Shown: one piece after another, positions 1-64,000 of the stretch
How positions within the stretch are numbered: position 1 is the stretch's first letter
Layout of the letters: every line of letters starts with the position of its first letter
DNA from: a virus
Lineage: Duplodnaviria; Caudoviricetes
IMG/VR virus record: IMGVR_UViG_3300037808_002146
Length of the DNA: 64,000 nucleotides
Strand: one strand, 5' to 3'
The notes under the pieces: generated by a model
Told to the model about the DNA's origin: nothing
Databases searched by the model: none
The model's input: only the letters and a program-made list of their open reading frames with translations
Made by a program: the position numbers and the translations under genes

Positions 1-2901
1 TGCTACAGGGTTTTCATCTGTCTCCATTAACATGCTAGCAAAACCGTTTGTAGTACGATTGTAGCCAGCTGCAATGCCTGTAATCCCGATTACTTCCCCA
101 AATCGCGTTTCGAAAATTGGATCGCCTTGAGCATTATACCTTATTTGAGATTGCCTAGCCGATTTTCTGCCATATTCATGAAGCCTAGAATCATCATCGT
201 CAAACAAAATTTCAGCTTGATTATTTTCAGCTCCGTTAGTCAAAAAGTCTCCGATAACCAAAGACCATTTATCTCTAGTGGCTGCTGGATTACTTTGCAA
301 GAAAGATTTCACCGCAGCAGCGCGCTGGTGATTTGAATTTGATGAAGCTCCAGCTGCAGTAAGACGGCTAGCTACATCATTCAAAATTTCCCTATATTGA
401 TTTCGAGCTGAATCTATCAATCCGGGTAACGTGTTTACTCTTCGCTGCTGATCTTTTATGTTATCAAAAATTCCGTGTGTTGGACCGTCTCCCGAGTTAA
501 AACACTCAGATTTCATATCCTCAACTAAGAAGCTGTTAACCCTTGATTTTGTTTCAAGATCTATAGACGAAAAAGTATCGTTATCTCTCAGCGTAACCTG
601 GGCTGCATCAAAAAAATCTCTAATATTAGGGAAACGCCCGGTGATTTCATCTTGCAAGTTCTCTTTAAACTGGCTATAAAGAGCGTCTGCGATTCTAGGA
701 AATTTTTCCGTGTTAACACGATCTGGATTATCGGCATCAAACTGCATAAAATAGGGAGTTCTCATACTATTTCCTGATGTATCATAATCGGAAATTTGTA
801 ATAATATGCACCAGAATATGAATTCTTTCCGTTTGGCCGGAGAAACATACTGGACAAAAGTTGAATTAAGGAGACAAGATAATTCCTTAGAAACGCTATT
901 TTCAGAGCCGCCTGTAAATTTGTTGAATATTTTTCCAGTTATTTCGTCAGTATTTGGATTTATAACGTTGTTTGCGACTAAATCACCAGAGTATTCGCCA
1001 GTCAAATCAAACTCGGCCGTGCTAGCAAAAGTCCCCGAATTCGAAATTTTTATCTCGTAGGTAGCGAGTGAGGCGATGTCGGTGTGATCAATAACTGAAA
1101 CTTTCTCAAGTGCGGCGTTAGTAATAAATTGTCCAACGAGGCCGTGCGTTAGGTGAGCTACAACGTTTCTATGATCAAGCAACAGTAAAGCATTTTTAGC
1201 ATTGTAGTTAGATTCGCTGTTTATAGGACAAAGTTGCAGCTTTAAACTACTCATGAAGTTTTTTAATTGGTCCGGACCATAATCAAACGTGAATTTATTC
1301 ATCCTTGTAAGATCATCCACGGGGAATGCGGCGTTGGGGTTAGAAATTCTAAAATCAACCAAATTTAAAAGAGTAGACTTCTTAAAGTCCATGGAGTCTT
1401 TCAAAGATAAAAAGTGAATTACTTTTTCGTCTTTTTTTATAAGGTGATCAGAAGTTAGATAAGGCGATATTACGATAGAGTTTCTTTCATCTATCCTCAG
1501 TTTTCGACTCATTAGTTTTTCGATGTCGTCTTGGCTTGATTGATCTTGAAGATCAATAACTGACTTGCCTTCTTCGCTTTTTAAGCCTTTTAAATAAACT
1601 CGTTTTTGTGGATTGTTTTTTAAAAAATAAGAATTTAAAAACATCCTTCTAATTTTGTGTGCCTTAACGTACACATTACTGCCGTGGTAGATTTTAATTT
1701 CTTGAATATCACCTCGATATACATCAAAACTGCCGAGACGTTGGGCGTTGATGGCGGTGGTGTCGTCGTAGAGATCATCATCCGAGCGATATGAAAACTT
1801 TTCGTCTTTTAAAAAAGTGCCAATGTGTCTAGAAGACTCTATTACTGATTTTATATATCCCTGCTCTGTTTGAGGGAAATCTAAAGCAAAGTGGGTGAAG
1901 TCGCGTTGTTGCGACGCGAATGATTTGTAAGAAAAGCCCTTAGCGATTCCAAAATTTTTGTAGAATTCATTTTTAGCGCTGAATTCATCATTAAATTGTT
2001 TGAGGAGATCATCATCGCCCATCGGGCCGACGTTTTCTGCTAAGGAATCCCCCTTGTCATGTATGTTATTATAGGAAAGGTTGAGCGCGCCTTTTTCATG
2101 GAAAGGAGTGTGAGAAAAAACTGACTTAAGAAAATGTTCAGCTAAATAAATGTTTGCGTAACCCTGCTTCAAATTTGAGACAACAATCGAATTCTCTAAA
2201 CTTTTATATGATTGGCGTGTTGTGTCGTATATCATTCCCGGTCCAGGACCGGCTATTGAAATTGTCATTTGGTCGGGATTTATAAGACGGTGCATTGCAG
2301 AGATTGCGTCGGGGGTGGAAGTGGCGATTGAGCCGGCGTGCTCAGGGCCAATTGCCATATCGGCAAATAAGCAACCAGCAACCCATTCCCTCCACTCGCG
2401 TGCGTTTTCATTCCTGCACCAGATTCTCGCAGCACCGGATGACCGGTTTCTAGACTCTTCATCCGGGACAGCGTCGGGGTCTAAGCTCATGTTTAGGGTT
2501 GCGTAATCAAAGTCTGCAAGAATGTGCACTGGTTTTCTAATATTTTGAAGTTTAAGAAAATTAGATCCTTGATCCCCTTTTAGAAAATCAATCAAATTTG
2601 AATCTTCATAATTAGGGTTCCTATCAGAACCAGCAATCGAGTTGTTATGTGGGGCATCTAATAACGTAGTTCTGACTTCATCTCCAGACAAAATTGTACC
2701 AATGAAATTGCCTAGTGGAATGTTACTTAGTATTGCTGCTTCAATCGGGGCAAAAGTAAACTCCGTTATGTTTTGTGGGAAGCGGGTAAATGACCTAAAA
2801 GCGCTGGAGAATATACTAGAGCTTCGAGTTGATGCAGCTGCAGCTGTCAATGCGGAACTAGCATTTCCAGATAAGCTAGATAAACCTCTTATGATAGCCA
2901 T
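1..2901 (-). CDS. Large hypothetical protein (>967 aa), 3' end truncated by the window edge; absent from the ORF track
   Basis: ATG at 2901 directly follows the TAA of the upstream gene (TAAATG), with AGGAGG at 2910-2915. I read the frame to position 1 and found no stop. Begins MAIIRGLSSLSGNASSALTAAAASTRSSS. Confidence 0.9.
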   Translation of the reverse strand, partial: MAIIRGLSSLSGNASSALTAAAASTRSSSIFSSAFRSFTRFPQNITEFTFAPIEAAILSNIPLGNFIGTILSGDEVRTTLLDAPHNNSIAGSDRNPNYEDSNLIDFLKGDQGSNFLKLQNIRKPVHILADFDYATLNMSLDPDAVPDEESRNRSSGAARIWCRNENAREWREWVAGCLFADMAIGPEHAGSIATSTPDAISAMHRLINPDQMTISIAGPGPGMIYDTTRQSYKSLENSIVVSNLKQGYANIYLAEHFLKSVFSHTPFHEKGALNLSYNNIHDKGDSLAENVGPMGDDDLLKQFNDEFSAKNEFYKNFGIAKGFSYKSFASQQRDFTHFALDFPQTEQGYIKSVIESSRHIGTFLKDEKFSYRSDDDLYDDTTAINAQRLGSFDVYRGDIQEIKIYHGSNVYVKAHKIRRMFLNSYFLKNNPQKRVYLKGLKSEEGKSVIDLQDQSSQDDIEKLMSRKLRIDERNSIVISPYLTSDHLIKKDEKVIHFLSLKDSMDFKKSTLLNLVDFRISNPNAAFPVDDLTRMNKFTFDYGPDQLKNFMSSLKLQLCPINSESNYNAKNALLLLDHRNVVAHLTHGLVGQFITNAALEKVSVIDHTDIASLATYEIKISNSGTFASTAEFDLTGEYSGDLVANNVINPNTDEITGKIFNKFTGGSENSVSKELSCLLNSTFVQYVSPAKRKEFIFWCILLQISDYDTSGNSMRTPYFMQFDADNPDRVNTEKFPRIADALYSQFKENLQDEITGRFPNIRDFFDAAQVTLRDNDTFSSIDLETKSRVNSFLVEDMKSECFNSGDGPTHGIFDNIKDQQRRVNTLPGLIDSARNQYREILNDVASRLTAAGASSNSNHQRAAAVKSFLQSNPAATRDKWSLVIGDFLTNGAENNQAEILFDDDDSRLHEYGRKSARQSQIRYNAQGDPIFETRFGEVIGITGIAAGYNRTTNGFASMLMETDENPVA

Positions 2902-5613
2902 TTAATTAACCTCCTGGATATTTTTTTTGATATCTTTAATAACAACAGTAGTTGCTCCTAACATACTATCTACTTTATAATCGGAATATACTGTATATAC
3001 TTTGAACTTAACTTTTGAAGTTACCCCTAGAAAAGAAAAAGTTCTAATTTTATATTCATGGGAAAAATTAACGAAAGGATGACTAGTTACCGGGATTTCT
3101 AATCCATTTACCTCAGCGGTCACCACAAAAAAGTCAACATGCTTATTATCGCGCATGGGATGTACGACTTCTGGATTACATTTCCAAGAAACAATACACT
3201 CACCATCGTCTGGATAATATAGACTTTCTAAATTTGTTATCTTTGTTTTGTTGAGAAGGGTATCTCCAGGATTTTTGCCTACCTCAAATATGCCGCCATT
3301 ACATGTGACATTATTGAAGGCATCATTCGAATTAAACTTGGAATTCTTTTTGTATTCAGTTCGTCCCGTTTTTGGATTTAAAACGGCAACTGGTAAAGTC
3401 CCGGTAGAAATAGTAAAACTATTAAAATATGCTGCAGTTCTTCTAAGAAATATTTCTCTAGTTTTTTTGTTTTGAATTTTTTCAAGACCACTGTCTACGA
3501 TATCTAGCGGATTAGATATCATTAAGTTGTAGCTTACAATTTGGCCGGTATGCGAGAAATTTTCTATAGGTACTTTGAATTCTAATTTTTCTCGATTTTC
3601 TTCTAAGTTTAGAAATACTCTTTTGCCAAAATTGCCAGTAGATTTATAATAGTACTCTACTTGGAGTTGTAATATATCACCTATGTTTTTTAAATTTTCG
3701 CCTATCTTCTCTGCAAACAATTCTTCATAAAATTTAGCAGCCTCAGCATTAGTCCCTTGTTTAGAGGAAAATGCTCGCTTTAAACCATCCTGTATTTTTG
3801 CTGCAATGTTTTCTAATGATGTTTCAAGCGATACAGAGGCGTAAGCTCTATCTAATACACCATTATACCTTAGTTTGTAACCTTTCTTACACCTTGGCAA
3901 GGTTCTGTGAATTATAGATAATGGTTCTTCTATAGGCGTACCATCTATGTGGGCTAGATATATTTTATACTTGTATTTAGAATCGGCGACAGGATCTGTA
4001 TGCTCTATTTCTGGAACTTCAGAATTAAATACTGGAATCCTAAAGTTGGATCCAGTGCCTATTGGTTCACATACTACTTTATGAATTTTAACCTCTGGTG
4101 TCAATCCGATTATTTTTATAATATTCGTTGGGAAATTTTCTAAACCATTTCTAGAAATAGTAGTAACGTAAGTCTTTATATTACTCAGTTGTTGTTTAAA
4201 AACCGTTCTATTATAATGCCCCAAGATCTTGCATGGCTTTACAGTCGAATTTACCTTAATCTCGCCTGTCCTTTTATTAGTTATGATATCCCTTTTGAGT
4301 ATATTATCGCCAATAGCTGGCAAATCTATTGTTGTCATAAGATTTATTGCATTGGCTGCTTTTAAATCGTAAAACTTAAAGCCTGAATTGATATTTTTAT
4401 CATAGCTTACTACCCTGGTACTCGAGTAAACTCCAATATCCGAATTGTCGAATTGATTTTTTTCTATTGCGATATCATTGACTAAACAATCATCATCATT
4501 TCTATATTGCTGTGGCATGGAAATTGGATAGTTTCCTAAATCGTCGACTCGAGAAACTTTAGAGATATTTTTTTGATTTCTAAACGTATTGTTTGCTTTA
4601 ACTGTTTCAATAACTTCGCCAATAGAGTCTTTTCGGGTTAAGGCAATTGTAATATTCTCGATGACGTTTATATCAAAACCAAAGTAAACAAAACTAGCAG
4701 TAATTTTTTTCAAATTACTAAAACTGTTGACCAGGGAAACATCGCTTTCGTATGGCTTCAGATGTCCATTGTCATCTATCAAGCTCATCGCTTCTATCTC
4801 AGCGTCTCTTATAAATTCGGCAAACATCTCAATCTCTTCTTGAGATAATTTTGATATTTCACTTCGGCCGTCATTAGATTTTATAAAATTTGCTTTTAAA
4901 AAAGATTGCATTGGGTCTTTTTTTTGAGCGATTAAATGATGACAAGCTTTTTGAAAATTAGAGTAATTTGAATCATTTTCATGCCTATTTTTTGAAACTA
5001 TACTTGTTATTTTCTTGTAGTCACTAGAGAGTGGTACGTTTTGGACAACTTTATTTCCGTTCGCTTTTTCTATATCTTCGTAATAAGAATTGCTATATAA
5101 GTATGCAACATCATCGACTATATTGATTTCCGGAAATTTAGAAGATATTTTGGGAATTCTTACTTTAGATTTCGGATTTATACTATCTTTAGTGCTGAAG
5201 GCTGCTTTGAAAAAAGCATCTCTATTTTTACCTCCGTCTAAGTTTCCGCTTAATACATCAGTGTCTTCGGCATGTTTAATTACGCCAGAAATGTAACTCA
5301 CTACTTCCTGTTCTCTGGAATTTAGTCTTTCGTATAAATTTATTGATTTTATGCTTTTTTTGTTATCGCCACCTCCAGCGAAAATCTCTAAAGTATCATA
5401 TCCAAATGGCAAAGCAAAAACATTGTAGTATATAGTAAACTTTACTTCGACATCCTTTTGATTTGTTTTGCGATTTTCTTTTTCGCTGAGTATTCTAAAA
5501 AAATCGTCTTTTAAAACAATCATAGGACTATTAAAGATGCTCGGGAAGTTTGGAAGATCTCTAGGGCGACGAGGTTTAAGCCGAAACTTTTTTCTCATAT
5601 ATGGCAAAATCAT
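2902..5613 (-). CDS. Hypothetical 903-aa protein, probably virion-associated; beta-rich C-terminus
   Basis: Long ORF with SD GAGGGAG 6 nt upstream, coupled to both neighbours. No recognisable catalytic motif. Confidence 0.85.
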   Translation of the reverse strand: MILPYMRKKFRLKPRRPRDLPNFPSIFNSPMIVLKDDFFRILSEKENRKTNQKDVEVKFTIYYNVFALPFGYDTLEIFAGGGDNKKSIKSINLYERLNSREQEVVSYISGVIKHAEDTDVLSGNLDGGKNRDAFFKAAFSTKDSINPKSKVRIPKISSKFPEINIVDDVAYLYSNSYYEDIEKANGNKVVQNVPLSSDYKKITSIVSKNRHENDSNYSNFQKACHHLIAQKKDPMQSFLKANFIKSNDGRSEISKLSQEEIEMFAEFIRDAEIEAMSLIDDNGHLKPYESDVSLVNSFSNLKKITASFVYFGFDINVIENITIALTRKDSIGEVIETVKANNTFRNQKNISKVSRVDDLGNYPISMPQQYRNDDDCLVNDIAIEKNQFDNSDIGVYSSTRVVSYDKNINSGFKFYDLKAANAINLMTTIDLPAIGDNILKRDIITNKRTGEIKVNSTVKPCKILGHYNRTVFKQQLSNIKTYVTTISRNGLENFPTNIIKIIGLTPEVKIHKVVCEPIGTGSNFRIPVFNSEVPEIEHTDPVADSKYKYKIYLAHIDGTPIEEPLSIIHRTLPRCKKGYKLRYNGVLDRAYASVSLETSLENIAAKIQDGLKRAFSSKQGTNAEAAKFYEELFAEKIGENLKNIGDILQLQVEYYYKSTGNFGKRVFLNLEENREKLEFKVPIENFSHTGQIVSYNLMISNPLDIVDSGLEKIQNKKTREIFLRRTAAYFNSFTISTGTLPVAVLNPKTGRTEYKKNSKFNSNDAFNNVTCNGGIFEVGKNPGDTLLNKTKITNLESLYYPDDGECIVSWKCNPEVVHPMRDNKHVDFFVVTAEVNGLEIPVTSHPFVNFSHEYKIRTFSFLGVTSKVKFKVYTVYSDYKVDSMLGATTVVIKDIKKNIQEVN

Positions 5614-5614
5614 T

Positions 5615-8600
5615 TTAATCTCCCTCTATCAAACATTCTAGAGTAAATATAGGGAAAAAGTAAATTTTTGCCCCAGGAGTAGCGTCGCTAGCGTCATCGA
5701 TGATTTTGCCAAAAGCGAAGACATGACTTAGATTATTCTCTTTTTCACCAAAATTAGAGTTTAGCGGATCGTGCCTTATTTTACCACCAAATATTTGCTC
5801 TCTACTCGAGTTTCCGGTGATCTCCACGGAAGTTTCGTATGCGTAATTTAAGTTTATGCTAGTATTAATGACGCCCAAATCCAATATTGCCAACTTTTCA
5901 AAAGTTACTTTTCCGTCTTCTTTAGCAACCTCAAACATTTGAATAAAAGAAGCGTTAGATTCGCTGGTTGCTGTAAATTCAATTATTTCGCTAAAGCCAT
6001 CTAATTGCCATTCTATATCGTTGGTCAATACGGAATTCGTGTCTCTAGTCAAATAATTAATTAAACCAGCGTTGGAGTCATGCAAAGTTTCATCGGAACC
6101 TCCGATTCCTAGATTCCCCACCATACTTTCGATAGTTCTTTTGGGAATCAAAGATTTATACCAACTCTCCATTAAAGACGTATACCTTTCTAACGACGCA
6201 GCTGCATTGATTCGTGTTTCTTGAAGGAGCCCTTCGTTTATTTTCTCTACGTTTTGTTCAGTATTACGTGATCTTCTTCGAAGGAAGTCTGTCCAAGCCA
6301 TTACATCTTCAAGAGTATCTGGTTCCCCATCATGATTAAACGAAAAATAATCAGCAGCTATCGGGGGTAAGAAAAAATAGTTTGGTAATCGAGAACTCGA
6401 GTGAGTAAGCTCGTCACCGTCTAATTCATTGTCCATGATCTCATTGAGATGATAAACAGTAGCTGCTTTTTTCAAAAAATCGCCAGATGCAGGGCCTCTA
6501 GTTGAGCTAATTTGCACTGCCTCAGCAGATATATAATTATGAGGGCTTTGGCCATAAACAGCCTCTACTAAGGGAAAACCTTCAACTCGAGTTTTAAAAA
6601 ACCCAGTTTGTCCTAAAGGAATTTGGCTTTTTTCAGCATTATCTATGTTGTCTACCTTATACCTGCTAGCTTCCAAGAGGGAGCTAGGATCACCAGAATT
6701 CGTTTCTAAATCTAGATGCTGAAGTAGATTTAATTGTCTATAAGCTCTTAAGCTACCTGACATTGCTGACTTAGCCCTGTTGGCCGCAGTAGATACTGTC
6801 GATCTGCTTACACCTCTTTCGAGTTGCTGTTCTTTTACATAGGAATCGGAGAGAGCCGCGAAATATAAACACGCTTCGTCTCTGATTGGGTTATAATTTA
6901 TCCATTCACGGAGAGATTCTCTAGAATCAATTCTAGAACCACTTAACACTACAAACTCATTTTTACCCTCCGGGGGGCTATTATACCTAACATAATGGTC
7001 TATAATTAAGTTTACTTCATCGCTCCCATTGTCTGTAGTATTTCTCCCTGTCACATTGAATATATCGTTATCAGCAAAATTTGAAAACGTGTCATATTCT
7101 GTATTGAGAAGTTCGTTACCAAAAGCCGGAACAAGAAACCTAGGACGAGCGTAATTGCTTAATGGACTTGATGGAGATGGGAGTATAAAGTATTGGCACT
7201 CTTGAATATAACCTAACATTCTCCTAGATTCATTGGGTTGGGAATTAAGGGACGATAAACTAACTCCTAAAACTAAATCAGTCATATTGTTAATTCTATT
7301 GTTTCCAGTTATATTTAACCTGACTGATTTTCTCTTATCACCATCAACGACAGCATGCAAAAATGAAGTAGTGTCAACTGCTCCGAGTTTACTCCCATAA
7401 ACAACAGATATTCTATGCCATTTTTCCGGATCGATCTCGTTTGTTACTTCATGAGTAGTTATTCCATCGTCTATAGAGTTATACACTAAAACCCTCAAGA
7501 CTGGGCCGACTGTTATAACTTCTAACCTCTTTTTTCCACCTTGGAAAAACTGCATAATTGTTTGAGTTGGTACAGAGCCAGAAAAAGCTTCTTCTTTTAA
7601 GTTAAACCAAACTGAAACTTGATTTATGTACTTATCTAATATATCAATTACATTGCTATTTCCCCAATCAGTATCCCACCTCTCAGAGTTATAATGCTTC
7701 TCTTTTAAGTTGACTCTTATAAAGCTATTAGCTTTTGTTTTGTAAGATTTGTTTAAATCAGAAATTCTAGGCAGCGCAAATTCTTCAAAAATAGGAGTTG
7801 GGTCTATTACATTCTTGCTTGAAGCAGAGTCGTACGTCATATAGGCGGCGTTTGTTGCTAAAGGGCTGCTTGAAGATAAATTTTGCGCTATATTAGCACT
7901 TAAAAAATGTATACTATCAATATCAGCAATTTGCAAAGCTAAATCAGAATTATTTTCATTCTCAGCATCAGAATCATCCGCCGCAGCCTGATCTGCTCTT
8001 AGAGAAAAAGACGGAGAATAGATAACGCTTAAGTTAGGAGTATTACCAGTCGCAACTGCAGTTTGAACCGTGAATGCAATTCTTTTACCATTAGCTGCCT
8101 TAAAACCAACTGTATCTCCCACGCTAGCGTTAAAGTCTATATTACTATTAAAAGTTATAGTAGTTGTACTAGAAGTAAGAGCTCCACCTGTTAGCCCATT
8201 TGTAGAAACAACTGTTCTGCTGGTTCCTGTAGTTCTTTCAAAATTTAAAAAAGATGGATTATTGAATTCGCTTAATTGATTTGCTGATTCATCAAATATC
8301 CACCAGCCCCTAAACCCGTTCGTTTTGTTATTATAAAAAAGTTCTTGTGATTTGCTCCCGCTTATGTGAAAAGAGCTTCTTAAATCATAATCGATTATTT
8401 TTTTATCAATGCCACTTCCGGTAACTACTTGAATTTGCCGGCCGTCGGGCGGTACTAGTAACTCTCTGCCAAACATAGCAGATTCTGTCATAGGGCCATC
8501 ATCGTCATCACCTTCGGCGAGAAAAGACGGTTGGGCTTCTGGATTTCTTAGTTCCATCATATTGATGATACTTGGGTTTTCTGTAACTATTTTATCTTGC

Positions 8601-8797
8601 GGACGAGACATAGCTTCAAAAAACAAAGCTCCATCTTTCGAGTCAATAACACCAAGTTCTTTTTGGTCGTAACCAGTTAAACTGTCTGAAAATGATATGA
8701 AACGAGTGCGGATCTCTCCGCTAGCGAGTTGGCGACGCCCTTCTTTAGTCAGAAAAGTATCGAAGAATCGTGTTTTTGGATCTAAAATTGCAGCCAT
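5615..8797 (-). CDS. 1060-aa putative virion structural protein with a central LamG/ConA-like domain
   Basis: N-terminal LDPKTRFFDTFLTKEGRRQLASG motif resembles large-phage structural proteins. LamG-like pattern SVWFN...WHRISVVYG...VVDG...YIQECQYF at ~7190-7720. Confidence 0.7.
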   Translation of the reverse strand: MAAILDPKTRFFDTFLTKEGRRQLASGEIRTRFISFSDSLTGYDQKELGVIDSKDGALFFEAMSRPQDKIVTENPSIINMMELRNPEAQPSFLAEGDDDDGPMTESAMFGRELLVPPDGRQIQVVTGSGIDKKIIDYDLRSSFHISGSKSQELFYNNKTNGFRGWWIFDESANQLSEFNNPSFLNFERTTGTSRTVVSTNGLTGGALTSSTTTITFNSNIDFNASVGDTVGFKAANGKRIAFTVQTAVATGNTPNLSVIYSPSFSLRADQAAADDSDAENENNSDLALQIADIDSIHFLSANIAQNLSSSSPLATNAAYMTYDSASSKNVIDPTPIFEEFALPRISDLNKSYKTKANSFIRVNLKEKHYNSERWDTDWGNSNVIDILDKYINQVSVWFNLKEEAFSGSVPTQTIMQFFQGGKKRLEVITVGPVLRVLVYNSIDDGITTHEVTNEIDPEKWHRISVVYGSKLGAVDTTSFLHAVVDGDKRKSVRLNITGNNRINNMTDLVLGVSLSSLNSQPNESRRMLGYIQECQYFILPSPSSPLSNYARPRFLVPAFGNELLNTEYDTFSNFADNDIFNVTGRNTTDNGSDEVNLIIDHYVRYNSPPEGKNEFVVLSGSRIDSRESLREWINYNPIRDEACLYFAALSDSYVKEQQLERGVSRSTVSTAANRAKSAMSGSLRAYRQLNLLQHLDLETNSGDPSSLLEASRYKVDNIDNAEKSQIPLGQTGFFKTRVEGFPLVEAVYGQSPHNYISAEAVQISSTRGPASGDFLKKAATVYHLNEIMDNELDGDELTHSSSRLPNYFFLPPIAADYFSFNHDGEPDTLEDVMAWTDFLRRRSRNTEQNVEKINEGLLQETRINAAASLERYTSLMESWYKSLIPKRTIESMVGNLGIGGSDETLHDSNAGLINYLTRDTNSVLTNDIEWQLDGFSEIIEFTATSESNASFIQMFEVAKEDGKVTFEKLAILDLGVINTSINLNYAYETSVEITGNSSREQIFGGKIRHDPLNSNFGEKENNLSHVFAFGKIIDDASDATPGAKIYFFPIFTLECLIEGD

Positions 8798-8802
8798 ACA
8801 CT

Positions 8803-8809
8803 TAATTAT
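8803..8809 (-). promoter_or_regulatory. Candidate late-promoter motif ATAATTA
   Basis: ATA-N-TTA instance 5 nt upstream of the ATG at 8797; the motif recurs in most intergenic gaps. Confidence 0.45.
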
Positions 8810-8862
8810 ACCCCTTCAGAATTCTATAAGCATAATTGATGATAGTATATTTTAAAATTTTA

Positions 8863-9318
8863 TCAATTTTCTTCATTTCTAATTGATTTTAACTTTTCGG
8901 GTCGTTCACCAATTCTTCTAACTTGCTGCGATTTATTATTTTCGTTGTCAAAATTAAAATCGTTTTCGTTGTGTTGGGATACTTCGTTTTCAGTCTTGAT
9001 AATTTCTTCTATTTCGATAAATTTGGTATAGTAATCCTTCAAGGAATTTACCCTACTTTTTTGTTCTCGTCGAGAAATATTTACTTCGTTAATAGCAGCA
9101 TCGAGTATGCTTGCTGAACTTCTGAGGAGAGAAATAGTATTAGTTAGAAGAACCTGAGTATCTGTTATTTGAGCTATTTCATTCATTTTTTCCTGCATCT
9201 TAGAAGTATATATAAGCGAAACTCTCTTTCCATTGATGTCAGATGCTAGCATTTCATCATTTTTTTTCATTTCTTCTTTAAGCTGATTTTCTAGTGTTAC
9301 CTTAAATCTTGAATCCAT
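8863..9318 (-). CDS. Hypothetical 151-aa coiled-coil protein
   Basis: Charged helical ORF with GGGGGA SD-like sequence; lies just downstream of the terminator. Confidence 0.8.
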   Translation of the reverse strand: MDSRFKVTLENQLKEEMKKNDEMLASDINGKRVSLIYTSKMQEKMNEIAQITDTQVLLTNTISLLRSSASILDAAINEVNISRREQKSRVNSLKDYYTKFIEIEEIIKTENEVSQHNENDFNFDNENNKSQQVRRIGERPEKLKSIRNEEN

Positions 9319-9374
9319 ATCTCAATCCCCCAAACATGCTTGATCATTTTAAAGCTTTTTTTCTTCCAGTTAAT

Positions 9375-9404
9375 AAAAAAAAAGGGAGGCCGAAGCCTCC
9401 CCTT
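9375..9404 (-). terminator. Rho-independent terminator with a cUUCGg tetraloop
   Basis: Minus strand reads GGGAGGC-TTCG-GCCTCCC followed by T9, about 35 nt after the stop of the 1187-aa gene. Confidence 0.93.
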
Positions 9405-9439
9405 AAAATTATGACTCATCCTAAGTCAAAGATTTTTAA

Positions 9440-12400
9440 TTATGCGTAAACAATTACCTGGATTACATCGTCTGCAACAAGATCACCCGAAGATGTCCAT
9501 GTTAGCTGACGGTCGGTGCTTGTTAAGTTAACGTCTGTATTTGATGCGCCAGAAGCACCAAGAAGTTGAAGTTGACCATTTAAGTAAACAAGCGTTTTTG
9601 CAATTGTGCCGCTACTACCACCAAAGTCTGTAGCTGATGATCCCGAAGGACTATGATCACCACCAACCATAGTAAAACTCTGGCTGGAGTTCGAAATATC
9701 GCTCGAAGTCAACGTATGACGATAAATAGTCGGAGCAAGCGTTGCCCAAGTAGCTTTTGAACCGTTCCACTGAAGGAAAAATCCGGAAGTAGCTGTTGAA
9801 TCGCCAATTTGCGTAACGTGACCAGAACTATTACCCTTTAGAAGAGTAGTCGTTCCAAACGTGGTACCGATACCGAGTTCAAAGTCGTCTTCAGAATCAT
9901 CAAGACCCAATCGGACATCCATTGCATTACCATCAAACACGAGCATTGTATCTTCAGCACCAGCATCACCAATGACGAGTTTTGGATTAGTACCAGCGAT
10001 AACAACACCAGCGGCTGGCTGATGAATTCTCAACTGATCAGTTCCATCTTCATCATATTCAATCTTGGCATCATCACCTGAACCGAAGAATAGCGCCAAA
10101 TCGTCAACGATATGAAGACCCGTTGCCTTTACAGCAACCGAATCAACACCACCAGCTTCAAACGTAATTACGTCATCAGCGGAAGCGCGGATTGAAGTAT
10201 CATCATCGGCATCTAGGTCAATGCGGCCAGTTCCACCCATACTGATGCTACCCTGACCGTTAAGGTCAATAGCATCAACATATAGGTTTGCCCAAGCGAC
10301 AGCTGATGCTGCTGCTGTTATTGAACCACCAGCTTTAGCATCGGAAGGTGTTCCAGAGAACGTGCTTGCAGTACTTACATCATTTCTTGGATCACCAACA
10401 AAGCCCCAAGGGGTGCTTGAGGAAGGTCCCACTACAGATACGAATACTGCAGATCCACCGCTTAAGGTAAATGATACGGTTTGACCGGCAGATACTGAAA
10501 CTCCTGATAGTGCACCAGACCCAGAAAACCCAGAGCTAGTATAAGAACTTATACTTGATACTGAGCCTATAGACGTAGAGTGACCACTAACATTAGGCAT
10601 TGCGCAAATCGACATTGACGACCCAATGGAATAGTCAGACGTGACGACAAAGTAGAACGAACTGCTGCTGCCGTTAAGCGATAAGATAGTTCCTGCGGAT
10701 ATAGTACTACCACTGTACGAATTTGAAATAGTCAGTGTACCATTATAGGTACTAGAAAAAGAACTAAGACTGACCGATGAACCTATAGCTGTAGCTAAGC
10801 CAGAAGGAGCTGAGCCGGCTGAAGGAGCTGACAAACTCGATCCGAAAAGAACTGCATGATTGCCGGAAGCACTCATGGTAATCGACTGTGATGAAGTAAG
10901 GCCACTCGTAGATAAGGTCTGAGACCCGGCGCTATGCGAAGCATCAGATGCTGGAGATCCTAAGGAATCGTCGCTATCTGAACCTGGTAAAACATTGTTG
11001 CCAGCTGGATCAAGGATGATATCTCCTAGAGCTGCCAACTCAACGCTTGTAGTACCTGCCATGGTAAATCTAGCAGATTCTGTGCCACCATCACTTAAGA
11101 TAATGTCAGCGCCATCAGCATCAAGCGTAATGTCACCTTCGGAATCTAATGAAAGCGCACCTGCAGCAATAGTTATTGTACCACCGTTGTTTGCACTAAT
11201 GCCGTCAGCGTCATCACCAAATTTCAAGCCAACGTTCACTGGAATGTTGATGTTGGTTGTAGCTGTCAAGTCAATATCAGCGCCAGAAGCTAACGTTAAG
11301 TCAGTCCCGTTGCTAGTAATGTGCTCGCCTGAGCCAGCTGAACCAAATTCAAGCTTTTGAGAAGTGCCGTCGATAACAACATCTCCGCCTGCATCAAGAA
11401 TGATATCCGAAGAGCCGCCAGCAACAACTTCAACAGCTGCATTACCAGTTACAGTAAAGACAGACCCATTCATTGCGACATGGTTGTTAGCACTATCAAA
11501 TTCAACTTTGCTTAATAGCAAGTCATCATAAGAAGATACTGAACCAAACGAAGATGAAGTTGGGCCGGTTACTGAAACTCCTAATTGATAACGGGTACCG
11601 TTATAAAACAAGCCAGACTGTGCTGCAGTGTCTGCGCCACGAGTAAAGAGGATACCTCTATCACCGGTTAAGCTATAGCCACCGTCAGAACCAGAAACGC
11701 CAAGAGCGATAATTGAATCTTGGATCGACATATTTGCAGTATCAATTGTTGTAGTCGTGCCGTTTACATCTAAATTACCAGCGATAGTAACGTTAGAATC
11801 AAATGTAGCAGCTTCATCAACATTAAGTGTACCCTGAACGGTAGTCATTACACCTGACTTCGAAAGAGCGAGTGAAGTCCCAGCGGATGAACCAATAGAG
11901 ATAGCGGCAGAAGCATCAATAGCAACAGCACCACCGTCGGCGTCGATGTCGAATGAGGCTGCTCCCATCGTTGCAGCTCCAACAGCATCCAGAACCAATG
12001 TTCCAGCAGAGTCTAACTCGATTGCTAACGCGTTGACGTCAACTTTCGTTGATTCATCAGCGCCTATAGTAATGGTCTTTGCTACAGCCTCAGTACCAAG
12101 ATTAACCGCATCAGTACCGTCAGAGTCCAAGGTCAGACCACCAGCACCATCTATCACTAGTGCACCTGCAGATGTCGACCAAGTGGCCGCGGCCGCAGAT
12201 GTTAATGTAAGAGCACCAGCAGAAGTACTGAAGTTTGAAGCAGCATCTGAATCAATTGAAACGCCAGTTGCATCTAAAGTATATGCACCCTGAACATCAA
12301 CGTCCATAATACCAGCGTCAACATTCAGAATAGAACCAGCATCTTGGTTTGCGCTAATCACAATTGCATCACCCGCTACGTGAGCAGAAGTTAATGAAAT

Positions 12401-13003
12401 GTGCGAAGCTGCACCACTAGTGTCAACAGTAACAGCACCAGAAGCATCTAGGTCGAAAGCAGCTGAATCAACATCGAAAGCGACGTCAGCAGCAGTACCG
12501 ATACTGATGCTAGTAGCTGAATCAAGAGTTAATGCGCCCGATGCGTCAAGATCGAAAGTGGAAGAGTTAAAATCAACAGCAACATTAGCTGCTGTACCAA
12601 TGTTGATACCACCAGCACCGTCAAGTGATAGTGTACTATCTGCGTCAACATCTAGGGCTAAGCCCTTTACGGTGATGTTTGCGTTAGAAGCAGAAACTGT
12701 CAGGGCTGCCTGCGAAATTAAGTTATTAGCGTGGACTTGTCCCCACTCTTTTGTGGTAGATCCAAGGTTTGCTCCAGCATCAGAAACAGGCGTAATCGTT
12801 TGGCTAAATTCGCCCGCTGGGTTTTCGGAAAATGTAGCATCGCCGTGGATTCTTTTGATAGCGGATGCCATGTGACTCAAAACCGTGCTTAAATCACCAG
12901 CGCCAATATCAGCGCCAGCAGCTAGAGTGGTAGCATCATTGATCTGGCCAGATGAAGTACCGAGAGATCCGGTTAATTGAGATAGTCTTATTTGTGTAGC
13001 CAT
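9440..13003 (-). CDS. 1187-aa acidic Gly/Ala/Asp/Ser-rich fibre-like virion protein
   Basis: SD AAAGGAG. Beta-repeat motifs (DA.G repeats, WANLYVD, IGDAGAEDTMLVFDG) of the kind seen in phage fibres; C-terminal VYLNG module. Confidence 0.75.
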   Translation of the reverse strand: MATQIRLSQLTGSLGTSSGQINDATTLAAGADIGAGDLSTVLSHMASAIKRIHGDATFSENPAGEFSQTITPVSDAGANLGSTTKEWGQVHANNLISQAALTVSASNANITVKGLALDVDADSTLSLDGAGGINIGTAANVAVDFNSSTFDLDASGALTLDSATSISIGTAADVAFDVDSAAFDLDASGAVTVDTSGAASHISLTSAHVAGDAIVISANQDAGSILNVDAGIMDVDVQGAYTLDATGVSIDSDAASNFSTSAGALTLTSAAAATWSTSAGALVIDGAGGLTLDSDGTDAVNLGTEAVAKTITIGADESTKVDVNALAIELDSAGTLVLDAVGAATMGAASFDIDADGGAVAIDASAAISIGSSAGTSLALSKSGVMTTVQGTLNVDEAATFDSNVTIAGNLDVNGTTTTIDTANMSIQDSIIALGVSGSDGGYSLTGDRGILFTRGADTAAQSGLFYNGTRYQLGVSVTGPTSSSFGSVSSYDDLLLSKVEFDSANNHVAMNGSVFTVTGNAAVEVVAGGSSDIILDAGGDVVIDGTSQKLEFGSAGSGEHITSNGTDLTLASGADIDLTATTNINIPVNVGLKFGDDADGISANNGGTITIAAGALSLDSEGDITLDADGADIILSDGGTESARFTMAGTTSVELAALGDIILDPAGNNVLPGSDSDDSLGSPASDASHSAGSQTLSTSGLTSSQSITMSASGNHAVLFGSSLSAPSAGSAPSGLATAIGSSVSLSSFSSTYNGTLTISNSYSGSTISAGTILSLNGSSSSFYFVVTSDYSIGSSMSICAMPNVSGHSTSIGSVSSISSYTSSGFSGSGALSGVSVSAGQTVSFTLSGGSAVFVSVVGPSSSTPWGFVGDPRNDVSTASTFSGTPSDAKAGGSITAAASAVAWANLYVDAIDLNGQGSISMGGTGRIDLDADDDTSIRASADDVITFEAGGVDSVAVKATGLHIVDDLALFFGSGDDAKIEYDEDGTDQLRIHQPAAGVVIAGTNPKLVIGDAGAEDTMLVFDGNAMDVRLGLDDSEDDFELGIGTTFGTTTLLKGNSSGHVTQIGDSTATSGFFLQWNGSKATWATLAPTIYRHTLTSSDISNSSQSFTMVGGDHSPSGSSATDFGGSSGTIAKTLVYLNGQLQLLGASGASNTDVNLTSTDRQLTWTSSGDLVADDVIQVIVYA

Positions 13004-13031
13004 TATTTTCTCCTTTAGAATTTTTAAGGCC

Positions 13032-13062
13032 AGCTAGGAAATTCATACTATATTGCCTAGCT
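13032..13062. promoter_or_regulatory. Perfect 7-bp inverted repeat in the leader of the 1187-aa gene
   Basis: AGCTAGG (13032-13038), 17-nt loop, CCTAGCT (13056-13062). Confidence 0.45.
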
Positions 13063-13134
13063 TTTGACTAAAGTAAAGTGACTCTAATGAAATGTAATGA
13101 AATTAAAAGAAAAACAGAAGGAAAGGAACTTTTA

Positions 13135-13141
13135 TAAATAT
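13135..13141 (-). promoter_or_regulatory. Candidate late-promoter motif ATATTTA
   Basis: ATA-N-TTA instance in the 180-bp gap, 131 nt upstream of the ATG at 13003. Confidence 0.45.
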
Positions 13142-13183
13142 AACGAAAAAAACTTTTTAACCAACAAAAATAAACTAATTAAA

Positions 13184-13396
13184 CTAGTACATCAACTTTT
13201 TTAAATTTTTCAAATGAGTATCAAAAACGCAGTATTGTGATGAAATGTACTCAACAGCAAACGATTGTGCTTCGCCTTTGGGATTTTCGAAATCAAACTT
13301 AAATCTACCGCTAGCTTCTCTCGTCGCAGATAAAAGCTTTAGGCCCTTTAGCATTAAATAAGCGGCTATTGCAATATCTGATGTTGTATAATTCAT
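13184..13396 (-). CDS. 70-aa small protein, DUF5659-like
   Basis: Pattern T-S-D-I-A-I-A-A-Y-L...F-K-F-D-F...L-K-N-L-K-K-L-M-Y resembles DUF5659 (recalled, not searched). Confidence 0.6.
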   Translation of the reverse strand: MNYTTSDIAIAAYLMLKGLKLLSATREASGRFKFDFENPKGEAQSFAVEYISSQYCVFDTHLKNLKKLMY

Positions 13397-13427
13397 ATTT
13401 AGTTAAACCCTACCTCTATTCTAAGAA

Positions 13428-13434
13428 TAAGTAT
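13428..13434 (-). promoter_or_regulatory. Candidate late-promoter motif ATACTTA
   Basis: ATA-N-TTA instance overlapping the last base of the upstream stop, 31 nt before the ATG at 13396. Confidence 0.4.
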
Positions 13435-14885
13435 TACATTACGCTTATTATTACATTGTCGTCGGCCAAAAGATCGAAAGTAAAAACGACGTTATTAGTT
13501 GGTTGTATAATATAATCATTGTTAGAGCCACTAGTAAGTAAAACTCCGTTAACAAAAACATCTATTCTTTCCGGGTTATAGCCAACATTTAAAAAATTAT
13601 AACCTGAAGCTAGCGGACTTCCAGTAGACAGCGCAGAAGATATTGGAAGCATAATTTTTTTTCTTTTTATATCTAGATCAATAAAGCCAGCGGAGCCGGT
13701 TGTTAAAGTTAAAAATTCAGAGGTTCTCAAAACTCTCTCATTAGATAGAATATCATGAGCTTCGAAAGTTAAAAATGGTGCGTCTGCGGGCGCACCACCT
13801 CCAGATATAACTACATCCAATAAATCATCGTCTTGCACTGCAAAGGAAAACTTTAAAGAGCTAGGACCAGTTAGGTAGTAATCAGCTTGGGAGCTGGAAA
13901 CTTCGCTAGCCGATCCTGAGTGTAGAAGCATACCATTTAAAAAAACATCTATAGATTTAGGATCGTAATCTACAGTTGATAAGTCACTACTAGAAACTGA
14001 TACGTCCGTCATCCTATTGGCTGGACTCAACTCATATATGTCTTTATCCCTACCATTTCCGCTGCCCGTACCTCCGGAACTTCCAACTAACGTTTTTAAT
14101 TGAGTTAGCGTAATTTTTTTCGGATTGTTGCTATCGCTAGCGTCAGAGATAGCAATAGAATCTCCTAAATTTCCAGAGTTAGAATCCGCTGATAGGTTGT
14201 TTATATCTAAATTCAATGTTGCAGAACCTGAGTTAGCTCCGCCACCCATACCGGTGCCCGCTACAACAGCTGTAATGTCTCCGCTACCACCTCCAGAAGA
14301 TTCACTTAAATAATCTCCTACGTATAGGAAACATTCAACATACGTTGGATTTTGGGAATGATTCCCGGTACCAGGTGGGTCTTGTTGGAAAAATATACCA
14401 TTAAAATAATCTAAATTCCAATCGCGAGCATCGGCTACAGGAATGACTGTACCTGAGCCGAATGTGCCATAATAAGGCTTAGCTTCGTAGCTTGGCGAAA
14501 ACGAAGTTGGTATTAATTGTAAAGAACCAGAAGTTATGTTGATTGATTGGTTATTTAAATAGGGATAAGTACCTTTTTTAGAGTTACTCGAAGAACTTTC
14601 ATAGTCAGAAGGGAGTTTAATTTCAAATGCGTGACGGCCTGATGCAGTGTCTGTACCATTTATAAATGTAACTGGCAATCTCAAGAACTCAACGTTACCA
14701 GTTTTTGTGTATGGGCTCGAGCTAACCGGAGATGAGGTAATATCACTCGCAAATATAGTTGTTGTGCTAAGTGTTACTCCAGATGGTAACGCTTCGTTGA
14801 TCAAACCTTTTTCGTTAGAAGTATGCGCTTTTCCAGACAGCTTCTTAAGAGAAATAAGTCTTTCTGTTTGAGCGCTATATGCCAC
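13434..14885 (-). CDS. 483-aa fibre-associated virion protein (GTG start); N-terminal domain paralogous to the 2108-aa protein
   Basis: GGAG SD. Shares LKKLSGKAHTSNEK...DARDWNLDYFNG with 14908..21234 and has two IDVF(L/V)NG modules. Confidence 0.75.
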   Translation of the reverse strand: MAYSAQTERLISLKKLSGKAHTSNEKGLINEALPSGVTLSTTTIFASDITSSPVSSSPYTKTGNVEFLRLPVTFINGTDTASGRHAFEIKLPSDYESSSSNSKKGTYPYLNNQSINITSGSLQLIPTSFSPSYEAKPYYGTFGSGTVIPVADARDWNLDYFNGIFFQQDPPGTGNHSQNPTYVECFLYVGDYLSESSGGGSGDITAVVAGTGMGGGANSGSATLNLDINNLSADSNSGNLGDSIAISDASDSNNPKKITLTQLKTLVGSSGGTGSGNGRDKDIYELSPANRMTDVSVSSSDLSTVDYDPKSIDVFLNGMLLHSGSASEVSSSQADYYLTGPSSLKFSFAVQDDDLLDVVISGGGAPADAPFLTFEAHDILSNERVLRTSEFLTLTTGSAGFIDLDIKRKKIMLPISSALSTGSPLASGYNFLNVGYNPERIDVFVNGVLLTSGSNNDYIIQPTNNVVFTFDLLADDNVIISVM

Positions 14886-17800
14886 TTAGTTTCTCCAAAG
14901 TTTTAACTTATGACCAGCTAAAGGTAATGCTGCTTATATTACCTGTCCAAGTCTTATCTGCTACTATTTTAATTATAACGTAATCGTCGTCTCCCACACC
15001 TTGAACTCCAAATGTGCCTGTATTTGTAGCATTGAGACTTGAATCGAAAGATCCGGTAAAGCAACCATCATTATCAGCATATTGCCCGTTAGCGAAAGCT
15101 ACTGCCAAATCTAAGAACCCGGTAGAAGTAGATGTAGAAGTCTGGGGCAACTTTATAAAAACTCTAAATCGATTTCCCGATAGTGATGTTGAACTATTAA
15201 CTATAGTTCCTGTTCCGTTGATAACGATACTGAAATTGTATTTTGTAGCTCCGGTATTATTTTGAAAATATCTTACGTAATCCCTTGTTGCATTTGATAA
15301 AGAATTGTAATTGGGGTTTCCAGTTGGCGAAATAATATTGCTTGATCCGTTGTCAACTGTTCCTCTGAAGTCTCCCAATTGGCTAGCATGACCTGCTTTT
15401 TGAGGCGAAACTAGCTTATTGTTATAGATCATAAGCCCAGTATTATGACTAGCGGTACCTCCGTTTAGGCTCGTTTGGCTATTCCATGGGTAAACAAAAG
15501 AGCCACCCGTGTAGACATCTGATTGAGAGTCATAGTCATTGTTAATTCCAGCATTTGCTTTTTGTAACCTCTTTGATTCACCCTTAAAGTTTTCGACTAA
15601 GACAGTTGAATTATCGGCATCTGTAAATACTAACCACTGGACTGTAGATGTTGAAGATGTAGAACTATCTCCTGCCAACGGGTGATTAATACGGCCTTGG
15701 AGAGTTGCTATATGCGCTGTTTCCCCGGGCAAGGACGAAGATTGATCAAAAGTAAAAGATCCCGTAACATTTAATTGCAAATTATATGCTCCCGAAACCC
15801 CGGTACTTAGACTTGGCAGGCTTCTTGATGTTGAAGAAACTGAGCCATCTGCAATGCCGCCGCCGGCGCATGCTATAGAAGTTATAGTCGAATTTGTCGT
15901 TACTGGATAATCAATCGCATCTGCATCGGTGCTGTAAATATGCTTGTATATATCGGCAACTCGATACTTAAACTTAGCAGTTGGAGATACAAAATATTTG
16001 ATACCAGATAAGTTGTACGCACTACCAGTTTCTGCAAAGGTATCTATTGAAACTCCCGAGAAAGCTATTGTCCTCGAAGCATCGTCATTTACCCATTCAA
16101 CGTATGTAGATGCATGGTCAGTAGCGCTAATTGTATGAATAACTCTAGCGTAGTTCCAACCCGATCTTTGATCAGCTGTACCGACTTGATAACCACCAGT
16201 TCTATAAAATTTTGTAAAGTCTGGTAAACTACTGCTATCTAGGCCAGCTGTTGCAGCCAAAAGGCTTGAAAAGCCTGAACCATTAGAATTCAAGCTATTC
16301 CCTGATGTAAAAGATGCTAAGTTGACCGAGTGAATAACGCTGCCGTTAACTTCAAGTTTTAGCGTCCCCGTATTTGCCGATCCGCCGCCAAAAGCGTTGG
16401 CTGGATAAGCATTTCCGCTAGCGTTAGTTGTTTCGTTTATTTCGCCAGAGATAACAGTCGAACCGTTGAATACGCCTCTTCTAATTCCAGAAAGAGAATA
16501 AGCACCATTTGCGTTCACTTCTGAAGAACCCGCGGTTGTTTCTACATTATTGTATCCTGACTTTGTAAGAGTGTCACCGAATGATAGCTTACCATTAACG
16601 CCAGATTGATTCGAGTCAATATTTCCTACAGCGGGAGAAGCCGATACACTCCCAACAGCACCAAAACTAACTGCAAAGTTTTCTAAATAACCGCTCCAGT
16701 TTGAATCAGCTTCGATTCTTGCAACGATGAACTCATTTGTTCCAACCTCTACGGTTCCAAAAGATATGTTATTTGTCATTGAAGTTGAAGTATCAACGCT
16801 GCCAATTGCTCCGCCCGCTCCGTCTGTCGTGGTACCAAAACTAAAAGCATTTTTCGCATCTAGATAACCAGTTACATTTCCTGATCCATCTGAAGGCATT
16901 CTAAATGATAACTTGAAGTTTTTGTTTGTCCCAACAGAATCGCCAGCTCCAACCAGTGTTGCGTCGCCTGTTATTGTATAAGAAAAATCCCTAACTGAAG
17001 AGCCTGCGTTTTGAAATTTTCTATAATATACTCTAGTACCAGATATTCCGGAGTAATTTGGGTTGCCGGCAGGGCCATTAGCTAGAGAACCTCCATCGCC
17101 TGAGTTTCTAAAATCGCCAGTATTAAGTGTATTTTTTGGAGAGTATAATCTTTCTCTGTATACTTGCAATCCTGTATTGTGACCCGCATCGCCGCCGACC
17201 ATGGTTGTTGCTGAATTCCATGCATTGCCGCTAGCGGCATCCGATTGATTTGCGTAGCTTCCGGATATTATCCTATAGGTTTCGCTAACGAAAGGTTCAG
17301 AGGTGACAGTAGCTGACTCTGACACGTTATAAAGTAGTATACCAGCAGCAGAAGCTTGGCCGGCATTTGAGAGATTGGATTTAATAGGATGAGAAACGTT
17401 AACACCGGCTGTAATTGACCCGCCTAGTATATAATTTGCTGTTATATTATCAGTTTCATCAACAACTATTTGTTTGGTATGAGATTCACCACCGCCTGTG
17501 TTTATAGACGCTTTCGCGATACTGCTGATTGCGTACGATACTCCGGAGGTAGTTCCGGAATTTGACGTTGTAAAAGAAGTAGCGGTAGAATCATAGACAT
17601 ATTTATACGCATTCGTTACAGTAACTTGATATCGACCTGTACCACTGGCATTATAAGTTATTCCTGAGAGTCTATTAGTTCCAACTCCGGCATAAGCTAA
17701 AGAGTTTGAACCAGCCGCTAGGGCTGAAGAGTTGTTATCGTTAACCCACTCAATGTAATTCGTCGTAACAGTAGTACTTCCATTGTTATGCTTTACTCTA

Positions 17801-20800
17801 GCATAGTTCCACCCGTTTCTTTGAGATGCTGCAGCTACCTTAAATTGTCCTGTTCTGTGCTTAAAATTATCGAATGTAGTCCCATTATCGAATTGGCCAG
17901 AACTAGTAGCTGATATGTTTATAAACCCAGAGCCATCACCATCAACTTCGTTATCGGTACCCGATCCAGGAGAGCCGGTACCAGTTGAAGCTGAAGTTAA
18001 ACTCACTGTGTGGATAGTACTTCCATTAACCTCTAAGATTAGGGAGCCAAGCTGAGCATTTCCGAAAGAGTTTGCTGGATAGTTTGTCCTGCTAGACGGT
18101 GAGGTAACATCTGCGGCAATATCTTCGTTTAAATCACCGATAATATCGGTTGAACCATTAAAAACAGCTACCCTTAAGTTATTAGAACTTGTAGCTGTTG
18201 CGTAATCGCCATTAACATCAACAGCTGCAGCGATACCAGCAGAAGCTGCTACTGAGATATATGGTGGTGAAGCTGCTGATTGATCATTTGACGTACCAAA
18301 AGCTAGCTTAACATCTACACCATCAACATTTGAATCAATATCATCTAAATCTGGGGCTGGAGCTGGAACTAGCAGTTTAAGAATTTCATTAAAACGATCA
18401 ATAGGAGTACCTACCGCGGTTGAAGTTGTGAAATCTGTAAAGAGTCCGTCAGTATAATCTCCATCTTCTGCGGCGCCAATATTACCGCTACCGCTTCCAC
18501 CTGGAAGTTGGCTAGCTGCAACGTATTTGACATTACCATCGGTTATGTCTTGTACTAAGACTAAATCTCCGCTTGCGACAGTTATATTTCCACCGCCACT
18601 AGTGCCATCAGCAGCTGCTTTTATAATAGAATCAGCCCCTGCATAATCTACATTAATGACACCGGCCGATGCGCCTAGCCCAGTTCCTGCTGCTGATGAC
18701 ATTATATCTACAATTGATTCTTTCTTAGAAGCATTGCTATCATTAGCATCTATAATAGCTATTGAATCGTTAGCCATATCGACTGTAGCTGCTGTTAGCT
18801 CATTCAAATCTAGTTTCAAAGCATTCGAGGCGTAAGCTAGACCATCGCCGGCTGCATTTGCGTTAATCATCGAACCTTCGACAGCATTCGCTCCAATGGT
18901 GAGAGCTCCTCCGGCAGCGATTGTAGCATCGCCTGTAATGTTTCCAAATATCGCATCTTCTAGATTTGAGAACGTAATCTTTTTCTCTGTTCCATTATCA
19001 GAAAATATAAAATGATCTTGCGTCTGGTGCAATCCCGTGCCGCCCAAAGCGCTTAATTCATCAATATCAACAGATAAGACGCCGGCCGTGGCTACTAATC
19101 CAGAACCCGCTGTGGCAGTTATAATGTCAGCAATTGATTCTTTTTTGGATGAATTATCAGTTGCGTCAACGATCGCGATTGAGTCATTAGCCATATCAAC
19201 GTCTGCAGCTGATAATTCATTTAAGTCGACAGCCAAAGCTGAGCCACCGCCACCTGTCAACCCGCTGCCTGCGGCAGCTGCAGAGATTCTCAAATTGTCA
19301 GATCCATCATCTTCTAAACCAGTACCTGCAAAGTTTGCTGGTTCTACAGCTAATTCCGTAGAGTCTATCTTTATGCCTCCCGATGTTTTTAGATCTAAGC
19401 TGAATACTTTTCCTGTTAAATCAAGACCATCACCAGCAGAAAAAACGCCTGGGCCGGAAAATTGCGACCATGTGATTGCGGTAGTACCAACAGTGATTGT
19501 TCCATCGTTTGTGCAAACATAGCCTGTATCTCCATTTACAGTTCCCTGTTCGACGAAGACATGCGCTCCACCAGTTATATCTCCTTGGTCAGCATCATCA
19601 GCTCGAGTCAACGTTAGAGTAGCCCCATTGAGGGCTCCAACTGTATAAATACCATTCCACTTATTATGAACGCCAGCTGAGTTTGAGTTAACACCATCTT
19701 TGATTAAAACCCTGCTACCTGCAGTGACTGAAATTGCATCAATAGTTAGCGTGTCCGCTGTAGCATTGAAACCGCCTTCGCCGTCAGCCAAAACCAAAGT
19801 GGATCCTGAAGCTGTAGAAGCCATCGTAAATGAAGCTACTGTTGCTGCCATAACTGAATCTTTTGGATCTAGACCGGCAGCAACAGAATCTACGTAAGCT
19901 TTAATCGATTGTTGAGTTGCTAAGGAGGTAGAGCTATTTGATGCCATGTTATCTTCATCTAAAATGGCTATAGCAGCTGGACCTGCAGCACCTCCAGAAA
20001 CATTACCAATAACTTTCATATCAGCTAAGTTTGCCATTTTTGTTAGTGTAACGCCAGAATCTTTTAGCCTTAATGCATCAGAATTAATTTCAATGCCAGT
20101 ATCGTCAACGCCAACTGATAATACGCCCGACGTTGCTGCTAAGCCGGCTCCAGCCGCAGCGGTAATAACATCTGCAATTGACTCCTTTTTAGAAGAATTG
20201 TCCGTTGCATCAATGATTGCGATTGAGTCATTAGCTACGTCTACCGCTGCTGCGGTAAGCTCATTGAGATCAACTTTAAGAGCATTCGAAGCGTATACTA
20301 AACCATCACCAGCAGCATTTGCATTTATCATTGAACCTTCAACCGCGTTGCCGCCGATTGTTAGAGCACCGCCGGCAGCAATAGTAGCATCGCCGGTAAC
20401 ATTTCCAAATATTGCGTCTTCTAAATTAGAAAATGTGATCTTTTTCTCTGTTCCATTGTCAGAAAATATAAAGTGGTCTTGCGTTTGATGGAGGCTTGTA
20501 CCACCTAGGGCGGATAATCCATCGACGTCTAAATCTAAAGTAACGGCTCCTGAGCCTCCACCTCCGGATAAACCGGTTCCAGCCGTGACGCCTGTTATGT
20601 CACCCGTTTGAGAAACTATTGAGTCTAAAAAGTCTCCAATATACAAGTAAGCTTCAATATAATCTGGATTCTCAGCGTGTGCTCCAGTCCCAGGAGGATC
20701 CTGCTGAAAAAGTATACCATTGAAATAATCTAAATTCCAGTCTCGAGCATCTGCTACTGGAATTAGAGATCCACTCCCTATCGTTCCATAGTACGGCTTA

Positions 20801-21207
20801 GCTTCGTAATCTGGAGCAAAAGAAGGGGGAATTAGCTGCAATGAACCAGAAGTTATATTAATTGATTGGCTGTTTTTAAAAGGATAAGTTCCCGCTAAAG
20901 GATTATCAGATTCAGCTTCGTAATTGGATGGTAGCTTTATCTCAAAGCCATGCCTACCACTCGCAGTGTCTGTTCCAGCAATAAAACTTACTGGTAACCT
21001 TAAAAACTCTACAATGCCACCGCTATATTGCGTTGAGCCGGCACCACCGGTAACCTTATAAGGGAATGGGGAAACAATTCCAGGGGGTGGAGCTTCTCCA
21101 AATATTGTATTAGAACTTAATGTTACCCCTGTGGGAAGAGCTTCGTTATAAAGCTCTTTCTCATTGGACGTATGAGCTTTTCCGGAAAGCTTCTTTAACG
21201 AAATAAA
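14240..21207 (-). repeat. Paralogous ~200-aa N-terminal domain in two neighbouring genes (~14240-14858 and ~20530-21207)
   Basis: Long identical peptides (SLKKLSGKAHTSNEK, GTDTASGRH, NQSINITSGSLQLIP, IPVADARDWNLDYFNG, FQQDPPGTG); DNA differences are mostly synonymous. Confidence 0.92.
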
Positions 21208-21234
21208 TGTTTTCGAGAGATCACTGAGGGCCAT
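14908..21234 (-). CDS. 2108-aa tail-fibre-like protein with internal duplications
   Basis: Gly/Ala/Ser/Thr-rich. Contains the common phage fibre module QQSIKAYVDSVAAGLDPK...GSRVLIK...NGIYTV...VFVEQGTVNG...ITWSQFSG and repeated DSIAI.DA.D.SSKKESI units. Confidence 0.8.
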   Translation of the reverse strand: MALSDLSKTFISLKKLSGKAHTSNEKELYNEALPTGVTLSSNTIFGEAPPPGIVSPFPYKVTGGAGSTQYSGGIVEFLRLPVSFIAGTDTASGRHGFEIKLPSNYEAESDNPLAGTYPFKNSQSINITSGSLQLIPPSFAPDYEAKPYYGTIGSGSLIPVADARDWNLDYFNGILFQQDPPGTGAHAENPDYIEAYLYIGDFLDSIVSQTGDITGVTAGTGLSGGGGSGAVTLDLDVDGLSALGGTSLHQTQDHFIFSDNGTEKKITFSNLEDAIFGNVTGDATIAAGGALTIGGNAVEGSMINANAAGDGLVYASNALKVDLNELTAAAVDVANDSIAIIDATDNSSKKESIADVITAAAGAGLAATSGVLSVGVDDTGIEINSDALRLKDSGVTLTKMANLADMKVIGNVSGGAAGPAAIAILDEDNMASNSSTSLATQQSIKAYVDSVAAGLDPKDSVMAATVASFTMASTASGSTLVLADGEGGFNATADTLTIDAISVTAGSRVLIKDGVNSNSAGVHNKWNGIYTVGALNGATLTLTRADDADQGDITGGAHVFVEQGTVNGDTGYVCTNDGTITVGTTAITWSQFSGPGVFSAGDGLDLTGKVFSLDLKTSGGIKIDSTELAVEPANFAGTGLEDDGSDNLRISAAAAGSGLTGGGGSALAVDLNELSAADVDMANDSIAIVDATDNSSKKESIADIITATAGSGLVATAGVLSVDIDELSALGGTGLHQTQDHFIFSDNGTEKKITFSNLEDAIFGNITGDATIAAGGALTIGANAVEGSMINANAAGDGLAYASNALKLDLNELTAATVDMANDSIAIIDANDSNASKKESIVDIMSSAAGTGLGASAGVINVDYAGADSIIKAAADGTSGGGNITVASGDLVLVQDITDGNVKYVAASQLPGGSGSGNIGAAEDGDYTDGLFTDFTTSTAVGTPIDRFNEILKLLVPAPAPDLDDIDSNVDGVDVKLAFGTSNDQSAASPPYISVAASAGIAAAVDVNGDYATATSSNNLRVAVFNGSTDIIGDLNEDIAADVTSPSSRTNYPANSFGNAQLGSLILEVNGSTIHTVSLTSASTGTGSPGSGTDNEVDGDGSGFINISATSSGQFDNGTTFDNFKHRTGQFKVAAASQRNGWNYARVKHNNGSTTVTTNYIEWVNDNNSSALAAGSNSLAYAGVGTNRLSGITYNASGTGRYQVTVTNAYKYVYDSTATSFTTSNSGTTSGVSYAISSIAKASINTGGGESHTKQIVVDETDNITANYILGGSITAGVNVSHPIKSNLSNAGQASAAGILLYNVSESATVTSEPFVSETYRIISGSYANQSDAASGNAWNSATTMVGGDAGHNTGLQVYRERLYSPKNTLNTGDFRNSGDGGSLANGPAGNPNYSGISGTRVYYRKFQNAGSSVRDFSYTITGDATLVGAGDSVGTNKNFKLSFRMPSDGSGNVTGYLDAKNAFSFGTTTDGAGGAIGSVDTSTSMTNNISFGTVEVGTNEFIVARIEADSNWSGYLENFAVSFGAVGSVSASPAVGNIDSNQSGVNGKLSFGDTLTKSGYNNVETTAGSSEVNANGAYSLSGIRRGVFNGSTVISGEINETTNASGNAYPANAFGGGSANTGTLKLEVNGSVIHSVNLASFTSGNSLNSNGSGFSSLLAATAGLDSSSLPDFTKFYRTGGYQVGTADQRSGWNYARVIHTISATDHASTYVEWVNDDASRTIAFSGVSIDTFAETGSAYNLSGIKYFVSPTAKFKYRVADIYKHIYSTDADAIDYPVTTNSTITSIACAGGGIADGSVSSTSRSLPSLSTGVSGAYNLQLNVTGSFTFDQSSSLPGETAHIATLQGRINHPLAGDSSTSSTSTVQWLVFTDADNSTVLVENFKGESKRLQKANAGINNDYDSQSDVYTGGSFVYPWNSQTSLNGGTASHNTGLMIYNNKLVSPQKAGHASQLGDFRGTVDNGSSNIISPTGNPNYNSLSNATRDYVRYFQNNTGATKYNFSIVINGTGTIVNSSTSLSGNRFRVFIKLPQTSTSTSTGFLDLAVAFANGQYADNDGCFTGSFDSSLNATNTGTFGVQGVGDDDYVIIKIVADKTWTGNISSITFSWS
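18650..20530 (-). repeat. Intragenic ~140-aa direct repeat (~20110-20530 and ~18650-19070) with a third partial copy between them
   Basis: LHQTQDHFIFSDNGTEKKITFSNLEDAIFGN.TGDATIAAGGALTIG.NAVEGSMINANAAGDGL occurs twice, nearly identical in protein. Confidence 0.95.
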
Positions 21235-21238
21235 TTAG

Positions 21239-24200
21239 CTAACTCCAATTTAGACTTATAGAACTAACGTTACCAGACCATGTAGCGTCTGCTTCGATCT
21301 TAATTAGTATGTACTCACCGTTTGCAACTGTTTTTACGCCAAAAGATGCATTATTTGTTGCCGGCAAAGAACTATCAAAAGCTCCTATTAGACAACCACT
21401 ATTATTCGAATATTGCCCATTGGCAAATGGCAAGCTTAGATCCATCAACCCAGTCGATTGGCTGAGGCTGGTTTGAGGAATTTTAAAGAATACTTTTATC
21501 TTATTTCCGTTTAAGGCGCTGTTGTTAGAAATTATAGTACCGGTGCCGTTAATCGTAATAGAAAAATTAGATTTAGAACCACCAGTATTATTCGTAAAAT
21601 ATCGATAAAAAGTTCTTACTCCAGATGTTATGCCAGAGTAATCAACATTTCCAGCTGGGCTATTAGCCACTGAAGCAAAATTGCTGTTAAGGACGCCCGC
21701 CTTAGGTGCTATCAGTTTTTCATCATAAAACATTAACCCATTATTGCTAGATAAACTAGTAGAAGAATTCCAAGTGCCAGAATCTACGTCAGATTGGTTA
21801 TCGTAATCGCCAGAGACTAATCTATAATTTTCCCTTTTAAAAGTTTCGCTAGTTACGGTAGAGGTATTGTTTATATTGTATAACAATATACCATTTATAG
21901 CAGCAGAACCAACCCCTGAGAGGTTACTTTTAATCGGGTGAGTTACGTTAGTGGAAACTGTAATTCCTGAATTTAACATCTTATTAGAGTTTATAGTCGC
22001 TGATCTTGATATATTCAAAATTTTGCTAGTATCTTCACTGGCAAAGTTAATGCTGGGAATTGCTAAAGAAGATACAGCACAGTTAGTAGAACTAAAGGTT
22101 ATGTTGTTTGTTGGGTAAACGTTTTTGTATAAATTCGTAATGTTTATCCCGTATGTGGCTGTTCCCCCCGTATGATATTTTACACCTGAAAGTTGGGTTG
22201 CTCCGGACATTGATAAGTTTATTAATTGAGAACTGTTGTGACCTAAATTCGAAGAATCGCTGTCATTTACCCATTCAATATAATTAGTTGTTCTATCTAC
22301 ACCACTTATAGTTTGAACTACACGAGCATAGTTCCACCCTTGTCTTTGATCAGCGGAATTAACTTTGTAAGTTCCAGTCCTATGTTTAAACGTATCGAAG
22401 TTCGTCCCATCAGCAAAGTGCCCAGGCTGAGCAGCTATCAAATTAAAACCAGAGCCGTTAGAATTTACCGAATCTCCCGAAGAGAATGAAGAAACGTTTA
22501 CTGAATGTACTGGAGTAGAATTATTATTAACAAAAAGTTTCAAAGTACCTAGATTTCCATCAGAAAAAGCGTTTGCAGGATAATTTGGAGAGTCAGCAAC
22601 AATTCCAGAATTTAAAATACCATTAATTTCAGTAGTTCCATTAAAAACTCCCAATCTAGCATGATTTCCTGATGTTTCACTCGAATAAGCTTGATTAACA
22701 GCTATTGAAGAAAATGGGTTAGCCGGAGTTAGTCCGGAGGTAACTACATTCGAGTAACTTGGAGAAGAGATTGCATTCGACGCGTCGAACGATAGTTTTG
22801 CGCTGACTCCAGAATCAACTGAATTCATTTTTGACAATTGACTAGCTGGCGATGGAGCTAAACTTTTTAAAATCTCGTTGAAACGATCTACCGCGGTACC
22901 GATTGCGGTAGACGTTGTAAAGTCTTCGAATAATCCGTCGGTATAATCTCCGTCCTCAGCAGATCCTATAGCAACCCCTGAAAATGATAGTTGGCTCGGA
23001 TTAATATACTTCACAGTACCGTCCGTGTTATCCTGAATGAGTAGTAGGTCATTAGAAGAGTCTACTGTAACGCCAGTTCCGTCTGTTGCGGACTTAATTA
23101 TTGAATCATTTCCCGCATAATCTAGATTTAAGGTAACTTCGCTGGTTATACCACCGCCTAATATGCCTGTTCCGGCTGTAACTCGAGAAATACCACCGCC
23201 ACTTCCACCACCGGATGACAAAGAACTAATCACTACTTGCCCTAATGAAGATGTCGTAATCATAATGCCGGTACCGCCGACCATGTAGGGGCTTCCGTCG
23301 GTTAGCGTCTGTAAAGATCCAGAAACACCAGAGTTAAACTTTATATTCCCCGTAAATGTATTAGCTGTCGTAAGCTGCGGGATTACAGCGGTGTTTATAG
23401 CGATACTACTAGCTGATGAGCCATCATACGAAAAAGCAGATATGCCTGTACCATGCGATATTGCGCTTGGCACTTTTTGTACAAAAATGCCGGAACCCCC
23501 AGAACTTATTGTATCATTTGCTATTTTTACAGAAAATGTAGAAGCAGTAGCAGCATTTGGCGAAACGACGCTAATTGTATTACTACCTAGCGATAAGCTA
23601 GTTTTATCGACTAAGTCTGAAATAGCTCCAGCTGAGGTTTTTTTATTAGTTCCACTTTGATCTATCAAAACTAAATCTGATCTCGCTGGGGTGCCTGAAT
23701 TTAGGCCAGTGACGTTTACTGCCGCTGTAGCATTGATTGTTAATGTGCCATGCGTTGCGTTTTTGTTTATTGTGACGTTTGTTCCAGCTTGTACTAAGTC
23801 GTTGTTGTCTCCACCTTTTAAAACTTTAGTTTGTAAATCTCCACCAATAACTAAATTTCCGGAAAAAGTATTAGAAGCAGCCCCAAGCTGAGGGACTACT
23901 GCAGTATCTATCGATATGGTTGAATTAGAAGAGCCATTAAAATTTAAAGAAGATATTCCTGTAGAATGTGTCAATGACCCAGGCGTAGACGCAACGGATA
24001 TTCCAGATGCTCCAATAGATATTGTAGAACCGTTAGCTTTAACTTTTATAGTTTTTGCAGCGCTGTTATTGTATTCAGAACCAGCGCTAGTATATTCTAA
24101 ACCATCTCCAGTTGTTAGGGCGTTACTTAATTGAGACGGGCGTAGATTTGCTATTGTTATTTTTTTTACATTTCCGCTATCGGAAGCATCCCCAATTAAA

Positions 24201-24964
24201 ACTACATCGGTGTCTTGAGTAGTACTAATTTCCGTAGCTGCAGTGGGAGATATTATTAATTCGTTACCAACATTAAAATCTAGACCAGCGTTTGATGCAA
24301 AGTCAACCTCCATCGTTTTTGCAGCACTGTTATTATAGGTATCTCCAGATGTTGTGTAAGTTAAACCTTTTCCTGATGTCAATGCGTTATTTAGGCTAAC
24401 ACTAGCTTGCGCATTTGTGCTAATACTCGAAAAGTTAAATTTTTTCAGTGTATTGTCAGTTGCGTCTCTTAACACTAAAAAATCGCCAGCAGCTGGGGAG
24501 ACTTCGTTGAGAGAACTTATATCTACCTTTAAGCCTGATGCTGATACGTTTAGAGCAGAATCTGAAGCTAACGCAATTGATAGTGTTTTTGCGGCAGCAC
24601 CATTAAAAGTAGTTCCACTGTTCAGCTCTACCCCATTTCCAGTAGTAAGGCTATTAGTCGTTGCTCCGGAGAAAGCACCGCCAGCAGTCCCGATTGTTAT
24701 CGATCCATCTAGATTATTAGTTACTTGTAAGTTTTCTCCAGCACGAAGATAATCGGTACCATCAGGTAACTTTTGAAGCGATCCAGTTAAACCCTGCTTA
24801 ATAACCGCGCCACCAAAAACCGCGAGGTGCGAATTAAACTCTGGATCTTCTAGACCGATTTGAAAATGCTTTGGAACTACTGTTTTTTGCACGTTACTGT
24901 TAGCAGTACTCCTAACAACAATATACTCTGATTTTCTTAGTTCATCCCTATTATTCGTCGACAT
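21239..24964 (-). CDS. 1241-aa fibre-like protein; C-terminal half paralogous to the 2108-aa protein
   Basis: Internal LT.G.GL....YN.SAAKT repeats. Shares AEDGDYTDGLF.DFTTST...DRFNEILK, GWNYARV...EWVND and the terminal ...WS with 14908..21234. Confidence 0.8.
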   Translation of the reverse strand: MSTNNRDELRKSEYIVVRSTANSNVQKTVVPKHFQIGLEDPEFNSHLAVFGGAVIKQGLTGSLQKLPDGTDYLRAGENLQVTNNLDGSITIGTAGGAFSGATTNSLTTGNGVELNSGTTFNGAAAKTLSIALASDSALNVSASGLKVDISSLNEVSPAAGDFLVLRDATDNTLKKFNFSSISTNAQASVSLNNALTSGKGLTYTTSGDTYNNSAAKTMEVDFASNAGLDFNVGNELIISPTAATEISTTQDTDVVLIGDASDSGNVKKITIANLRPSQLSNALTTGDGLEYTSAGSEYNNSAAKTIKVKANGSTISIGASGISVASTPGSLTHSTGISSLNFNGSSNSTISIDTAVVPQLGAASNTFSGNLVIGGDLQTKVLKGGDNNDLVQAGTNVTINKNATHGTLTINATAAVNVTGLNSGTPARSDLVLIDQSGTNKKTSAGAISDLVDKTSLSLGSNTISVVSPNAATASTFSVKIANDTISSGGSGIFVQKVPSAISHGTGISAFSYDGSSASSIAINTAVIPQLTTANTFTGNIKFNSGVSGSLQTLTDGSPYMVGGTGIMITTSSLGQVVISSLSSGGGSGGGISRVTAGTGILGGGITSEVTLNLDYAGNDSIIKSATDGTGVTVDSSNDLLLIQDNTDGTVKYINPSQLSFSGVAIGSAEDGDYTDGLFEDFTTSTAIGTAVDRFNEILKSLAPSPASQLSKMNSVDSGVSAKLSFDASNAISSPSYSNVVTSGLTPANPFSSIAVNQAYSSETSGNHARLGVFNGTTEINGILNSGIVADSPNYPANAFSDGNLGTLKLFVNNNSTPVHSVNVSSFSSGDSVNSNGSGFNLIAAQPGHFADGTNFDTFKHRTGTYKVNSADQRQGWNYARVVQTISGVDRTTNYIEWVNDSDSSNLGHNSSQLINLSMSGATQLSGVKYHTGGTATYGINITNLYKNVYPTNNITFSSTNCAVSSLAIPSINFASEDTSKILNISRSATINSNKMLNSGITVSTNVTHPIKSNLSGVGSAAINGILLYNINNTSTVTSETFKRENYRLVSGDYDNQSDVDSGTWNSSTSLSSNNGLMFYDEKLIAPKAGVLNSNFASVANSPAGNVDYSGITSGVRTFYRYFTNNTGGSKSNFSITINGTGTIISNNSALNGNKIKVFFKIPQTSLSQSTGLMDLSLPFANGQYSNNSGCLIGAFDSSLPATNNASFGVKTVANGEYILIKIEADATWSGNVSSISLNWS

Positions 24965-24991
24965 ATATCACTATACCTATTTTACATGTAA

Positions 24992-24998
24992 TAACTAT
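24992..24998 (-). promoter_or_regulatory. Candidate late-promoter motif ATAGTTA
   Basis: ATA-N-TTA instance 27 nt upstream of the ATG at 24964. Confidence 0.45.
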
Positions 24999-25012
24999 TA
25001 GCTAATAAAGAT

Positions 25013-28000
25013 TTAGTTAAAATCATCGAAAACATCGTTTCCGTCAGAGTTAAAGACAGAAACTTGGTTGTTTACGATGTCTGCCTTTCTACGGACCCTT
25101 CCGCCCAAAGCTGATTCATGTAAGTTAGGATTGGGTGTATCGAAGAAAGGAACTCTGGATCTCTGATATCTATCTAGATTTTGAGAAAATAAAAATTTTA
25201 GTTTATCTTCTCCAGATTTTATCAAAGCCATACTTGCATCATAAAAAGATACTTCCACTGTGGGTACTCTGCGATCTGGTCCTACTTCGCTATATTCTAT
25301 AGAAGATAGATTAGCAAATACTCCCGACTTTCTGCCCTCTATTAAATCACAAAAATTGCCAAATTTGCTTCTGCTAAATATCACCTTTGGACGTAACATA
25401 TCGTAGTTCATCATCCCGTATTTTACCCCAGCTGGGTGAATTAATGTTTGGCGTGTATGTCGAGGGATAAGTTTTAATGTGCTTGTCCTAGAATCATCTA
25501 CATTTCCAAAAGGGATAGCACTAGTACCGGACAAAGATCCAAGGTTGATTGTTTCTAAATTGTTGTTAACTTCTTTGCCAAAACCAAATAGGATTGCCGC
25601 CGCTTGTCTATATGGCGAGTCGTTCACTTGATTAACACAATTCGTATATAATGAGGGGTAGTAGCTCTTGCTAGCTATATATACATTTTTAGTTTGTGCA
25701 TCATATCGTGCTGAAAATACGCCCGCTTTGCTTTTAACATTAGCTAACGCAGCCAGCAAGTGTGTTTTTTGGTCTGCTTTGCTTATATCATAAGTTACAG
25801 GAGCGCCACTGCCGCTAGTTAGAAGAAGTTCTCCTGACCCGTAATTTGGGCTTTGAAATATATTTAATACAGGCGAAAATTTAGAAAATCCGGCTGGCAT
25901 TGTAGATGGGGGTAAGTCTAAACCAAATGTTGCTTCTTTATCGTTTCGAAATAATAATTTAGAATCTGCTGGATCAAAGCCACCACTACCAAAAATATTA
26001 ACTTCCTTGCCATCTGAATCCCTGGTAGTCTTTTCGAAAATGAACCTTTTACGCCACTCGGTGAAATATCTGTCTTCAAACGCACTAATAGGTAACTGAG
26101 TTGTGCTCTCTAGGGAATCGCCAAATTCCGAAAACACCATTACTCGGCATGGATTTGAATTCGCTACCGTAGATGGTGTTATCCCGGAAGATTCAATAAA
26201 ACTACCCGAACTTATGAAAGAAACGTTAATATTCGTACCAGATATCCCTGTTATTTCAAATTTAATCCCGTCTCTTTCGGGATTTGAACCGGTAGAAAAA
26301 ATAACCTTTGCGCCAGTTTTAGCACCCATAAGGTTTATTGCGTTCGCTGTACCTACGTTTATAGTAGCCGTTTGATAAGTCAATAATTGGCTACCTGGAA
26401 ATGAAGAATTTAAGGTAGTTAGTGTATCGTTAAAAAATGTTGTTGTACCCTGTTGCGGAGATCCTATAAAAAGTGCAACGCCTGAATCATCTATTGGGTG
26501 ATTTGTTATTAAAGGCTTATTACTCCCGGAAGTTAAAAACTTGACTGGAATAATTTTTCTAGTCTTATGCTTCTTTTTAAAGTAGGGTGTAATATTCACA
26601 GGGAGGGAATCCCAATAAACTAAATCAACGTCATCTCCAGCAGATAGTGCTGTATACCTTTCGACTGAGCCAGTCGCGAATAGCTTTTTAGGACTACCAC
26701 CAATATCGTTAGTTCTTTCGCCAAAAGCAACATCAATTTTAGATAAATCTATATCGTTGTTACTATCTTTTCCAAAACTTATGCTGGTTTTAGATATTAT
26801 TTCAGAGCTCATAGAACCTGAAAACTCAGAATCAAGCGATAGATCAAATTTATCGTAATCTTCTTGGCCAATGACTTCGTAAACAACACCCGAAGTTGAA
26901 AAACTAGATTTATGCTTTGGGCGTTTAGGTACACTATTTTGTAAATACGAACCGTATAACACGAGCTTAGAGTTAGAATATGGAGCAAAAGTTGTTTCTA
27001 TACATTTACCAGTGTCGATAGCTCGAGACCTTACATATTTGGGAGGGTAGTAGTAACCCCCGCTGCTGTAAATTGCTGCTGTAAAATCTACTGGGTTAGC
27101 TAGGTCGCCGTCGGTGTATAGCTCGAAAGTTCTATTCGATAAAACACGAACTCGGAAGTAAACATCGTTTAGCGCTGTCCCCGCATTTCCGGTTGCTACA
27201 TCTTTAATTTGAATCTGATTGCCATCTCGTAGTTCATGATATGTAGCAGTTGTTACTACTGGAGGTTTAGCAGTAGTTACCCCCGTAATAAAAACTTGAG
27301 CTGTATTTACTGTTTGCAAATTTCCTTGATCATCTAGCTCGGGTGGAGTTGAGCCTCCTCCAAGATTAGCAAAAGATGTAAAACCAGAATGAAATCCAGG
27401 TACCGCTGTTTGAAAACCTAAAGTTATTTTATCACTTGGTTTTAATACATACGCATTTCCAACTTCAAAATTCTTTCCAGTTGATATGGAATCAGCAAAA
27501 GTCGAATCGAAACTTTGCTTTAGTGGATCCATTCTGTCAAAATCATCCAAATAAAATGGCATTTGGTTTATTTTAAAATTTATTCCGCTAGGTTCGTCTC
27601 CAGTGACTGCCCTCAATGCTCTTGTTCCTCCGACACCGTCGTGATCGAACCCGCCAAGAAAAGCACCTTGTGGAGATACAGAAACAAATTTTGGTAGTGT
27701 TTGACTCGAAGGATTATTATATTGATCCAATACAGCTAGTCGGTAAGAGAAATACGTATCAAGTTTAGGAGTGGATTTACATACCGCTTTTATTCTTAAA
27801 ACTCCATCATGAAGATTGTAAGACGACGTCAAGTGAGTGAATTTTTGCCTGTATTTTTCATTTATTTCATTATTTTCAAACCTGATTTGAGATAGAAAAG
27901 TAGGAGATTTAGTTGCAGTTGTATCATCGGTATCGGTAACAACCAATGTTAAACCATCATCGCCGACAATATCAACGTTTCGTTTTGTTGCGTGGCCTGC

Positions 28001-31000
28001 AGAGGGAATAAATTTTGGTATAGAAAACTTAAGACCTCTAACTTCGTTTCCAGATACAGTTGTTGTATGAGATAAGTCTAAATGAGGATTCAAATGCGCT
28101 TGAGTGCCTATTTTAATATTAAGTTCTCTGCCTAGACCATTTTCCAAAAGGTTAAACCCATTAGAACCGGTTGATTCAAAACTCCCAAATCGAGTTTGAT
28201 GAGGGTGCTCCATAGTTTGTTTATTAGAACCTGATACTGCGCTTGTGTGATCAGTTCCACGATAAAACATATAAGCTGGATCATTCACGAAGTAATAATG
28301 TGCCATACTGCCGTCGTTGAAGCCGGTGCCTGAAACTGAGTCCGAGTTTTGGTTAGCATACCCGTGATAAGCAACTTGCGCATAACTAATTAACTCCCTA
28401 GTAGTAGAAGTAATTTGGCAACTTTGAGTCGTCATATTGAAACCAGATGTCACACCATTTATAGTGACAGGCCGTTCAATGCTAGCGCCTTCATAAACTA
28501 AGCTTTCTGGCGTTGCTCCGGACGGGGTATTACTAAACTCTACCGGGACGGTTCCTAAATCATCAGTGAAATATTTTATCTTACCCGAAAGTTTCCAAGA
28601 TCCTCCGGCACCAGCAGGCCTGTAGTGCGAAGAGTATCTGCTCCCGGAGTTAAAAGCTATTGATGCTGATGTGTTTAAAACTCCTCCATCGAAATCATCT
28701 GAAACTGCATTATTGATAGATAACTCCATAGTAGCATCGGTACCAGCTGGAGGCTTCATGGTAATCCCGGATAAATATCCAGCTGCGGATGCGGCACCAA
28801 TAATTTCGTAAATAAAAGCTGCGATTAAATATGTGACTGGATAAGTTGTCCAGTTGGTCCAGGCTAGATCGATAGCGTATCTAATACTTCCGTCTCTTTT
28901 TTGAGCCTCTGTAAAGCTTCCAAGATTTTGAAGAATTGGTGAAGATGTTCCAGTTACAGAAGATGCAATATAGATTCTAATTCTTTTTGGGTTAACTTCT
29001 CTCAGCTTTGTGTTAGTAGTACCGGAGACAGTCCCTGTCGAAGTGCATGTTATTATGTCTCCTACATCATAACTAGTGCTCACAGCATTAAATCCAGCAT
29101 TTAAATTCTCGCCGGCGTCATTAATAACTTCGTACTTAACCCCATCGATTACAGAGGTTACTGCTGGATTTATAACAGGAGCGTGCGAAACTATCTCTAC
29201 CCATTTAGGAGTAGTAGTGATGACCAATGTTGAGGCTATAGTTCCCAGGGGCGATTGGTCCCGGGCTTCTCCCGTGATATACTCATGCCAAGAAATGTTT
29301 CCGGTAGCTGCGTCTTTTATTTCGGGCCAGTTTGCTGGATCAGTCTGATAATCAGTACCAAAAATATTTATAATCAGTTTTGAATCTTCATGAAACCCAA
29401 AATACATTTTACCACCGACAACAGTTGATGTTGTTTCTAAACCAGAAGATTTTATTGCTTTTGGAATCGCTGCTTCGAAAGTTGTATCGACGCATTGCTT
29501 TTCACGTAACAAAAAGAAAGTATCACACCTCCACCACGCCGAGCCCTCTACAGTATTCGTTTTTCCTGTTGTTGAGTTTATATAGTCGTTAACTTGACCC
29601 TCTCTGGCATATACATTGCCACCAACGCGGTGGTAAGCTCCCTCTTTCTTTATCTTCTCTTTAGTAAAAGTAGACTTTCCACGTAGACGATGGTATGCAG
29701 ATCCTGTACCTACTAGATAATATGAATTACTCGATGAATTAGATAAGGCTGACCATATTACGCCGGTGGATGTCCACGGGTAGTACCGGTCATATATCCT
29801 CTGCGCTTCAAGATTTCTAAACCTGTCATCGTATAGTCCAAAATACCCACCGAAAGCACTTTTATCATCGTAAACTTCTTTCTGCTTTGAAAAAGAAGTG
29901 GAGTTGGAGTTGGATTGGCCGTAATTAGAGTCTGGCAAATCAATCGCGGATTCTGGGAGTAATCTTCCCATTCCCTCTTGCACTTCATCTCTAATTGATG
30001 AGCTGCAAATTATTTCAAATTTCTCAAGTAAGAATGGACCGTCTAAATAACTAGAAAGGTCTAGTTTTTGACCGTCAGTAGGTTTAAAGGTATCGGAGAA
30101 TGGAAAACCAAAGTTAGATACCGGCCGACCTCTCAGGGGCAATTCTGCATAGTGCAGCTTGCTATATTCCGAGCCTTTGTTTGGATCATTTTCCTCTGTT
30201 AAGATGCCACCGACGAAAGAAGTGTATTTGCCATTCCATGAATCATTAGCCGAATTAGAGAAGCCTTTACTTTCAGTGATTTCAACGTTAGATGTCGTTG
30301 TATATACACCATGGTCGTATATAGCTACCCTGTCTCCATAGGGCCGAAATTCTAAAACATCGCTCCCAACTGGACTGCTGTGCTGAATATTGGGGTTTTT
30401 TCCTAATTCGGTGTTAAGAGCTATTATTGTATCTGATAGCGATGACCTTATCGGTACCGGACTACCAAAAGACCCTTCGGTTAAGGTGTATTTGAAATTG
30501 TAGATTATTATACTATCGCCGGCGATTGCTGATACTAATTTTCTGACACGCAAATAAGAACCGCCTACAGGCATATCAGTAACGTTAATACGAAATTTTG
30601 TTAATGTTGCTGTATTGCTAGTATTATCATCATCGGCTGGTAAATCGCCGCCGTTTATTCGGCCGGCACCAGAATCGGTGGTTGAAACGTAAGCGCCTCC
30701 GTTATTAATAGATTTTTCAAATCTTTTATTTACGGTGTAAACAGTAGTACTGAAATTGCTAGTAGAACAATACTCAAGAACTAAGTCATCGGTGGTATCT
30801 GATGTTGATGCATCGAAAGTTCCTCCGATGATATCTTCTCGAGTTGCCCAAAACTCGATTGTTATAGTACAACCATATGGGATTTTATCGCTAATTCGAA
30901 TTTCACCCCTGTTACCAGAACCATCAAATCCGCCTAAGCTTATTACATGCTTCGTGCCTGAACCGAGATCATTTCCGGAACCTAGGTTTACAGCGCATGC

Positions 31001-34000
31001 CGTAGCTTGTTTTAAAGTCATTGCTGCGTTGCCACCTACAATTTGAAAACCCGCAGATAAGGTTGCGCTAGATGGATCGTCTTCGAACGATATAGGATCG
31101 GAACCATAACTAAAACCAACCGGTGTATTGACAAAGCCGTAAGTTTTGTTTATTTCGTTGTTACCAAAAACAGTTAGCTCATCACCGGGGGAAGGGTTTT
31201 GAGAAAACTTTAAACTAAAAGTAGATCTAACATGACCAGGAATTCTAAATCCATTGATGCCATTATGGATTCGAGTATTACCCGCAGCACCTAGCACTGC
31301 TTGCGTTAACTTCAAACTTACATGCGAATCGTCCAAGATATCGACATGGCCACAATAGAGAAGCATAGCAGAGCTCACTGTAACAGTATCTAGTAAAGTT
31401 GTGTACCTTTTGGCATTTGAGTTATTGCGAGTGACAGTTACAACGTCGCCATGACCGGAGGGACCGGTTCCGGATATGGAGCTTACATTAACCGAAATAT
31501 AGTGGCTTTTGTTGGGTGATCCATTGATTTCAAAATAAAAATAAAGTATATCAGATGAAGCGTAGGCTTTATCAAACCCTTTAGAAACCTTTATTTTAAA
31601 ATTACCGGTTATTGGAATTGTAACTAATGGTGAGTCGTTCGTTTGGAGGAAAGTGACTGTTCCCCAAGATTCGAGTAAATCAGGCAAAACGTTTGAGCAT
31701 ATTATCTTTCCGGCGTGGGCTGTTGCTATTGCGGCTTTTAGTTTCATCAATAAGCTTTTAAAGTTATCAGCTAATTCGAGAGGGCCAATTGCATATGCAC
31801 CGTCTTTTGCAACTTGTTCTGATCTCCTATAAAGTGGAGCGTTTGGGCCAATCCACTGATTGTTCATTGAAGTAGTTAAAGCTACTCCAGCGCTTTTTGA
31901 GTCGGCGCCGGTAAGAGTGTGCATCACATAATCAATCTCAGTGCCATCAGTTGATGTAATTCTAATGCTTTGGTTTGCTCGAAGACTAGGGGTAGTAAAG
32001 TGACTATCATTATAATTGCTACCGCTTACATGGGTTATCTCAGTAAATGCTGCTGAGGTAGTATTTTTCCTGTGCAAAGAAAACCCATATGTACCGCCAA
32101 AGGCAATAGGAGCAGATTTTTGAAAAATAGATACCGCGTCTTTTATAGCATCATCTCGAGACTGACCGGCTCCCGCTGCATCTCTTTTAGTCTCTATCTT
32201 TCCGGAAAACGTCGGTGATATAGATTCCCACTTTTTACTAGCGAAGTCAAAGTAGCCTATTGGATTATAGTTACCAGCAGCAAAACCTGATGTTAGAGTA
32301 TTGCCGGAGCCTGTTGTGAATCCCAACGTGGTCTTGGAGACTGGATTAATATCTATTTCTATCCTAACCCTGTCCCTAGTGGCTGATGCGAAAGAGCCGG
32401 CGGATCCAGAAAGATAAGATCCCATAGAGAAGAAATTGTCTTCGATATCATTTTTTCCATCGTCTAAAAATGGAGAAGAAACCAAAGAGCTCTTTTTAAC
32501 TACTAAGGACTCTCGAGAACGTTCGGAAATCTCTGGATTTCTAGTCGTGTTGTATCCTACGGTTTCAAAAACAGACTCGGAAGAAACACCTTGACCAGAG
32601 ATAATTGTTCTAGAAGGGATTATGTTTTTATCATCAACTGTTAACGTAACGACGTCATTTGAAAAACTAACCGTTATTGGCAAGTTATCGAAAACTACTG
32701 CATCGTTGATAGAATTAGCTAAAGACATAGCTAATTGGTTACTAGACGTAACTTCCTTAACTCCAATATTGTATTTGTTGGAATTAGAAGGATTTAAAAG
32801 AGAATCTACTCTAGCACAATATTTTTTGCCGCCAATGCTAAATTCAATCGCAGGTCTAAGAGGGATTTCGGTATCCTTTCGACCTCTTGACAAAAATTGC
32901 ACATTAACTAGTCTACGGATTAACCCACCGCGGGGAGGAAAGAAGCGATTAGACAAATTGTCTTCTACATAATCTCTAGTTACGGAAGAAGCTTCGACTA
33001 ATTCATTAAGTTTACTAACGTCGCACTTAATCGTCGCTTTTATTGTATCTTGCGTAAAACCAGCGATTATAGAATCTTTTCTTGGAGTTAAAGAAAAATC
33101 ATCGAAGCTTGAATCACCAAATGCTTGACTAGATAAAGTGTTATCCAAAATTGTAATATTAGAAGCTGGAGAACTAGATACTAAGGCTAGTGAAGTAGAA
33201 GCTGGGATAATTTGACAAAATGTAGAACTAGTTCCAAACTCTTTATTTCCTGCAGGATTTTCTAAAATTATCAAATCTTTTCCAGAATCTGGAACAAGCA
33301 GCATGCTAGCTCGAGTTAAGTCACCATTATAGTTTCCTTGGTCTATTGCTGTTATTCCAAATCCAGATACTGCGTTAATCTTTGCAACAAATTCGTCAAC
33401 TGCGTCTGTCACGGAGCGATTTGTAGTAATACCGATTTTGTCAGCATCAGCGTGATCGTCAGCAGCTGCTGTAGCTGTGTAGTTTACCGTAGTTGTCCCA
33501 TTAGCTATTTGCAGAACGCTTGAAGCGGCTACATTACTTGGATCAAATGTGTTATTGAAAATAACAATCTTTGCGCTAGAATTATATTCTGGTGTACTTG
33601 AACCTGCATCTAACATTTCTATTCTAATAGTATCGAAAGCAACCCTAGAAGCTTTTACTGGTATTCCGGAATAGCGGTTAGTCGCATTGATGAAAGTTTT
33701 AATCCTATCTACCTTAGAGGTTATGGTAGAAGCTCCAGAAAGACCGCATTTAAATCTAGTTAACGAAGCTAGCGGGGCAGAGATATGATTAGCATCTTTA
33801 ATAGGACTGGTGAGGCTATCTAACGAAAAGCCATCAGCAACTGTAGAACTGGTATCAAATATTACCTGAAAATCTTTGCCATTCGGGAGTCTTAAACTAA
33901 ATCCCGAATTATCTGCTGGACTATTTGTAAATTTGAAAGATATAGATCCTGTGGTACCCGCATCTAGATTTGATGGGAAAACAACATCTTTAGAACTATA

Positions 34001-37000
34001 AGCCTGAGTAGTACTCGAATCTTCCTTAAAAGGCTTGAAGTTAGCTTCTAGGTTTTTAGATTCTTGATATTTTTCTTGTAGCAATTTTTTCGGTAATTGA
34101 TTTCTAAATCCCGACTTGCTTCTAAGCGTCAAGTGAGATTCGGCAATTTTAGCCATTTCAGTTATTACTAACTGGCTACTAAGAATACTCAGCTCAGCAA
34201 TATTAAAATTGTTATAAAAACTCGCAGAATCAGCTGGGTTAGTTCCAGGATCACTATTCCCGTAGTTTGTTGCTAGGCCTGTAGATGTATTTCCATAACC
34301 GATGAACAATCTAGGTGAACCACCTAATGTCAATTTCGCAGATTGATCACCAGAAGGAGCCGAATTGTTTATCGAGAATGATGTTGAACTTAATAAACCA
34401 CCATGATTTTCGGAATCGTAAAGGGCAAACATATTTTTAGAGTTTGCGACATTAAAAGTTGACTCATCAAATGTAATAAATAGGGTATACCATTTGTCTT
34501 TTGCTAATGCACTTCGATCAATAGTTGCTTTCCAGTAGTCACCAGCTGCACTAGAACCGTTAGGGCGAATCCTGAATTCCAAATTTCCATCAATAGAGAG
34601 TAATTGCCATCTGCTTGACGTGGTTCCAGAAACTGTGAATATGGTACCCGTACCTGAACTTGAGTTATTATAAACCCTAGTTATAATAGTTTTCTTCCCA
34701 AGTGACACTAAACCTTTAGAGTTTCTTGTCATAGCACCAGCGTTTACATGTCCACGTGAGAATGGCATAATAGTTAAAGTTGGTACTTTGGTAGTAAGAT
34801 CGATTGACCCTGATTTAAAAGTAATTATTCCTTTGCCCGTATTTGTATTGGGATAAACTGAGTCTGAGTTTCTCAACCTAAGAATAGTTTTGCTTTCTTT
34901 TAAGGTTGAATTTCTAAATTTTTTCTCTAAAGTTGGACCAACGATAGAAGAACCTATTACTTGCTTTCCAGAAACAATATGACCTGCTGCTTGCGGGTGG
35001 GATATCGCGGTTTTAAAGTTATCAAAAAAGTCAACGAAGTTTGAATTATTAGTATACCTTACGACTACATTGTTTATCCGAGGATCTCCAGGGCCAACTA
35101 TACCGACACCATCAAAAGAATTTTCTAATATTTTTTGTCCTGTAGCTGGTACATTATATTGCGGAGTTGGAAAAGAATAAGAGTTAGAATTAAAACTAAT
35201 GAAAGAATCAGATATTGCAGTGCCGGTAGCAGTTATTGCGCCTGCTTTCTCAGAACCATCATGAATAGAAACGATAATAAACTTAGTCTTAAGATCATAT
35301 GCAGTCGGTATTTCGCAAAGCCCAAAAGCATTACTTAAAACAGTTACTTGCTCCGAAGTTACCGATGCTGAGAATGCAGCACCGGATGACATTGCATTTG
35401 CACCCGTTCGATTAGATGCAGGTAAATTTTCGATAACTGACTCAAGAGCGGTTGCAACAGCGCTTGAGTCAGCCGAATTTGCATAAGTTACAGCTATAGA
35501 ACCAGCTGGAGCTGCAGCTGAAGCTGTTTTTCTAAAAAATAGTCTATATGAAAACCCGGTGGTATCCGTAATTACAATCGATTTTTGATCTGACTCGGTA
35601 GCATCCGGACACTTTATAGTAAATTTTTGTTTTGGGCGGGCATCCATTCGAATATCTTCGTTTTCAACCGAATTTAAAGATATACCGGTTAGCGTTCCGG
35701 AGTTGCCAGAACTAACATTTGCGTTAATAGCAGCTTTAACTTTGTCCCTTATAGCCAATTTAGTAGATAAATTTTGAATGTTTATTATCGAATTAGTCGC
35801 AACATGGTTATCGGCTGTGCCGTCTGTTTTGAAAGTAAAATTAACAGAAATGTCGTTAAAATCTTTTACTGTCAATATTTTTCCATCAGATATTATTTTT
35901 TCTAAAAATAATGTAGTAGCTGTTTCGGAATTAGAAAACAAAGCACATTTTTTATCTCTTCTATCTTTCGAAGAATAGAGTATCAATGCAGAACTTTGAG
36001 AGTTTGATGGTTTTTCTGGATAGCTTGATGTTAGAGTGCTTACCGACTGTATTAAACTTTCGTTTTGTTCTATTTTCACCGTGGGATTTCGAAGTGATAA
36101 ATTTGGATTAGTAGCTGAAATATTAATAGTTGAGTCGTTATTAATTGCTTTAGATAAATTTATAGCGACTTCTTTGAGGCTGCTAGCACTATGGTTTCGA
36201 GTTGCAAAATATATTGCAAACACTTCAGAATCAGAGAGCAAAGAATTCCAGATTGCAACTTCGGTTATCTCTCCATTAAAAGCTCGGTCATGAGTATGCC
36301 TATTCCCTATGTAACCGGCTTCTGTAGCTATTCCGGAATAAGTTGCATGTTTAGCTTGTGATGAACCTAAATGACTTGAAGCTACGCGCTGTCCATTTAC
36401 ATATATAACCGGATCGTTATTCAAGGTATCAGACGCATCGTAAGTAACTGCTACATGAACCCACTGATTTAAACCAAATGATGATGGGCCTGTTCTCCAC
36501 TCAGCGTGAGCATTATTTAGTCTTGAGCTAAACGCTAGCTCTTCTGTACCGGTGCTGTAGAGAAAAATATCGCTTTGACCAAAATCGAATATTCTGCCTA
36601 AATTTCCGCCCCCATCTGCGGTTTTATTAATCCACGCAGAGAAAGACATTTTTTCTGTTGAACTAGCACCGGTGTTATCACCAATAGTAGCATCCCATTG
36701 CGCCGCTGTGCCGATATTTACTGAGTCTGTATCTCCTGCAAATTTGTAAGCAGTGTATTGATGATTTCCAATAGCATTCTTACTGGTAACATTTTCAAAG
36801 GCTGAAACATTTGTATATGATGGAGTTATTGCTAGCGCGCCGGTTTTCTTTATATTTTTCCCTAAATTGATGTGTAGCTGTAAATTGCTGTTAGCACGAT
36901 AAGATGCGAGAGGTCTAGAATAAAGATCATAAATTTCGCCAGCTGTTAAAATCTTATTCCAAAAGCCTAAATCAGCAAACTGACTGTATAGTCTACGTGA

Positions 37001-39028
37001 ACCGGCTGGCTTATCTCCTAAAGTCGTACGGTGGGCGTTATTAGTACCAGACACATTGATTATCGTTTTGTCTGAAGCTGGTGTCGAGCTAGCAGACGCC
37101 ATAGCAACAGGCATACCATTTATATATATAGATGCTGTCCCGTTGTATGCTGGGCCATTGTAAGTTATACAAATATGTGTCCATTGAGCGGCAGGGAATC
37201 TCTCGGCGCTGCTATTAGCAACAGTGAACACGGGTTTTTCAGTTTCTACTGTATAGGCTGTGCTACTTGAAAAGTTTCTAGTAAATTTAATCTTGCCGCT
37301 ATCAGGTATGCTTATTAGATAGTTATCTTGCTGCGATGAAAAAATAACGTGATCTTCTGTATGGCCTTGATTTTCCACTGGCTGTATCCAGCAAGAGAAT
37401 GTACTTTTGCCACCAGAAGATGCGCCGGTAAGACCGGCCCATTGGTCTGGAGTACCCAGGTATAACCTTTGGCTGGCATCTTTAGAAGTATCAAGAGCGT
37501 TTCTATACAATCCGTTTACTAATTGAGTAGTAAATGTATTCGCATCATCCGGAGCATCTTGAAACGCAAATGTTACCGAAGCTGAACCTGAGCTGACTGG
37601 AGTTGCGTTAACAAAATTGCCAACCCAAACCTTTGAAGATGTTATTATGTCTAAGCTGCCGGATGCATACGCTTTTTCGTAACTCGAGCCTGTAGTGAAG
37701 CAGTTGAATTTATTATTTAAATCGTACCCAGCATTAGGCACAAAGGTGACGCTGCCAGTGGTAAAGGTAACTGTAGCTTCGCTATCTACTTTGAAGATTT
37801 TTCTAGTTGGAGAACTTTTAAAATCAGCCAAAGAAATAGAGAAATCAGCTTTCTGTCCATCAGTTAATTTGAAAGTTCCATCAGAATTAATATAGTCTTC
37901 CAGAAATGACAAAGTTAATGAAGATTTTTTAGCTCTTTCCTGGAAGAACAGGGATGAATAATTTCTAGTAACGTCAGAAGAACCAACTTGAGGAACTGTT
38001 AAAGACAAAACAGAACCAGATATAATATTTCGACTGGCTTTTATATGGCTGCCTACAGAAATCTCCGCAACATTGGGAGAGCTTCCTTGCAAAGATAAGG
38101 ATCTAGGGTTATATCTAGTCAATATTTTAGAGCTATAATTTTCTGGCCTATAAGAAAAATAATAATTCGTAAAGAAACTCTTGTCTCCTATTTCCATCTT
38201 TCTTGATTTAAATGGAGAATTACTCACTAGAAAAGATTTAAAATCTATTGATGTATTTTCGGTATATTTTCTCCGAGTAAACGAAGTGACTGAGATGTTT
38301 GTAATATTGTTAGTTATTTCTTCATTGCCACTGAATCCACCAACAGTCTGTGTGAGAGATAATGTTTGTGGGGTATTAGCTGCAGATGGCGCCGAGCCAA
38401 CGATTATCTTCCCGTTATGCCCATTCGCATGCTCAATGGCAGCTTTTAGTAAACCAAGAAACTCAGCTTGATCGATGCCGGGAGCCAAGGGTGCTCCTAA
38501 ATTAAAACCAATTGCTATGCCTACAGCACCTAGCGTTAGCGAAGCTGTTTTGCCACTATCGAGTGTAGCTCCAGAAGTAACAATACCTAAATTAGCAACG
38601 TGGCCTGATCCCGCAGAACCATTAGCGGTATTTGAAATAAAATAATCTACAATTGTTCCATCTGTACTTGTTAACGTTATTTTTTGGCTAGCCGTCATGC
38701 CATGAATTAAAGAGCCATTAGTTACAGTTAGTATAGCTGTTGATCTAGTCGAAGCACCGATTGATTGCCTAGGAAATTCCCCGTCAGATCCGCTGGCGTT
38801 CGTCATTATTTCATTCGTTAAACCTTCGATTTTTTCAAAACGTTCGTTAAAAAATATTATGTCATTTAAGCCATCGGCTTCTAGATATCGATTTGCTAAA
38901 ACATCGTCAGTCATTCTATCAAAGACGAAATTAGCTATTACACTTTTATTAACATTTATTCGACCGCTTTTGTGCTGGACGTCTGTTAATAAATCTGGTA
39001 CAATTAATTTTTTTCTGCTATCAAACAT
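25013..39028 (-). CDS. 4671-aa giant virion (baseplate/adsorption) protein with three LamG domains, many plug-in modules and an FCCH-like barrel
   Basis: Uninterrupted 14-kb ORF. LamG motifs include FSCWIQP...WTHICITYNG...IYING...FWNKILTAGEI and FSAWINK...WVHVAVTYD...IYVNG...FNGEITEVAIWNSLLSDSEV. Confidence 0.8.
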   Translation of the reverse strand: MFDSRKKLIVPDLLTDVQHKSGRINVNKSVIANFVFDRMTDDVLANRYLEADGLNDIIFFNERFEKIEGLTNEIMTNASGSDGEFPRQSIGASTRSTAILTVTNGSLIHGMTASQKITLTSTDGTIVDYFISNTANGSAGSGHVANLGIVTSGATLDSGKTASLTLGAVGIAIGFNLGAPLAPGIDQAEFLGLLKAAIEHANGHNGKIIVGSAPSAANTPQTLSLTQTVGGFSGNEEITNNITNISVTSFTRRKYTENTSIDFKSFLVSNSPFKSRKMEIGDKSFFTNYYFSYRPENYSSKILTRYNPRSLSLQGSSPNVAEISVGSHIKASRNIISGSVLSLTVPQVGSSDVTRNYSSLFFQERAKKSSLTLSFLEDYINSDGTFKLTDGQKADFSISLADFKSSPTRKIFKVDSEATVTFTTGSVTFVPNAGYDLNNKFNCFTTGSSYEKAYASGSLDIITSSKVWVGNFVNATPVSSGSASVTFAFQDAPDDANTFTTQLVNGLYRNALDTSKDASQRLYLGTPDQWAGLTGASSGGKSTFSCWIQPVENQGHTEDHVIFSSQQDNYLISIPDSGKIKFTRNFSSSTAYTVETEKPVFTVANSSAERFPAAQWTHICITYNGPAYNGTASIYINGMPVAMASASSTPASDKTIINVSGTNNAHRTTLGDKPAGSRRLYSQFADLGFWNKILTAGEIYDLYSRPLASYRANSNLQLHINLGKNIKKTGALAITPSYTNVSAFENVTSKNAIGNHQYTAYKFAGDTDSVNIGTAAQWDATIGDNTGASSTEKMSFSAWINKTADGGGNLGRIFDFGQSDIFLYSTGTEELAFSSRLNNAHAEWRTGPSSFGLNQWVHVAVTYDASDTLNNDPVIYVNGQRVASSHLGSSQAKHATYSGIATEAGYIGNRHTHDRAFNGEITEVAIWNSLLSDSEVFAIYFATRNHSASSLKEVAINLSKAINNDSTINISATNPNLSLRNPTVKIEQNESLIQSVSTLTSSYPEKPSNSQSSALILYSSKDRRDKKCALFSNSETATTLFLEKIISDGKILTVKDFNDISVNFTFKTDGTADNHVATNSIINIQNLSTKLAIRDKVKAAINANVSSGNSGTLTGISLNSVENEDIRMDARPKQKFTIKCPDATESDQKSIVITDTTGFSYRLFFRKTASAAAPAGSIAVTYANSADSSAVATALESVIENLPASNRTGANAMSSGAAFSASVTSEQVTVLSNAFGLCEIPTAYDLKTKFIIVSIHDGSEKAGAITATGTAISDSFISFNSNSYSFPTPQYNVPATGQKILENSFDGVGIVGPGDPRINNVVVRYTNNSNFVDFFDNFKTAISHPQAAGHIVSGKQVIGSSIVGPTLEKKFRNSTLKESKTILRLRNSDSVYPNTNTGKGIITFKSGSIDLTTKVPTLTIMPFSRGHVNAGAMTRNSKGLVSLGKKTIITRVYNNSSSGTGTIFTVSGTTSSRWQLLSIDGNLEFRIRPNGSSAAGDYWKATIDRSALAKDKWYTLFITFDESTFNVANSKNMFALYDSENHGGLLSSTSFSINNSAPSGDQSAKLTLGGSPRLFIGYGNTSTGLATNYGNSDPGTNPADSASFYNNFNIAELSILSSQLVITEMAKIAESHLTLRSKSGFRNQLPKKLLQEKYQESKNLEANFKPFKEDSSTTQAYSSKDVVFPSNLDAGTTGSISFKFTNSPADNSGFSLRLPNGKDFQVIFDTSSTVADGFSLDSLTSPIKDANHISAPLASLTRFKCGLSGASTITSKVDRIKTFINATNRYSGIPVKASRVAFDTIRIEMLDAGSSTPEYNSSAKIVIFNNTFDPSNVAASSVLQIANGTTTVNYTATAAADDHADADKIGITTNRSVTDAVDEFVAKINAVSGFGITAIDQGNYNGDLTRASMLLVPDSGKDLIILENPAGNKEFGTSSTFCQIIPASTSLALVSSSPASNITILDNTLSSQAFGDSSFDDFSLTPRKDSIIAGFTQDTIKATIKCDVSKLNELVEASSVTRDYVEDNLSNRFFPPRGGLIRRLVNVQFLSRGRKDTEIPLRPAIEFSIGGKKYCARVDSLLNPSNSNKYNIGVKEVTSSNQLAMSLANSINDAVVFDNLPITVSFSNDVVTLTVDDKNIIPSRTIISGQGVSSESVFETVGYNTTRNPEISERSRESLVVKKSSLVSSPFLDDGKNDIEDNFFSMGSYLSGSAGSFASATRDRVRIEIDINPVSKTTLGFTTGSGNTLTSGFAAGNYNPIGYFDFASKKWESISPTFSGKIETKRDAAGAGQSRDDAIKDAVSIFQKSAPIAFGGTYGFSLHRKNTTSAAFTEITHVSGSNYNDSHFTTPSLRANQSIRITSTDGTEIDYVMHTLTGADSKSAGVALTTSMNNQWIGPNAPLYRRSEQVAKDGAYAIGPLELADNFKSLLMKLKAAIATAHAGKIICSNVLPDLLESWGTVTFLQTNDSPLVTIPITGNFKIKVSKGFDKAYASSDILYFYFEINGSPNKSHYISVNVSSISGTGPSGHGDVVTVTRNNSNAKRYTTLLDTVTVSSAMLLYCGHVDILDDSHVSLKLTQAVLGAAGNTRIHNGINGFRIPGHVRSTFSLKFSQNPSPGDELTVFGNNEINKTYGFVNTPVGFSYGSDPISFEDDPSSATLSAGFQIVGGNAAMTLKQATACAVNLGSGNDLGSGTKHVISLGGFDGSGNRGEIRISDKIPYGCTITIEFWATREDIIGGTFDASTSDTTDDLVLEYCSTSNFSTTVYTVNKRFEKSINNGGAYVSTTDSGAGRINGGDLPADDDNTSNTATLTKFRINVTDMPVGGSYLRVRKLVSAIAGDSIIIYNFKYTLTEGSFGSPVPIRSSLSDTIIALNTELGKNPNIQHSSPVGSDVLEFRPYGDRVAIYDHGVYTTTSNVEITESKGFSNSANDSWNGKYTSFVGGILTEENDPNKGSEYSKLHYAELPLRGRPVSNFGFPFSDTFKPTDGQKLDLSSYLDGPFLLEKFEIICSSSIRDEVQEGMGRLLPESAIDLPDSNYGQSNSNSTSFSKQKEVYDDKSAFGGYFGLYDDRFRNLEAQRIYDRYYPWTSTGVIWSALSNSSSNSYYLVGTGSAYHRLRGKSTFTKEKIKKEGAYHRVGGNVYAREGQVNDYINSTTGKTNTVEGSAWWRCDTFFLLREKQCVDTTFEAAIPKAIKSSGLETTSTVVGGKMYFGFHEDSKLIINIFGTDYQTDPANWPEIKDAATGNISWHEYITGEARDQSPLGTIASTLVITTTPKWVEIVSHAPVINPAVTSVIDGVKYEVINDAGENLNAGFNAVSTSYDVGDIITCTSTGTVSGTTNTKLREVNPKRIRIYIASSVTGTSSPILQNLGSFTEAQKRDGSIRYAIDLAWTNWTTYPVTYLIAAFIYEIIGAASAAGYLSGITMKPPAGTDATMELSINNAVSDDFDGGVLNTSASIAFNSGSRYSSHYRPAGAGGSWKLSGKIKYFTDDLGTVPVEFSNTPSGATPESLVYEGASIERPVTINGVTSGFNMTTQSCQITSTTRELISYAQVAYHGYANQNSDSVSGTGFNDGSMAHYYFVNDPAYMFYRGTDHTSAVSGSNKQTMEHPHQTRFGSFESTGSNGFNLLENGLGRELNIKIGTQAHLNPHLDLSHTTTVSGNEVRGLKFSIPKFIPSAGHATKRNVDIVGDDGLTLVVTDTDDTTATKSPTFLSQIRFENNEINEKYRQKFTHLTSSYNLHDGVLRIKAVCKSTPKLDTYFSYRLAVLDQYNNPSSQTLPKFVSVSPQGAFLGGFDHDGVGGTRALRAVTGDEPSGINFKINQMPFYLDDFDRMDPLKQSFDSTFADSISTGKNFEVGNAYVLKPSDKITLGFQTAVPGFHSGFTSFANLGGGSTPPELDDQGNLQTVNTAQVFITGVTTAKPPVVTTATYHELRDGNQIQIKDVATGNAGTALNDVYFRVRVLSNRTFELYTDGDLANPVDFTAAIYSSGGYYYPPKYVRSRAIDTGKCIETTFAPYSNSKLVLYGSYLQNSVPKRPKHKSSFSTSGVVYEVIGQEDYDKFDLSLDSEFSGSMSSEIISKTSISFGKDSNNDIDLSKIDVAFGERTNDIGGSPKKLFATGSVERYTALSAGDDVDLVYWDSLPVNITPYFKKKHKTRKIIPVKFLTSGSNKPLITNHPIDDSGVALFIGSPQQGTTTFFNDTLTTLNSSFPGSQLLTYQTATINVGTANAINLMGAKTGAKVIFSTGSNPERDGIKFEITGISGTNINVSFISSGSFIESSGITPSTVANSNPCRVMVFSEFGDSLESTTQLPISAFEDRYFTEWRKRFIFEKTTRDSDGKEVNIFGSGGFDPADSKLLFRNDKEATFGLDLPPSTMPAGFSKFSPVLNIFQSPNYGSGELLLTSGSGAPVTYDISKADQKTHLLAALANVKSKAGVFSARYDAQTKNVYIASKSYYPSLYTNCVNQVNDSPYRQAAAILFGFGKEVNNNLETINLGSLSGTSAIPFGNVDDSRTSTLKLIPRHTRQTLIHPAGVKYGMMNYDMLRPKVIFSRSKFGNFCDLIEGRKSGVFANLSSIEYSEVGPDRRVPTVEVSFYDASMALIKSGEDKLKFLFSQNLDRYQRSRVPFFDTPNPNLHESALGGRVRRKADIVNNQVSVFNSDGNDVFDDFN

Positions 39029-42000
39029 ATCTTAAACCGCTAAAAACTATTGAATCTGTCCCCGGGTGGGGGGAAGAATAATCATATCCAGCTTTTCTTC
39101 TAAAGTTTTCGCCACCCAAACTCTCGTTGCCGGCAACTCTCGTAGCTACAATATTGCTATTCATCTCTTGTAAAGTCAACACTAGAATATCCATCTCATT
39201 CGTTTCCGGATTGTTACCATTTAAGGGATTAGTTCTAAAAATCACTTCTTCTGTATCAATGTAAGGCTGAATCCTAGAATCATTTTTAAAAATAACACCG
39301 GGAACCCTAGAGTAAAAAACGTTATCTCGCTCTGCTGTTTCGGCTGGGTCAGCAAAGTTTACGCCTAACTCTTGGTATCCTTTCATATAGTCGGAAATGC
39401 CCGGGCAGTTATCGAAAAAAGCAACGTTTTTAGATTTTTCAAATGTTATTTTGTTGCTTATTTCGTAAGATTCTTTTCTAATCGATGAATATGCGTATTC
39501 GCCGCCTAACTCACCGGATAAACCCTTTATAGATTTCTCGGTAATAACACGCCCGAGCATTAAGTCTCTTATCCCTAGCGGCTCTATAACACCATCATGC
39601 TCAAACCCTAAAGAGCTTCCCAGGTTATTTACTTGAATTGGAAATCTTACGCTAGAATCAGACTTTACAAAAAAAACAGGATCCATGTTTAAAGTTCTAT
39701 TGTATCCATCTAAGTGCAGCTTAGGACCATTAAGAGAAAGATCTTCATAGAATCTTAAATCGCTAGTCCTTTGACCAAAACCAAAACTTCTCACTTCTAC
39801 ATCATGGTTAGGTTTGAGATAATATGAATTTTGATCAGCCCCGTCTCTCATTTCTACAGTTATAACTGGGTTGGAAAAATCTTCTAAAGTGTATGCATTT
39901 TGAGCGTTGATATTTGGACCAATTTGATAAAAGTTTCTCTGGTTGTCCAAAGCATTCGTCGGTATATAGGGAGTCCCATTATTAACGGTATTTTGAAGCT
40001 TTACGCAATTTTTTGATATGTAATTGTTAGCATTAATAAAACCTATGATGGTAAAAATAGAAAAACCATTCTTAGTAATTGCGTTATTGCCTATAGTTCC
40101 AGGAACTCTTTGTTTAAGGTGCAAGTATTGTGTTGATGGAGAATTAGGATCCATTGGAAACGCGCTGATTACATGATTATCAAGACCTGAATTGTGTCCA
40201 TTCACGGTGTTCATAGCATTGGCTAGCTCGTTTAAAACGTCTCTTTTCGAAAAGTTAGATCTTATATTGACGGCAATTGTTCCTATTGCAGCGTTTGATG
40301 AAGGGACAACTAGACCGGGAGCATACTTCGAACCTTCTATTAGTTTTTCTCCCGTAGGTACTGCTTTACTGCCACCGCGGCCTCCATGAACAATAGTATA
40401 GGTTTTTTGATTACCAGAAGATGACTTTATTGTAATCCTATCCGTTAGCGGGGTGGTGCCATGAGGATCACTCCCACTGGTTACTGCAATGCGCGCATAT
40501 GCATTTTTTGTCGAAGGTGTTAAATCAATATCGTCATTATCCTTGGCCAATAATATAGCATCGAAAAATCGATCTTTAAAATCTTGTAAAGAGGTAACTC
40601 CCCTGATGCCTATTTGATATTGTACGGAATTAGCACCATCTTGCGTAATTCTATAACTTCCATATTCTGCCCTGTTTGGGATTAATTGTATTAGTTTTTT
40701 GCTATTTGTCTCTCTATCATATATTCTAAATACCCTATTTTCTTGCATAAATGAGCGATAATCATTAGAGAAAGTTATATACAATTGGCTTTTATCGGTT
40801 GCGACCTTGGTTTCTGAAAATGCTTTAAAATAAGTGAGCCGAGTTTTATTTTCAGTTACTTTTATGGAATACTCTTCGTTATCAGCCGAAATTGTCTCAA
40901 GCTCAAGTTTGAGGTGGAAATTTTTATTTAGCCGCTCAAGGCTTGTTCGTAATCTTTCGATAAAAAGCTTTTTTCTAAAGGAGACTATTTTTGATGAATC
41001 GTTCCCGTACTCTCCAGAGAATGACTTTATAAGAACTTCTATTTCACTATTATTTTTTCGAATTATTCTAACGGGGTCTGTATTATCGTCTCCATTAATT
41101 ATATAAAAGTCAATCTCAGCATTAGATTTAGAATCCAAGAGGGGATTTTTTGAGATACGCGTGTTTAAAATGTCGTACCTAATATGAAAAAACCTGATTT
41201 TGAGATTGGAACTGGGTCGATAGAACGATAAATCTGGAAAAGCTAATAATAAAGTAGCGCTCCTAGAGCTAGCGTCTGCTTTTTTCCCTTCGGTCAAAAG
41301 ATCATGGAACATAAAGTCATTTACAGCTTTAGTAGTTAATTTCCAATTTTCTAGTCCAAAGATCGTAGTTTCAGGAGACGAATTATTTAATCCTTCTTGC
41401 TTTATTTTTTTGCCAATACCGGATTCAACTGATAAACTTCCAACTTCTTGAGTTAGCAAAAGAGTATCATCTTGAATAATTCTAGAAGTAACGCCAGATG
41501 TTGAGGCATTATAATTTATGATATTATTTAAATCAAAAGTTATTTTTTTGATTTTTTGAATACTGGAATTTATAACATCGTCATATGGAACTGCGTTTGG
41601 TTCACCAACATAGTATCCCGGAGCGTCCATCAACCCAAGAGCGAAGGCATTATTATCTCGAGGGTGACGTAAATCCCCGGTGTTTAAAGTCCTCAATAGA
41701 CCATTTTTCCCAGTTGAAAAACTTGGTAAAGTTATAAAACTGCTAGATATCAAAGTACCCGAGTTTGCTAAGTTTCCAATTTCGCCTGATTTATTTTGAG
41801 TAATAGCAATTACATTAGTATTAAGAGAAGCCGATATATCTAAATCCTTGTCTGAAGATACTTGGCTTAAAGCTAAGTGAATCTTAGACGCAACTCCATT
41901 TCTCACCGTTGTATCGCTAGTATTATCGATCCCAGCTAAGCTTACATCCCAGCTAGTACTTGAATTTCTAGTGGTTCTAGAAATGTCAAACTTAAGAGTA

Positions 42001-44681
42001 ACAGTTAAGAAATTTCCTTTTGAATCAGCTAAGACGAAATTTTTATTATGTAACGCTCCACTCGCTCCGGCATCATATATAGTTTTAGAAACATTATTAG
42101 TAATGGTAAGATTTGTTTTCGCTTTATAGCTACTAACAACCCTTATTTTTAAATCGCTTCCAGAACCTTTAAAAGACTCTATGTGCAAGTTATATAAACC
42201 ATCACCAGGATCTTTTGGTATATCTTTAATTCTCAAAACCAAAGAGGGTTTCTTGTCAGATTTATCGTTGAGAACAACTTTCGGATTAGCTAATGGTTGA
42301 AATCTTGCTCGAGTTTGATTTCTTAGTTGCTCGATAGTTCTTAAGTTGATGCCTTGTTCAAAACCTATAAGCTTAACTTCTGATGAATCTCTTATTGAAG
42401 CCATTTAAAATCTCCTTATTACGCCTGATCTTTGAGATACCAGTATTTTAGAGCGTAATTTCGAACGCTCATCTTCTCCCTTATATATCTCTTGATGTCC
42501 ATATGCTACCTTATATCTCTCTAACGCGTGCGATTCTATTATTAAATTGATACCTAAGAAATTGTTATTCCTAGGGACTAGTCGTTCTATCATATCAGAA
42601 AAAGCGTCATCTAACCATCTAAATAAATCGAAAAAATTTCTATAATTGACTTTCTCAGTTAGCCTATTAAAATATAAATTCCTCATATTTCTTAAATCCG
42701 GATATTCCTGCGCGAACACTAACTCTGGTTTTCCTAGTGCATCGTCCAAAGCATCGATAGCCGAGAATATATTCATTATATCTTCGTCTAGTCCTCTTTG
42801 CAAGTGTATTTGAACTTCGAACCTATTATCATTTGCTTTCTTTTCAAAAGGTAAAACTTCTGTTACGGGTGCTATTTTTGAATTGTAGAGTTTAATATTT
42901 GATCCGTCAGAAAAGCCAGCTATTTTAATTTTATCGCTGTCTAAATACTCATCAAAAAACGGTGATATTATCGTATAGTCAAAACGTTCATTGTGAACAA
43001 TTTTATTGTTCACTTCAAACCCAAACCCAAGAGCACCAGACAAACTAGTATAAGTTCCATTAGATATTTTTTCTTGATTATCCAGGGTGAAAGTTTGACT
43101 AAAATCTAAAAAGTTTAATTTCCCAAAAGGGTTTGATTTCATCTCTGGCTGATCGGTGGATATATTTAACCTTAGTTTTTGAAAAGAACCAGACATGCTA
43201 GTACTAAATGTATTGCTAACTAACGGGTTATCAACACCTACCGACTTGAAGTTACGAGCGTGTTCTATAGATTCTGTTACTGTTAAATACTTCGACCAAA
43301 ACCTAATATGACCAACTTTACCATCAAAGTATGATGTTCTTGCATGATTTATAACAGCTGAATCATTTATAAACATGCTATTTCCAGCTGGATCTACCAT
43401 TGATTGAGAGCCTATTAGAATTTGAGGTGGATTATAGTTTTCCGACTCGTGCTTCAAATTTTGAAACATATTATCGTTAGCTAACCCTTCATCAAAAAAT
43501 GATCCAGTAACAATAAATGTAGATAACTTATCAAAATCTAAAGAAGCGGCTCTGATAAAATAAGAAGAACTAACCGGTTGGTTCATATCATCATTTCTTC
43601 TTCGGCCATAAGTTATATGCCATTTTTTGCCATCCAAACAGTTTGCGCCAGTTAAAATTGTTTTTAAAACCGGAGCTGTATTGGTTTGGCTATTCCTAAC
43701 ATAAAGTGTTAACTCATTGCCAAATGGTGACAATACTAAGTTAGATAATACTGCATGTTTATCTTTAAAATTTTGGCCTGGAGTGACTCCTTGGGTTACT
43801 ATCCTGGACAAGCTTCTTCTACTCTCATTAGATAAATTACTAGGAAACTGATAAATACCTTCTACTGTCCAAGAACCTGAAGTAAATAGTCCATCGTTTG
43901 GAGAAGCGGATATACCGGCGTATGAGTATCCCGGGGTGTTTGCTCTAACCATGCCTTTACCACTCGAAAAGCCAGAAAGAGTTAAGTTAGAATCAGATGG
44001 TGCCATGGAGATTGTATGATTACCTAGGTTACGTCTGTTGAATCCTTTAGTCGTTATCTTTATTGTGTCTAAATTTGTACCAGCTGCGCTATTTTTAGTT
44101 TCTACATTAAATGAGTTTGGAAAAGCAGTAGTAATCGCAGTGCTAATATCTGTTACTAGCTGCATTGTTGTTTTGTTAGAACCACCAGCCTGCCTATTTA
44201 TTACAATAGAGCCTCCAGAGAAATTAGTCGGAGTCAAATTAGAAATATTGTTAGTGATACTCTTGTTACCAATATTGCCGGCTGTTGTTTGAGTAATCGT
44301 TATAGACTGATTTCCGTCAGCAGCAGACGGAGCAGCTGATACTGTTATTTTTCCATCGTGACCATTTGCGTGTTCAATAGCTGCCTTTAATAAACCAAGA
44401 AACTCAGCTTGATCAATTCCAGCTGCTAGAGCTGCTCCTAAATTGAAGCCAACCGCAATTGCCTTATGAGCTCCTGGAGTAAGGGTTGCTCTAATATTTC
44501 CAGTTGTTTTTAACAAAGCATTATTAGCTATAATACCTAAGTGCGCTACCCCTCCATCGTTAGTATCTGAAACGAAATAGTCGGCTATAGTTCCTGCTGC
44601 TGATTGGATTGTTATTTTCTGGCCGGCTGTCATACCATGGATCGCGTCGCCATCGGTAACAGTTAGGGTTGAAGTGGCTTT
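38279..44681 (-). repeat. Closely related copies of a ~155-aa module in two different genes (38279-38743 and 44211-44681)
   Basis: 21-aa identical core GIDQAEFLGLLKAAIEHANGH; 24 identical nt at 38450-38473 and 44391-44414. Confidence 0.95.
39021..42404 (-). CDS. 1127-aa putative baseplate-region structural protein containing plug-in modules
   Basis: SD AAGGAG; overlaps the giant ORF by 8 nt. Module-like segments at ~41715-42120, ~40515-40740 and ~40040-40500. Confidence 0.7.
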   Translation of the reverse strand: MASIRDSSEVKLIGFEQGINLRTIEQLRNQTRARFQPLANPKVVLNDKSDKKPSLVLRIKDIPKDPGDGLYNLHIESFKGSGSDLKIRVVSSYKAKTNLTITNNVSKTIYDAGASGALHNKNFVLADSKGNFLTVTLKFDISRTTRNSSTSWDVSLAGIDNTSDTTVRNGVASKIHLALSQVSSDKDLDISASLNTNVIAITQNKSGEIGNLANSGTLISSSFITLPSFSTGKNGLLRTLNTGDLRHPRDNNAFALGLMDAPGYYVGEPNAVPYDDVINSSIQKIKKITFDLNNIINYNASTSGVTSRIIQDDTLLLTQEVGSLSVESGIGKKIKQEGLNNSSPETTIFGLENWKLTTKAVNDFMFHDLLTEGKKADASSRSATLLLAFPDLSFYRPSSNLKIRFFHIRYDILNTRISKNPLLDSKSNAEIDFYIINGDDNTDPVRIIRKNNSEIEVLIKSFSGEYGNDSSKIVSFRKKLFIERLRTSLERLNKNFHLKLELETISADNEEYSIKVTENKTRLTYFKAFSETKVATDKSQLYITFSNDYRSFMQENRVFRIYDRETNSKKLIQLIPNRAEYGSYRITQDGANSVQYQIGIRGVTSLQDFKDRFFDAILLAKDNDDIDLTPSTKNAYARIAVTSGSDPHGTTPLTDRITIKSSSGNQKTYTIVHGGRGGSKAVPTGEKLIEGSKYAPGLVVPSSNAAIGTIAVNIRSNFSKRDVLNELANAMNTVNGHNSGLDNHVISAFPMDPNSPSTQYLHLKQRVPGTIGNNAITKNGFSIFTIIGFINANNYISKNCVKLQNTVNNGTPYIPTNALDNQRNFYQIGPNINAQNAYTLEDFSNPVITVEMRDGADQNSYYLKPNHDVEVRSFGFGQRTSDLRFYEDLSLNGPKLHLDGYNRTLNMDPVFFVKSDSSVRFPIQVNNLGSSLGFEHDGVIEPLGIRDLMLGRVITEKSIKGLSGELGGEYAYSSIRKESYEISNKITFEKSKNVAFFDNCPGISDYMKGYQELGVNFADPAETAERDNVFYSRVPGVIFKNDSRIQPYIDTEEVIFRTNPLNGNNPETNEMDILVLTLQEMNSNIVATRVAGNESLGGENFRRKAGYDYSSPHPGTDSIVFSGLRYV

Positions 44682-46829
44682 ATCACTGGCGCTTGAGTTA
44701 GCAAACTTAAAAATTTCTGTATTGTTGTAAGCGTCTTGAATTGTTACTTTAGTGTTTATAGATGGCAAAGCAGTTTGATTTGTAGAATGGAGCTTTATGG
44801 TTCCTGTTGCTAAAATTCCGCTGTTTACGCCACCCGAAATCTCTGGATATCCTGGCTCAATCCTGCTACCGGATAGCGGAGCAGAAAGTAATGTAGGCCT
44901 ACCGATTATAGTCCCGTCTGGTCGAGGTGTTTCCTTTATCGTACTCAAACTTCCAGAAAAATTTAAAAGAGTTGACATTTCTGTTATTTTTTGTCTAGAA
45001 GTACCTAACCTAAATTCATCCACCCCATTATATTCTACTAACCTGAATAGTCTATCTGGTTCTATGCCGGCGGATCGAAATATAGATTCAATAGCATATT
45101 TAGTTCCTTTAGATTTGAATATATGACTTATATTTTTTAATACTCTTCTCCATATTAAATTTTGTACTTCTGACAGGCTTTTTTCATATATGCTATATTC
45201 TAACCCTAGATTTTCTTTACCTAAAAATTGTTCTAACGCAACATCACCAAACACTTTTGGCAATTCAAACCCATAGTATTTCGCTAAGTCTGGTAAAAAT
45301 GCGTCAGCTACGCCTTCAACTCCTAGATAGTCGGGATTCAAAAACTGAGATACTTGATCAATGTACATTTTATACTGGTCTAACTCTTCAGCCATATAAT
45401 AAAGGAACATTGAAATCAATTGAGCATGGCCGAGTCTTCCCGATTTTGGCAAATTAGAATAAGAACTATAAGATTCTACGATATCTCCGTCTACAGTAGA
45501 GCCTTCTAAATAAGCTCCTTCTTGCAGATAATGGTTTGGTACCAGCTTGGTAATCAAATTCGGATTATTCACATCATATAAAGTTGCTTTTTGTAAAAGT
45601 TTTGAGTTGAGGCTTATTACTTCTGGGGAGCTTGGAAAAAGTACAGGGTTATAATGAGAGTCTTCCAAAAACATTGGATTATCGACTTCATGGGGCAGTC
45701 TCATCGCTTCTTTGTAGTTAGATATTTGAGTGTGCAAACTATTGCCACTGTGATCTAAAGCTAGATTGTTGTTTGTATGTGATCCTGTTGGCTCATTAAA
45801 CTTAAAGTAAAGTTTTAAGCTATCATGAGCAAATATATTTCGGCGTGAATAGTAACTAACTTCGTCAAGATCTCTAATACCATGAAATAACCTGAATTCG
45901 TCTAGAGAGCCGCTGAATGTTGATGATTTATTGAATACGAGGTTGTTATTTCCAGCATCTAAGTTTTCTCCATCACCAATTTTTAATTTTTGATTTCCTG
46001 TGTTGATAATACCATAATCGAAAAAATCGCTAGTAGATAAAACTGTTGAACCTGAGAGAATTTTTAGTGTTTGTTGTTCTGTCCTATTATCATACTGAAA
46101 AGATAAGTTATGCCACTTTCCTTTTTTTATTGTGTAACTAGCACTAGCGTAATTATAGCTGCCACTCATAAGAGCAAAATTAACTTTGCAGTTTTTTGAC
46201 GATGCTGTTTGATTAAAAAAAACAGCATACCCAGAATTTTCGCCTGCCGTTGAATTTATACTATGAAACAAAAAGCTGTTTCCGTTAGATTCTTCAGGTA
46301 ATCTTAAACAGCACTCTATAGAAAAGGAGTTATTTCGAGGGTTAATATGAGATACGCCTTGTTCACCTTTTAATAGGGTTTGGCTATAATCGCCAGACTT
46401 ATCTTTTACCTCAATGTATTGACTACTAGAAGAATCAAAGGTCAAAAAACCTCTACTCTTTGGGAATTTATTAAACACATGTTTTTCGAGAGAAGATAAA
46501 TTGTCTTCAAATGTTTCGATTTCTTCTAATGTTCCATCAAAGGGATATTCGTTAATAATTTTATTAAAAGCGACATTTATCTTTGCTTCAGCAGATCCAA
46601 AAAAAGTATTATTTTGAAAAAGAGAATTATCAACCGGGAGCTGCTGAGTTGAAATTAATCCATTGCCAGCTTCCTTTCTTTTAAAACTAGATTCGCTAGT
46701 GTTAACGCTGGTTTTTGTTAATTTTTTTTGATTTTGATCTAAGAGTATCCCTGTTGTAGTTCTATACTTTCTGAGCATCTTCCTCGTAAAATACTTTACG
46801 TTATCGAATGTTCTTGTTCTTCTAGCCAT
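42405..46829 (-). CDS. 1474-aa baseplate wedge-like protein (T4 gp7 / P2 gpI-like segment) with two LamG domains
   Basis: FLPDLAKYYGFEL...IWRRVLKNISHIFKSKGTKYAIESIFRSAGI matches the gpI/gp7-type pattern. LamG motifs FSIECCLR...WHNLSFQYD...FSGSLDEFRLF and WTVEGIYQF...WHITYGR...FDGKVGHIRFW. Confidence 0.7.
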   Translation of the reverse strand: MARRTRTFDNVKYFTRKMLRKYRTTTGILLDQNQKKLTKTSVNTSESSFKRKEAGNGLISTQQLPVDNSLFQNNTFFGSAEAKINVAFNKIINEYPFDGTLEEIETFEDNLSSLEKHVFNKFPKSRGFLTFDSSSSQYIEVKDKSGDYSQTLLKGEQGVSHINPRNNSFSIECCLRLPEESNGNSFLFHSINSTAGENSGYAVFFNQTASSKNCKVNFALMSGSYNYASASYTIKKGKWHNLSFQYDNRTEQQTLKILSGSTVLSTSDFFDYGIINTGNQKLKIGDGENLDAGNNNLVFNKSSTFSGSLDEFRLFHGIRDLDEVSYYSRRNIFAHDSLKLYFKFNEPTGSHTNNNLALDHSGNSLHTQISNYKEAMRLPHEVDNPMFLEDSHYNPVLFPSSPEVISLNSKLLQKATLYDVNNPNLITKLVPNHYLQEGAYLEGSTVDGDIVESYSSYSNLPKSGRLGHAQLISMFLYYMAEELDQYKMYIDQVSQFLNPDYLGVEGVADAFLPDLAKYYGFELPKVFGDVALEQFLGKENLGLEYSIYEKSLSEVQNLIWRRVLKNISHIFKSKGTKYAIESIFRSAGIEPDRLFRLVEYNGVDEFRLGTSRQKITEMSTLLNFSGSLSTIKETPRPDGTIIGRPTLLSAPLSGSRIEPGYPEISGGVNSGILATGTIKLHSTNQTALPSINTKVTIQDAYNNTEIFKFANSSASDKATSTLTVTDGDAIHGMTAGQKITIQSAAGTIADYFVSDTNDGGVAHLGIIANNALLKTTGNIRATLTPGAHKAIAVGFNLGAALAAGIDQAEFLGLLKAAIEHANGHDGKITVSAAPSAADGNQSITITQTTAGNIGNKSITNNISNLTPTNFSGGSIVINRQAGGSNKTTMQLVTDISTAITTAFPNSFNVETKNSAAGTNLDTIKITTKGFNRRNLGNHTISMAPSDSNLTLSGFSSGKGMVRANTPGYSYAGISASPNDGLFTSGSWTVEGIYQFPSNLSNESRRSLSRIVTQGVTPGQNFKDKHAVLSNLVLSPFGNELTLYVRNSQTNTAPVLKTILTGANCLDGKKWHITYGRRRNDDMNQPVSSSYFIRAASLDFDKLSTFIVTGSFFDEGLANDNMFQNLKHESENYNPPQILIGSQSMVDPAGNSMFINDSAVINHARTSYFDGKVGHIRFWSKYLTVTESIEHARNFKSVGVDNPLVSNTFSTSMSGSFQKLRLNISTDQPEMKSNPFGKLNFLDFSQTFTLDNQEKISNGTYTSLSGALGFGFEVNNKIVHNERFDYTIISPFFDEYLDSDKIKIAGFSDGSNIKLYNSKIAPVTEVLPFEKKANDNRFEVQIHLQRGLDEDIMNIFSAIDALDDALGKPELVFAQEYPDLRNMRNLYFNRLTEKVNYRNFFDLFRWLDDAFSDMIERLVPRNNNFLGINLIIESHALERYKVAYGHQEIYKGEDERSKLRSKILVSQRSGVIRRF

Positions 46830-48727
46830 TATACTACCTTAAAAACAAAGGATTCGTTAAAATCGGTTATTTCGTCGTTTATAATACTGAAAAATTCTAT
46901 TTTATAAGAAAACCCAGTTAATAACGTCCCAGCTTTAATAGTCGCTGAATATTCGTCATCGTAGAAACTCATTTTCGTCGAAAAAGAAAAATCCCTATCA
47001 ATCAACTCTTTATTAGAAATTAATTCAGATATTCTATAATAGAGATTCCCATAGAAATAATCGGGGTCTTTCCTTAATTTGCTAGGAAGGTATTCTTTTC
47101 CGTTTATTGTAGCAGAGCATATTAGAGTTATATCTTCTTTCTCGGTATATTCTGGTTTTCTATTTTTCATTGCTAAAGAAATAGAAGATATATCAAAGTT
47201 AGAATAAGCATCATTATAAACTCTTGATTTTTTATTTAAAAAAGTAATTTCTCCATCAGAAGTTTGCCACTTTAATTCTACATCAAATCCAGAAGAATCA
47301 GCTTTTAGAGCTTTTTTAACATATGAATTATTTCCCGGGATAGTAAAACTAGCCTGATAAACTCCTGGTAATCTATTTCCGTTAGAAGATTTATCAACTT
47401 GGCTAAAACTAACAGAACTCGTAAAAGAACCAGAAACTATTTTTAAAATGCCGCAATTGTTACCCGTTAGTTGCGCGTTAGAATTATCAAAAAGATTAGA
47501 ATTAGTAAAGCCTTTTTTAACTTTAATGCATGCAGAAGATGCTTTATTAACAAATATCCTCCCGGTATCGTCAGATATAGAATCATCAAATACTATTCTC
47601 AATCTAGGCGTTATCAGTTTATTTTTAACGTGTCTCGAAGCGAATCGCTTTACGAAACGCGATTTGCTATCTGAGCTATACGAACCACTAAAGCCAATCC
47701 TGAAACCTTCACTGGGTATTAGTCCTTTCAAGCTAGCAGATACTGCATTTGTAATATCAAATATTAAATCCTGATTAGGATCATTGAGGTATGTAGAAGA
47801 TCCTAAGTCTACTTTCGTAGTACCGAAGCTAGCGCTTGTTATGATGTCAATATGTTTTGTTGAATGGCCACCTTTAAATTTGATTGTAGTCAATCTAGTT
47901 GCTGCATTTGCTAAAGGCACTGCTGTATTACCCGTTAACCCCGAAATATCCTGTGAAAGATTAACTACAGAACTAGCATCAGGATCTATTGCTGTAATTT
48001 TTAAATCATTATTAGTTTTAGATAATGCAATTGCTTGAAATATTTTTCCAGCAATATGCGATGTCGTCGTGGTTCCGTTTATACCAAAAGTGTAGTTATT
48101 CGAATCAACCTTAGCGGGCGTAGCCGATGCTGGGTTTGCTAGAAAACTTATTGTATTAGTAGTATCGCTCAAAGAGAATCCAACTGTATTATCCCAACCT
48201 CCAACCCCAGTGATTGTGATCGATGCTTGAGCGAAAGTATTATCATTCCCGCCGGCAGCAGCTGCGCCTTCTGACTTCCATGTGATCGGGCTAGATCCTA
48301 AGTAAGATGAAGTTAAATAATTAGCCGATCCTATATCGTCGAAATTACTAACATCAATCCCAAAACCCTCTTCGAAAGTTCTAGTAAGTGGATTGCAAAT
48401 TGCGTCAAAATTAAAAGGCTTTTGTAAACCAGAACTTACATCTTGCAATTCTAAATAAGCTTTGAAGTCGGATTTATTTCGAATATCTAAGATACTAGAA
48501 GTTAAATTTCCAAGCGTCGAATAATCAAATTTAATTAGTAGCGCAGATTTTTCAGATATATTAGATGTTACGTAATTGCCAGATTCAACTACGCCAGATT
48601 CTTCAAAGAGTTTGAAAAGATCTAAAGTAGCGCTGTGGCCTGTATTAGCATTTTTCGATCTATATTTGTTATCAATTATTTTGTCTGTTATATAACAATC
48701 TTTGCTAGCTGAAATTATTAATTGCAT
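46829..48727 (-). CDS. 632-aa structural protein, DNRLRE/CBM96-like N-terminal domain with an inserted module
   Basis: SKDCYI...ALLIKFD...KAYLEL...LIFDIT.AV...GFRI...FASR...PRLRIV pattern; coupled by TAATG overlaps on both sides. Confidence 0.55.
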   Translation of the reverse strand: MQLIISASKDCYITDKIIDNKYRSKNANTGHSATLDLFKLFEESGVVESGNYVTSNISEKSALLIKFDYSTLGNLTSSILDIRNKSDFKAYLELQDVSSGLQKPFNFDAICNPLTRTFEEGFGIDVSNFDDIGSANYLTSSYLGSSPITWKSEGAAAAGGNDNTFAQASITITGVGGWDNTVGFSLSDTTNTISFLANPASATPAKVDSNNYTFGINGTTTTSHIAGKIFQAIALSKTNNDLKITAIDPDASSVVNLSQDISGLTGNTAVPLANAATRLTTIKFKGGHSTKHIDIITSASFGTTKVDLGSSTYLNDPNQDLIFDITNAVSASLKGLIPSEGFRIGFSGSYSSDSKSRFVKRFASRHVKNKLITPRLRIVFDDSISDDTGRIFVNKASSACIKVKKGFTNSNLFDNSNAQLTGNNCGILKIVSGSFTSSVSFSQVDKSSNGNRLPGVYQASFTIPGNNSYVKKALKADSSGFDVELKWQTSDGEITFLNKKSRVYNDAYSNFDISSISLAMKNRKPEYTEKEDITLICSATINGKEYLPSKLRKDPDYFYGNLYYRISELISNKELIDRDFSFSTKMSFYDDEYSATIKAGTLLTGFSYKIEFFSIINDEITDFNESFVFKVV

Positions 48728-50640
48728 TATCTTACGCTCACTTTAATATCAAAATCCGGATATTTCATTTCAAAAATACCATTCTTTTTAGGGAATATAT
48801 AACCTTTTTCAATTATGATATCAAAAGGTTCGCTTAGGGAATAGCCATATGAATTTACTCCGTCGCTATGCACACCTACTTTGGAAACTATAGTAATACC
48901 AGAAGTTCTTCCTCCTGGGCTAGAAGAATCGTGTATCGAAGAAACTCCGTCTGAAGACATTACAGCATAGCTGATATCTCCCATTGCTAAAGGCTGATTT
49001 ATATGAAAATTAGATAGTTTGAGGAGTTTCCTTAAGTTTGTTATTATAGACTGAACTACTATGGATTTTTGAGCTCCTGGTGTTGCGATTACATTTACGT
49101 TTAAACCAAAGTTGTGAATTGCAGCATCCATTATTATATAGGAATCATTGATTAACCTAAAAGATTCTAAATAAGTCTTAAGGTTGAGCTTTAGATTATC
49201 TCCTGATACTTCTAGTGGCGAAGACGAAGATTGCATTGAACCAAATTTGATTAAGTTGCCCGATTGGCCGCGGCTTATTAAAGCTATTTCTACATGGCCA
49301 TTTGAGTCCGGGCTTTCTGAAACTGATGCTCTGTATATTCTCCCAAGGGGAGCTGGCAAAGAATATATTCGAGCTAATAAATCTTCTTTAGTTACAATTC
49401 TAGACTGTGAATTTCTAGCAATTGGGATTTGATCCCTAAATTCTTCTATCGATGGAGGAGGAGCACCACCAGAAGCTTTTTGTAGATTTCTTACGTCTAA
49501 ACTAGCCCTAGTCGAAACAGCTTCTTCATGACTTACGCCAGTGGGAAATGATAAATCTAAAAATTCTATTTGTCTTATAGAACCAACGCTTATGTTGTGA
49601 TTTAAGCCGCCGCCGTGTCTATATTTAATTGACAATGTAGTTTGTCTAGGAGCTACTCCTAAAGTATTCGTTTTTAGCAATGAATTTGGATCTAGAGAAA
49701 ACCTAGAAAAAACTTTTTTTCCATATAGCGGGACGCTTAAATCTCCTGGATCCGGAAGTATGTCATCATCATCAGCTGTAGCATCACCACCGCCAAACTG
49801 GAGCGTGGTAGATAATGTTTGAGGATCAAACAACTTAGTGAATCTATATGGAGCCGGGGTTACAGATATAGATTTTTGGATAGACTGGCGACTCACATCT
49901 TTATTATCTACGATAGTAAAAACATTGTCTTGTGCCAAGTTATCAACTTCATAATAAATATTTCCGTCAGAATCTGACACACTTTCTATTAAACTTACAT
50001 TTTGTTCTGATAACGTTATGTTTCTAAAAGGAGCAAAATTATCAGATATAGAAAATAGCTCTTCCCTAATTTCTCCAGAAACGCATAAACCACGTAAATT
50101 TATTATCTTTTTATTTCCTTGGTTTAAAGGAGCAGGATTTGATTTTTTCCAAATGTAATCTCTTTCTTCACTATTTTCTCTAAGGGAAAAATCAATATCT
50201 TCCATTAGATTAAAAGTCACTCCGTTCCCAGAGATCAACCTAGTTCCTTTTTTTATCTTAGGCAATGATAGCACTGAGACTTTATTTTCTTCGGAGATAG
50301 GTACTTCTATATAGAAAGAAACATAAACAGTCGATGGAGCAGCACCATGAGTTTCGACACCAGCTAAATTAATATGTTTTTTAATGTTTTCTATTTCTAC
50401 TGCGTCTGACCATCTTAGCTCATTAAACTGATGGTCTAGATAAAACGACATAGAGTCGCCGATATAAGAAATCATATCGACGAACATTCCGCCTAGTCCA
50501 GTTTCAGTAAAATCTTCTATATTATCCGGAAAAAAAGTCCTCGCATGTTGAATTAAGTTACTTTTAAAGCCATCAAAATCGCGAGCTAAATAAGACCTTT
50601 TTACAATTTTCTTTTGCCTATTTTTAATATCTTTTGCCAT
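48727..50640 (-). CDS. Baseplate wedge subunit (T4 gp6 / baseplate J-like)
   Basis: YLARDFDGFKSNL...DFTETGLGGMFVDMISYIGDSMSFYLDHQFNE N-terminus; FGGG; YRHGGG..HN; ASGGAPPPSIEEFR...QSRIVTKEDL. Confidence 0.88.
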   Translation of the reverse strand: MAKDIKNRQKKIVKRSYLARDFDGFKSNLIQHARTFFPDNIEDFTETGLGGMFVDMISYIGDSMSFYLDHQFNELRWSDAVEIENIKKHINLAGVETHGAAPSTVYVSFYIEVPISEENKVSVLSLPKIKKGTRLISGNGVTFNLMEDIDFSLRENSEERDYIWKKSNPAPLNQGNKKIINLRGLCVSGEIREELFSISDNFAPFRNITLSEQNVSLIESVSDSDGNIYYEVDNLAQDNVFTIVDNKDVSRQSIQKSISVTPAPYRFTKLFDPQTLSTTLQFGGGDATADDDDILPDPGDLSVPLYGKKVFSRFSLDPNSLLKTNTLGVAPRQTTLSIKYRHGGGLNHNISVGSIRQIEFLDLSFPTGVSHEEAVSTRASLDVRNLQKASGGAPPPSIEEFRDQIPIARNSQSRIVTKEDLLARIYSLPAPLGRIYRASVSESPDSNGHVEIALISRGQSGNLIKFGSMQSSSSPLEVSGDNLKLNLKTYLESFRLINDSYIIMDAAIHNFGLNVNVIATPGAQKSIVVQSIITNLRKLLKLSNFHINQPLAMGDISYAVMSSDGVSSIHDSSSPGGRTSGITIVSKVGVHSDGVNSYGYSLSEPFDIIIEKGYIFPKKNGIFEMKYPDFDIKVSVR

Positions 50641-51140
50641 TAACCTACCGCCCTTATTATTACTTCTATTGATTCATTGGAAACATTCAAACTAGGTATG
50701 GCATATAAGACCCTCACTCCAATATTAGCATGGTGTTCATTGTTATCACGATCTGTAAATGCTTCAAAGCTAGTCAACGAAATAAAAGGCATATAAACGC
50801 TAATAGCTTGATTAATCCTACTTATCGCTTCACTCTCTATATCATCGGATGCTAACTCAAATGCTAACTCTTCTAAATTTGCGCCGAAGTTATAGTTACC
50901 TAACCGCTCTCCCTTATTAGTCATAAGTAGATTTTTAAAGTTATCTTTAATTTGATCTTTTAAGTTTTTGTGCATCTTAAATAAACCGTCTCTATCCGAG
51001 CCAAGCTCTAATGGAGTTTTAATACCAATTAATTTTTGAAATTGGAAATCTCTCTTAGCTTTATCTACAACTGACTTTAATTGGCCGGCTGATTTGAATT
51101 TTATTTCACTTCTATTTTTTGTTCTATCTCTAGATGCCAT
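50640..51140 (-). CDS. Baseplate gp25/GPW-like protein
   Basis: DQIKDNFKNLLMTNKGERLGNYNFGANLEELAFE...INQAISVYMPFISL; adjacent to the gp6-like gene. Confidence 0.92.
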   Translation of the reverse strand: MASRDRTKNRSEIKFKSAGQLKSVVDKAKRDFQFQKLIGIKTPLELGSDRDGLFKMHKNLKDQIKDNFKNLLMTNKGERLGNYNFGANLEELAFELASDDIESEAISRINQAISVYMPFISLTSFEAFTDRDNNEHHANIGVRVLYAIPSLNVSNESIEVIIRAVG

Positions 51141-51157
51141 GACATACCTCTGGTGTA

Positions 51158-51164
51158 TAATTAT
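51158..51164 (-). promoter_or_regulatory. Candidate late-promoter motif ATAATTA
   Basis: ATA-N-TTA instance 17 nt upstream of the ATG at 51140, followed by the SD GAGGT. Confidence 0.5.
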
Positions 51165-51203
51165 CCACTAAAAAAATTTATCGTTATTTTATGGAGTATA
51201 AAA

Positions 51204-51443
51204 TCACCACTTCCCCATGGGGCATGCTTTATCTGAGGCATATACTAACATTGGGTAATAACACCCGCAGTCTCCGCATTTTAGAAATTGGGTTTTACTC
51301 TTAACCAATTTTGGACATGTGTCGCAAATTTTTCTCCTTTGGTTTGCTAATTCTGCTGTTTTTTTGTCTAGCAATCCCATCATGTGCATCGAAAGTTTTG
51401 TCCACCCTTCTCCAATTTGAACGCATTCTTTGCATATCGACAT
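51204..51443 (-). CDS. 79-aa Cys-rich protein, DUF6171-like probable metal binder
   Basis: CKEC, RRKICDTCPKL, CGDCGCYY and terminal CPMGKW motifs. Confidence 0.65.
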   Translation of the reverse strand: MSICKECVQIGEGWTKLSMHMMGLLDKKTAELANQRRKICDTCPKLVKSKTQFLKCGDCGCYYPMLVYASDKACPMGKW

Positions 51444-53014
51444 TATACGCCTTTCTTCGGGGTTAGAACAGCAATTGGTTCAATTTCTGGAGCGACAGGT
51501 TGTGTCGGTACAACATTCGCTGGTGGAGGTTCTTCGATATTCGCCACCTTATTAGTTGATTGCACCGCTTGAGCATCGTATCTAGGTATAACCTTAAGTA
51601 TTGGAGGTAGACTATCGGCTACTTTTGGTTTACCAATTTGAACGAAGGCTGCCATAACTTTTTTTACACCGCCAACTGTAACGTCGCAGTAAACTTCATG
51701 TAGCCCTTCATTTTCAAAGCTATGAATTAAGCTGCGGTCTGAGGATTGCGGTGGTACATCAGGCCCACCTTTGTTATTTTCCCTGCATATTCTTTCGCTT
51801 AAACTTTTAGGGTTTATTAGAGATTCTTTAAAGTTGTTAAAAGATTCGGCATAATTTTCCCTGCTTGGGCTCGAATTTGAGTTTTCTTCAATAGAACTAT
51901 CAGGTTTATGAATTGTCCATTTGTAAGTTGCCGATTCGCTACTAATAACTTTTCCATTGTGTCTTACATTTGGTTCTTCTTGCTCGAGTATATCTTCTCC
52001 ATCTTGGTGGATAAATTTACCAGGAAAAAGCTTATTTAGTTCAAAACCGGTTATAGTAAAAATAACTCTAACATTCGCTGAAGTTTTCTTAAAAATCATT
52101 AAGTTGCTTTCAGTTTCGTCACTTCGACTGTGAACTATGCTTATTCTGGGCGGTGCGCTAACTAACGGATTGAGTTTGGTGCCAAAGTCTATGTTACCTT
52201 CGTCATCTTCAGTTAGCATCCCTTTTTCTTTCATACCAAGTAAGATTACGAGAATTGGCATTACTATAAATAAGAAAAAAAGTAACATGCACATCCAACA
52301 AATAGCGATGTTTATCCCTATAGGTGGTATTTCAGGACTACACTCGGCATCTGGTTTTATTAGTCCCTTAAATTTGGCTATAGCACACGGATCAAAATCG
52401 GGTATATCCGGAAGCTTAAGTTTAATAAGATCTAAGCCAAGTGATACTGGCTTTATTGACATATCCAAAAGAGGCATGCCCGGGAAAGGGGGCACATCTA
52501 TAGTAAAAAAGTTTACGCCAGGAAAATTAGGTAATGGCAAGCCAGGCAATTCTAAACCTAAATCAATGCTAGGTATTAAAGGTAAAGCAACCGGTATAGA
52601 TGGAAGTTTTAGACTTGGAACTCCAAATAAACTAATGTCTAGATCGGGGGGCTTGGGAAGGCCGGGGGGAACATTCAAAATTGGCTCAAATGCGGCCGCA
52701 AATTGGAAATAAGGACCTCCAAATAGGGAGAGTTGAAGTCTTATTTGCTCGCACATACCTGCATATTCAGGTTCAGGTACCTCTACAGCAGCGCCTTTTC
52801 CGGGAGGTTGTGGATTTGTTTGAGGGCAACAAGGCATGCCTTCCATCGTGCGGGCAGCTTGTTGCTCGTCTTTTTGAATTTGATTGCAATTTGCGGCGCA
52901 ACAGCATCCTTCGAATATCTTGACCAGCAAGTCACCCGCAGCCGGAAAAGTTCCAGAGATTAAACCATCGGATTCACCGCTGGCCGTTAACTCAGTTCTT
53001 CCTTCTTCGCTCAT
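51443..53014 (-). CDS. 523-aa Cys/Pro-rich protein with a hydrophobic helix and a PKD-like C-terminal domain
   Basis: CCCAANC and CC near the N-terminus; LP.IP-type repeats; IAICWMCMLLFFLFIVMPILVILLG; YKWTI...HSFENEGLHEVYCDVT. Confidence 0.7.
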   Translation of the reverse strand: MSEEGRTELTASGESDGLISGTFPAAGDLLVKIFEGCCCAANCNQIQKDEQQAARTMEGMPCCPQTNPQPPGKGAAVEVPEPEYAGMCEQIRLQLSLFGGPYFQFAAAFEPILNVPPGLPKPPDLDISLFGVPSLKLPSIPVALPLIPSIDLGLELPGLPLPNFPGVNFFTIDVPPFPGMPLLDMSIKPVSLGLDLIKLKLPDIPDFDPCAIAKFKGLIKPDAECSPEIPPIGINIAICWMCMLLFFLFIVMPILVILLGMKEKGMLTEDDEGNIDFGTKLNPLVSAPPRISIVHSRSDETESNLMIFKKTSANVRVIFTITGFELNKLFPGKFIHQDGEDILEQEEPNVRHNGKVISSESATYKWTIHKPDSSIEENSNSSPSRENYAESFNNFKESLINPKSLSERICRENNKGGPDVPPQSSDRSLIHSFENEGLHEVYCDVTVGGVKKVMAAFVQIGKPKVADSLPPILKVIPRYDAQAVQSTNKVANIEEPPPANVVPTQPVAPEIEPIAVLTPKKGV

Positions 53015-54873
53015 TTTATCTTAATTACCTTACTCATACTTTTCAATAGATTAGACTTTAGATTATCTAAAACAGGCTGGGAACTAGTCGCGTTTATAAT
53101 CGGGGCGCCGGAATTGCCAGTGGAAGCAATAGCTGCTGGAGATGGCATTTTTCCGCCAGATCCAAAGGACGCAGCATTTCCGCCAACAGCACCGTGCAGA
53201 CGTAAGATATCTACCGCAAAAGCCATTAAGGTATCAGCTAGCTCTTCCGCAAGAAATATGCTATGTTGAGCATCATCTCCGCCAATATATATACTATCAT
53301 TTGCTGTATATGGTTGATCCGCCGGCGATAAAGCTGCGCCAGACGCATAATTGTTGCCTAAAACAACACGAGGGCCATCTATTATTATTGTACCACTTGG
53401 CTCTATAGCTATTACAGCTCTTTCATTGTCGGGGGGCCCCGCAGTGTCATCGCCAGGCTCTTTCGGTATTCCCTCTTTTATTATTCTAATAGAACCATTA
53501 ACCTTAGCATTGCCAGCTATATCATCTGGGTCTTTTCTAGCTATAATTCTTATATGATCTGATTTTACTACTACTGCTGCGCCGTCGAGTTCTGCTGGCG
53601 GATTAGCCGCAATAGGCATGTTAGTGAGCTGCTCAGTTAAACCAAAGTCTGCGTCAGGAGACGAATCGGCAGTCAAGTATATTCTAGAAGCATCATACCT
53701 AAAATCAGGGTCTCCTTCTATAGCGTGATCGAGTTGATTATCTGTAACCTCCTCTATAAACCCTTGCGGATTTTTTGAAACTTCGACCATGTTTGCACCG
53801 CGGGCATCTTCCGGATTAACCGTTTTCTTAAGGCGAGGGAAAGTCGGTGGTTGTTCTGATTCTAAACCAGATAATTCAGTATCTATTGGAGAAACGTTGG
53901 GGCCAGAGTTTCCACTTCTCGTCCTTATTGATCTTCCGGCAACAATATCAATTGCTGCTGAGAGTTTGGTTAAATCTGGTGGCGATTCTGGGGTTGTAGG
54001 ATCAACTATGGTTGCACTCGACCGAATCATTTTACCGCCCTTTTCTATCGCGGTGTCATTAATGTCTTTAATCCTGTCTGCTTCTGCGCGTGCAGCTGCA
54101 AAGCCTCCTTTATAACCTCTTGTAGTACCTAGCGTTATGCTAGTATTATTCGATCCCTGCATAACCATATCACCAGGCATCTTTGTTAATCTAGGTACTG
54201 GTTCGAATTTAAAAGATTTATAAGCTAGCGAACCAGTAACATGTATATCATATTGGTTAGATTCTGTGCCAATTGTATAACCATCAGTAGACGCATTCCC
54301 ATTTGGGAAACCGTACATTACTGAATCTTCTACATTTTCTGTTTTAGGGTTTTCACCATGAACTTTGTCGGAAGATTTTTGTTGATCTTTTTTGCCATCA
54401 ACATAATGATGAATTCTATCTTCATGAGTATAATTTAAATCATCAACGTCTAGCCATGTCGGTACTCTACACATCCAATAGAAAACTTTTGCCCCTTTGC
54501 CTATAGGCGCTGGACTGATTAACCAAACATGCTCACCAGGCTTTATAGGAAAACATAAGTGAGGCGGGAAAAAAGGTAAGCTAACAGTTTGCGTGGTAGT
54601 TCTTTTACCTTGGCCATCATTTAAAACACGAGCTATGATAGAATTTCTTGGAGATCTTTTTATAAAGGCAAAATTGTCAACAGTAGTTTCATTGTATATA
54701 TCATCAAAATCTTTTTGGCTTCGAAAAGCAGCAGGATCTGTTATGACATCTATTACAATCGCTTTTTGAAAAACAGTGTCTAAAGTAGAGTTAGCTAAAG
54801 CCGGCTCTGATTTATCTCTAGCAACATCCTCGAAGGCTACATCATTAACATTGTCATCATAGGTATGGGCCAT
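53011..54873 (-). CDS. 620-aa baseplate hub/central spike-like protein (gp5/gpV-type), no lysozyme domain seen
   Basis: N-terminal OB-fold-like SLPFFPPHLCFPIKPGEHVWLI; PGDMVMQGSNNTSITLG; AVVVKSDHIRIIARK; positioned upstream of the gp25 and gp6 homologues. Confidence 0.65.
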   Translation of the reverse strand: MAHTYDDNVNDVAFEDVARDKSEPALANSTLDTVFQKAIVIDVITDPAAFRSQKDFDDIYNETTVDNFAFIKRSPRNSIIARVLNDGQGKRTTTQTVSLPFFPPHLCFPIKPGEHVWLISPAPIGKGAKVFYWMCRVPTWLDVDDLNYTHEDRIHHYVDGKKDQQKSSDKVHGENPKTENVEDSVMYGFPNGNASTDGYTIGTESNQYDIHVTGSLAYKSFKFEPVPRLTKMPGDMVMQGSNNTSITLGTTRGYKGGFAAARAEADRIKDINDTAIEKGGKMIRSSATIVDPTTPESPPDLTKLSAAIDIVAGRSIRTRSGNSGPNVSPIDTELSGLESEQPPTFPRLKKTVNPEDARGANMVEVSKNPQGFIEEVTDNQLDHAIEGDPDFRYDASRIYLTADSSPDADFGLTEQLTNMPIAANPPAELDGAAVVVKSDHIRIIARKDPDDIAGNAKVNGSIRIIKEGIPKEPGDDTAGPPDNERAVIAIEPSGTIIIDGPRVVLGNNYASGAALSPADQPYTANDSIYIGGDDAQHSIFLAEELADTLMAFAVDILRLHGAVGGNAASFGSGGKMPSPAAIASTGNSGAPIINATSSQPVLDNLKSNLLKSMSKVIKIK

Positions 54874-54875
54874 TA

Positions 54876-55238
54876 CTAATCCTTAATTTGAGAGAATAAA
54901 TCGTCCGGATCAATCTTATTATTTTCAGCTTCAGCCCTAGCTATTACTTCAGCTAATTTTAATAATTGCTCATTTGATTTATTCATACGTTCGAGGTATT
55001 TTGAAAGTATTGCGCCGATAGCTGCATGTTCTGCAATTCCGGTCCTCATTTGAGTGTAGGCTTCTACAAACAAGACATGCGCATTTTGGCGGTCAAGGTT
55101 TGCATTTTCGTATATTTCTTTCCACAAGAGCTTCTTTTTATCATCTGATGAAACTAGCTCAGAAAGCATTTCTTCAAATTTTTTAGTTTTTTCTTCTATT
55201 TTTTCTATTTTTTGTAGCGCCGAGGTTAGATTATCCAT
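54876..55238 (-). CDS. 120-aa all-helical hypothetical protein
   Basis: SD GGGAG; WKEIYENANLDR...SKYLERMNKSNEQLLKLAE. Confidence 0.85.
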   Translation of the reverse strand: MDNLTSALQKIEKIEEKTKKFEEMLSELVSSDDKKKLLWKEIYENANLDRQNAHVLFVEAYTQMRTGIAEHAAIGAILSKYLERMNKSNEQLLKLAEVIARAEAENNKIDPDDLFSQIKD

Positions 55239-55250
55239 AATATCTCCCGT

Positions 55251-55979
55251 TTAAAATATATCAACGATTCTTTTGTCATGTACTATATCACGATAATGTT
55301 TTCTTATAGATGACATCGAGACAGATAATTTCTTTGGAGTTAGCCCAGATATCTCTCTCACGTAAACATAAATAGCTCTCTTATTTAAAAAATCTAATTG
55401 TTCAATTTTATCAAAGACTGTGATAATAGCGCTAATACAAAGTTTTTCATTCTCCTTAGTAACTCTACTTTTTATTATTTCTAAAACTTTTATTATTTCG
55501 TTTTTTCTATTTGCATTAATGATAATTTTATCTGGAGATTCTATTATTTGAGAATATGCTATAGAGTTTCTGTCTTTTTTAGACAAAGAAGACATATCTG
55601 ATAAGCTTACATTTCTTATAACATTTTTTCGGTGTTGTCTAGAATTAATTATTAGCCAGTTTTTAGCCACAACATTGAAATAAGAAAACGCTTTTGTTCC
55701 GCGATCTTCATCCCACTTATGTATTGTTTCATAAAGGAATGATACGCAGTCAGTTTTTATATTTTCTATTTGGTTAGATCCAGCTCTAAAACCATATACG
55801 AAGATAAGACTTGCAGCTAATTTCTCAAATGCAGGGTGGATTTGCTCATTGTATAATTTTTCCCGTTCTTTGGTTGCCTCTAACTGTTGAAACTCGACTA
55901 TAGAAGCCTGAGTATCTTTATTAAAGTACATATTCCTTTTTTGATTAGGATTTCTTCTAATTTTCTTCTTTTTCTTCAA
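55251..55979 (-). CDS. Phage sigma-factor-like protein (sigma70 region-2 / gp55-like); likely TTG start at 55979
   Basis: YFNKD.Q..I...DCVSFLYETIHKWDEDRGTKAFSYFNVVAKNWLI resembles sigma region 2.2-2.4 (FD..RG.KF.TY). GGAG lies 9 nt before the in-frame TTG. Confidence 0.65.
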   Translation of the reverse strand: MKKKKKIRRNPNQKRNMYFNKDTQASIVEFQQLEATKEREKLYNEQIHPAFEKLAASLIFVYGFRAGSNQIENIKTDCVSFLYETIHKWDEDRGTKAFSYFNVVAKNWLIINSRQHRKNVIRNVSLSDMSSLSKKDRNSIAYSQIIESPDKIIINANRKNEIIKVLEIIKSRVTKENEKLCISAIITVFDKIEQLDFLNKRAIYVYVREISGLTPKKLSVSMSSIRKHYRDIVHDKRIVDIF

Positions 55980-56280
55980 AATAAGTTTCTCCAAAATTCT
56001 TAGAAGAAACATTCTTAGATAAAGCCTCAGCAACTGATAATATAGATTCTTTACATTCCTCTATATCTGAATGGACTTGTCTTACTTCATTGCTATCGTA
56101 AAATAAAGGTATTTCTAAAATTGAAGATATAGAATCTTGCCTTTGTTCTAAAATATCAATGCTTTCCTCTAAAGCGTCTTCTACTTTTAATAATAATAAC
56201 GCAAACTTTACCATAAAAAAACTAGAAAAGCATAATAGAAGTGCTAGAACGCTTATGATAACGATAGCGGCAATACTCAT
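55957..56280 (-). CDS. 107-aa protein with an N-terminal transmembrane helix and acidic coiled tail
   Basis: MSIAAIVIISVLALLLCFSSFFMVKFALLLL; ATGA overlap with the upstream glycosyltransferase. Confidence 0.8.
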   Translation of the reverse strand: MSIAAIVIISVLALLLCFSSFFMVKFALLLLKVEDALEESIDILEQRQDSISSILEIPLFYDSNEVRQVHSDIEECKESILSVAEALSKNVSSKNFGETYFEEKEEN

Positions 56281-57437
56281 GTTAATATATCACCCAAAAC
56301 ACTATCGTAAATTTTGTAAACTTCATGATTATTTAACTTTTCGCGGAGGGTGCTTTTGCCATTATTAGCCCACTCTCTTGGGATAGAACAAGATTTTCTT
56401 ATTTTGCTTAATTTCCTTTTAACATCTGACTCTTTCGGGTGAGCCCAGCGACTAGATTCAATAAAAATATTGTTATCTATGCGAGATTCGTGAACGTTGA
56501 CTAAATCATAATCAAAGGGTGAAAATTTAATATTGCTTAAAAAATCCATATGGCCAGACCATTTTGTTGCCATCACCGGTAAGCCTGAAGCTGCGGCTTC
56601 TAAAAGAGGTAATCCATAACCTTCTCCTCGAGTAAAAGAAACTAGAGCATTGAGTTGTTCGCTTCTGTAGAATGCCGATATTTCATCATTAGTCATAAGC
56701 CCATGCGAAAGGTAAAATTTGGGATAAGAGCCATGGCGGACTTCGTCAACAACTTTAGTTAAAAGCCTTAGCGTATTCTCTCTATCGATTGCAGTCATTC
56801 TGCCTAAGCTGGTTTTTATAACGACACCAACGTCTGGATCATCCTTGAATGTTTCACAAAGCCATTTTATTCCATAGAATGTATTCTTTCTGTCAGCTTC
56901 TGCATTTTGACCTGTAATTAAGCCAAACATCAAAAAATTAAAATTAGTAGAAACGTCTAATTCCATAGGATCAAGCTTTTGTTCTATTAACTCCGGTAAA
57001 ATATACTCTGGAACAACACAGATCTGTGTAGTTATGTCTCCTGACCTTTCAAATGTAGATTTAGTAAATTTTGATGGAACAATGACTAAGTCCATAGAAT
57101 TTACACAATCAACCCAGCTTTGAGAGCATTTATCAGTTTCCACGCCAGCCGTTATACCTACGTTATATTTTGCTACGTTAGGATCCCATTCATTAGGTAA
57201 CTGGACTTGGAAAGATATATCGAAAGACTTTTCAGTTGGATGACTTGAATCAATTATTTTAGAAATAAGGCCATTGTCATATTCACCATTTAAATAGAAG
57301 GTACAAATTCCCCAAGGAGTTACTTGAGCATTTAAAGTTAGATTTTCTCTCTGTAATAGATAGCTAAAAACTTGCCTTGCATGAACTCCATATCCAGCTG
57401 AATTGAGCAAAGGGCCACGAACTAATATGTTTTTCAT
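56277..57437 (-). CDS. Glycosyltransferase, GT-B fold (GT4-like)
   Basis: GEGYGLPLLEAAASGLPVMAT (E-x7-E); DRKNT; N-terminal GYG.HARQ. Confidence 0.9.
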   Translation of the reverse strand: MKNILVRGPLLNSAGYGVHARQVFSYLLQRENLTLNAQVTPWGICTFYLNGEYDNGLISKIIDSSHPTEKSFDISFQVQLPNEWDPNVAKYNVGITAGVETDKCSQSWVDCVNSMDLVIVPSKFTKSTFERSGDITTQICVVPEYILPELIEQKLDPMELDVSTNFNFLMFGLITGQNAEADRKNTFYGIKWLCETFKDDPDVGVVIKTSLGRMTAIDRENTLRLLTKVVDEVRHGSYPKFYLSHGLMTNDEISAFYRSEQLNALVSFTRGEGYGLPLLEAAASGLPVMATKWSGHMDFLSNIKFSPFDYDLVNVHESRIDNNIFIESSRWAHPKESDVKRKLSKIRKSCSIPREWANNGKSTLREKLNNHEVYKIYDSVLGDILT

Positions 57438-58708
57438 ATTTCTATTAACTCAAATCGAGTCGTAGTCGATTTGCCTTCCTTCCAGTTTTCAACTGTTTTA
57501 GCCAGTGTTGAATCCCAATCATCAATAGTCTTTTGATGATTAAACTCAGATTTAGCGTAGTCTTCGCATTTTTTACTTAGCTTCGCTTTTTCTGCCGATG
57601 GCATTGTATACATTTTTAATATAGCGTCAGAAACAGTATCAGTAGAAACATAATCCTCATATATATAAGGAACGTTTTGTGAACCTACTAGAGAACTTAA
57701 TTCAACTTCTAATGCAATGCCATTTTGTGACTCGTCTCTATGATCCACGACTTGTCTGGTTAATCCGCCTGTCTTAATAGCTATTATAGGTGTTCCAACT
57801 TGCAATGATTCTAAGGTTCCTAAACCGAAACCTTCAGCATAAGAAATATTTATAGAGCAATCAGCTACGTTATGCAAAATATTCATCTCTTGAAAACCTA
57901 CTCTCTCAGTAGAAAAAATAACATTTTCAACAATTCCAAACATCTTAGCAACTTCCGTTAAGTCCGGGCCTTCTTGATCATAGGGATCAGTGTGCATTAT
58001 TAAAGTTGCTGGTTTTCTTTCAGCAACATTATCAATTTTATTTAAAAATTTTGACCAAGATTCTAAGATGTCTGCTGGTCTTTTTCTTTTAGCGTTTCTA
58101 TTTACCCAAAATAAAACAAAATCATTAGCCTTGTTTTCTCCTAGAAGCTTAACTTTGTGCTGCTTCGTTGCCATAGGATCTAATCTATAAAAAACTTCAC
58201 TAGGTAAAGAGTGAGGGATAAAGTTAGTTCTCTCTGGCCAGCGCTCTTTTACTTGAGTATATGTGTGGTGGCTATGACAATTAATCAAATCGGTAGACTT
58301 ATAGAACATATCATTAAAATCTGGATACGGTTTATTATCCCAAACATGCCAATATGCAATTGGACAAATTTGATGAATTTCATCCTCTATTTGCCAAAGC
58401 CAAACAAAAAATCTAGGATCAGTAAAAAGCAAAATAATATCTGGTTTTTCACTAGCTAATAAAGACCTAATCATTTCTGGAGTTCCAAAACCATCAACAG
58501 GTTTTATTAAGAAATCTTCAGCAACTTTTGTTAACGAATAATCGTCGTGTTTAATAGCTGCGCCTAATTGTCTTACCGTCCAGCGACCTTTGTCAACCAA
58601 ACCATTAGCTAAGAATCTAGATTGCACTCCAACTCCGGAAGGACTTAAAGCGTGATCAGAAAGCATTAATATTTTATATTTTTCCATTATACCAAAACCT
58701 AAAATCAA
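57434..58708 (-). CDS. Glycosyltransferase, GT-B fold (GT4-like); true start may be the ATG at 58687
   Basis: VNRNAKRKRP; EGFGLGTLESLQVGTPII; KILMLSDH...SGVG. Confidence 0.9.
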   Translation of the reverse strand: MILGFGIMEKYKILMLSDHALSPSGVGVQSRFLANGLVDKGRWTVRQLGAAIKHDDYSLTKVAEDFLIKPVDGFGTPEMIRSLLASEKPDIILLFTDPRFFVWLWQIEDEIHQICPIAYWHVWDNKPYPDFNDMFYKSTDLINCHSHHTYTQVKERWPERTNFIPHSLPSEVFYRLDPMATKQHKVKLLGENKANDFVLFWVNRNAKRKRPADILESWSKFLNKIDNVAERKPATLIMHTDPYDQEGPDLTEVAKMFGIVENVIFSTERVGFQEMNILHNVADCSINISYAEGFGLGTLESLQVGTPIIAIKTGGLTRQVVDHRDESQNGIALEVELSSLVGSQNVPYIYEDYVSTDTVSDAILKMYTMPSAEKAKLSKKCEDYAKSEFNHQKTIDDWDSTLAKTVENWKEGKSTTTRFELIEI

Positions 58709-59583
58709 CTACCAGTGCAGTGTTCAGTACCTTTATAGTCACAAAATAAACAAGAGTTCCTATTTTTTAAAAATAAGCCTCTCTTCATAGATAAAACCAT
58801 GCTTCTTAAAATAGAAGTACATTTATCTTCAGCTTTGGGGCCGACTGAAACTTTTATTAATTCGCAAGTTTTCCCTCGAGGCGCGCCTCTCTTTAAAAGC
58901 ACAAAACCACATCTTACAGATTTTATATCGATATTGTTTTTTGTTCTCCAAAAATGCTTATAAAGAGCAATTTGTGCCCAAGTTAAAACGTCCCTTCTTT
59001 TGCTAGCGTACCAGCCTTTATCACCAGCAGTTTTCCAATCGATGACCCAATATACTTCATTACCTTTTTTGTCTTTTGTTTTTATAAGGGCGTCAATAAA
59101 CCCTTTAAAATATGCTCCAACTGCGGGCACTGGTTCATACAGTTGTTCCTCAGCAGAAATTACTTCATAATCACCAAATTCGTTTTTTAAAAAATCTGGT
59201 ATTTCTTCCAAGCTGAGTTTGGCGTAGTCTAACCAAGTGTCTATATAAACATGTGACTTTGGTTTCCAGCCATTTGATGCCCTATGAGCTGCTTGCTTAT
59301 CAATAAAGTCTTTTGAGTCAAATCCATGAGTTTTCCACTCTTGCCTAATTTCTTGTAACGCAGAATCGACGTCCATTTTTCCTGTTAGTAAAAAATTCTC
59401 TATCCCATTATGTACAGCGGTACCATATGAAAGGTAGGGAGACATTTCAAACATATTGATCTTATCAATGTATGCTAGCTTATGGCGCCACGGACACTCT
59501 TTCCAGTTTCTAATCTCAGAGTATGATACGTGAGGTTTATGATTGGGTAATATTGGTAATTCGTTATTTTGTTCTATAGACAT
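58705..59583 (-). CDS. PD-(D/E)XK nuclease, Cas4/AddB-like with a four-Cys Fe-S staple
   Basis: SYSEI..W.ECP; GTAVH; KGFIDALI; VIDWKTA; Q.ALY; C-terminal CLFCDYKGTEHC. Confidence 0.85.
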   Translation of the reverse strand: MSIEQNNELPILPNHKPHVSYSEIRNWKECPWRHKLAYIDKINMFEMSPYLSYGTAVHNGIENFLLTGKMDVDSALQEIRQEWKTHGFDSKDFIDKQAAHRASNGWKPKSHVYIDTWLDYAKLSLEEIPDFLKNEFGDYEVISAEEQLYEPVPAVGAYFKGFIDALIKTKDKKGNEVYWVIDWKTAGDKGWYASKRRDVLTWAQIALYKHFWRTKNNIDIKSVRCGFVLLKRGAPRGKTCELIKVSVGPKAEDKCTSILRSMVLSMKRGLFLKNRNSCLFCDYKGTEHCTGS

Positions 59584-59587
59584 TAAT

Positions 59588-59594
59588 TAATTAT
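59588..59594 (-). promoter_or_regulatory. Candidate late-promoter motif ATAATTA
   Basis: ATA-N-TTA instance 4 nt upstream of the ATG at 59583. Confidence 0.4.
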
Positions 59595-59598
59595 AACT

Positions 59599-60570
59599 CT
59601 ATATTTTGCTTTTTACATAACTTAAGTCTGATTCGTACATAATTTTAGCTAGAGATTTAAAATCAGTTTTAGCTTGCCAATTTAATATTTTTTTTGCTTT
59701 AGAAGCGTCTCCCAATAAGTGCGGGACTTCGTGGGGTCGAAATAATCTTTCATCAGTTTCCACAAAATCGCCTATAGAAAGATCAGCAATATCGAATACT
59801 TCTTCTAACCAGTTTTTTACTGTATGAGATTTACCAGTAGCTATAACATAATCGTCAGGCGTTGGATGCTGCATCATTAAGTGCATTGCTCTTACATAAT
59901 CTTTTGCATATCCCCAGTCTCTCATAGCATCTAAGTTTCCTAAGCATAGTTTGTCCTGCAACCCTAACTTGATCCTAGCTGCGGCTAGAGTAATTTTTCT
60001 AGTTACAAAAGTCTCACCGCGTCGAGGAGATTCATGATTGAATAATATTCCGCTACATGCGAATATATTATAAGACTCTCTATAATTTCTAGTAAGATGA
60101 TGGGAATAAACTTTAGCACATGCGTATGGGCTAGCTGGTTGTAACTTAGTATTCTCGTTTTGGGGTACCTCGGGATTATCACCAAACATCTCTGAAGAAC
60201 TTGCTTGATAGAATTTGATATTTCTATTTGTATTTCTAATAGCTTCAAGCACGTTCGTTACGCCAGTGACTATAGTATTAGTAGTAGATAATGGGGTGTC
60301 AAAACTAACGCGAACATGAGATTGAGCTGCTAAATTATAGATTTCATCTGGATTATATTTATTGATAATTCGGTAAATTACGCCTGGATCATCTAATTCG
60401 AAGTATTCTAAATTAAAGTTTTTATGTGCGAATATGTGATCAATTCTATCAGTGCAAATTACGCTAGTTCTTCTCTTTAGACCAACAACCCTATATCCTA
60501 TATTAATAAGATGCTCAGCTAAATAAGAGCCATCTTGTCCGGTTACGCCGGTTATAATCGCAGTCTTCAA
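59599..60570 (-). CDS. gmd: GDP-mannose 4,6-dehydratase (TTG start)
   Basis: ITGVTGQDGSYLAE; NLAAQSHV; YQASSSEMFG; SPYACAK; FNHESPRRGETFVTRKIT; LGNLDAMRDWG. Confidence 0.97.
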   Translation of the reverse strand: MKTAIITGVTGQDGSYLAEHLINIGYRVVGLKRRTSVICTDRIDHIFAHKNFNLEYFELDDPGVIYRIINKYNPDEIYNLAAQSHVRVSFDTPLSTTNTIVTGVTNVLEAIRNTNRNIKFYQASSSEMFGDNPEVPQNENTKLQPASPYACAKVYSHHLTRNYRESYNIFACSGILFNHESPRRGETFVTRKITLAAARIKLGLQDKLCLGNLDAMRDWGYAKDYVRAMHLMMQHPTPDDYVIATGKSHTVKNWLEEVFDIADLSIGDFVETDERLFRPHEVPHLLGDASKAKKILNWQAKTDFKSLAKIMYESDLSYVKSKI

Positions 60571-61511
60571 TCAATTCCCCTAATTTTTGGATAGTTTTCT
60601 AAAAACCATTTTGTAGTCTTTTTTAAGCCCAGCCTAAGGTTTGTATAATTGGTATCATATTTTAAACTGTCCATTTTTTCAGAAGATGAGGGTTTTCTAT
60701 CTTGACCATTCATTTTTTTTGATTCCCATTTTATCCTCAAATTTAGCTCTAAAATAGAGAGTATGTCGTTAGCAACTTCGCTTATCGAATATTCCCTGCT
60801 GCTATTGCCGATGTTGATTACACCTTCAATATTTTTTTTCTTTAACAAAAAAGCAATAATGTCAGGGATATCGTTAGCAAAAGTAAATTCTCGTTTAGGA
60901 GTACCATCTCCCCACAAACTTAAGACACGTTTATTTTTATTAGAAGCTTCATAAGCTTTTAAAATTATACCAGGTATCACGTGTGAATTGTTGGGATCAA
61001 AGTTGTCGTTTATTCCATATAAATTATTTGGAGATACACAAAAGTAATTAAAACCTTTTTGTTTGCTAATCGCTTGTGAATGAATATCCAACATTCTTTT
61101 AGCGTAAGCATAAAACATATTAGATTTGTGAGGAGAACCGTTATGAATATTCGATTCTTGCAACGGGTAAGTAGAATTATCTGGGTAGATGCATGTAGAC
61201 AAAAAAGATATGCATTTTTTTATTTTTGCATTTTTAGCAGCATCTAATACATTGGTATTTATCTGGATATTTTCGCTATAAAATTCATGAGGATAAGTCA
61301 TATTAGCCTTTATACCGCCAACTTTAGCAGCAGTATGGACGACAGCATCTACTTTTTGAGAATTAAAAAATTCGAAAGTTTTTCTTCTGTCTAAAAAGTT
61401 AACGCCACCTTGCGATGGACTGGGTACTACCTCCCAATCGAAACCTTTTATTTTGGAGCTAGAAAAAGCTGTGCCAACCAACCCTGAACCTCCTGTAACT
61501 AATACTTTCAT
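60567..61511 (-). CDS. fcl: GDP-L-fucose synthase (epimerase/reductase)
   Basis: VTGGSGLVG; AAKVGGIKAN; STCIYP; YAYAKR; PNNLYG.NDNF; SHVIPG; WGDGTPKREF. Confidence 0.93.
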   Translation of the reverse strand: MKVLVTGGSGLVGTAFSSSKIKGFDWEVVPSPSQGGVNFLDRRKTFEFFNSQKVDAVVHTAAKVGGIKANMTYPHEFYSENIQINTNVLDAAKNAKIKKCISFLSTCIYPDNSTYPLQESNIHNGSPHKSNMFYAYAKRMLDIHSQAISKQKGFNYFCVSPNNLYGINDNFDPNNSHVIPGIILKAYEASNKNKRVLSLWGDGTPKREFTFANDIPDIIAFLLKKKNIEGVINIGNSSREYSISEVANDILSILELNLRIKWESKKMNGQDRKPSSSEKMDSLKYDTNYTNLRLGLKKTTKWFLENYPKIRGID

Positions 61512-62158
61512 TTTGTTCTTCTTTCGTATAGCATTTCCGCGATTTCGAAGTCTATTTCTTCGTCAATATCTATCGCTTGAATATTATCGATAATATAGGG
61601 GTAGAAATTATTGCCTATAATGCTCTTTTTATTGATTAAAATATCTTTAGGGATGACACTTACTGCGAAATTTAAACCCAAATATTCTGGTAAGTCTTGA
61701 GATCTAGGGTGGGATGTAGGATCATAATTCAGCGGCCGGCCCATATGCCACAAATATTCCCTAACAGTGTGCGTTGTTGATATGGAATCATATTTGGCTT
61801 CTAAATTATTCCAAAGACTGCATATGTCTTTATAAGTCTTATCCGTGACTAATGGATTAGTTACATTGACATACATTATTATATCTGAATCTATGTTTTC
61901 AGCCATGTTTTTCCAAACTTCGTTCATAGGTATGCTACTGGAAGCATAGTAAGCATCCCTCTTAATAGGGGTTGCTCCTAATCTTTTAGCGACGCTCAGC
62001 ATATAGTCACAATCTGAATTAACGCAAATTTCCTCAATAGCATCAATCCTCTTTAACTGATTAATTTTTATCTCTAAGAGTGAAGAATTTGCAAAAGGTC
62101 GAATATTCTTATTCGTCACTCTTTGTGATCCCTGTCTTACTGGTATTAAGGCTTTCAT
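61508..62158 (-). CDS. neuA: CMP-nonulosonate (acylneuraminate) cytidylyltransferase
   Basis: ALIPVRQGSQRVTNKNIRPFANSSLLEIKI; TNPL; IDIDEEIDFEIAE. Confidence 0.85.
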   Translation of the reverse strand: MKALIPVRQGSQRVTNKNIRPFANSSLLEIKINQLKRIDAIEEICVNSDCDYMLSVAKRLGATPIKRDAYYASSSIPMNEVWKNMAENIDSDIIMYVNVTNPLVTDKTYKDICSLWNNLEAKYDSISTTHTVREYLWHMGRPLNYDPTSHPRSQDLPEYLGLNFAVSVIPKDILINKKSIIGNNFYPYIIDNIQAIDIDEEIDFEIAEMLYERRTK

Positions 62159-62949
62159 GATTGATTTAAAGACTCCTTAAAACTTTCATATTTTTTATCG
62201 CTTAAAAATTCTTTAAGCTTCTCGTCAACACAAATTCTATCGTCTTTTCTAAAAATGTTATACTTGAAATATTTGAATTGTAAATCTGGATTGTGTCGAT
62301 CTAGCTTTCCTTCTGCAGTTTTTCCGTCATGTGTTTTTTCCCAATCTTCGATTGTTTCCTTAGAATAAAGCGAATTTAAATAGTTTTCCTTGTATAAGGA
62401 GCGATAAAAATCTATTCCCGTTATGTAGAGCTCTCGAAGAGGCAGACTAACTAAATCTATGATAGCAGAAAACCCCCCGTTGGGACGTAAAGTCTCTTTC
62501 CTTATTGACATATAGGGTTCATCCGGTAATATCCTGACGTTTGCGTCTTGAGATATCTTTGCTAGGGGGTTAATAAATCTAGAAAAAAACCACTCCGCTT
62601 TTGGATAAGTAGAAACAACATACTTGACTTCATTTTTTAAAATATCTTCTCTTAGCTGAATCGAATTTTGACTCATGGATATTAGCCTTTTGTCGCCATC
62701 ATCGATTATAATATCACCAGGTAAAACATCGTTAGTTTCATCATTGTCTGTATATAATACATCAACCCTCGAACCATAAAATTTCCTCATCTCTGGATGA
62801 ACGTAGAAAGATTTAACTCGGCAAACTATATCATAGCTATCTATTAAATTTCCCTGTTCTATATCTTGGATAGATTTCGCTGGACCTACTAGAGCTACCT
62901 TTTTATCTCTTACGAATTCTACAAAATCTTCATTCCTAACCAGTGGCAT
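62155..62949 (-). CDS. GT29-like sialyltransferase
   Basis: L-motif-like VALVGPAKSI...GNLIDSYDIVCRV...YGSRVD; S-motif-like PNGGFSAIIDL...ELYITGIDFY; VS-like HNPDLQ; next to neuA. Confidence 0.7.
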   Translation of the reverse strand: MPLVRNEDFVEFVRDKKVALVGPAKSIQDIEQGNLIDSYDIVCRVKSFYVHPEMRKFYGSRVDVLYTDNDETNDVLPGDIIIDDGDKRLISMSQNSIQLREDILKNEVKYVVSTYPKAEWFFSRFINPLAKISQDANVRILPDEPYMSIRKETLRPNGGFSAIIDLVSLPLRELYITGIDFYRSLYKENYLNSLYSKETIEDWEKTHDGKTAEGKLDRHNPDLQFKYFKYNIFRKDDRICVDEKLKEFLSDKKYESFKESLNQS

Positions 62950-63698
62950 TAGATACTCCTAATTTTTTCTAGAAAAATTTTGTCTTTTTTTAGCTTTTCT
63001 TCTATTAACTTCAAATCGCTATAAGTGTCTAGTGAAATACAATCATCTTCGACTATTTGACCGACTATTTTATAACCGTTTTCTAAAAGTCTTAAGTGTT
63101 CGTGATCTTCTATTTTTTCTAAACTAGTTTTTTCCATGTTATAATAGTCTAAAATAGTCTCTTTTTTAAAAGCCATCAAGTGATAAGCTTTCAACATTGA
63201 TTTAATCTTGTTCTTGGCATTAGAAGGTATATCATTTCTGGAAATGTACATTAGTTCCATTGCTTTATTAAAAACTACTTTAAAATCTGAAGGAGAATTA
63301 AATTTATCAAATTTAATCGCTAATATGCTAGCGGCTGCTTGTTTATTCCGCACTAAAACATTTATACTTTTTTGAATAGAATCTGGGTTTAAGAGTATTT
63401 CATCGCCATTTATTAGTACATAGTAATCATAGTCACCATATGCTTTTACGACTTCGTACATTCTCTCTGTGCCGTTCTTATGCGATTTGCTAGTTAAGAT
63501 AGAGTTTCCGCCAAAAGAATCTATTAAGTTAGAAACTATGATGTCATCAGTGGCTACTACTAAATCGTCTAGCGAATTTGATAATTTTGCTCTCTTGTAT
63601 ACATGCTCTATTAAAGGAATTCCAAAAACTTTTTTCAAAGGCTTTTGTTTTATTCTGCTTGATTCTAACCTAGACGGTATTATTCCCAGTATTTTCAT
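62949..63698 (-). CDS. kdsB: 3-deoxy-manno-octulosonate cytidylyltransferase-like (CMP-Kdo synthetase)
   Basis: IIPSRLESSR..QKPL...GIPLIEHVY.RA; VATDD; GTER; NGDE; LEKIEDHEHLRLLENG; LDT..DL. Confidence 0.88.
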   Translation of the reverse strand: MKILGIIPSRLESSRIKQKPLKKVFGIPLIEHVYKRAKLSNSLDDLVVATDDIIVSNLIDSFGGNSILTSKSHKNGTERMYEVVKAYGDYDYYVLINGDEILLNPDSIQKSINVLVRNKQAAASILAIKFDKFNSPSDFKVVFNKAMELMYISRNDIPSNAKNKIKSMLKAYHLMAFKKETILDYYNMEKTSLEKIEDHEHLRLLENGYKIVGQIVEDDCISLDTYSDLKLIEEKLKKDKIFLEKIRSI

Positions 63699-64000
63699 GG
63701 TAGATAGTTAAAAACAGCATCTTGGACTAAAGGCTCATATTTTGTTTGTGTAAGGGAAATCAAACTAATATTTTTATTTTCACCAAAGTTATAAAATATT
63801 TCTGTATTTTCTTCAAAGGATTCTAGTTCTTTTATAGAAAGGTTCTTTTCTTCATAACCATCATATCCAACAACAAATACATCTTCGGCTTTTACTTCTA
63901 ATGCTATTTGAACTGCTATACCTGTATGAGATTTTCCATAGATTTTAGATATCGATCTCTGTTTTAAGAAGTAAGTTTTATCAAATGCTTTTTCCGGTAC
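63695..64000 (-). CDS. C-terminal 101 aa of a sugar-pathway protein (5' end outside the window); resembles the tail of aldolase-domain proteins found beside kdsB
   Basis: Open frame VPEKAF...GIAVQIALEVKAEDVFVVGYDGY...SLTQTKY...FNYLP; its TGA overlaps the kdsB ATG (ATGA). Confidence 0.55.
   Translation of the reverse strand, partial: VPEKAFDKTYFLKQRSISKIYGKSHTGIAVQIALEVKAEDVFVVGYDGYEEKNLSIKELESFEENTEIFYNFGENKNISLISLTQTKYEPLVQDAVFNYLP

What the first reader, a model, noticed from the sequence alone, without database searches (positions are those of the whole stretch)
30220..48235. One ~100-155 aa 'plug-in' module recurs about a dozen times across four baseplate-block proteins
The same pattern appears repeatedly: [A.x.I.I/V]-[I.I.(D/S)..G...Y/F]-[variable loop]-[A..I..AIN helix]-[V.LTQ...G..GN..I]-[F.GG]. 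Approximate copies: 4671-aa protein at 38279-38743, 35640-35920, 35330-35630, 33590-33960, 33340-33520, 32635-32860, 31270-31985 and 30220-31230; 1127-aa protein at 41715-42120, 40515-40740 and 40040-40500; 1474-aa protein, two copies in 43960-44810; 632-aa protein at 47870-48235. The host proteins are otherwise unrelated. Inference: a spacer or adaptor domain that spreads through the virion proteome and builds out the baseplate modularly. Some copies are very divergent, and those assignments are by eye.
Basis: partly seen in the sequence, partly recalled or inferred. Interest (0 to 1): 0.82.

Follow-up and report, generated by a model that had tools for sequence, protein, structure and literature searches.

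The report
Mobile insert domain decorating phage tail proteins
A small protein domain of about 110-160 residues really is repeated about a dozen times in four neighbouring baseplate proteins of an uncultured marine giant phage; related phages gain, lose and move it at exact sites, and it has the fold of the outer add-on domain of phage tail sheaths, so it is a new family of a known kind of virion decoration.

Summary
Two profile HMMs built from the window and from IMG/VR relatives score eleven copies at 12-113 bits. The best score in a 21-fold shuffled or reversed proteome is 7.3 bits. All eleven lie in the four proteins (4671, 1127, 1474 and 632 aa) that follow the gp25-like and gp6-like wedge genes.

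Two further copies, a4 and a5, have no sequence link, but their AlphaFold model finds the same structural neighbours at the same residue ranges. The outer, nested copy in the 1474-aa protein is weakly supported. The 30220-31230 copy is not supported.

Orthologues show clean presence or absence at exact junctions. They also show modules nested inside modules and copying between genes.

The fold is a small beta-barrel with one long helix. Its closest solved matches are the external domain of myophage tail sheaths (Z 6.3-7.3), the T7 nozzle-tip domain and flagellin/FliD variable domains. In one relative, a 1675-aa tail sheath carries four or five copies of the same sequence family.

The family has no Pfam or PHROG model, yet it matches 1168 protein clusters. 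All ten clusters I looked up come from metagenomes and are unnamed or called hypothetical, three of them from Tara Oceans samples.

Verdict: a promiscuous, insertion-tolerant accessory domain of the tail surface. Its function as a pedestal, adhesin or brace is inferred. The "recent transfer" is not recent. Earlier scan notes cover this genome only.

The parts
38261..38755 (-). Copy a1, P0001 residues 92-256, long form with the LKAAIEHANGH helix
   Evidence: HMM scores of 91-100 bits. 58% identical to c1. Cleanly absent from the G001 orthologue.
35633..35941 (-). Copy a2, P0001 residues 1030-1132, divergent
   Evidence: 12.4 bits with the broad HMM against a control maximum of 7.3. The L001 orthologue scores 22.6 bits. 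hhalign probability 72%.
35309..35632 (-). Copy a3, P0001 residues 1133-1240. Contiguous here, but split by one or two a5-type modules in relatives.
   Evidence: 16-27 bits. The alignment shows the insert in L001 and G001 exactly between the strand '..IAV..' and the helix.
33584..33961 (-). Copy a4, P0001 residues 1690-1815. Same fold, no significant sequence link.
   Evidence: 7.9 bits, borderline. The AF2 model aligns to the A-1(L) sheath at 93-168 with Z 5.7 and to FliD with Z 4.8. It matches the same AFDB entries as d1.
33233..33574 (-). Copy a5, P0001 residues 1819-1932. A separate sequence family (..VDEFVSKINA..) with the same fold, and itself mobile.
   Evidence: Eleven copies in relatives at different sites. 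The AF2 model hits the Mu sheath at Z 6.8, Sf14 at 6.3, the nozzle at 5.9 and FliC at 5.2. Absent at this site in L001.
32579..32881 (-). Copy a6, P0001 residues about 2050-2150
   Evidence: 18-25 bits.
31583..32062 (-). Copy a7, P0001 residues 2323-2482, long form
   Evidence: E 4e-6 with the first three-sequence HMM. 12.7-32.8 bits later.
31229..31582 (-). Copy a7b, P0001 residues 2483-2600. Only the C-terminal half (V.LTQ..G..GN) scores.
   Evidence: 12.5-16.6 bits. hhalign probability 85%.
30221..31231 (-). Not supported.
   Evidence: 0.9 bits. hhalign probability about 1%.
37514..37651 (-). Possible N-terminal half of a split module that carries two LamG domains, P0001 residues about 460-505
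   Evidence: Joined in silico to residues 942-1005 it scores 14-15 bits with the a5 HMM, against a control maximum of 8.6. Weak, and many boundary choices were tried.
36014..36205 (-). Possible C-terminal half of that split module, P0001 residues 942-1005
   Evidence: The orthologous stretch in G001 (934-1002) scores 47.7 bits with the a5 HMM. LamG and pentaxin Pfam hits lie between the two halves.
41697..42122 (-). Copy b1, P0002 residues 95-236
   Evidence: 24-35 bits. Clusters with its positional orthologues.
40446..40742 (-). Copy b2, P0002 residues 555-653
   Evidence: 22.2 bits with the first HMM but 5.7 with the broad one. hhalign probability 96%.
40017..40445 (-). Copy b3, P0002 residues 654-796, long form, directly before the conserved C-terminal core
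   Evidence: 71-73 bits. The N-terminal 785 aa of P0002 are absent from the distant 350-aa orthologue.
44202..44690 (-). Copy c1, P0003 residues 714-876, the inner copy
   Evidence: 105-113 bits. Sister to window a1 in the tree, with the L001 a1 outside that pair.
44691..44828 (-). Putative N-terminal half of the outer copy, P0003 residues 668-713
   Evidence: Aligns to HMM positions 1-37 at 5.0 bits. See the next part.
43950..44201 (-). Putative C-terminal half of the outer copy, P0003 residues 877-960
   Evidence: The two halves joined score 11.9 bits over HMM positions 1-119, against 10.2 for the best of 600 shuffles. The same holds for two orthologues. The whole 664-960 block is missing from the L080 orthologue.
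47840..48235 (-). Copy d1, P0004 residues 165-296
   Evidence: 52-77 bits. Clean indel of about 112 aa against the L080 orthologue. AF2 model with pLDDT 73.9.
48727..51140 (-). Context: the gp6/J-like (637 aa) and gp25/W-like (166 aa) baseplate wedge genes directly upstream
   Evidence: PHROG 219, 6, 261 and 43.

Best explanation
The module is an autonomous alpha/beta accessory domain of 110-160 residues. Its element order is an N-terminal strand, a beta-hairpin, a variable loop, one or two strands, one long helix (A..I..AIN or LKAAIEHANGH), a beta-hairpin (V.LTQ..G..GN..I) and a closing strand ending F.GG.

It belongs to the same fold class as three known domains: the external 'additional' domain of myophage tail sheath proteins, the T7 nozzle-tip domain, and the variable domains of flagellin and FliD.

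Shown here:
- It is one sequence superfamily with several subtypes. There are more than 1100 protein clusters in public data, and all ten I looked up are metagenomic and unnamed or hypothetical.
- It sits as an in-frame insert in otherwise conserved proteins.
- Related phages differ by whole modules at exact junctions.
- Modules lie inside loops of other modules.
- Modules have been copied from one tail gene into another.
- In a relative the same family fills the insertion site of a giant tail sheath.

Inferred:
- Its two ends lie close together, so it can be spliced into a surface loop without disturbing the host fold.
- It projects outward from the sheath and the baseplate rim.
- Its role is to enlarge and diversify the tail surface, as a pedestal that displays further cargo such as LamG lectin-like domains, and perhaps as a weak adhesin or an inter-subunit brace.
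- Copies arise by in-frame duplication or recombination between paralogous modules.
For: Repeat family above noise.

Presence or absence at exact sites.

Copy numbers in orthologues.

Tree: b1, b3 and d1 cluster by position, which indicates vertical descent. Window a1 and window c1 are sisters (99/87) with the L001 a1 outside them. G001 P0002-310 groups with the P0003-713 type (100/99).

Fold: the d1 model has pLDDT 73.9 and pTM 0.72. The VIA-align top rows are sheath 8kee_A 104-184 (Z 7.3, rmsd 2.2, 80 aa, 21% id), Mu 9khy_a (Z 6.8), PhiTE 9cb9_A (Z 6.3), T7 gp12 160-248 (Z 5.9), FliC (Z 5.4) and FliD (Z 5.0-5.2). The independent a4+a5 model returns the same chains and ranges and AFDB flagellins at E 5e-5. 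The ESM Atlas gives TM 0.58-0.64 to viral clusters that carry Phage_sheath_1 or Phage_T4_gp13.

Sheath in the relative G001: a 1675-aa ORF matches phrog_23 'tail sheath' at E 4e-54, with its core at 1002-1672 and modules at 166-859.

Spread: 1168 clusters at E<=1e-3 and up to 19 copies per protein. All ten clusters looked up are metagenomic and unnamed or 'hypothetical protein', three of them from Tara Oceans samples. No Pfam or PHROG model covers the module.

LamG cargo between module-like halves.

Literature: sheath additional domains are external, non-essential and more numerous in large phages (PMC9230969). The T7 nozzle-tip domain is a loop insert, a beta-barrel with one helix (PMC6702177).
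Against: The structural matches are moderate. Z is 5-7.3, and the tool itself notes that a best Z of 7-8 is typical of models without a true relative. Foldseek against the PDB found nothing at E<0.6.

The profile search against PDB sequences gave only an insignificant sheath hit at E 1.7.

Both models have middling confidence (pLDDT 74 and 68.5).

I could not superpose the models or measure the distance between the termini, because no coordinates were available.

a4, a5 and the outer P0003 copy have no significant sequence link to the main family, so common descent of all copies is not proven.

No experiment or virion structure bears on exposure or function. The phage is uncultured.
Confidence: 0.72

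Rival explanations
1. The module is itself the binding unit: a weak carbohydrate or surface adhesin, like the Ig-like domains on other phages. Its variable loop would be the binding site, and multiplication would raise avidity for the host or for particles.
For: It has the same evolutionary behaviour as Ig-like accessory domains, being promiscuous, surface-located and non-core (literature quoted in PMC9230969). The variable loop differs strongly between subtypes. The module occurs on the sheath and the baseplate rim.
Against: No known lectin or CBM family matches. The conserved positions are in the helix and core strands, not in a pocket. Dedicated LamG domains are present as separate cargo.
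Confidence: 0.3
2. The modules are structural cement. They contact neighbouring subunits and stabilise an unusually large baseplate and sheath, as proposed for the extra sheath domain of Staphylococcus phage 812.
For: PMC9230969 quotes that proposal. Positional orthologues b1, b3 and d1 are conserved across three relatives, as expected for fixed contacts. The proteins are giant (4671 aa).
Against: Several modules are gained or lost between close relatives without loss of the open frame. The distant relative has none at all.
Confidence: 0.2
3. The similarity is only convergent. Several unrelated small alpha/beta domains share low-complexity Ser/Thr/Gly/Asn-rich composition and a common secondary-structure order, so there is no single module.
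For: a4, a5, a8 and the outer P0003 copy fail profile-profile tests. Z scores are middling.
Against: Eleven copies exceed every score from composition-preserving shuffles. The jackhmmer run seeded from d1 reaches the long form through significant intermediates. Two independent models hit the same chains at the same residue ranges.
Confidence: 0.08

Closest known systems
External ('additional') domain of type 2 and type 3 myophage tail sheath proteins, for example cyanophage A-1(L) sheath residues about 104-184, Mu gpL and PhiTE D3 (Evseev et al. 2022, PMC9230969)
   Same: Best structural matches, Z 6.3-7.3. It is inserted after the N-terminal sheath segment, is external and is dispensable for contraction. 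In the relative G001 the same sequence family occupies exactly that site of a 1675-aa sheath. The number of added domains grows with genome size.
   Different: No significant sequence similarity to any solved sheath (E 1.7). Here the domain is found mainly outside the sheath, in four baseplate-distal proteins, in up to a dozen copies, nested and exchanged between genes.
Flagellin D2/D3 and FliD D2/D3 variable domains; Pfam Flagellin_IN motif (PF07196)
   Same: Similar fold at Z 5.0-5.4. AFDB flagellins match at E 5e-5 for the two-domain model. Both have the helix motif ending '..IN' and the Russian-doll insertion of one domain into another on the surface of a filament.
   Different: No Pfam hit even at E<=10. 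FlgK_D1 clusters reach only TM 0.43-0.45. The resemblance to PF07196 is from my memory of the motif and is not a test.
T7 gp12 nozzle-tip domain and T4 gp11 domain
   Same: A beta-barrel with one helix, inserted in a loop of the host domain (PMC6702177). Z 5.9 and 4.5. One family member carries Pfam Phage_nozzle.
   Different: The T7 domain forms the channel tip and gate. Nothing suggests such a role here.
Ig-like accessory domains of phage structural proteins (Fraser et al. 2006, as cited in PMC9230969)
   Same: Same evolutionary behaviour: promiscuous, in-frame, surface-exposed additions to virion proteins that are exchanged horizontally.
   Different: A different fold (alpha/beta with a long helix, not a beta-sandwich). 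Self-nesting and cargo-carrying have not been described for Ig-like domains, to my knowledge.

Membership tests
Tail sheath additional/external domain class | Fold similar to the external domain of solved sheath proteins | tested here: inconclusive
   Z 7.3, 6.8 and 6.3 with rmsd 2.2-2.5 over 78-88 aa for d1. Z 6.8, 6.3 and 5.8 for a5 and 5.7 for a4. The set of hits is coherent, but the scores lie in the range that the tool calls common.
Tail sheath additional/external domain class | Inserted between the N-terminal segment and the C-terminal conserved core of a sheath protein | tested here: met
   G001 1675-aa ORF: phrog_23 at E 4e-54 with its core at 1002-1672. Modules at 166-322, 321-495, 535-681 and 737-859. 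This is in a relative, not in the window.
Tail sheath additional/external domain class | Detectable sequence homology to a characterised sheath domain | tested here: not met
   Profile against PDB sequences: sheath 8fop_T at E 1.7 only. No Pfam sheath model hits the modules.
Pfam Flagellin_IN (PF07196) | Match to the Pfam HMM | tested here: not met
   hmmscan of ten copies at E<=10 returned no flagellar family.
Flagellin/FliD variable-domain fold | Structural similarity to D2/D3 domains | tested here: inconclusive
   4nx9_A at Z 5.4; FliD 6iwy, 5h5w and 6kty at Z 5.0-5.2. AFDB flagellins at E 5e-5 but TM 0.26 over two domains.
Ig-like phage accessory domains | Beta-sandwich fold (I-set, FN3 or Big_2) | tested here: not met
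   The models contain a helix of 14-19 residues packed on the strands. No Ig-type Pfam hit.
   d1, a1 and a5, a5 inside a3, the P0003 hotspot and an extra copy in G001 P0002.
   Model coordinates are not exposed. Adjacency is inferred only from tolerated loop insertions and nesting.

The most novel reading that the evidence does not exclude
The module would be a self-nesting protein 'building block' that this lineage of marine giant myophages uses as a combinatorial scaffold. Any copy can accept another copy or a lectin-type domain in two defined loops. The tail surface would then grow as a branching tree of domains whose leaves are swapped between genes as cassettes. That would amount to a protein-level system for rapid diversification of host or particle binding, distinct from tail-fibre tip exchange and from DGRs.
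Probability: 0.2. Interest if true: 0.8.

Novelty: new variant of a known kind. Interest (0 to 1): 0.56.

Why it matters
The work defines an unannotated domain family that is absent from Pfam and PHROGs yet common in public metagenome protein data (1168 clusters). It links that family by fold, and by its position in a sheath protein, to the enigmatic 'additional domains' of phage tail sheaths.

The locus offers natural insertion and deletion series at exact junctions, nested insertions and inter-gene copies. It is therefore a good system for two questions: how giant virion proteins grow, and which loops of a small domain tolerate cargo. The second question is useful for phage display and for engineering tail surfaces.

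An HMM of the family would annotate part of many giant 'hypothetical' proteins in marine viromes.

Tried and rejected
1. 'Recent transfer' between P0001 and P0003. The two copies are 58% identical in protein but only 58.5% in DNA, with 37 identical codons among 95 identical residues. The copy event shown by the tree is old, so this is rejected.

2. Fibre-docking role by analogy with T7 gp12. The matched gp12 residues 160-248 belong to the nozzle-tip domain, not the fiber dock. Dropped.

3. Pfam, PHROG and PDB sequence searches for the module found nothing significant.

4. tblastn of a1 against 50,697 GenBank phages found no match. P0003 and the P0002 core have almost no GenBank phage relatives.

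5. Foldseek against the PDB and BFVD found no hit at E<=0.001.

6. Iterating the long-form HMM alone stalls at four copies. Seeding from d1 was needed.

7. hhalign between shallow sub-profiles (a4, a5, a8, outer c) gave probabilities of 8% or less.

8. No whole genome is held for the window, so the window phage's own sheath could not be checked. Only a relative's sheath was.


Full report
**Context**

All genes of the window lie on the minus strand. A gp25/W-like protein (166 aa) and a gp6/J-like wedge protein (637 aa) are recognised by PHROGs. They are followed by the four proteins of the finding:
- P0004, 632 aa
- P0003, 1474 aa
- P0002, 1127 aa
- P0001, 4671 aa

Pfam sees only LamG/pentaxin domains in P0001 and P0003, and PHROGs sees nothing. 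GenBank phages hold only distant relatives of the wedge protein, at 28% identity, and none of the module. No whole genome is held for the window.

**Is the repeat real?**

BLASTP links P0001 92-251, P0003 714-871 and P0002 629-779. An HMM of these three finds P0001 2323-2482.

IMG/VR holds 76 loci with relatives of the module. A jackhmmer run seeded from the P0004 copy, over window and locus ORFs, converges on a single family of about 158 copies that includes the long form.

Its HMM scores ten window copies at 12.7-113 bits. The best score in a 21-fold reversed or locally shuffled copy of the window proteome is 7.3 bits. A broader HMM, built from 626 copies after adding 150 database representatives, keeps nine of the ten and adds the 35640-35920 copy at 12.4 bits. 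Copy a4 is borderline at 7.9 bits.

All hits lie in the four proteins. The a5 copy belongs to a separate 11-member sequence family. The 30220-31230 copy has no support.

**Orthologues**

Three relatives of graded distance were recovered:
- REL1: IMGVR_UViG_3300010883_026628 (L001, L077)
- REL2: IMGVR_UViG_3300020473_002200 (G001, 188 kb)
- A distant one (L079, L080) that has no module at all

The module d1 is a clean indel of about 112 aa in P0004. The whole 664-960 block of P0003 is missing from the distant orthologue. It is larger and differently composed in REL1 (two modules plus a LamG domain) and in REL2 (three modules). Only the last 340 aa of P0002 are conserved in the distant 350-aa orthologue, and REL2 has one extra module in P0002.

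In P0001, a1 is absent from REL2 with an exact junction. The a5 module is present after a4 in the window and in REL2 but not in REL1. REL1 and REL2 instead carry two copies and one copy of a5, respectively, inside a3. The insert lies exactly between the strand before the helix and the helix itself, whereas a3 is contiguous in the window. This is direct evidence for nesting.

The outer copy in P0003 is weaker evidence for nesting. With the inner copy excised in silico it scores 11.9 bits over the full HMM, against 10.2 for the best of 600 shuffles, and the two orthologues behave alike. The stretch around the two LamG domains of P0001 behaves like a split a5-type module.

**History**

In a maximum-likelihood tree, b1, b3 and d1 each cluster with their positional orthologues, which indicates vertical inheritance. 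Window a1 and window c1 are sisters (99/87), with REL1 a1 outside them. The inner P0003 copy of the window was therefore derived from the P0001 copy within this lineage, and it replaced the subtype that REL1 and REL2 carry at the same site. The extra REL2 P0002 copy groups with the P0003-713 subtype (100/99).

The a1/c1 event is not recent. DNA identity is 58.5%, and only 37 of 95 identical residues use the same codon.

**What it is**

The AF2 model of d1 (90-row alignment, pLDDT 73.9, pTM 0.72) has this order of elements: strand, strand, loop, two short strands, a 17-residue helix, then four strands.

Foldseek finds nothing in the PDB. The exhaustive VIA-align search gives a thematically coherent top list:
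- External domains of tail sheaths: A-1(L) Z 7.3, Mu Z 6.8, PhiTE Z 6.3, and also Sf14, E217, XM1 and Bas63
- The nozzle protein of T7-like phages at residues 160-248, Z 5.0-5.9
- Flagellin FliC, Z 5.4
- FliD D2-D3, Z 5.0-5.2
- T4 gp11, Z 4.5

The second model (a4+a5, 11-row alignment, pLDDT 68.5) returns the same chains at the same residue ranges for each of its two domains. It also returns the same AFDB entries as d1, plus flagellins at E 5e-5. The ESM Atlas gives TM 0.58-0.64 to viral clusters that carry Phage_sheath_1 or Phage_T4_gp13. These Z scores are moderate, and the tool warns that such values are common. The argument rests on the consistency of the hit lists.

The argument also rests on an independent sequence result. 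In REL2 a 1675-aa ORF with a sheath core (phrog_23 at E 4e-54, residues 1002-1672) lies next to a second sheath paralogue and the tube gene. It carries four or five copies of this same family at residues 166-859. That is the insertion site of the 'additional domains' of sheath proteins, which are described as external, non-essential and more numerous in large phages (PMC9230969). The T7 match is to the nozzle-tip domain, a beta-barrel with one helix inserted in a propeller loop (PMC6702177).

**Spread**

A profile search of 1.84 billion representative proteins finds 1168 clusters at E<=1e-3 and 574 at E<=1e-10, with up to 19 copies in one protein. The ten clusters I looked up are all metagenomic, three of them holding Tara Oceans members, and unnamed or called 'hypothetical protein'. 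Pfam recognises only a Phage_nozzle domain in one of ten carriers. Of 102 carrier ORFs in the fetched loci, 85 share nothing else with P0001-P0004.

**Mechanism and function**

Shown: the module is an independently folding unit that can be present or absent in a loop of a conserved protein, can carry further inserts at two positions, and has been copied between tail genes.

Inferred: its termini are adjacent, it is exposed on the outside of the sheath and baseplate rim, and it acts as a pedestal or decoration that enlarges and diversifies the tail surface. The LamG cargo hints at carbohydrate binding. Adhesin and cement roles are rivals that only experiments can separate.

**Novelty**

The kind is known: promiscuous accessory domains on virion proteins, and sheath additional domains. 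What is new is the sequence family, its extreme multiplication across the baseplate block, the self-nesting and the cassette replacement. Earlier notes of this scan concern only this same genome. One of them (e1-5376930, unchecked) says that the genome's own sheath holds three copies, which agrees with what I found in REL2.

Noticed in passing
L077:11896-17355 (REL1 orthologue of P0003), about residues 1100-1330; window 36206-36760: The P0003 insertion hotspot of REL1 holds a LamG domain close to the second LamG of window P0001 (204 bits outside the modules). LamG therefore also behaves as a movable cassette between these two genes.
   Followed up: partly
L091:36-7613 (G001 82035-89612): Two tandem tail sheath paralogues (842 and 1675 aa, 33% identical in the core) lie directly before a gp19-like tube gene. 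Only the larger one carries modules.
   Followed up: partly
L090:2330-5716 (G001): A 1129-aa ORF of unknown function carries one module (34.6 bits). It sits next to a RuvC-like resolvase and a primase, so it is possibly not a virion gene. A 1142-aa counterpart exists in G003.
   Followed up: no
alignment A4, columns at P0004:158-300 positions 76-82; window a1, c1, b3: The motif at the C-terminal end of the helix, ..IEHANGH.., has Gly-His nearly invariant in 90% of 90 copies but is absent from the d1 and b1 subtype. Its role is unexplained; it could be a cap, a metal site or a contact.
   Followed up: no
window 39021-42404: Only the last 340 aa or so of the 1127-aa protein are conserved in the distant 350-aa orthologue. 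The first 785 aa, which hold three modules plus unknown domains, are a lineage-specific N-terminal extension.
   Followed up: partly
window 13434-24964: The 483-, 2108- and 1241-aa proteins downstream share large blocks: 61% identity over the first 270 aa, and 40-45% over a C-terminal unit of about 600 aa that is duplicated in the 2108-aa protein. This is a shuffled set of fibre genes.
   Followed up: no
L088:2089-4227 and L089:121-5112: The a5-type module also occurs in a 713-aa and a 1664-aa protein of other viral contigs. The upstream parts of these proteins are unrelated to P0001.
   Followed up: no
(AFDB and ESM Atlas rows): The same fold appears in Myxococcota DUF4215 proteins and in Planctomycetota FGE-sulfatase-domain proteins. 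The domain class is therefore not confined to viruses.
   Followed up: no
window 56277-60570: Two glycosyltransferases, an exonuclease and a nucleotide-sugar epimerase lie just upstream of the baseplate block.
   Followed up: no

What the first reader, a model, noticed from the sequence alone, without database searches (positions are those of the whole stretch)
43960..44810. Russian-doll nesting: the module is inserted inside another copy of itself
An outer copy starts ATGTIKL...KVTIQDAYNNTEIFKFANSS. A complete inner copy follows (KATSTLTVTDG...GNKSITNNISNLTPTNFSGG, 44211-44681). The outer copy then resumes with SIVINRQAGG...LVTDISTAITTAF...IKITTKGFNRRNLGNHTIS. The insertion point is the module's own variable loop. 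This implies its N- and C-termini lie close together and the loop accepts further copies, so the domain could be extended recursively into a stalk.
Basis: partly seen in the sequence, partly recalled or inferred. Interest (0 to 1): 0.78.

Follow-up and report, generated by a model that had tools for sequence, protein, structure and literature searches.

The report
Phage baseplate domain nested inside itself
A large baseplate-region protein of an uncultured marine phage carries a small surface domain that has a second domain of the same family inserted into one of its loops. Related phages show the same domain empty, singly filled or multiply filled, so this is a natural, insertion-tolerant building block rather than a curiosity of one sequence.

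Summary
Confirmed. The stretch lies in a 1474-aa ORF (42405-46829, minus strand), downstream of gp25-like and gp6-like baseplate wedge genes. Residues 674-716 plus 874-957 form an "outer" domain of about 128 aa. Residues 717-873 (nt 44211-44681) are a complete "inner" module of a family found in at least 158 protein clusters, with copies in two neighbouring genes.

- **Orthologues without the inner copy exist.** Four syntenic orthologues have the outer domain uninterrupted, with the flanks joined in frame. On the scaffold tree these are basal, so the insertion is derived.
- **Other orthologues carry more.** They hold one or two modules at this site and a LamG-containing insert at a second site.
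- **Outer and inner types are related.** Profile-profile score is 24.4 against a shuffle null of 3.1±2.1. An N-half HMM hits the outer half at E=1.6e-5.
- **Same fold.** AlphaFold gives both the same strand/helix order. Both models hit the same solved domains at the same residue ranges: tail-sheath outer domain, FliD D2/D3 and the T7 nozzle domain.

The inner copy is 64% identical to a copy in the neighbouring giant gene and about 33% to the outer domain. It was therefore imported from a paralogue, not duplicated in place. A solved precedent exists (Geovibrio flagellin D4/D5). Function is inferred. The scan has not noted this on other DNA.

The parts
42405..46829 (-). Host gene: 1474-aa LamG-containing protein (P0001) in the baseplate wedge gene block
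   Evidence: Open frame. Pfam LamG PF13385 at aa 165-325. 141 homologues at E<=1e-3, of which the best 120 were retrieved; these are 954-2266 aa long. Conserved gene order next to gp25-like and gp6-like genes.
44682..44810 (-). Outer domain, N-terminal part (aa 674-716; strands b1-b3)
   Evidence: Coordinates. N-half HMM hit at E=1.6e-5. AF2 strands at model residues 21-27, 40-44 and 50-57. Aligns to uninterrupted orthologues.
44211..44681 (-). Inner module (aa 717-873), complete copy inserted in the b3-b4 loop of the outer domain
   Evidence: AF2 pLDDT is 93-98 over most of the inner module. Absent from orthologues P0010, P0013, P0014 and P0015.
43959..44210 (-). Outer domain, C-terminal part (aa 874-957; b4, helix, b5-b8)
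   Evidence: The outer-type HMM splits into aa 674-716 and aa 874 onward. AF2 gives strand 223-225, helix 234-248 and strands 253-258, 266-273, 285-288 and 296-301.
38276..38743 (-). Closest paralogous module in the same genome (giant 4671-aa ORF, aa 96-251)
   Evidence: phmmer E=1e-46. 64% amino-acid identity to the inner copy. One 24-nt identical run in an otherwise roughly 60% identical DNA alignment.
40038..40502 (-). Paralogous module in the 1127-aa ORF (aa 635-789)
   Evidence: Iterated HMM E=5.9e-26.
31595..31996 (-). Divergent module in the giant ORF (aa 2345-2478)
   Evidence: Iterated HMM E=1.9e-14.
47867..48157 (-). Probable divergent module in the 632-aa ORF (aa 191-287)
   Evidence: Iterated HMM E=7e-4. 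C-half HMM E=3.7e-4. Weak evidence.
48727..50640 (-). gp6-like baseplate wedge gene (context)
   Evidence: PHROG 219 and PHROG 6. 28% identical to the annotated baseplate wedge protein of Flavobacterium phage vB_FspM_immuto.
50640..51140 (-). gp25-like baseplate wedge gene (context)
   Evidence: PHROG 261 and PHROG 43. The syntenic gene in L001 carries PF04965.

Best explanation
Residues 674-957 of a baseplate-block virion protein are a nested pair of domains from one family.

The family is a compact alpha/beta domain with the element order b1-b2-b3-[variable loop]-b4-helix-b5-b6-b7-b8. Its fold is the one used as the exposed outer or insertion domain of contractile tail sheaths, T7-like nozzle proteins, FliD D2/D3 and flagellin outer domains. 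The outer copy sits in a hypervariable junction of the scaffold protein, between aa 660 and 970. A second, longer-looped copy has been recombined into its b3-b4 loop.

Shown here:
- The insertion is derived, because uninterrupted orthologues are basal on the scaffold tree.
- The donor was a paralogous module of the type found in the neighbouring giant gene, not the outer copy itself.
- The same platform accepts cargo at three positions in sister phages: after b3, after b4 and before b8. The cargo includes further modules and a LamG lectin-type domain.
- N-N-C-C self-nests recur in unrelated proteins of the family.

Inferred:
- The fold's N- and C-termini are adjacent, so it can be dropped into loops. 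Its distal loop tolerates insertions, so the two properties together allow recursive outward growth.
- The resulting array decorates the baseplate periphery and presents variable, probably glycan-binding, surfaces.
- It is diversified by cassette exchange among the adjacent baseplate and fibre genes.
For: - **Anatomy and coordinates:**
- **Inner module family:** (158 clusters).
- **Hypervariable junction:** among 120 orthologues most have a 10-40 aa linker, and others have inserts of 80 to 1097 aa.
- **Uninterrupted outer domain:** found in P0010, P0013, P0014 and P0015. The joined flanks of P0001, P0003, P0004, P0005, P0006, P0007, P0008, P0011 and P0012 align with them.
- **Synteny of P0015:**
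- **Scaffold tree:** the outer-domain clade has 100% support. P0013 is basal, P0010/P0014/P0015 are uninterrupted, and P0001/P0003/P0004 are nested.
- **Homology of outer and inner types:** hhalign score 24.4 against a null of 3.1±2.1. The N-half HMM hits aa 674-715 at E=1.6e-5. The iterated HMM hits P0010 at E=9e-7. Compact modules bridge the two types: the outer HMM reaches P0048 at E=1.3e-7 and the inner-family HMM reaches P0044 at E=6.5e-12.
- **Structure:** the nest model has mean pLDDT 75.6, about 93-98 over most of the inner domain and 53-74 in the outer, with identical element order. The uninterrupted domain has pLDDT 87-94 over the core.
- **Shared structural neighbours at the same target residues:**

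| Target | Inner copy | Outer-type domain |
|---|---|---|

  The same holds for T4 gp11, Mu sheath and T7 gp12.
- **LamG cargo at the second site:**
- **N-N-C-C nests in at least 10 other family proteins:** for example P0186, whose halves are 53-59% identical.
Against: - In the nest model the outer domain has only moderate confidence (pLDDT 53-74), and its alignment depth was 3-8 sequences.
- The C-half of the outer domain is not found by the inner-family C-half HMM.
- hhalign's own 'probability' is low (27% global, 5% local) despite the shuffle result.
- Virion location, exposure and any binding function are inferred from gene neighbourhood and from what the fold does elsewhere. PHROGs gives no family for the protein.
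Confidence: 0.82

Rival explanations
1. Heterologous insertion. The outer domain is an unrelated domain that merely shares a common alpha/beta arrangement, and a mobile module has been inserted into it. On this reading it is ordinary domain insertion, not nesting within the same family.
Against: The collinear, end-to-end profile alignment lies 10 standard deviations above the column-shuffle null. HMM links are significant for the N-half and through the compact modules. Motifs are shared at equivalent positions (A-T-x-T-I strand, I-T-I-x-D, G-N-x-x-I, F-x-G-G). The lists of structural neighbours are identical, at identical target residues.
Confidence: 0.1
2. Tandem duplication with swapped elements. 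On this reading two side-by-side copies exchange strands, so the apparent 'outer' halves do not belong together.
For: Tandem N-C-N-C arrangements are common in the family: 16 proteins have exactly that pattern and others have longer arrays.
Against: The order here is N-N-C-C, not N-C-N-C. The inner unit occurs elsewhere as a contiguous stand-alone module. The two outer halves occur joined and uninterrupted in four orthologues, and one of them (P0013) was folded and gave a confident single domain.
Confidence: 0.03
3. Assembly or gene-calling artefact: a chimeric contig or a frame-fused repeat.
For: The source is metagenomic and no whole genome is held. Repeated modules can mislead assemblers.
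Against: The same nest occurs in independent assemblies at 86% and 71% overall identity (P0003, P0004), with substitutions throughout. The frame stays open for 1474 codons. The tree is coherent.
Confidence: 0.02

Closest known systems
Geovibrio thiophilus flagellin outer domains D4/D5 (PDB 9au6; PMC11532411)
   Different: It is a flagellin, not a phage protein, and there is no detectable sequence relationship. There it is a single duplication. Here there is a comparative series (empty, single, multiple, with LamG cargo), and the inner copy was imported from a paralogue rather than duplicated in place.
Outer (surface) domain of contractile tail sheath proteins, e.g. cyanophage A-1(L) gp9 residues ~92-185 (8kee), PhiTE (9cb9), Mu (9khy)
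   Different: In sheaths the nested domains have different folds. There is no sequence similarity, the host protein differs, and self-nesting has not been described there.
FliD (HAP2) D2/D3 and T7-like nozzle gp12 insertion domain (5fhy, 5h5v, 6r21, 8i4m)
'Evolved' Dit and other siphophage baseplate proteins with carbohydrate-binding modules inserted in loops (own knowledge, not checked here)
   Same: These are phage baseplate proteins diversified by in-loop insertion of binding modules.
   Different: Their inserted modules are CBMs of a different fold from the host domain, and no recursion has been described.

Membership tests
Nested self-insertion of a domain (as in G. thiophilus flagellin D4/D5) | Sequence order N(outer)-N(inner)-C(inner)-C(outer) | tested here: met
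   N-half HMM hits lie at aa 674-715 and 718-760. The C-half hit lies at aa 800-873. The outer C part is identified by the outer-type HMM.
Nested self-insertion of a domain (as in G. thiophilus flagellin D4/D5) | Outer and inner domains share one fold or family | tested here: met
   hhalign scores 24.4 against a null of 3.1±2.1. The secondary-structure order is identical. The PDB neighbours are the same, at the same residues. This is a transitive comparison, not a direct superposition.
Nested self-insertion of a domain (as in G. thiophilus flagellin D4/D5) | The host domain exists uninterrupted in relatives | tested here: met
   P0010, P0013, P0014 and P0015 carry it uninterrupted. Synteny is confirmed. 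These orthologues are basal on the tree.
Nested self-insertion of a domain (as in G. thiophilus flagellin D4/D5) | The inner copy arose by duplication of the outer copy itself | tested here: not met
   The inner copy is 64% identical to the giant-ORF copy and about 33% to the outer halves. It was imported from a paralogue. True in-place duplicates do occur in other family proteins, for example P0186 at 53-59%.
Sheath-outer-domain / FliD-D2-like alpha/beta insertion fold | Structural match to solved members covering most of the domain | tested here: met
Sheath-outer-domain / FliD-D2-like alpha/beta insertion fold | Sequence-level homology to those families | tested here: not met
   No PDB sequence match at E<=1 for the protein, and only chance-level hits for the module profile. 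There is no Pfam family other than LamG.
Pfam PF13385 Laminin_G_3 (host protein N-terminal domain) | HMM score above the gathering threshold | tested here: met
   36.6 bits against a cut-off of 27.6, at aa 165-325.
T4 gp7-type baseplate wedge protein | Profile or structural match to gp7 | tested here: inconclusive
   There is no PHROG hit for P0001 and no PDB sequence hit. The scaffold outside aa 655-975 was not folded. Only the gene position downstream of the gp25-like and gp6-like genes (one 632-aa ORF lies between gp6-like and P0001) suggests this.

The most novel reading that the evidence does not exclude
This module family may be a naturally recursive, insertion-competent scaffold. On this reading a lineage of uncultured marine myoviruses grows and re-tips its baseplate periphery by repeatedly dropping modules (and lectin domains) into the loops of earlier modules, by cassette exchange between adjacent virion genes. 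That would give branched domain trees three or four levels deep, for example outer domain > LamG > module > 35-aa mini-insert in P0007/P0008. It would be a general and previously undescribed mode of receptor-binding diversification. It would also be a ready-made chassis for displaying foreign domains.
Probability: 0.45. Interest if true: 0.68.

Novelty: new variant of a known kind. Interest (0 to 1): 0.58.

Why it matters
Nested domain insertion is known, and one solved case of a domain inserted into its own copy exists in a flagellin. Three things are new here.

- **An unannotated sequence family.** It has no Pfam or PHROG model and is seen in at least 158 protein clusters, all from metagenomic or viral sources.
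- **A natural step-by-step series.** One syntenic phage gene shows no domain, an empty domain, one insert, two inserts, and a lectin at a second site. The series gives the direction of evolution.
- **Recurrence.** The same N-N-C-C nesting appears in at least ten unrelated proteins of the family.

Together these identify a small fold that tolerates both being inserted and receiving insertions. That is relevant to how phages diversify host-recognition hardware, and it is useful for protein engineers who need permissive insertion sites. It does not overturn any principle, and the function remains inferred.

Tried and rejected
- **Alignments A2 and A3:** splitting orthologues into fragments made MAFFT mix outer and inner columns. 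Both were discarded. A4 was checked column by column before folding.
- **Foldseek against the PDB with the two-domain model:** no match at E<=0.001. VIA-align and single-domain searches were needed.
- **PHROGs for P0001 and its two large neighbours:** no family.
- **PDB sequence searches:** nothing.
- **megablast against phage genomes:** no match. tblastn gave only one 27% hit, to Microcystis phage Mel-JY01.
- **Region-restricted search to deepen the outer-type alignment:** only 3 proteins found.
- **Whole genome:** not held.
- **First-round half-HMMs:** too narrow to find divergent copies. Iteration was needed.
- **The 'pedestal for two LamG domains' in the giant ORF:** LamG/Pentaxin hits at aa 593-704 and 790-936 are confirmed. 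The flanking module halves are at best weak (C-half E=0.48, N-half not detected).
- **Recent copying between the inner copy and the giant copy:** only 64% amino-acid identity, with one 24-nt identical run. It is not recent overall.
- **Tandem-swap and assembly-artefact readings:** rejected, as set out under the rival explanations.
Full report
**Where it lies.** The flagged stretch is inside a 1474-codon open frame on the minus strand, 42405-46829 (P0001). On that strand the gene order is:
- a gp25-like gene (50640-51140; PHROG 261/43)
- a gp6-like wedge gene (48727-50640; PHROG 219/6)
- a 632-aa ORF
- P0001
- an 1127-aa ORF
- a 4671-aa ORF

P0001 has a LamG domain at aa 165-325 and no PHROG family. 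No close phage genome is known. The gp6-like protein is 28% identical to those of Flavobacterium phage vB_FspM_immuto, Microcystis phage Mel-JY01 and an uncultured 484-kb phage. Orthologues come from marine and other metagenomes on contigs of up to 470 kb.

| Part | Residues | Window nt |
|---|---|---|
| Outer N part | aa 674-716 | 44682-44810 |
| Inner copy | aa 717-873 | 44211-44681 |
| Outer C part | aa 874 to about 957 | 43959-44210 |

The inner copy is a bona fide module. It matches aa 96-251 of the giant ORF (E=1e-46; 64% identity) and aa 635-789 of the 1127-aa ORF. In a library of 1.84 billion representative proteins it matches 158 clusters at E<=1e-3. Many of those carry several copies, in proteins of up to 5220 aa. 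Neither Pfam nor any PDB sequence matches it.

**Comparative series.** I anchored the conserved scaffold on either side (P0001 aa 660 and 970) in 120 homologues. The junction is hypervariable:
- Most orthologues have only a 10-40 aa linker.
- A few have unrelated inserts of 80-125 aa, or one compact module of about 115 aa (P0044, P0046, P0048, P0071).
- The 14 closest relatives have the outer-type domain.

In P0010, P0013, P0014 and P0015 that domain is uninterrupted. The sequence runs straight from the '...F-x-F' strand through a short loop into the 'I-x-V-N' strand, exactly where P0001 has its 157-aa inner copy. P0015 is a positional orthologue: gp25 (PF04965) - 652 aa - 633 aa - P0015 - 1182 aa - 3611-aa giant. 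P0003 and P0004 (86% and 71% identical overall) share P0001's single nest, so it is not an assembly artefact.

The other relatives carry more:
- P0005 and P0006 have a compact module at the same site.
- P0007 and P0008 have one module after b3 and a second after b4.
- P0012 also has two modules in this region, placed by HMM hits only.
- P0005-P0008, P0011 and P0012 have a second large insert just before the last strand. It contains a LamG domain, confirmed by Pfam in P0005, P0008 and P0011.
- In P0005-P0008 that second insert also contains one or two more modules. From the sequence pattern these appear to sit between the first LamG strand and the LamG core.
- In P0007 and P0008 some of these modules carry a further segment of about 35 aa in their own variable loop.

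A maximum-likelihood tree of the scaffold, with the insert region excluded, gives these results:
- The outer-domain clade has 100% support.
- P0013 (uninterrupted) is sister to the rest.
- P0010, P0014 and P0015 (uninterrupted) group with P0011.
- P0001, P0003 and P0004 are sister to P0005-P0008.

The empty domain is therefore the ancestral state and the nest is derived.

**Are outer and inner the same kind of domain?**
- *Sequence.* hhalign of 13 outer-type domains against 100 inner-type modules gives one collinear alignment over 123 columns. Its only long gap is at the inner type's variable loop, which is also the insertion point in P0001. The score of 24.4 compares with 3.1±2.1 for 200 column shuffles (maximum 9.7) and 3.2 for the reversed profile.
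- *Iterated HMMs.* After six iterations the inner-family HMM reaches the N half of outer-type domains (P0010 E=9e-7, P0013 E=1.5e-4). An N-half HMM hits P0001 aa 674-715 at E=1.6e-5.
- *Bridging by compact modules.* These link the two types. The outer HMM reaches P0048 at E=1.3e-7. The inner-family HMM reaches P0044 at E=6.5e-12.
- *Structure of the nest.* AlphaFold2 on aa 655-975, with an alignment checked column by column (A4), gives mean pLDDT 75.6. It is about 93-98 over most of the inner domain and 53-74 in the outer. Both show the order b1-b2-b3-(loop or insert)-b4-helix-b5-b6-b7-b8.
- *Structure of the empty domain.* The uninterrupted domain of P0013 folds with pLDDT 87-94 over its core and has the same order.
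- *Shared neighbours.* Coordinates are not returned, so I compared the two through their neighbours in an exhaustive PDB scan. Both models hit the same chains at the same residues:

|---|---|---|---|
| A-1(L) sheath 8kee_A | 91-185 | 7.9 | 9.8 |
| PhiTE sheath 9cb9_A | 84-179 | 6.8 | 9.3 |
| P-SCSP1u nozzle 8i4m_A | 148-240 | 7.1 | 7.8 |
| FliD 5fhy_B | 103-232 (inner); 81-252 (outer-type) | 6.8 | 8.0 |

**Origin of the inner copy.** It is 64% identical to the giant gene's N-terminal copy and about 33% to the outer halves. At DNA level the two copies are about 60% identical, with a single 24-nt identical run. The inner copy is richer in G+C (42.5%) than its flanks (36%), as is the giant's copy (41.9%). 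So the inner copy came from a paralogous module and not from duplication of its host domain. It entered before P0001, P0003 and P0004 diverged.

Literal self-duplication nests do exist elsewhere in the family. A scan with half-HMMs finds N-N-C-C order in at least ten other proteins. In P0186 the two N halves are 53% identical and the two C halves 59%. Tandem N-C-N-C arrays are also common.

**Mechanism.**
- *Shown:* a nested pair of same-family domains, insertion at the family's variable loop, a derived state, multiple permissive sites, lectin cargo in relatives, and recurrence of nesting.
- *Inferred:* because this fold is used everywhere as an insertion domain (sheath, nozzle, FliD, flagellin), its termini must be adjacent. 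Combined with a permissive distal loop, that allows recursive outward growth. The location in the wedge gene block and the LamG cargo suggest an exposed baseplate decoration that presents variable, probably glycan-binding, surfaces. Exchange of cassettes among the adjacent large virion genes would supply the inserts. A rigid 'stalk' is not demonstrated. What the orthologues show is branching.

**Relation to known things.**
- Nested but non-homologous domains are classical in tail sheaths (own knowledge).
- I found no paper describing this module family or self-nesting in phage baseplate proteins. The library is not exhaustive.

**Verdict.** The observation and its interpretation hold. This is a new, unannotated family of a known fold, showing a known but rare architectural trick. 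It has an unusually complete evolutionary series and evidence of recursion. I score interest as moderate to high for protein-evolution and phage-adsorption specialists. Function is not established.

Noticed in passing
window 44682 / 44210 junctions; orthologues P0005-P0008, P0011, P0012: The outer-type domain has at least three insertion sites in relatives: after b3, after b4 and before the last strand. The last site carries a LamG domain (Pfam-confirmed in P0005, P0008 and P0011). In P0005-P0008 further modules apparently lie between the first LamG strand and the LamG core.
   Followed up: partly
P0007 aa ~1150-1200 and P0008 aa ~770-810, ~1245-1290 (not in the window): A mini-segment of about 35 aa (pattern G-R-x-Y-R-I ... 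G-x-T-x-N-W ... G-A-S-S-N-T-P ... G-E-V/I-F-T-A) sits inside the variable loop of some modules, adding a further level of nesting. It has no Pfam match.
   Followed up: no
window ~43920-44850 (P0001 aa 660-970) across 120 orthologues: This scaffold junction is a hot spot. Most orthologues have a 10-40 aa linker. Others carry unrelated inserts of about 80 aa (P0047, P0052, P0060) or about 125 aa (P0096, P0098) that are not this module.
   Followed up: partly
window ~44397-44420 and ~38456-38479: There is a 24-nt identical run, encoding the start of the helix motif, between the inner copy and the giant ORF's N-terminal copy. The rest of the DNA alignment is about 60% identical, so this may be a short gene-conversion tract.
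   Followed up: partly
window 25013-39028 (-): This 4671-aa ORF has two LamG/Pentaxin-type regions (aa 593-704 and 790-936). It has clear modules at aa 96-251 and aa 2345-2478, a partial C-half match at aa 2566-2595, and several weaker ones. The syntenic gene in L001 is 3611 aa, so its module content also varies between relatives.
   Followed up: partly
window 47867-48157 (-): The 632-aa ORF between the gp6-like gene and P0001 has a probable divergent module (HMM E=4e-4 to 7e-4).
   Followed up: partly
window 55251-63698 (-): Upstream of the baseplate block lie two glycosyltransferase genes, an exonuclease-like gene and two nucleotide-sugar epimerase genes (PHROG 2170, 69/1218 and 540). This is a sugar-modification cluster next to the virion genes.
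   Followed up: no

What the first reader, a model, noticed from the sequence alone, without database searches (positions are those of the whole stretch)
61508..62949. Eukaryote-type (GT29) sialyltransferase next to a CMP-nonulosonate synthetase in a phage
The 264-aa protein shows L-, S- and VS-sialylmotif-like segments. GT29 enzymes are mainly eukaryotic and use CMP-sialic acid-type donors, while typical bacterial sialyltransferases belong to other families. The overlapping neuA-like gene would supply the donor. Inference: the phage caps a glycan on its virion or its host's surface with a nonulosonic acid.
Basis: partly seen in the sequence, partly recalled or inferred. Interest (0 to 1): 0.75.

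Follow-up and report, generated by a model that had tools for sequence, protein, structure and literature searches.

The report
Phage sialyltransferase-like enzyme with CMP-sugar partner
An uncultured marine giant phage carries a real but divergent, bacterial-style sialyltransferase-like enzyme coupled to a CMP-sugar-acid synthetase, inside a large sugar-building gene island that it shares in part with marine Flavobacteriaceae and that may make its acidic sugar by an undescribed aldolase route.

Summary
Positions 62155-62949 (-) encode a 264-aa protein, and its stop overlaps (ATGA) the start of a 216-aa NeuA-like cytidylyltransferase (61508-62158).

It is not eukaryote-type. It has no membrane anchor and no L-S disulfide cysteines, and motif III is replaced by a Cst-II-like GIDFY...Y. 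Its relatives are phage and Flavobacteriaceae proteins.

The pairing with a cytidylyltransferase is conserved: 41 of 61 non-redundant viral loci have one nearby, often adjacent.

The donor sugar is unknown. No NeuB or KdsA was found. The island instead carries a SIS-HAD fusion, a pyruvate-aldolase/MptE-like fusion, a KdsB-like enzyme and a second GT29. Seven Flavobacteriaceae loci share an aldolase-cytidylyltransferase-HAD core, two of them with a GT29. This suggests an aldolase-based ulosonic-acid pathway.

The acceptor (virion or host surface) is unresolved. The scan also noted this stretch once before (e1-5376955).

The parts
62155..62949 (-). 264-aa soluble GT29/GT42-clan sialyltransferase-like glycosyltransferase. 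L motif about residues 16-46, S motif about 154-181, GIDFY182..Y190, and putative catalytic His219.
61508..62158 (-). 216-aa NeuA-like CMP-ulosonate synthetase (CTP_transf_3), translationally coupled (ATGA) to the transferase. It is the conserved partner.
   Evidence: Pfam 9.9e-15. PseF model 1.5e-19, below its cut-off. Best PDB hits are Prymnesium CMP-Kdn synthetase at 8e-16 and mouse CMAS at 6.8e-9. Synteny.
62949..63698 (-). 249-aa KdsB-like CMP-Kdo-type cytidylyltransferase. Its stop overlaps the transferase start (TAATG).
   Evidence: NCBIfam NF003952 200.5 bits, above the 193 cut-off. PDB KdsB 2.7e-30. Junction.
63695..64000 (-). Last 101 residues of a 509-aa fusion whose gene runs on beyond the window end. 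The N-terminus is an HMGL-like class II pyruvate aldolase. The C-terminus is an MptE/Maf/WaaZ-like sialyltransferase-fold domain.
   Evidence: L002 is identical to the window over 11,846 nt. Pfam HMGL-like 1.1e-20. PDB 3dxi 3e-98. Atlas structure rows match MptE-like at TM 0.65-0.73. Motifs LDCTLRDGG and HGHNN are present.
60567..61511 (-). GDP-L-fucose synthase (Fcl), in the same co-oriented gene string.
   Evidence: NCBIfam GDPFucSynFcl 3.6e-70.
59599..60570 (-). GDP-mannose 4,6-dehydratase (Gmd).
   Evidence: TIGR01472 438 bits, above the 415 cut-off.
56277..58708 (-). Two GT4-type glycosyltransferases (57434-58708 and 56277-57437) at the downstream end of the glycan island.
   Evidence: Pfam Glycos_transf_1. 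PHROG glycosyltransferase.

Best explanation
The 264-aa ORF is a soluble, phage/bacterial-type member of the GT29/GT42 sialyltransferase superfamily (GT-A variant 2). Inferred mechanism: it binds a CMP-activated 3-deoxy-2-ulosonic acid through its L and S motifs. His219 acts as the general base, and the acidic sugar is transferred with inversion onto an oligosaccharide. The donor is activated by the translationally coupled NeuA-like cytidylyltransferase. The pair sits in a phage island of nine soluble glycosyltransferases, a GDP-fucose pathway, a KdsB-like enzyme, a second GT29, a SIS-HAD fusion and a pyruvate-aldolase/MptE-like fusion. Working model, inferred and not shown: SIS isomerase makes an aldose phosphate; a class II pyruvate aldolase condenses it with pyruvate; the HAD domain removes the phosphate; the cytidylyltransferase makes the CMP-sugar acid; and the GT29-like enzyme caps a fucosylated glycan. 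The acceptor is either a virion protein or a host lipid-linked surface glycan. The host is probably a marine Flavobacteriia member.

For: Sequence. 24 of 48 homologues hit Pfam GT29. Relatives about 50% identical score 26-30 bits against a cut-off of 23. The family profile aligns its L motif to ST3Gal-I RRCAVVGNSGNL..IDSHDFVLRMN, its RPNxG to YPSTG, and the near-invariant His to Cst-II His188. That His is the catalytic base according to PMC4202792.

Donor link. The genes overlap as ATGA. 41 of 61 non-redundant viral loci carry a CTP_transf_3 gene within 6 kb, and 29 of 53 such pairs lie within 100 nt of each other. The same GT29 plus NeuA-like pairing occurs in two Flavobacteriaceae chromosomes.

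Pathway model. All 7 Flavobacteriaceae loci with the aldolase/MptE fusion have the order fusion, cytidylyltransferase, HAD phosphatase. A non-homologous HpcH/HpaI pyruvate aldolase sits in the order transferase, NeuA, aldolase, SIS-HAD in 6 of 61 viral clusters. Bacterial CTP_transf_3+HMGL fusions exist. The aldolase keeps its metal and pyruvate motifs.
Against: Pfam GT29 does not hit the protein itself. Motif III, the disulfide cysteines and the TM stem of classical GT29 are absent. HMM E-values to GT29 and GT42 are nearly equal, so the family assignment within the clan is soft. No activity, donor or acceptor has been measured. Most viral loci with the transferase, NeuA and SIS-HAD triad have no aldolase within 6 kb, so the aldolase step may be optional or unrelated. 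The SIS domain resembles GmhA most, and GHMP kinases occur in L006 and L007, so the SIS-HAD fusion could belong to a separate heptose route. The residue mapping of His219 rests on a profile alignment and on proportional positions, not on superposed coordinates.
Confidence: 0.7

Rival explanations
1. This is a classical sialylation module. The 216-aa enzyme activates a canonical nonulosonic acid (Kdn, Neu5Ac, Leg or Pse) or Kdo made by the host's own NeuB- or KdsA-type synthase, and the 264-aa enzyme transfers it. The aldolase, SIS-HAD and KdsB-like genes serve other sugars.
For: The best solved relatives of the 216-aa enzyme are CMP-Kdn and CMP-Neu5Ac synthetases. Most related viral loci lack any aldolase within 6 kb. 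Phage auxiliary pathways often borrow host steps (general knowledge).
Against: No NeuB or KdsA was found in the island, in the sampled neighbouring genes, or in five related viral contigs, although those contigs are only 11-70% complete. The bacterial loci place GT29 directly in an aldolase, NeuA-like, HAD string.
Confidence: 0.22
2. The protein has the sialyltransferase fold but a different chemistry. It could use a non-CMP donor, as has been reported for a plant GT29 galactosyltransferase. It could also be an MptE-like kinase or a SteA-like protein, with only a fortuitous link to the cytidylyltransferase.
Against: All sequence-level matches up to E 0.02 are CMP-dependent sialyltransferases. 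The catalytic His is near-invariant. Adjacency to cytidylyltransferases is conserved.
Confidence: 0.06
3. The gene is a decaying or non-functional passenger in a hypervariable phage island.
For: It lies in a mosaic island next to tail-fibre genes, and gene content differs between related phages.
Against: The frame is intact. The protein matches 57 homologues, with 9 invariant and 37 near-invariant positions among the 48 aligned. The fold is predicted with confidence. The gene is translationally coupled on both sides. The stretch recurs near-identically in marine metagenomes from about 20 studies.
Confidence: 0.02

Closest known systems
Bacterial GT29-like sialyltransferase homologues of marine bacteria (Alteromonas, Idiomarina, Loktanella; Petit et al. 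2018, PMC5811610)
   Same: They are soluble and lack the TM domain and the L/S disulfide cysteines. They carry sialylmotif-like segments, come from marine organisms, and have no biochemical characterisation. A Flavobacteriaceae GT29 (Pfam 59.8 bits) is 28-30% identical to the phage protein over its full length.
   Different: The phage protein falls below Pfam's GT29 threshold and has a GT42-like GIDFY..Y where motif III should be. It is phage-encoded and coupled to its own CMP-sugar synthetase. I did not align it to the published bacterial set.
Vertebrate GT29 sialyltransferases (ST3Gal-I 2wnb, ST6GalNAc-II, ST8Sia-III, ST6Gal-I)
   Different: Identity is only 10-16%. The phage protein has no Golgi TM or stem, no disulfide and no HHYWE-type motif III. 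The vertebrate enzymes are 270-320-residue catalytic domains with extra acceptor loops.
Campylobacter jejuni Cst-II / Cst-I (GT42)
   Different: The structural score is lower than for GT29. Only 2 of 48 homologues hit Pfam CST-I, against 24 for GT29. The phage protein has no C-terminal membrane-association segment.
Kdo pathway (KdsD-KdsA-KdsC-KdsB-WaaA) and eukaryote/Bacteroides Kdn/Neu5Ac-9-P pathway (synthase, HAD phosphatase, CMP-synthetase, sialyltransferase)
   Same: The island follows the same logic of isomerase, C3 condensation, HAD phosphatase, cytidylyltransferase and transferase. It contains SIS, HAD, CTP_transf_3 and transferase components.
   Different: The PEP-dependent synthase is missing. 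Class II pyruvate aldolases (HMGL-like or HpcH/HpaI) occupy that place. The sugar made is unknown.
Virus-encoded virion glycosylation systems (chlorovirus capsid glycans, mimivirus fibrils, glycosylated mycobacteriophage capsids; recalled from memory)
   Same: A virus carries its own soluble glycosyltransferases and nucleotide-sugar pathways, placed next to structural genes.
   Different: No evidence here shows that the virion is the acceptor. As far as I could find, none of those systems uses a GT29-like enzyme together with a CMP-ulosonate synthetase.

Membership tests
GT29 (Pfam PF00777 Glyco_transf_29) | Significant match to the family HMM | tested here: not met
   There is no hit for the 264-aa protein at E<=1. 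Relatives at about 50% identity do pass (26-30 bits against a cut-off of 23, mostly through the L motif), and 24 of 48 homologues match at E<=0.01. Membership is therefore transitive only.
GT29 | GT-A variant 2 sialyltransferase fold | tested here: met
GT29 | Sialylmotif L (donor binding) | tested here: met
   Residues about 16-46 align to the ST3Gal-I L motif. G22, P23, D40 and R44 are invariant. GNS is replaced by GPA, and RxN by RVK.
GT29 | Sialylmotif S | tested here: met
   RPNGGFSAIIDL...ITGIDF aligns to YPSTGILSVIF of ST3Gal-I. G159, G178 and F181 are invariant.
GT29 | Motif III (H/Y-Y-x-E) and the phosphate-binding His | tested here: not met
   The sequence after the S motif reads Y182-R-S-L-Y-K-E-N-Y190. 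It contains no His and resembles Cst-II GIDFY..Y.
GT29 | Motif VS with the catalytic His | tested here: inconclusive
   His219 is invariant in the close set and at least 90% conserved in the 76-sequence set. It aligns to Cst-II His188. Its distance from the C-terminus fits ST3Gal-I His319 (ranges). No residue-level superposition on a GT29 structure was possible.
GT29 (eukaryote type) | Type II membrane anchor or stem, and a conserved L-S disulfide | tested here: not met
   No hydrophobic segment is present (maximum KD19 value 1.16). The protein has only 2 Cys, neither at the motif positions.
GT42 (Cst-I/Cst-II) | Sequence and fold similarity, and the catalytic His with a Tyr pair after GIDFY | tested here: inconclusive
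MptE-like / Maf (PF01973) | HMM match, and best fold match to MptE or Maf | tested here: not met
CTP_transf_3 acylneuraminate-type cytidylyltransferase (216-aa partner) | Family HMM match and similarity to NeuA-type enzymes | tested here: met
   Pfam gives 55.4 bits against a cut-off of 22.6. PDB CMP-Kdn synthetase matches at 8e-16 and CMAS at 6.8e-9. The PseF equivalog score of 70.6 is far below its 205.7 cut-off, so the specificity is unassigned.
KdsB (249-aa upstream gene) | Score above an NCBIfam KdsB model cut-off | tested here: met
   NF003952 scores 200.5 against a cut-off of 193. The other KdsB models are below their cut-offs. PDB KdsB matches at 2.7e-30.

The most novel reading that the evidence does not exclude
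Marine Flavobacteriaceae and their jumbo phages share an undescribed, PEP-independent route to a CMP-activated ulosonic acid. A SIS isomerase supplies an aldose phosphate. A class II pyruvate aldolase (HMGL-like or HpcH/HpaI) replaces the NeuB/KdsA-type synthase. A HAD phosphatase and a NeuA- or KdsB-like cytidylyltransferase finish the donor. GT29-like and MptE-like enzymes then transfer it. Because the SIS domain is most GmhA-like, the sugar could even be a backbone longer than C9, made from a heptose phosphate. The phage would use this route to put an acidic cap on a fucosylated, blood-group-like glycan on its own fibres or on the infected cell.
Probability: 0.3. Interest if true: 0.82.

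Novelty: new variant of a known kind. Interest (0 to 1): 0.62.

Why it matters
Sialyltransferase-fold enzymes of the GT29 kind are textbook eukaryotic Golgi enzymes, and their bacterial relatives are uncharacterised. This work shows that a divergent branch is common in uncultured marine phages: at least 91 IMG/VR loci and 998 cluster representatives. The same branch has no match among 50,697 deposited phage genomes. It is tied to a CMP-sugar synthetase. That gives an experimentally tractable, soluble, small enzyme pair for asking what prokaryote-type GT29 enzymes transfer. If the aldolase route is real, it adds a new way of making ulosonic acids and new tools for glyco-engineering. If the virion is the acceptor, it would be a 'sialylated' phage, which bears on phage-host recognition and on particle stickiness in the sea.

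Tried and rejected
1. Pfam, NCBIfam and PHROGs on the 264-aa protein itself gave no usable hit.
2. tblastn or megablast of the region, the transferase, a distant homologue (P0056) and the 216-aa enzyme against INPHARED phages found no match. The second GT29 matched only an uncultured 484-kb phage.
3. No whole genome is held for the window, so I could not scan the rest of the phage for NeuB or KdsA. Searches of five related IMG/VR contigs for PF03102 and PF00793 were negative, but those contigs are only 11-70% complete.
4. hhalign of the family against the phage's second GT29 aligned the L motif only (probability 78%), so the two are not recent paralogues.
5. I tried to assign the HAD half of the SIS-HAD fusion to KdsC or GmhB. 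Only weak generic HAD hits came back. The SIS half is slightly closer to GmhA than to KdsD, but not decisively.
6. My interim idea was that GT29_229, the aldolase and KdsB are an unrelated three-gene insertion (from L008 synteny). I dropped it after bacterial loci showed the aldolase, NeuA-like, HAD and GT29 genes in one string.
7. Literature searches found no paper on phage GT29 or on aldolase-linked CMP-ulosonate cassettes. They found only an unstudied annotation of a Cst-II-like gene in phage TayeBlu.
8. No RNA holder was listed among the sequencing runs.
9. Source names for cluster members were all 'hypothetical' or empty.
Full report
**1. What is there**

The finding spans two minus-strand ORFs: 62155-62949 (264 aa) and 61508-62158 (216 aa). 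They are translationally coupled. The transferase stop overlaps the next start as ATGA. The upstream 249-aa gene (62949-63698) ends in TAATG on the transferase start, with AGGAG 9 nt upstream of that start.

The window is part of an uncultured marine T4-like jumbo phage.
- All large ORFs lie on one strand.
- gp25- and gp6-like baseplate wedge genes lie at 50640-51140 and 48727-50640.
- The nearest cultured relatives of the gp6-like protein are Flavobacterium and Microcystis myoviruses, at 28% identity.
- Earlier notes of this scan on the same genome agree.
- A metagenome contig (L002, 201.6 kb) is identical to the window over 11,846 nt and supplies 8.9 kb beyond the window end.
- The stretch recurs in seawater and marine metagenomes from about 20 studies.

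**2. Is the 264-aa protein a GT29 enzyme?**

Pfam, NCBIfam and PHROGs do not recognise the protein itself. It does have 57 homologues. An alignment of 48 of them shows nine invariant residues: G22, P23, D40, R44, G159, G178, F181, H219 and K229.

Sequence evidence:
- 24 of the 48 aligned homologues hit Pfam Glyco_transf_29, and 2 hit CST-I.
- Relatives about 50% identical to the phage protein pass the GT29 gathering score (26-30 bits against 23), mostly through the L motif. A 29%-identical relative matches profile positions 56-261 of 272.
- An exhaustive search finds 998 cluster representatives at E<=1e-3.
- The nearest ESM-Atlas clusters are GT29-domain families made almost entirely of Uroviricota.

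Structural evidence:
- The AlphaFold model is confident (pLDDT 94.4, pTM 0.93).
- Foldseek returns almost only sialyltransferases.
- Next come GT42 Cst-II and Cst-I (10.7-9.3), MptE-type HPPK (10.4), SteA (10.1) and Maf (8.7). There is then a drop to 5.7.

Motif evidence from a 76-sequence profile against PDB (ST3Gal-I 4.8e-9, ST6Gal1 1.7e-8, Cst-II 2.2e-8):
- The L motif aligns onto RRCAVVGNSGNL..IDSHDFVLRMN of ST3Gal-I.
- RPNxG aligns onto the S-motif YPSTG.
- In the Cst-II alignment the near-invariant family His (H219 here) falls on His188, by my count from the printed alignment. His188 is the catalytic base of Cst-II, and His319 plays that role in ST3Gal-I (PMC4202792, PMC10225777).

**3. 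What kind of GT29-like enzyme it is**

The protein is not eukaryote-type.
- It has no hydrophobic segment and only two cysteines, so neither a Golgi anchor nor the L-S disulfide is possible.
- Where GT29 has motif III, it has Y182..Y190 after GIDF. This looks like the GIDFY..Y of Cst-II.

Petit et al. described soluble, cysteine-less GT29-like sequences in marine bacteria, basal to eukaryotic GT29 (PMC5811610). This phage family belongs with that kind, sitting between classical GT29 and GT42. I therefore file it as a GT29/GT42-clan enzyme nearest to prokaryotic GT29. I do not file it as a Pfam-grade GT29 member.

**4. The partner**

The 216-aa protein is a CTP_transf_3 enzyme. Its best solved relatives are the Prymnesium parvum CMP-Kdn synthetase (8e-16; PMC12934254), mouse CMAS (6.8e-9) and bacterial CMP-Neu5Ac synthetases. 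KdsB comes much later. The 249-aa upstream gene is KdsB-like.

I took the 80 IMG/VR loci and the 2 genome loci that encode relatives of the transferase. I clustered them at 90% identity and labelled neighbours with phmmer.
- 41 of 61 clusters have a CTP_transf_3 gene within 6 kb. In 35 of the 61 it is the NeuA-like type.
- In 29 of 53 loci with both genes the two lie within 100 nt of each other. In 48 of 53 they are on the same strand.

**5. Which sugar?**

Beyond the window the island continues, in this order: GT2 (630 aa), GT2, GT11, GT6, GT4, a 324-aa SIS protein, a Pfam-grade GT29 (229 aa, 43.9 bits), a 509-aa HMGL-like protein, KdsB-like, the transferase, NeuA-like, Fcl, Gmd, a PD-(D/E)XK nuclease and two GT4.

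No NeuB- or KdsA-type synthase appears in any of these places:
- the island itself;
- 20 sampled neighbour genes of related loci;
- five related viral contigs, which are incomplete.

The other island components look like this:
- The 324-aa protein is a fusion. Its SIS domain is most like GmhA, with KdsD close behind. Its C-terminal part is a minimal HAD phosphatase with DFDGV and YIDDK motifs. It accompanies the transferase in 18 of 61 clusters. The closest relatives show compact strings, SIS-HAD, transferase, NeuA or transferase, SIS-HAD, NeuA.
- The 509-aa protein has an N-terminal class II aldolase domain. It matches PDB 3dxi 'putative aldolase' at 3e-98, resembles 4-hydroxy-2-oxovalerate aldolase, and keeps LDCTLRDGG and HGHNN.
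- Its C-terminal domain has MptE/Maf/WaaZ-like structure, and bacterial CTP_transf_3+HMGL fusions exist.

**6. Bacterial counterparts**

In a sample of 301 Flavobacteriaceae genomes, 3 carry a transferase homologue. One of the three is the Altibacter MAG contig L086, which is only 12.4 kb and has the synteny of viral loci L012 and L013, so it may be a mis-binned phage contig. Seven genomes carry a full-length homologue of the aldolase/MptE fusion at 39-45% identity.

All seven loci read aldolase/MptE fusion, then cytidylyltransferase (NeuA-like in five, KdsB-like in two), then a HAD phosphatase of about 205 aa. They sit inside surface-polysaccharide loci that include multi-TM proteins.

In two of the seven, a Pfam-grade GT29 follows (59.8 bits, profile positions 53-270 of 272). 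It is 28-30% identical to the phage transferase over its whole length, and matches the phage's second GT29 only in the L motif.

In six viral clusters a non-homologous class II pyruvate aldolase (HpcH/HpaI) sits in the string transferase, NeuA, aldolase, SIS-HAD. Two unrelated pyruvate aldolase families in the same cassette position, together with a phosphatase and a cytidylyltransferase, is the signature of a pathway. That pathway would be aldose phosphate plus pyruvate, giving an ulosonate phosphate, then the free ulosonate, then the CMP-ulosonate, then transfer.

This model is inference. It parallels the Kdo and Neu5Ac-9-P/Kdn-9-P pathways, with the PEP-dependent synthase replaced. Its weak points are:
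- most viral loci lack an aldolase nearby;
- the GmhA-like SIS domain, together with GHMP kinases in L006 and L007, could belong to a heptose route instead.

**7. Acceptor and biology**

All island proteins are predicted to be soluble. No multi-TM protein (no Wzx or Wzy candidate) is encoded on the coding strand of the window. The island lies between the baseplate/fibre genes and a Laminin_G/S74-type fibre gene.

GT11, GT6 and GDP-fucose synthesis co-occur with the transferase in several phages. The product is therefore probably a fucosylated oligosaccharide with an acidic cap.

My split, by inference only, is roughly even between two acceptors:
- virion proteins glycosylated in the cytoplasm;
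- host lipid-linked glycans exported by host machinery, as the bacterial homologues' context suggests.

The Flavobacteriaceae homologies, the Flavobacterium-phage-like baseplate and the Altibacter MAG contig L086 suggest a Flavobacteriia host.

**8. Novelty**

GT29-like genes in marine bacteria are published (PMC5811610). I found no paper on GT29-like enzymes in phages or on the aldolase cassette. Among 50,697 deposited phage genomes the transferase has no match, while IMG/VR holds at least 91 relatives, including some in giant-virus bins.

The finding is a new variant of a known kind. The enzyme class and its logic are known. Three things are new: its spread in phages, its intermediate GT29/GT42 make-up, and the probable non-canonical donor pathway.

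Noticed in passing
L002:3587-5106 (beyond the window end) with window 59599-61511: GT11 (alpha-1,2-fucosyltransferase family) and GT6 (ABO/alpha-Gal family) genes lie next to a full Gmd+Fcl GDP-fucose branch. Together they form a toolkit for a histo-blood-group-like glycan. The same genes recur with the transferase in other phages (L010, L015).
   Followed up: partly
L002:7726-9255 (last 101 aa = window 63695-64000): A 509-aa fusion of an HMGL-like class II pyruvate aldolase (PDB 3dxi-like, 3e-98) with an MptE/Maf/WaaZ-like domain that has L-like (VLLVGGGKS) and S-like (HTGIAVQIALE..VVGYDGY) motifs. In 7 of 7 Flavobacteriaceae loci it is followed by a cytidylyltransferase and a HAD phosphatase.
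   Followed up: partly
L002:6061-7035: A 324-aa fusion of a GmhA-like SIS isomerase with a minimal 120-aa HAD phosphatase. In some phages (L009, L032) the two halves are separate ORFs. It belongs to a virus-only ESM-Atlas family with no annotation.
   Followed up: partly
L002:7037-7726: A second, Pfam-grade GT29 gene (229 aa, 43.9 bits) lies three genes upstream. It is related to the 264-aa protein only in the L motif. Its only match in deposited phage genomes is an uncultured 484-kb phage (LR756508.1), which has three matching places.
   Followed up: partly
window 58705-59583: A PD-(D/E)XK exonuclease gene sits between the sugar-nucleotide genes and the two GT4 genes. It keeps this place in L006 and L008, which is an odd member of a glycan island.
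   Followed up: no
L037:9218-10231, L042:8515-10750, L009:9503-10672: In more distant transferase loci, a 3-dehydroquinate-synthase-like gene and a class III aminotransferase accompany the NeuA-like and SIS genes. Sugar C-methyltransferases occur in 10 of 61 clusters. This hints at amino- or methyl-modified ulosonic acids.
   Followed up: no
L014, L020, L022, L025, L026, L028, L030, L044, L072, L079: Relatives of the transferase occur on contigs binned as giant-virus MAGs (GVMAG). One is a domain of a 1515-aa ORF (L025:4135-8682).
   Followed up: no
window 55957-56280: A 107-aa ORF with one strongly hydrophobic N-terminal segment is the only membrane-like protein in the island.
   Followed up: no
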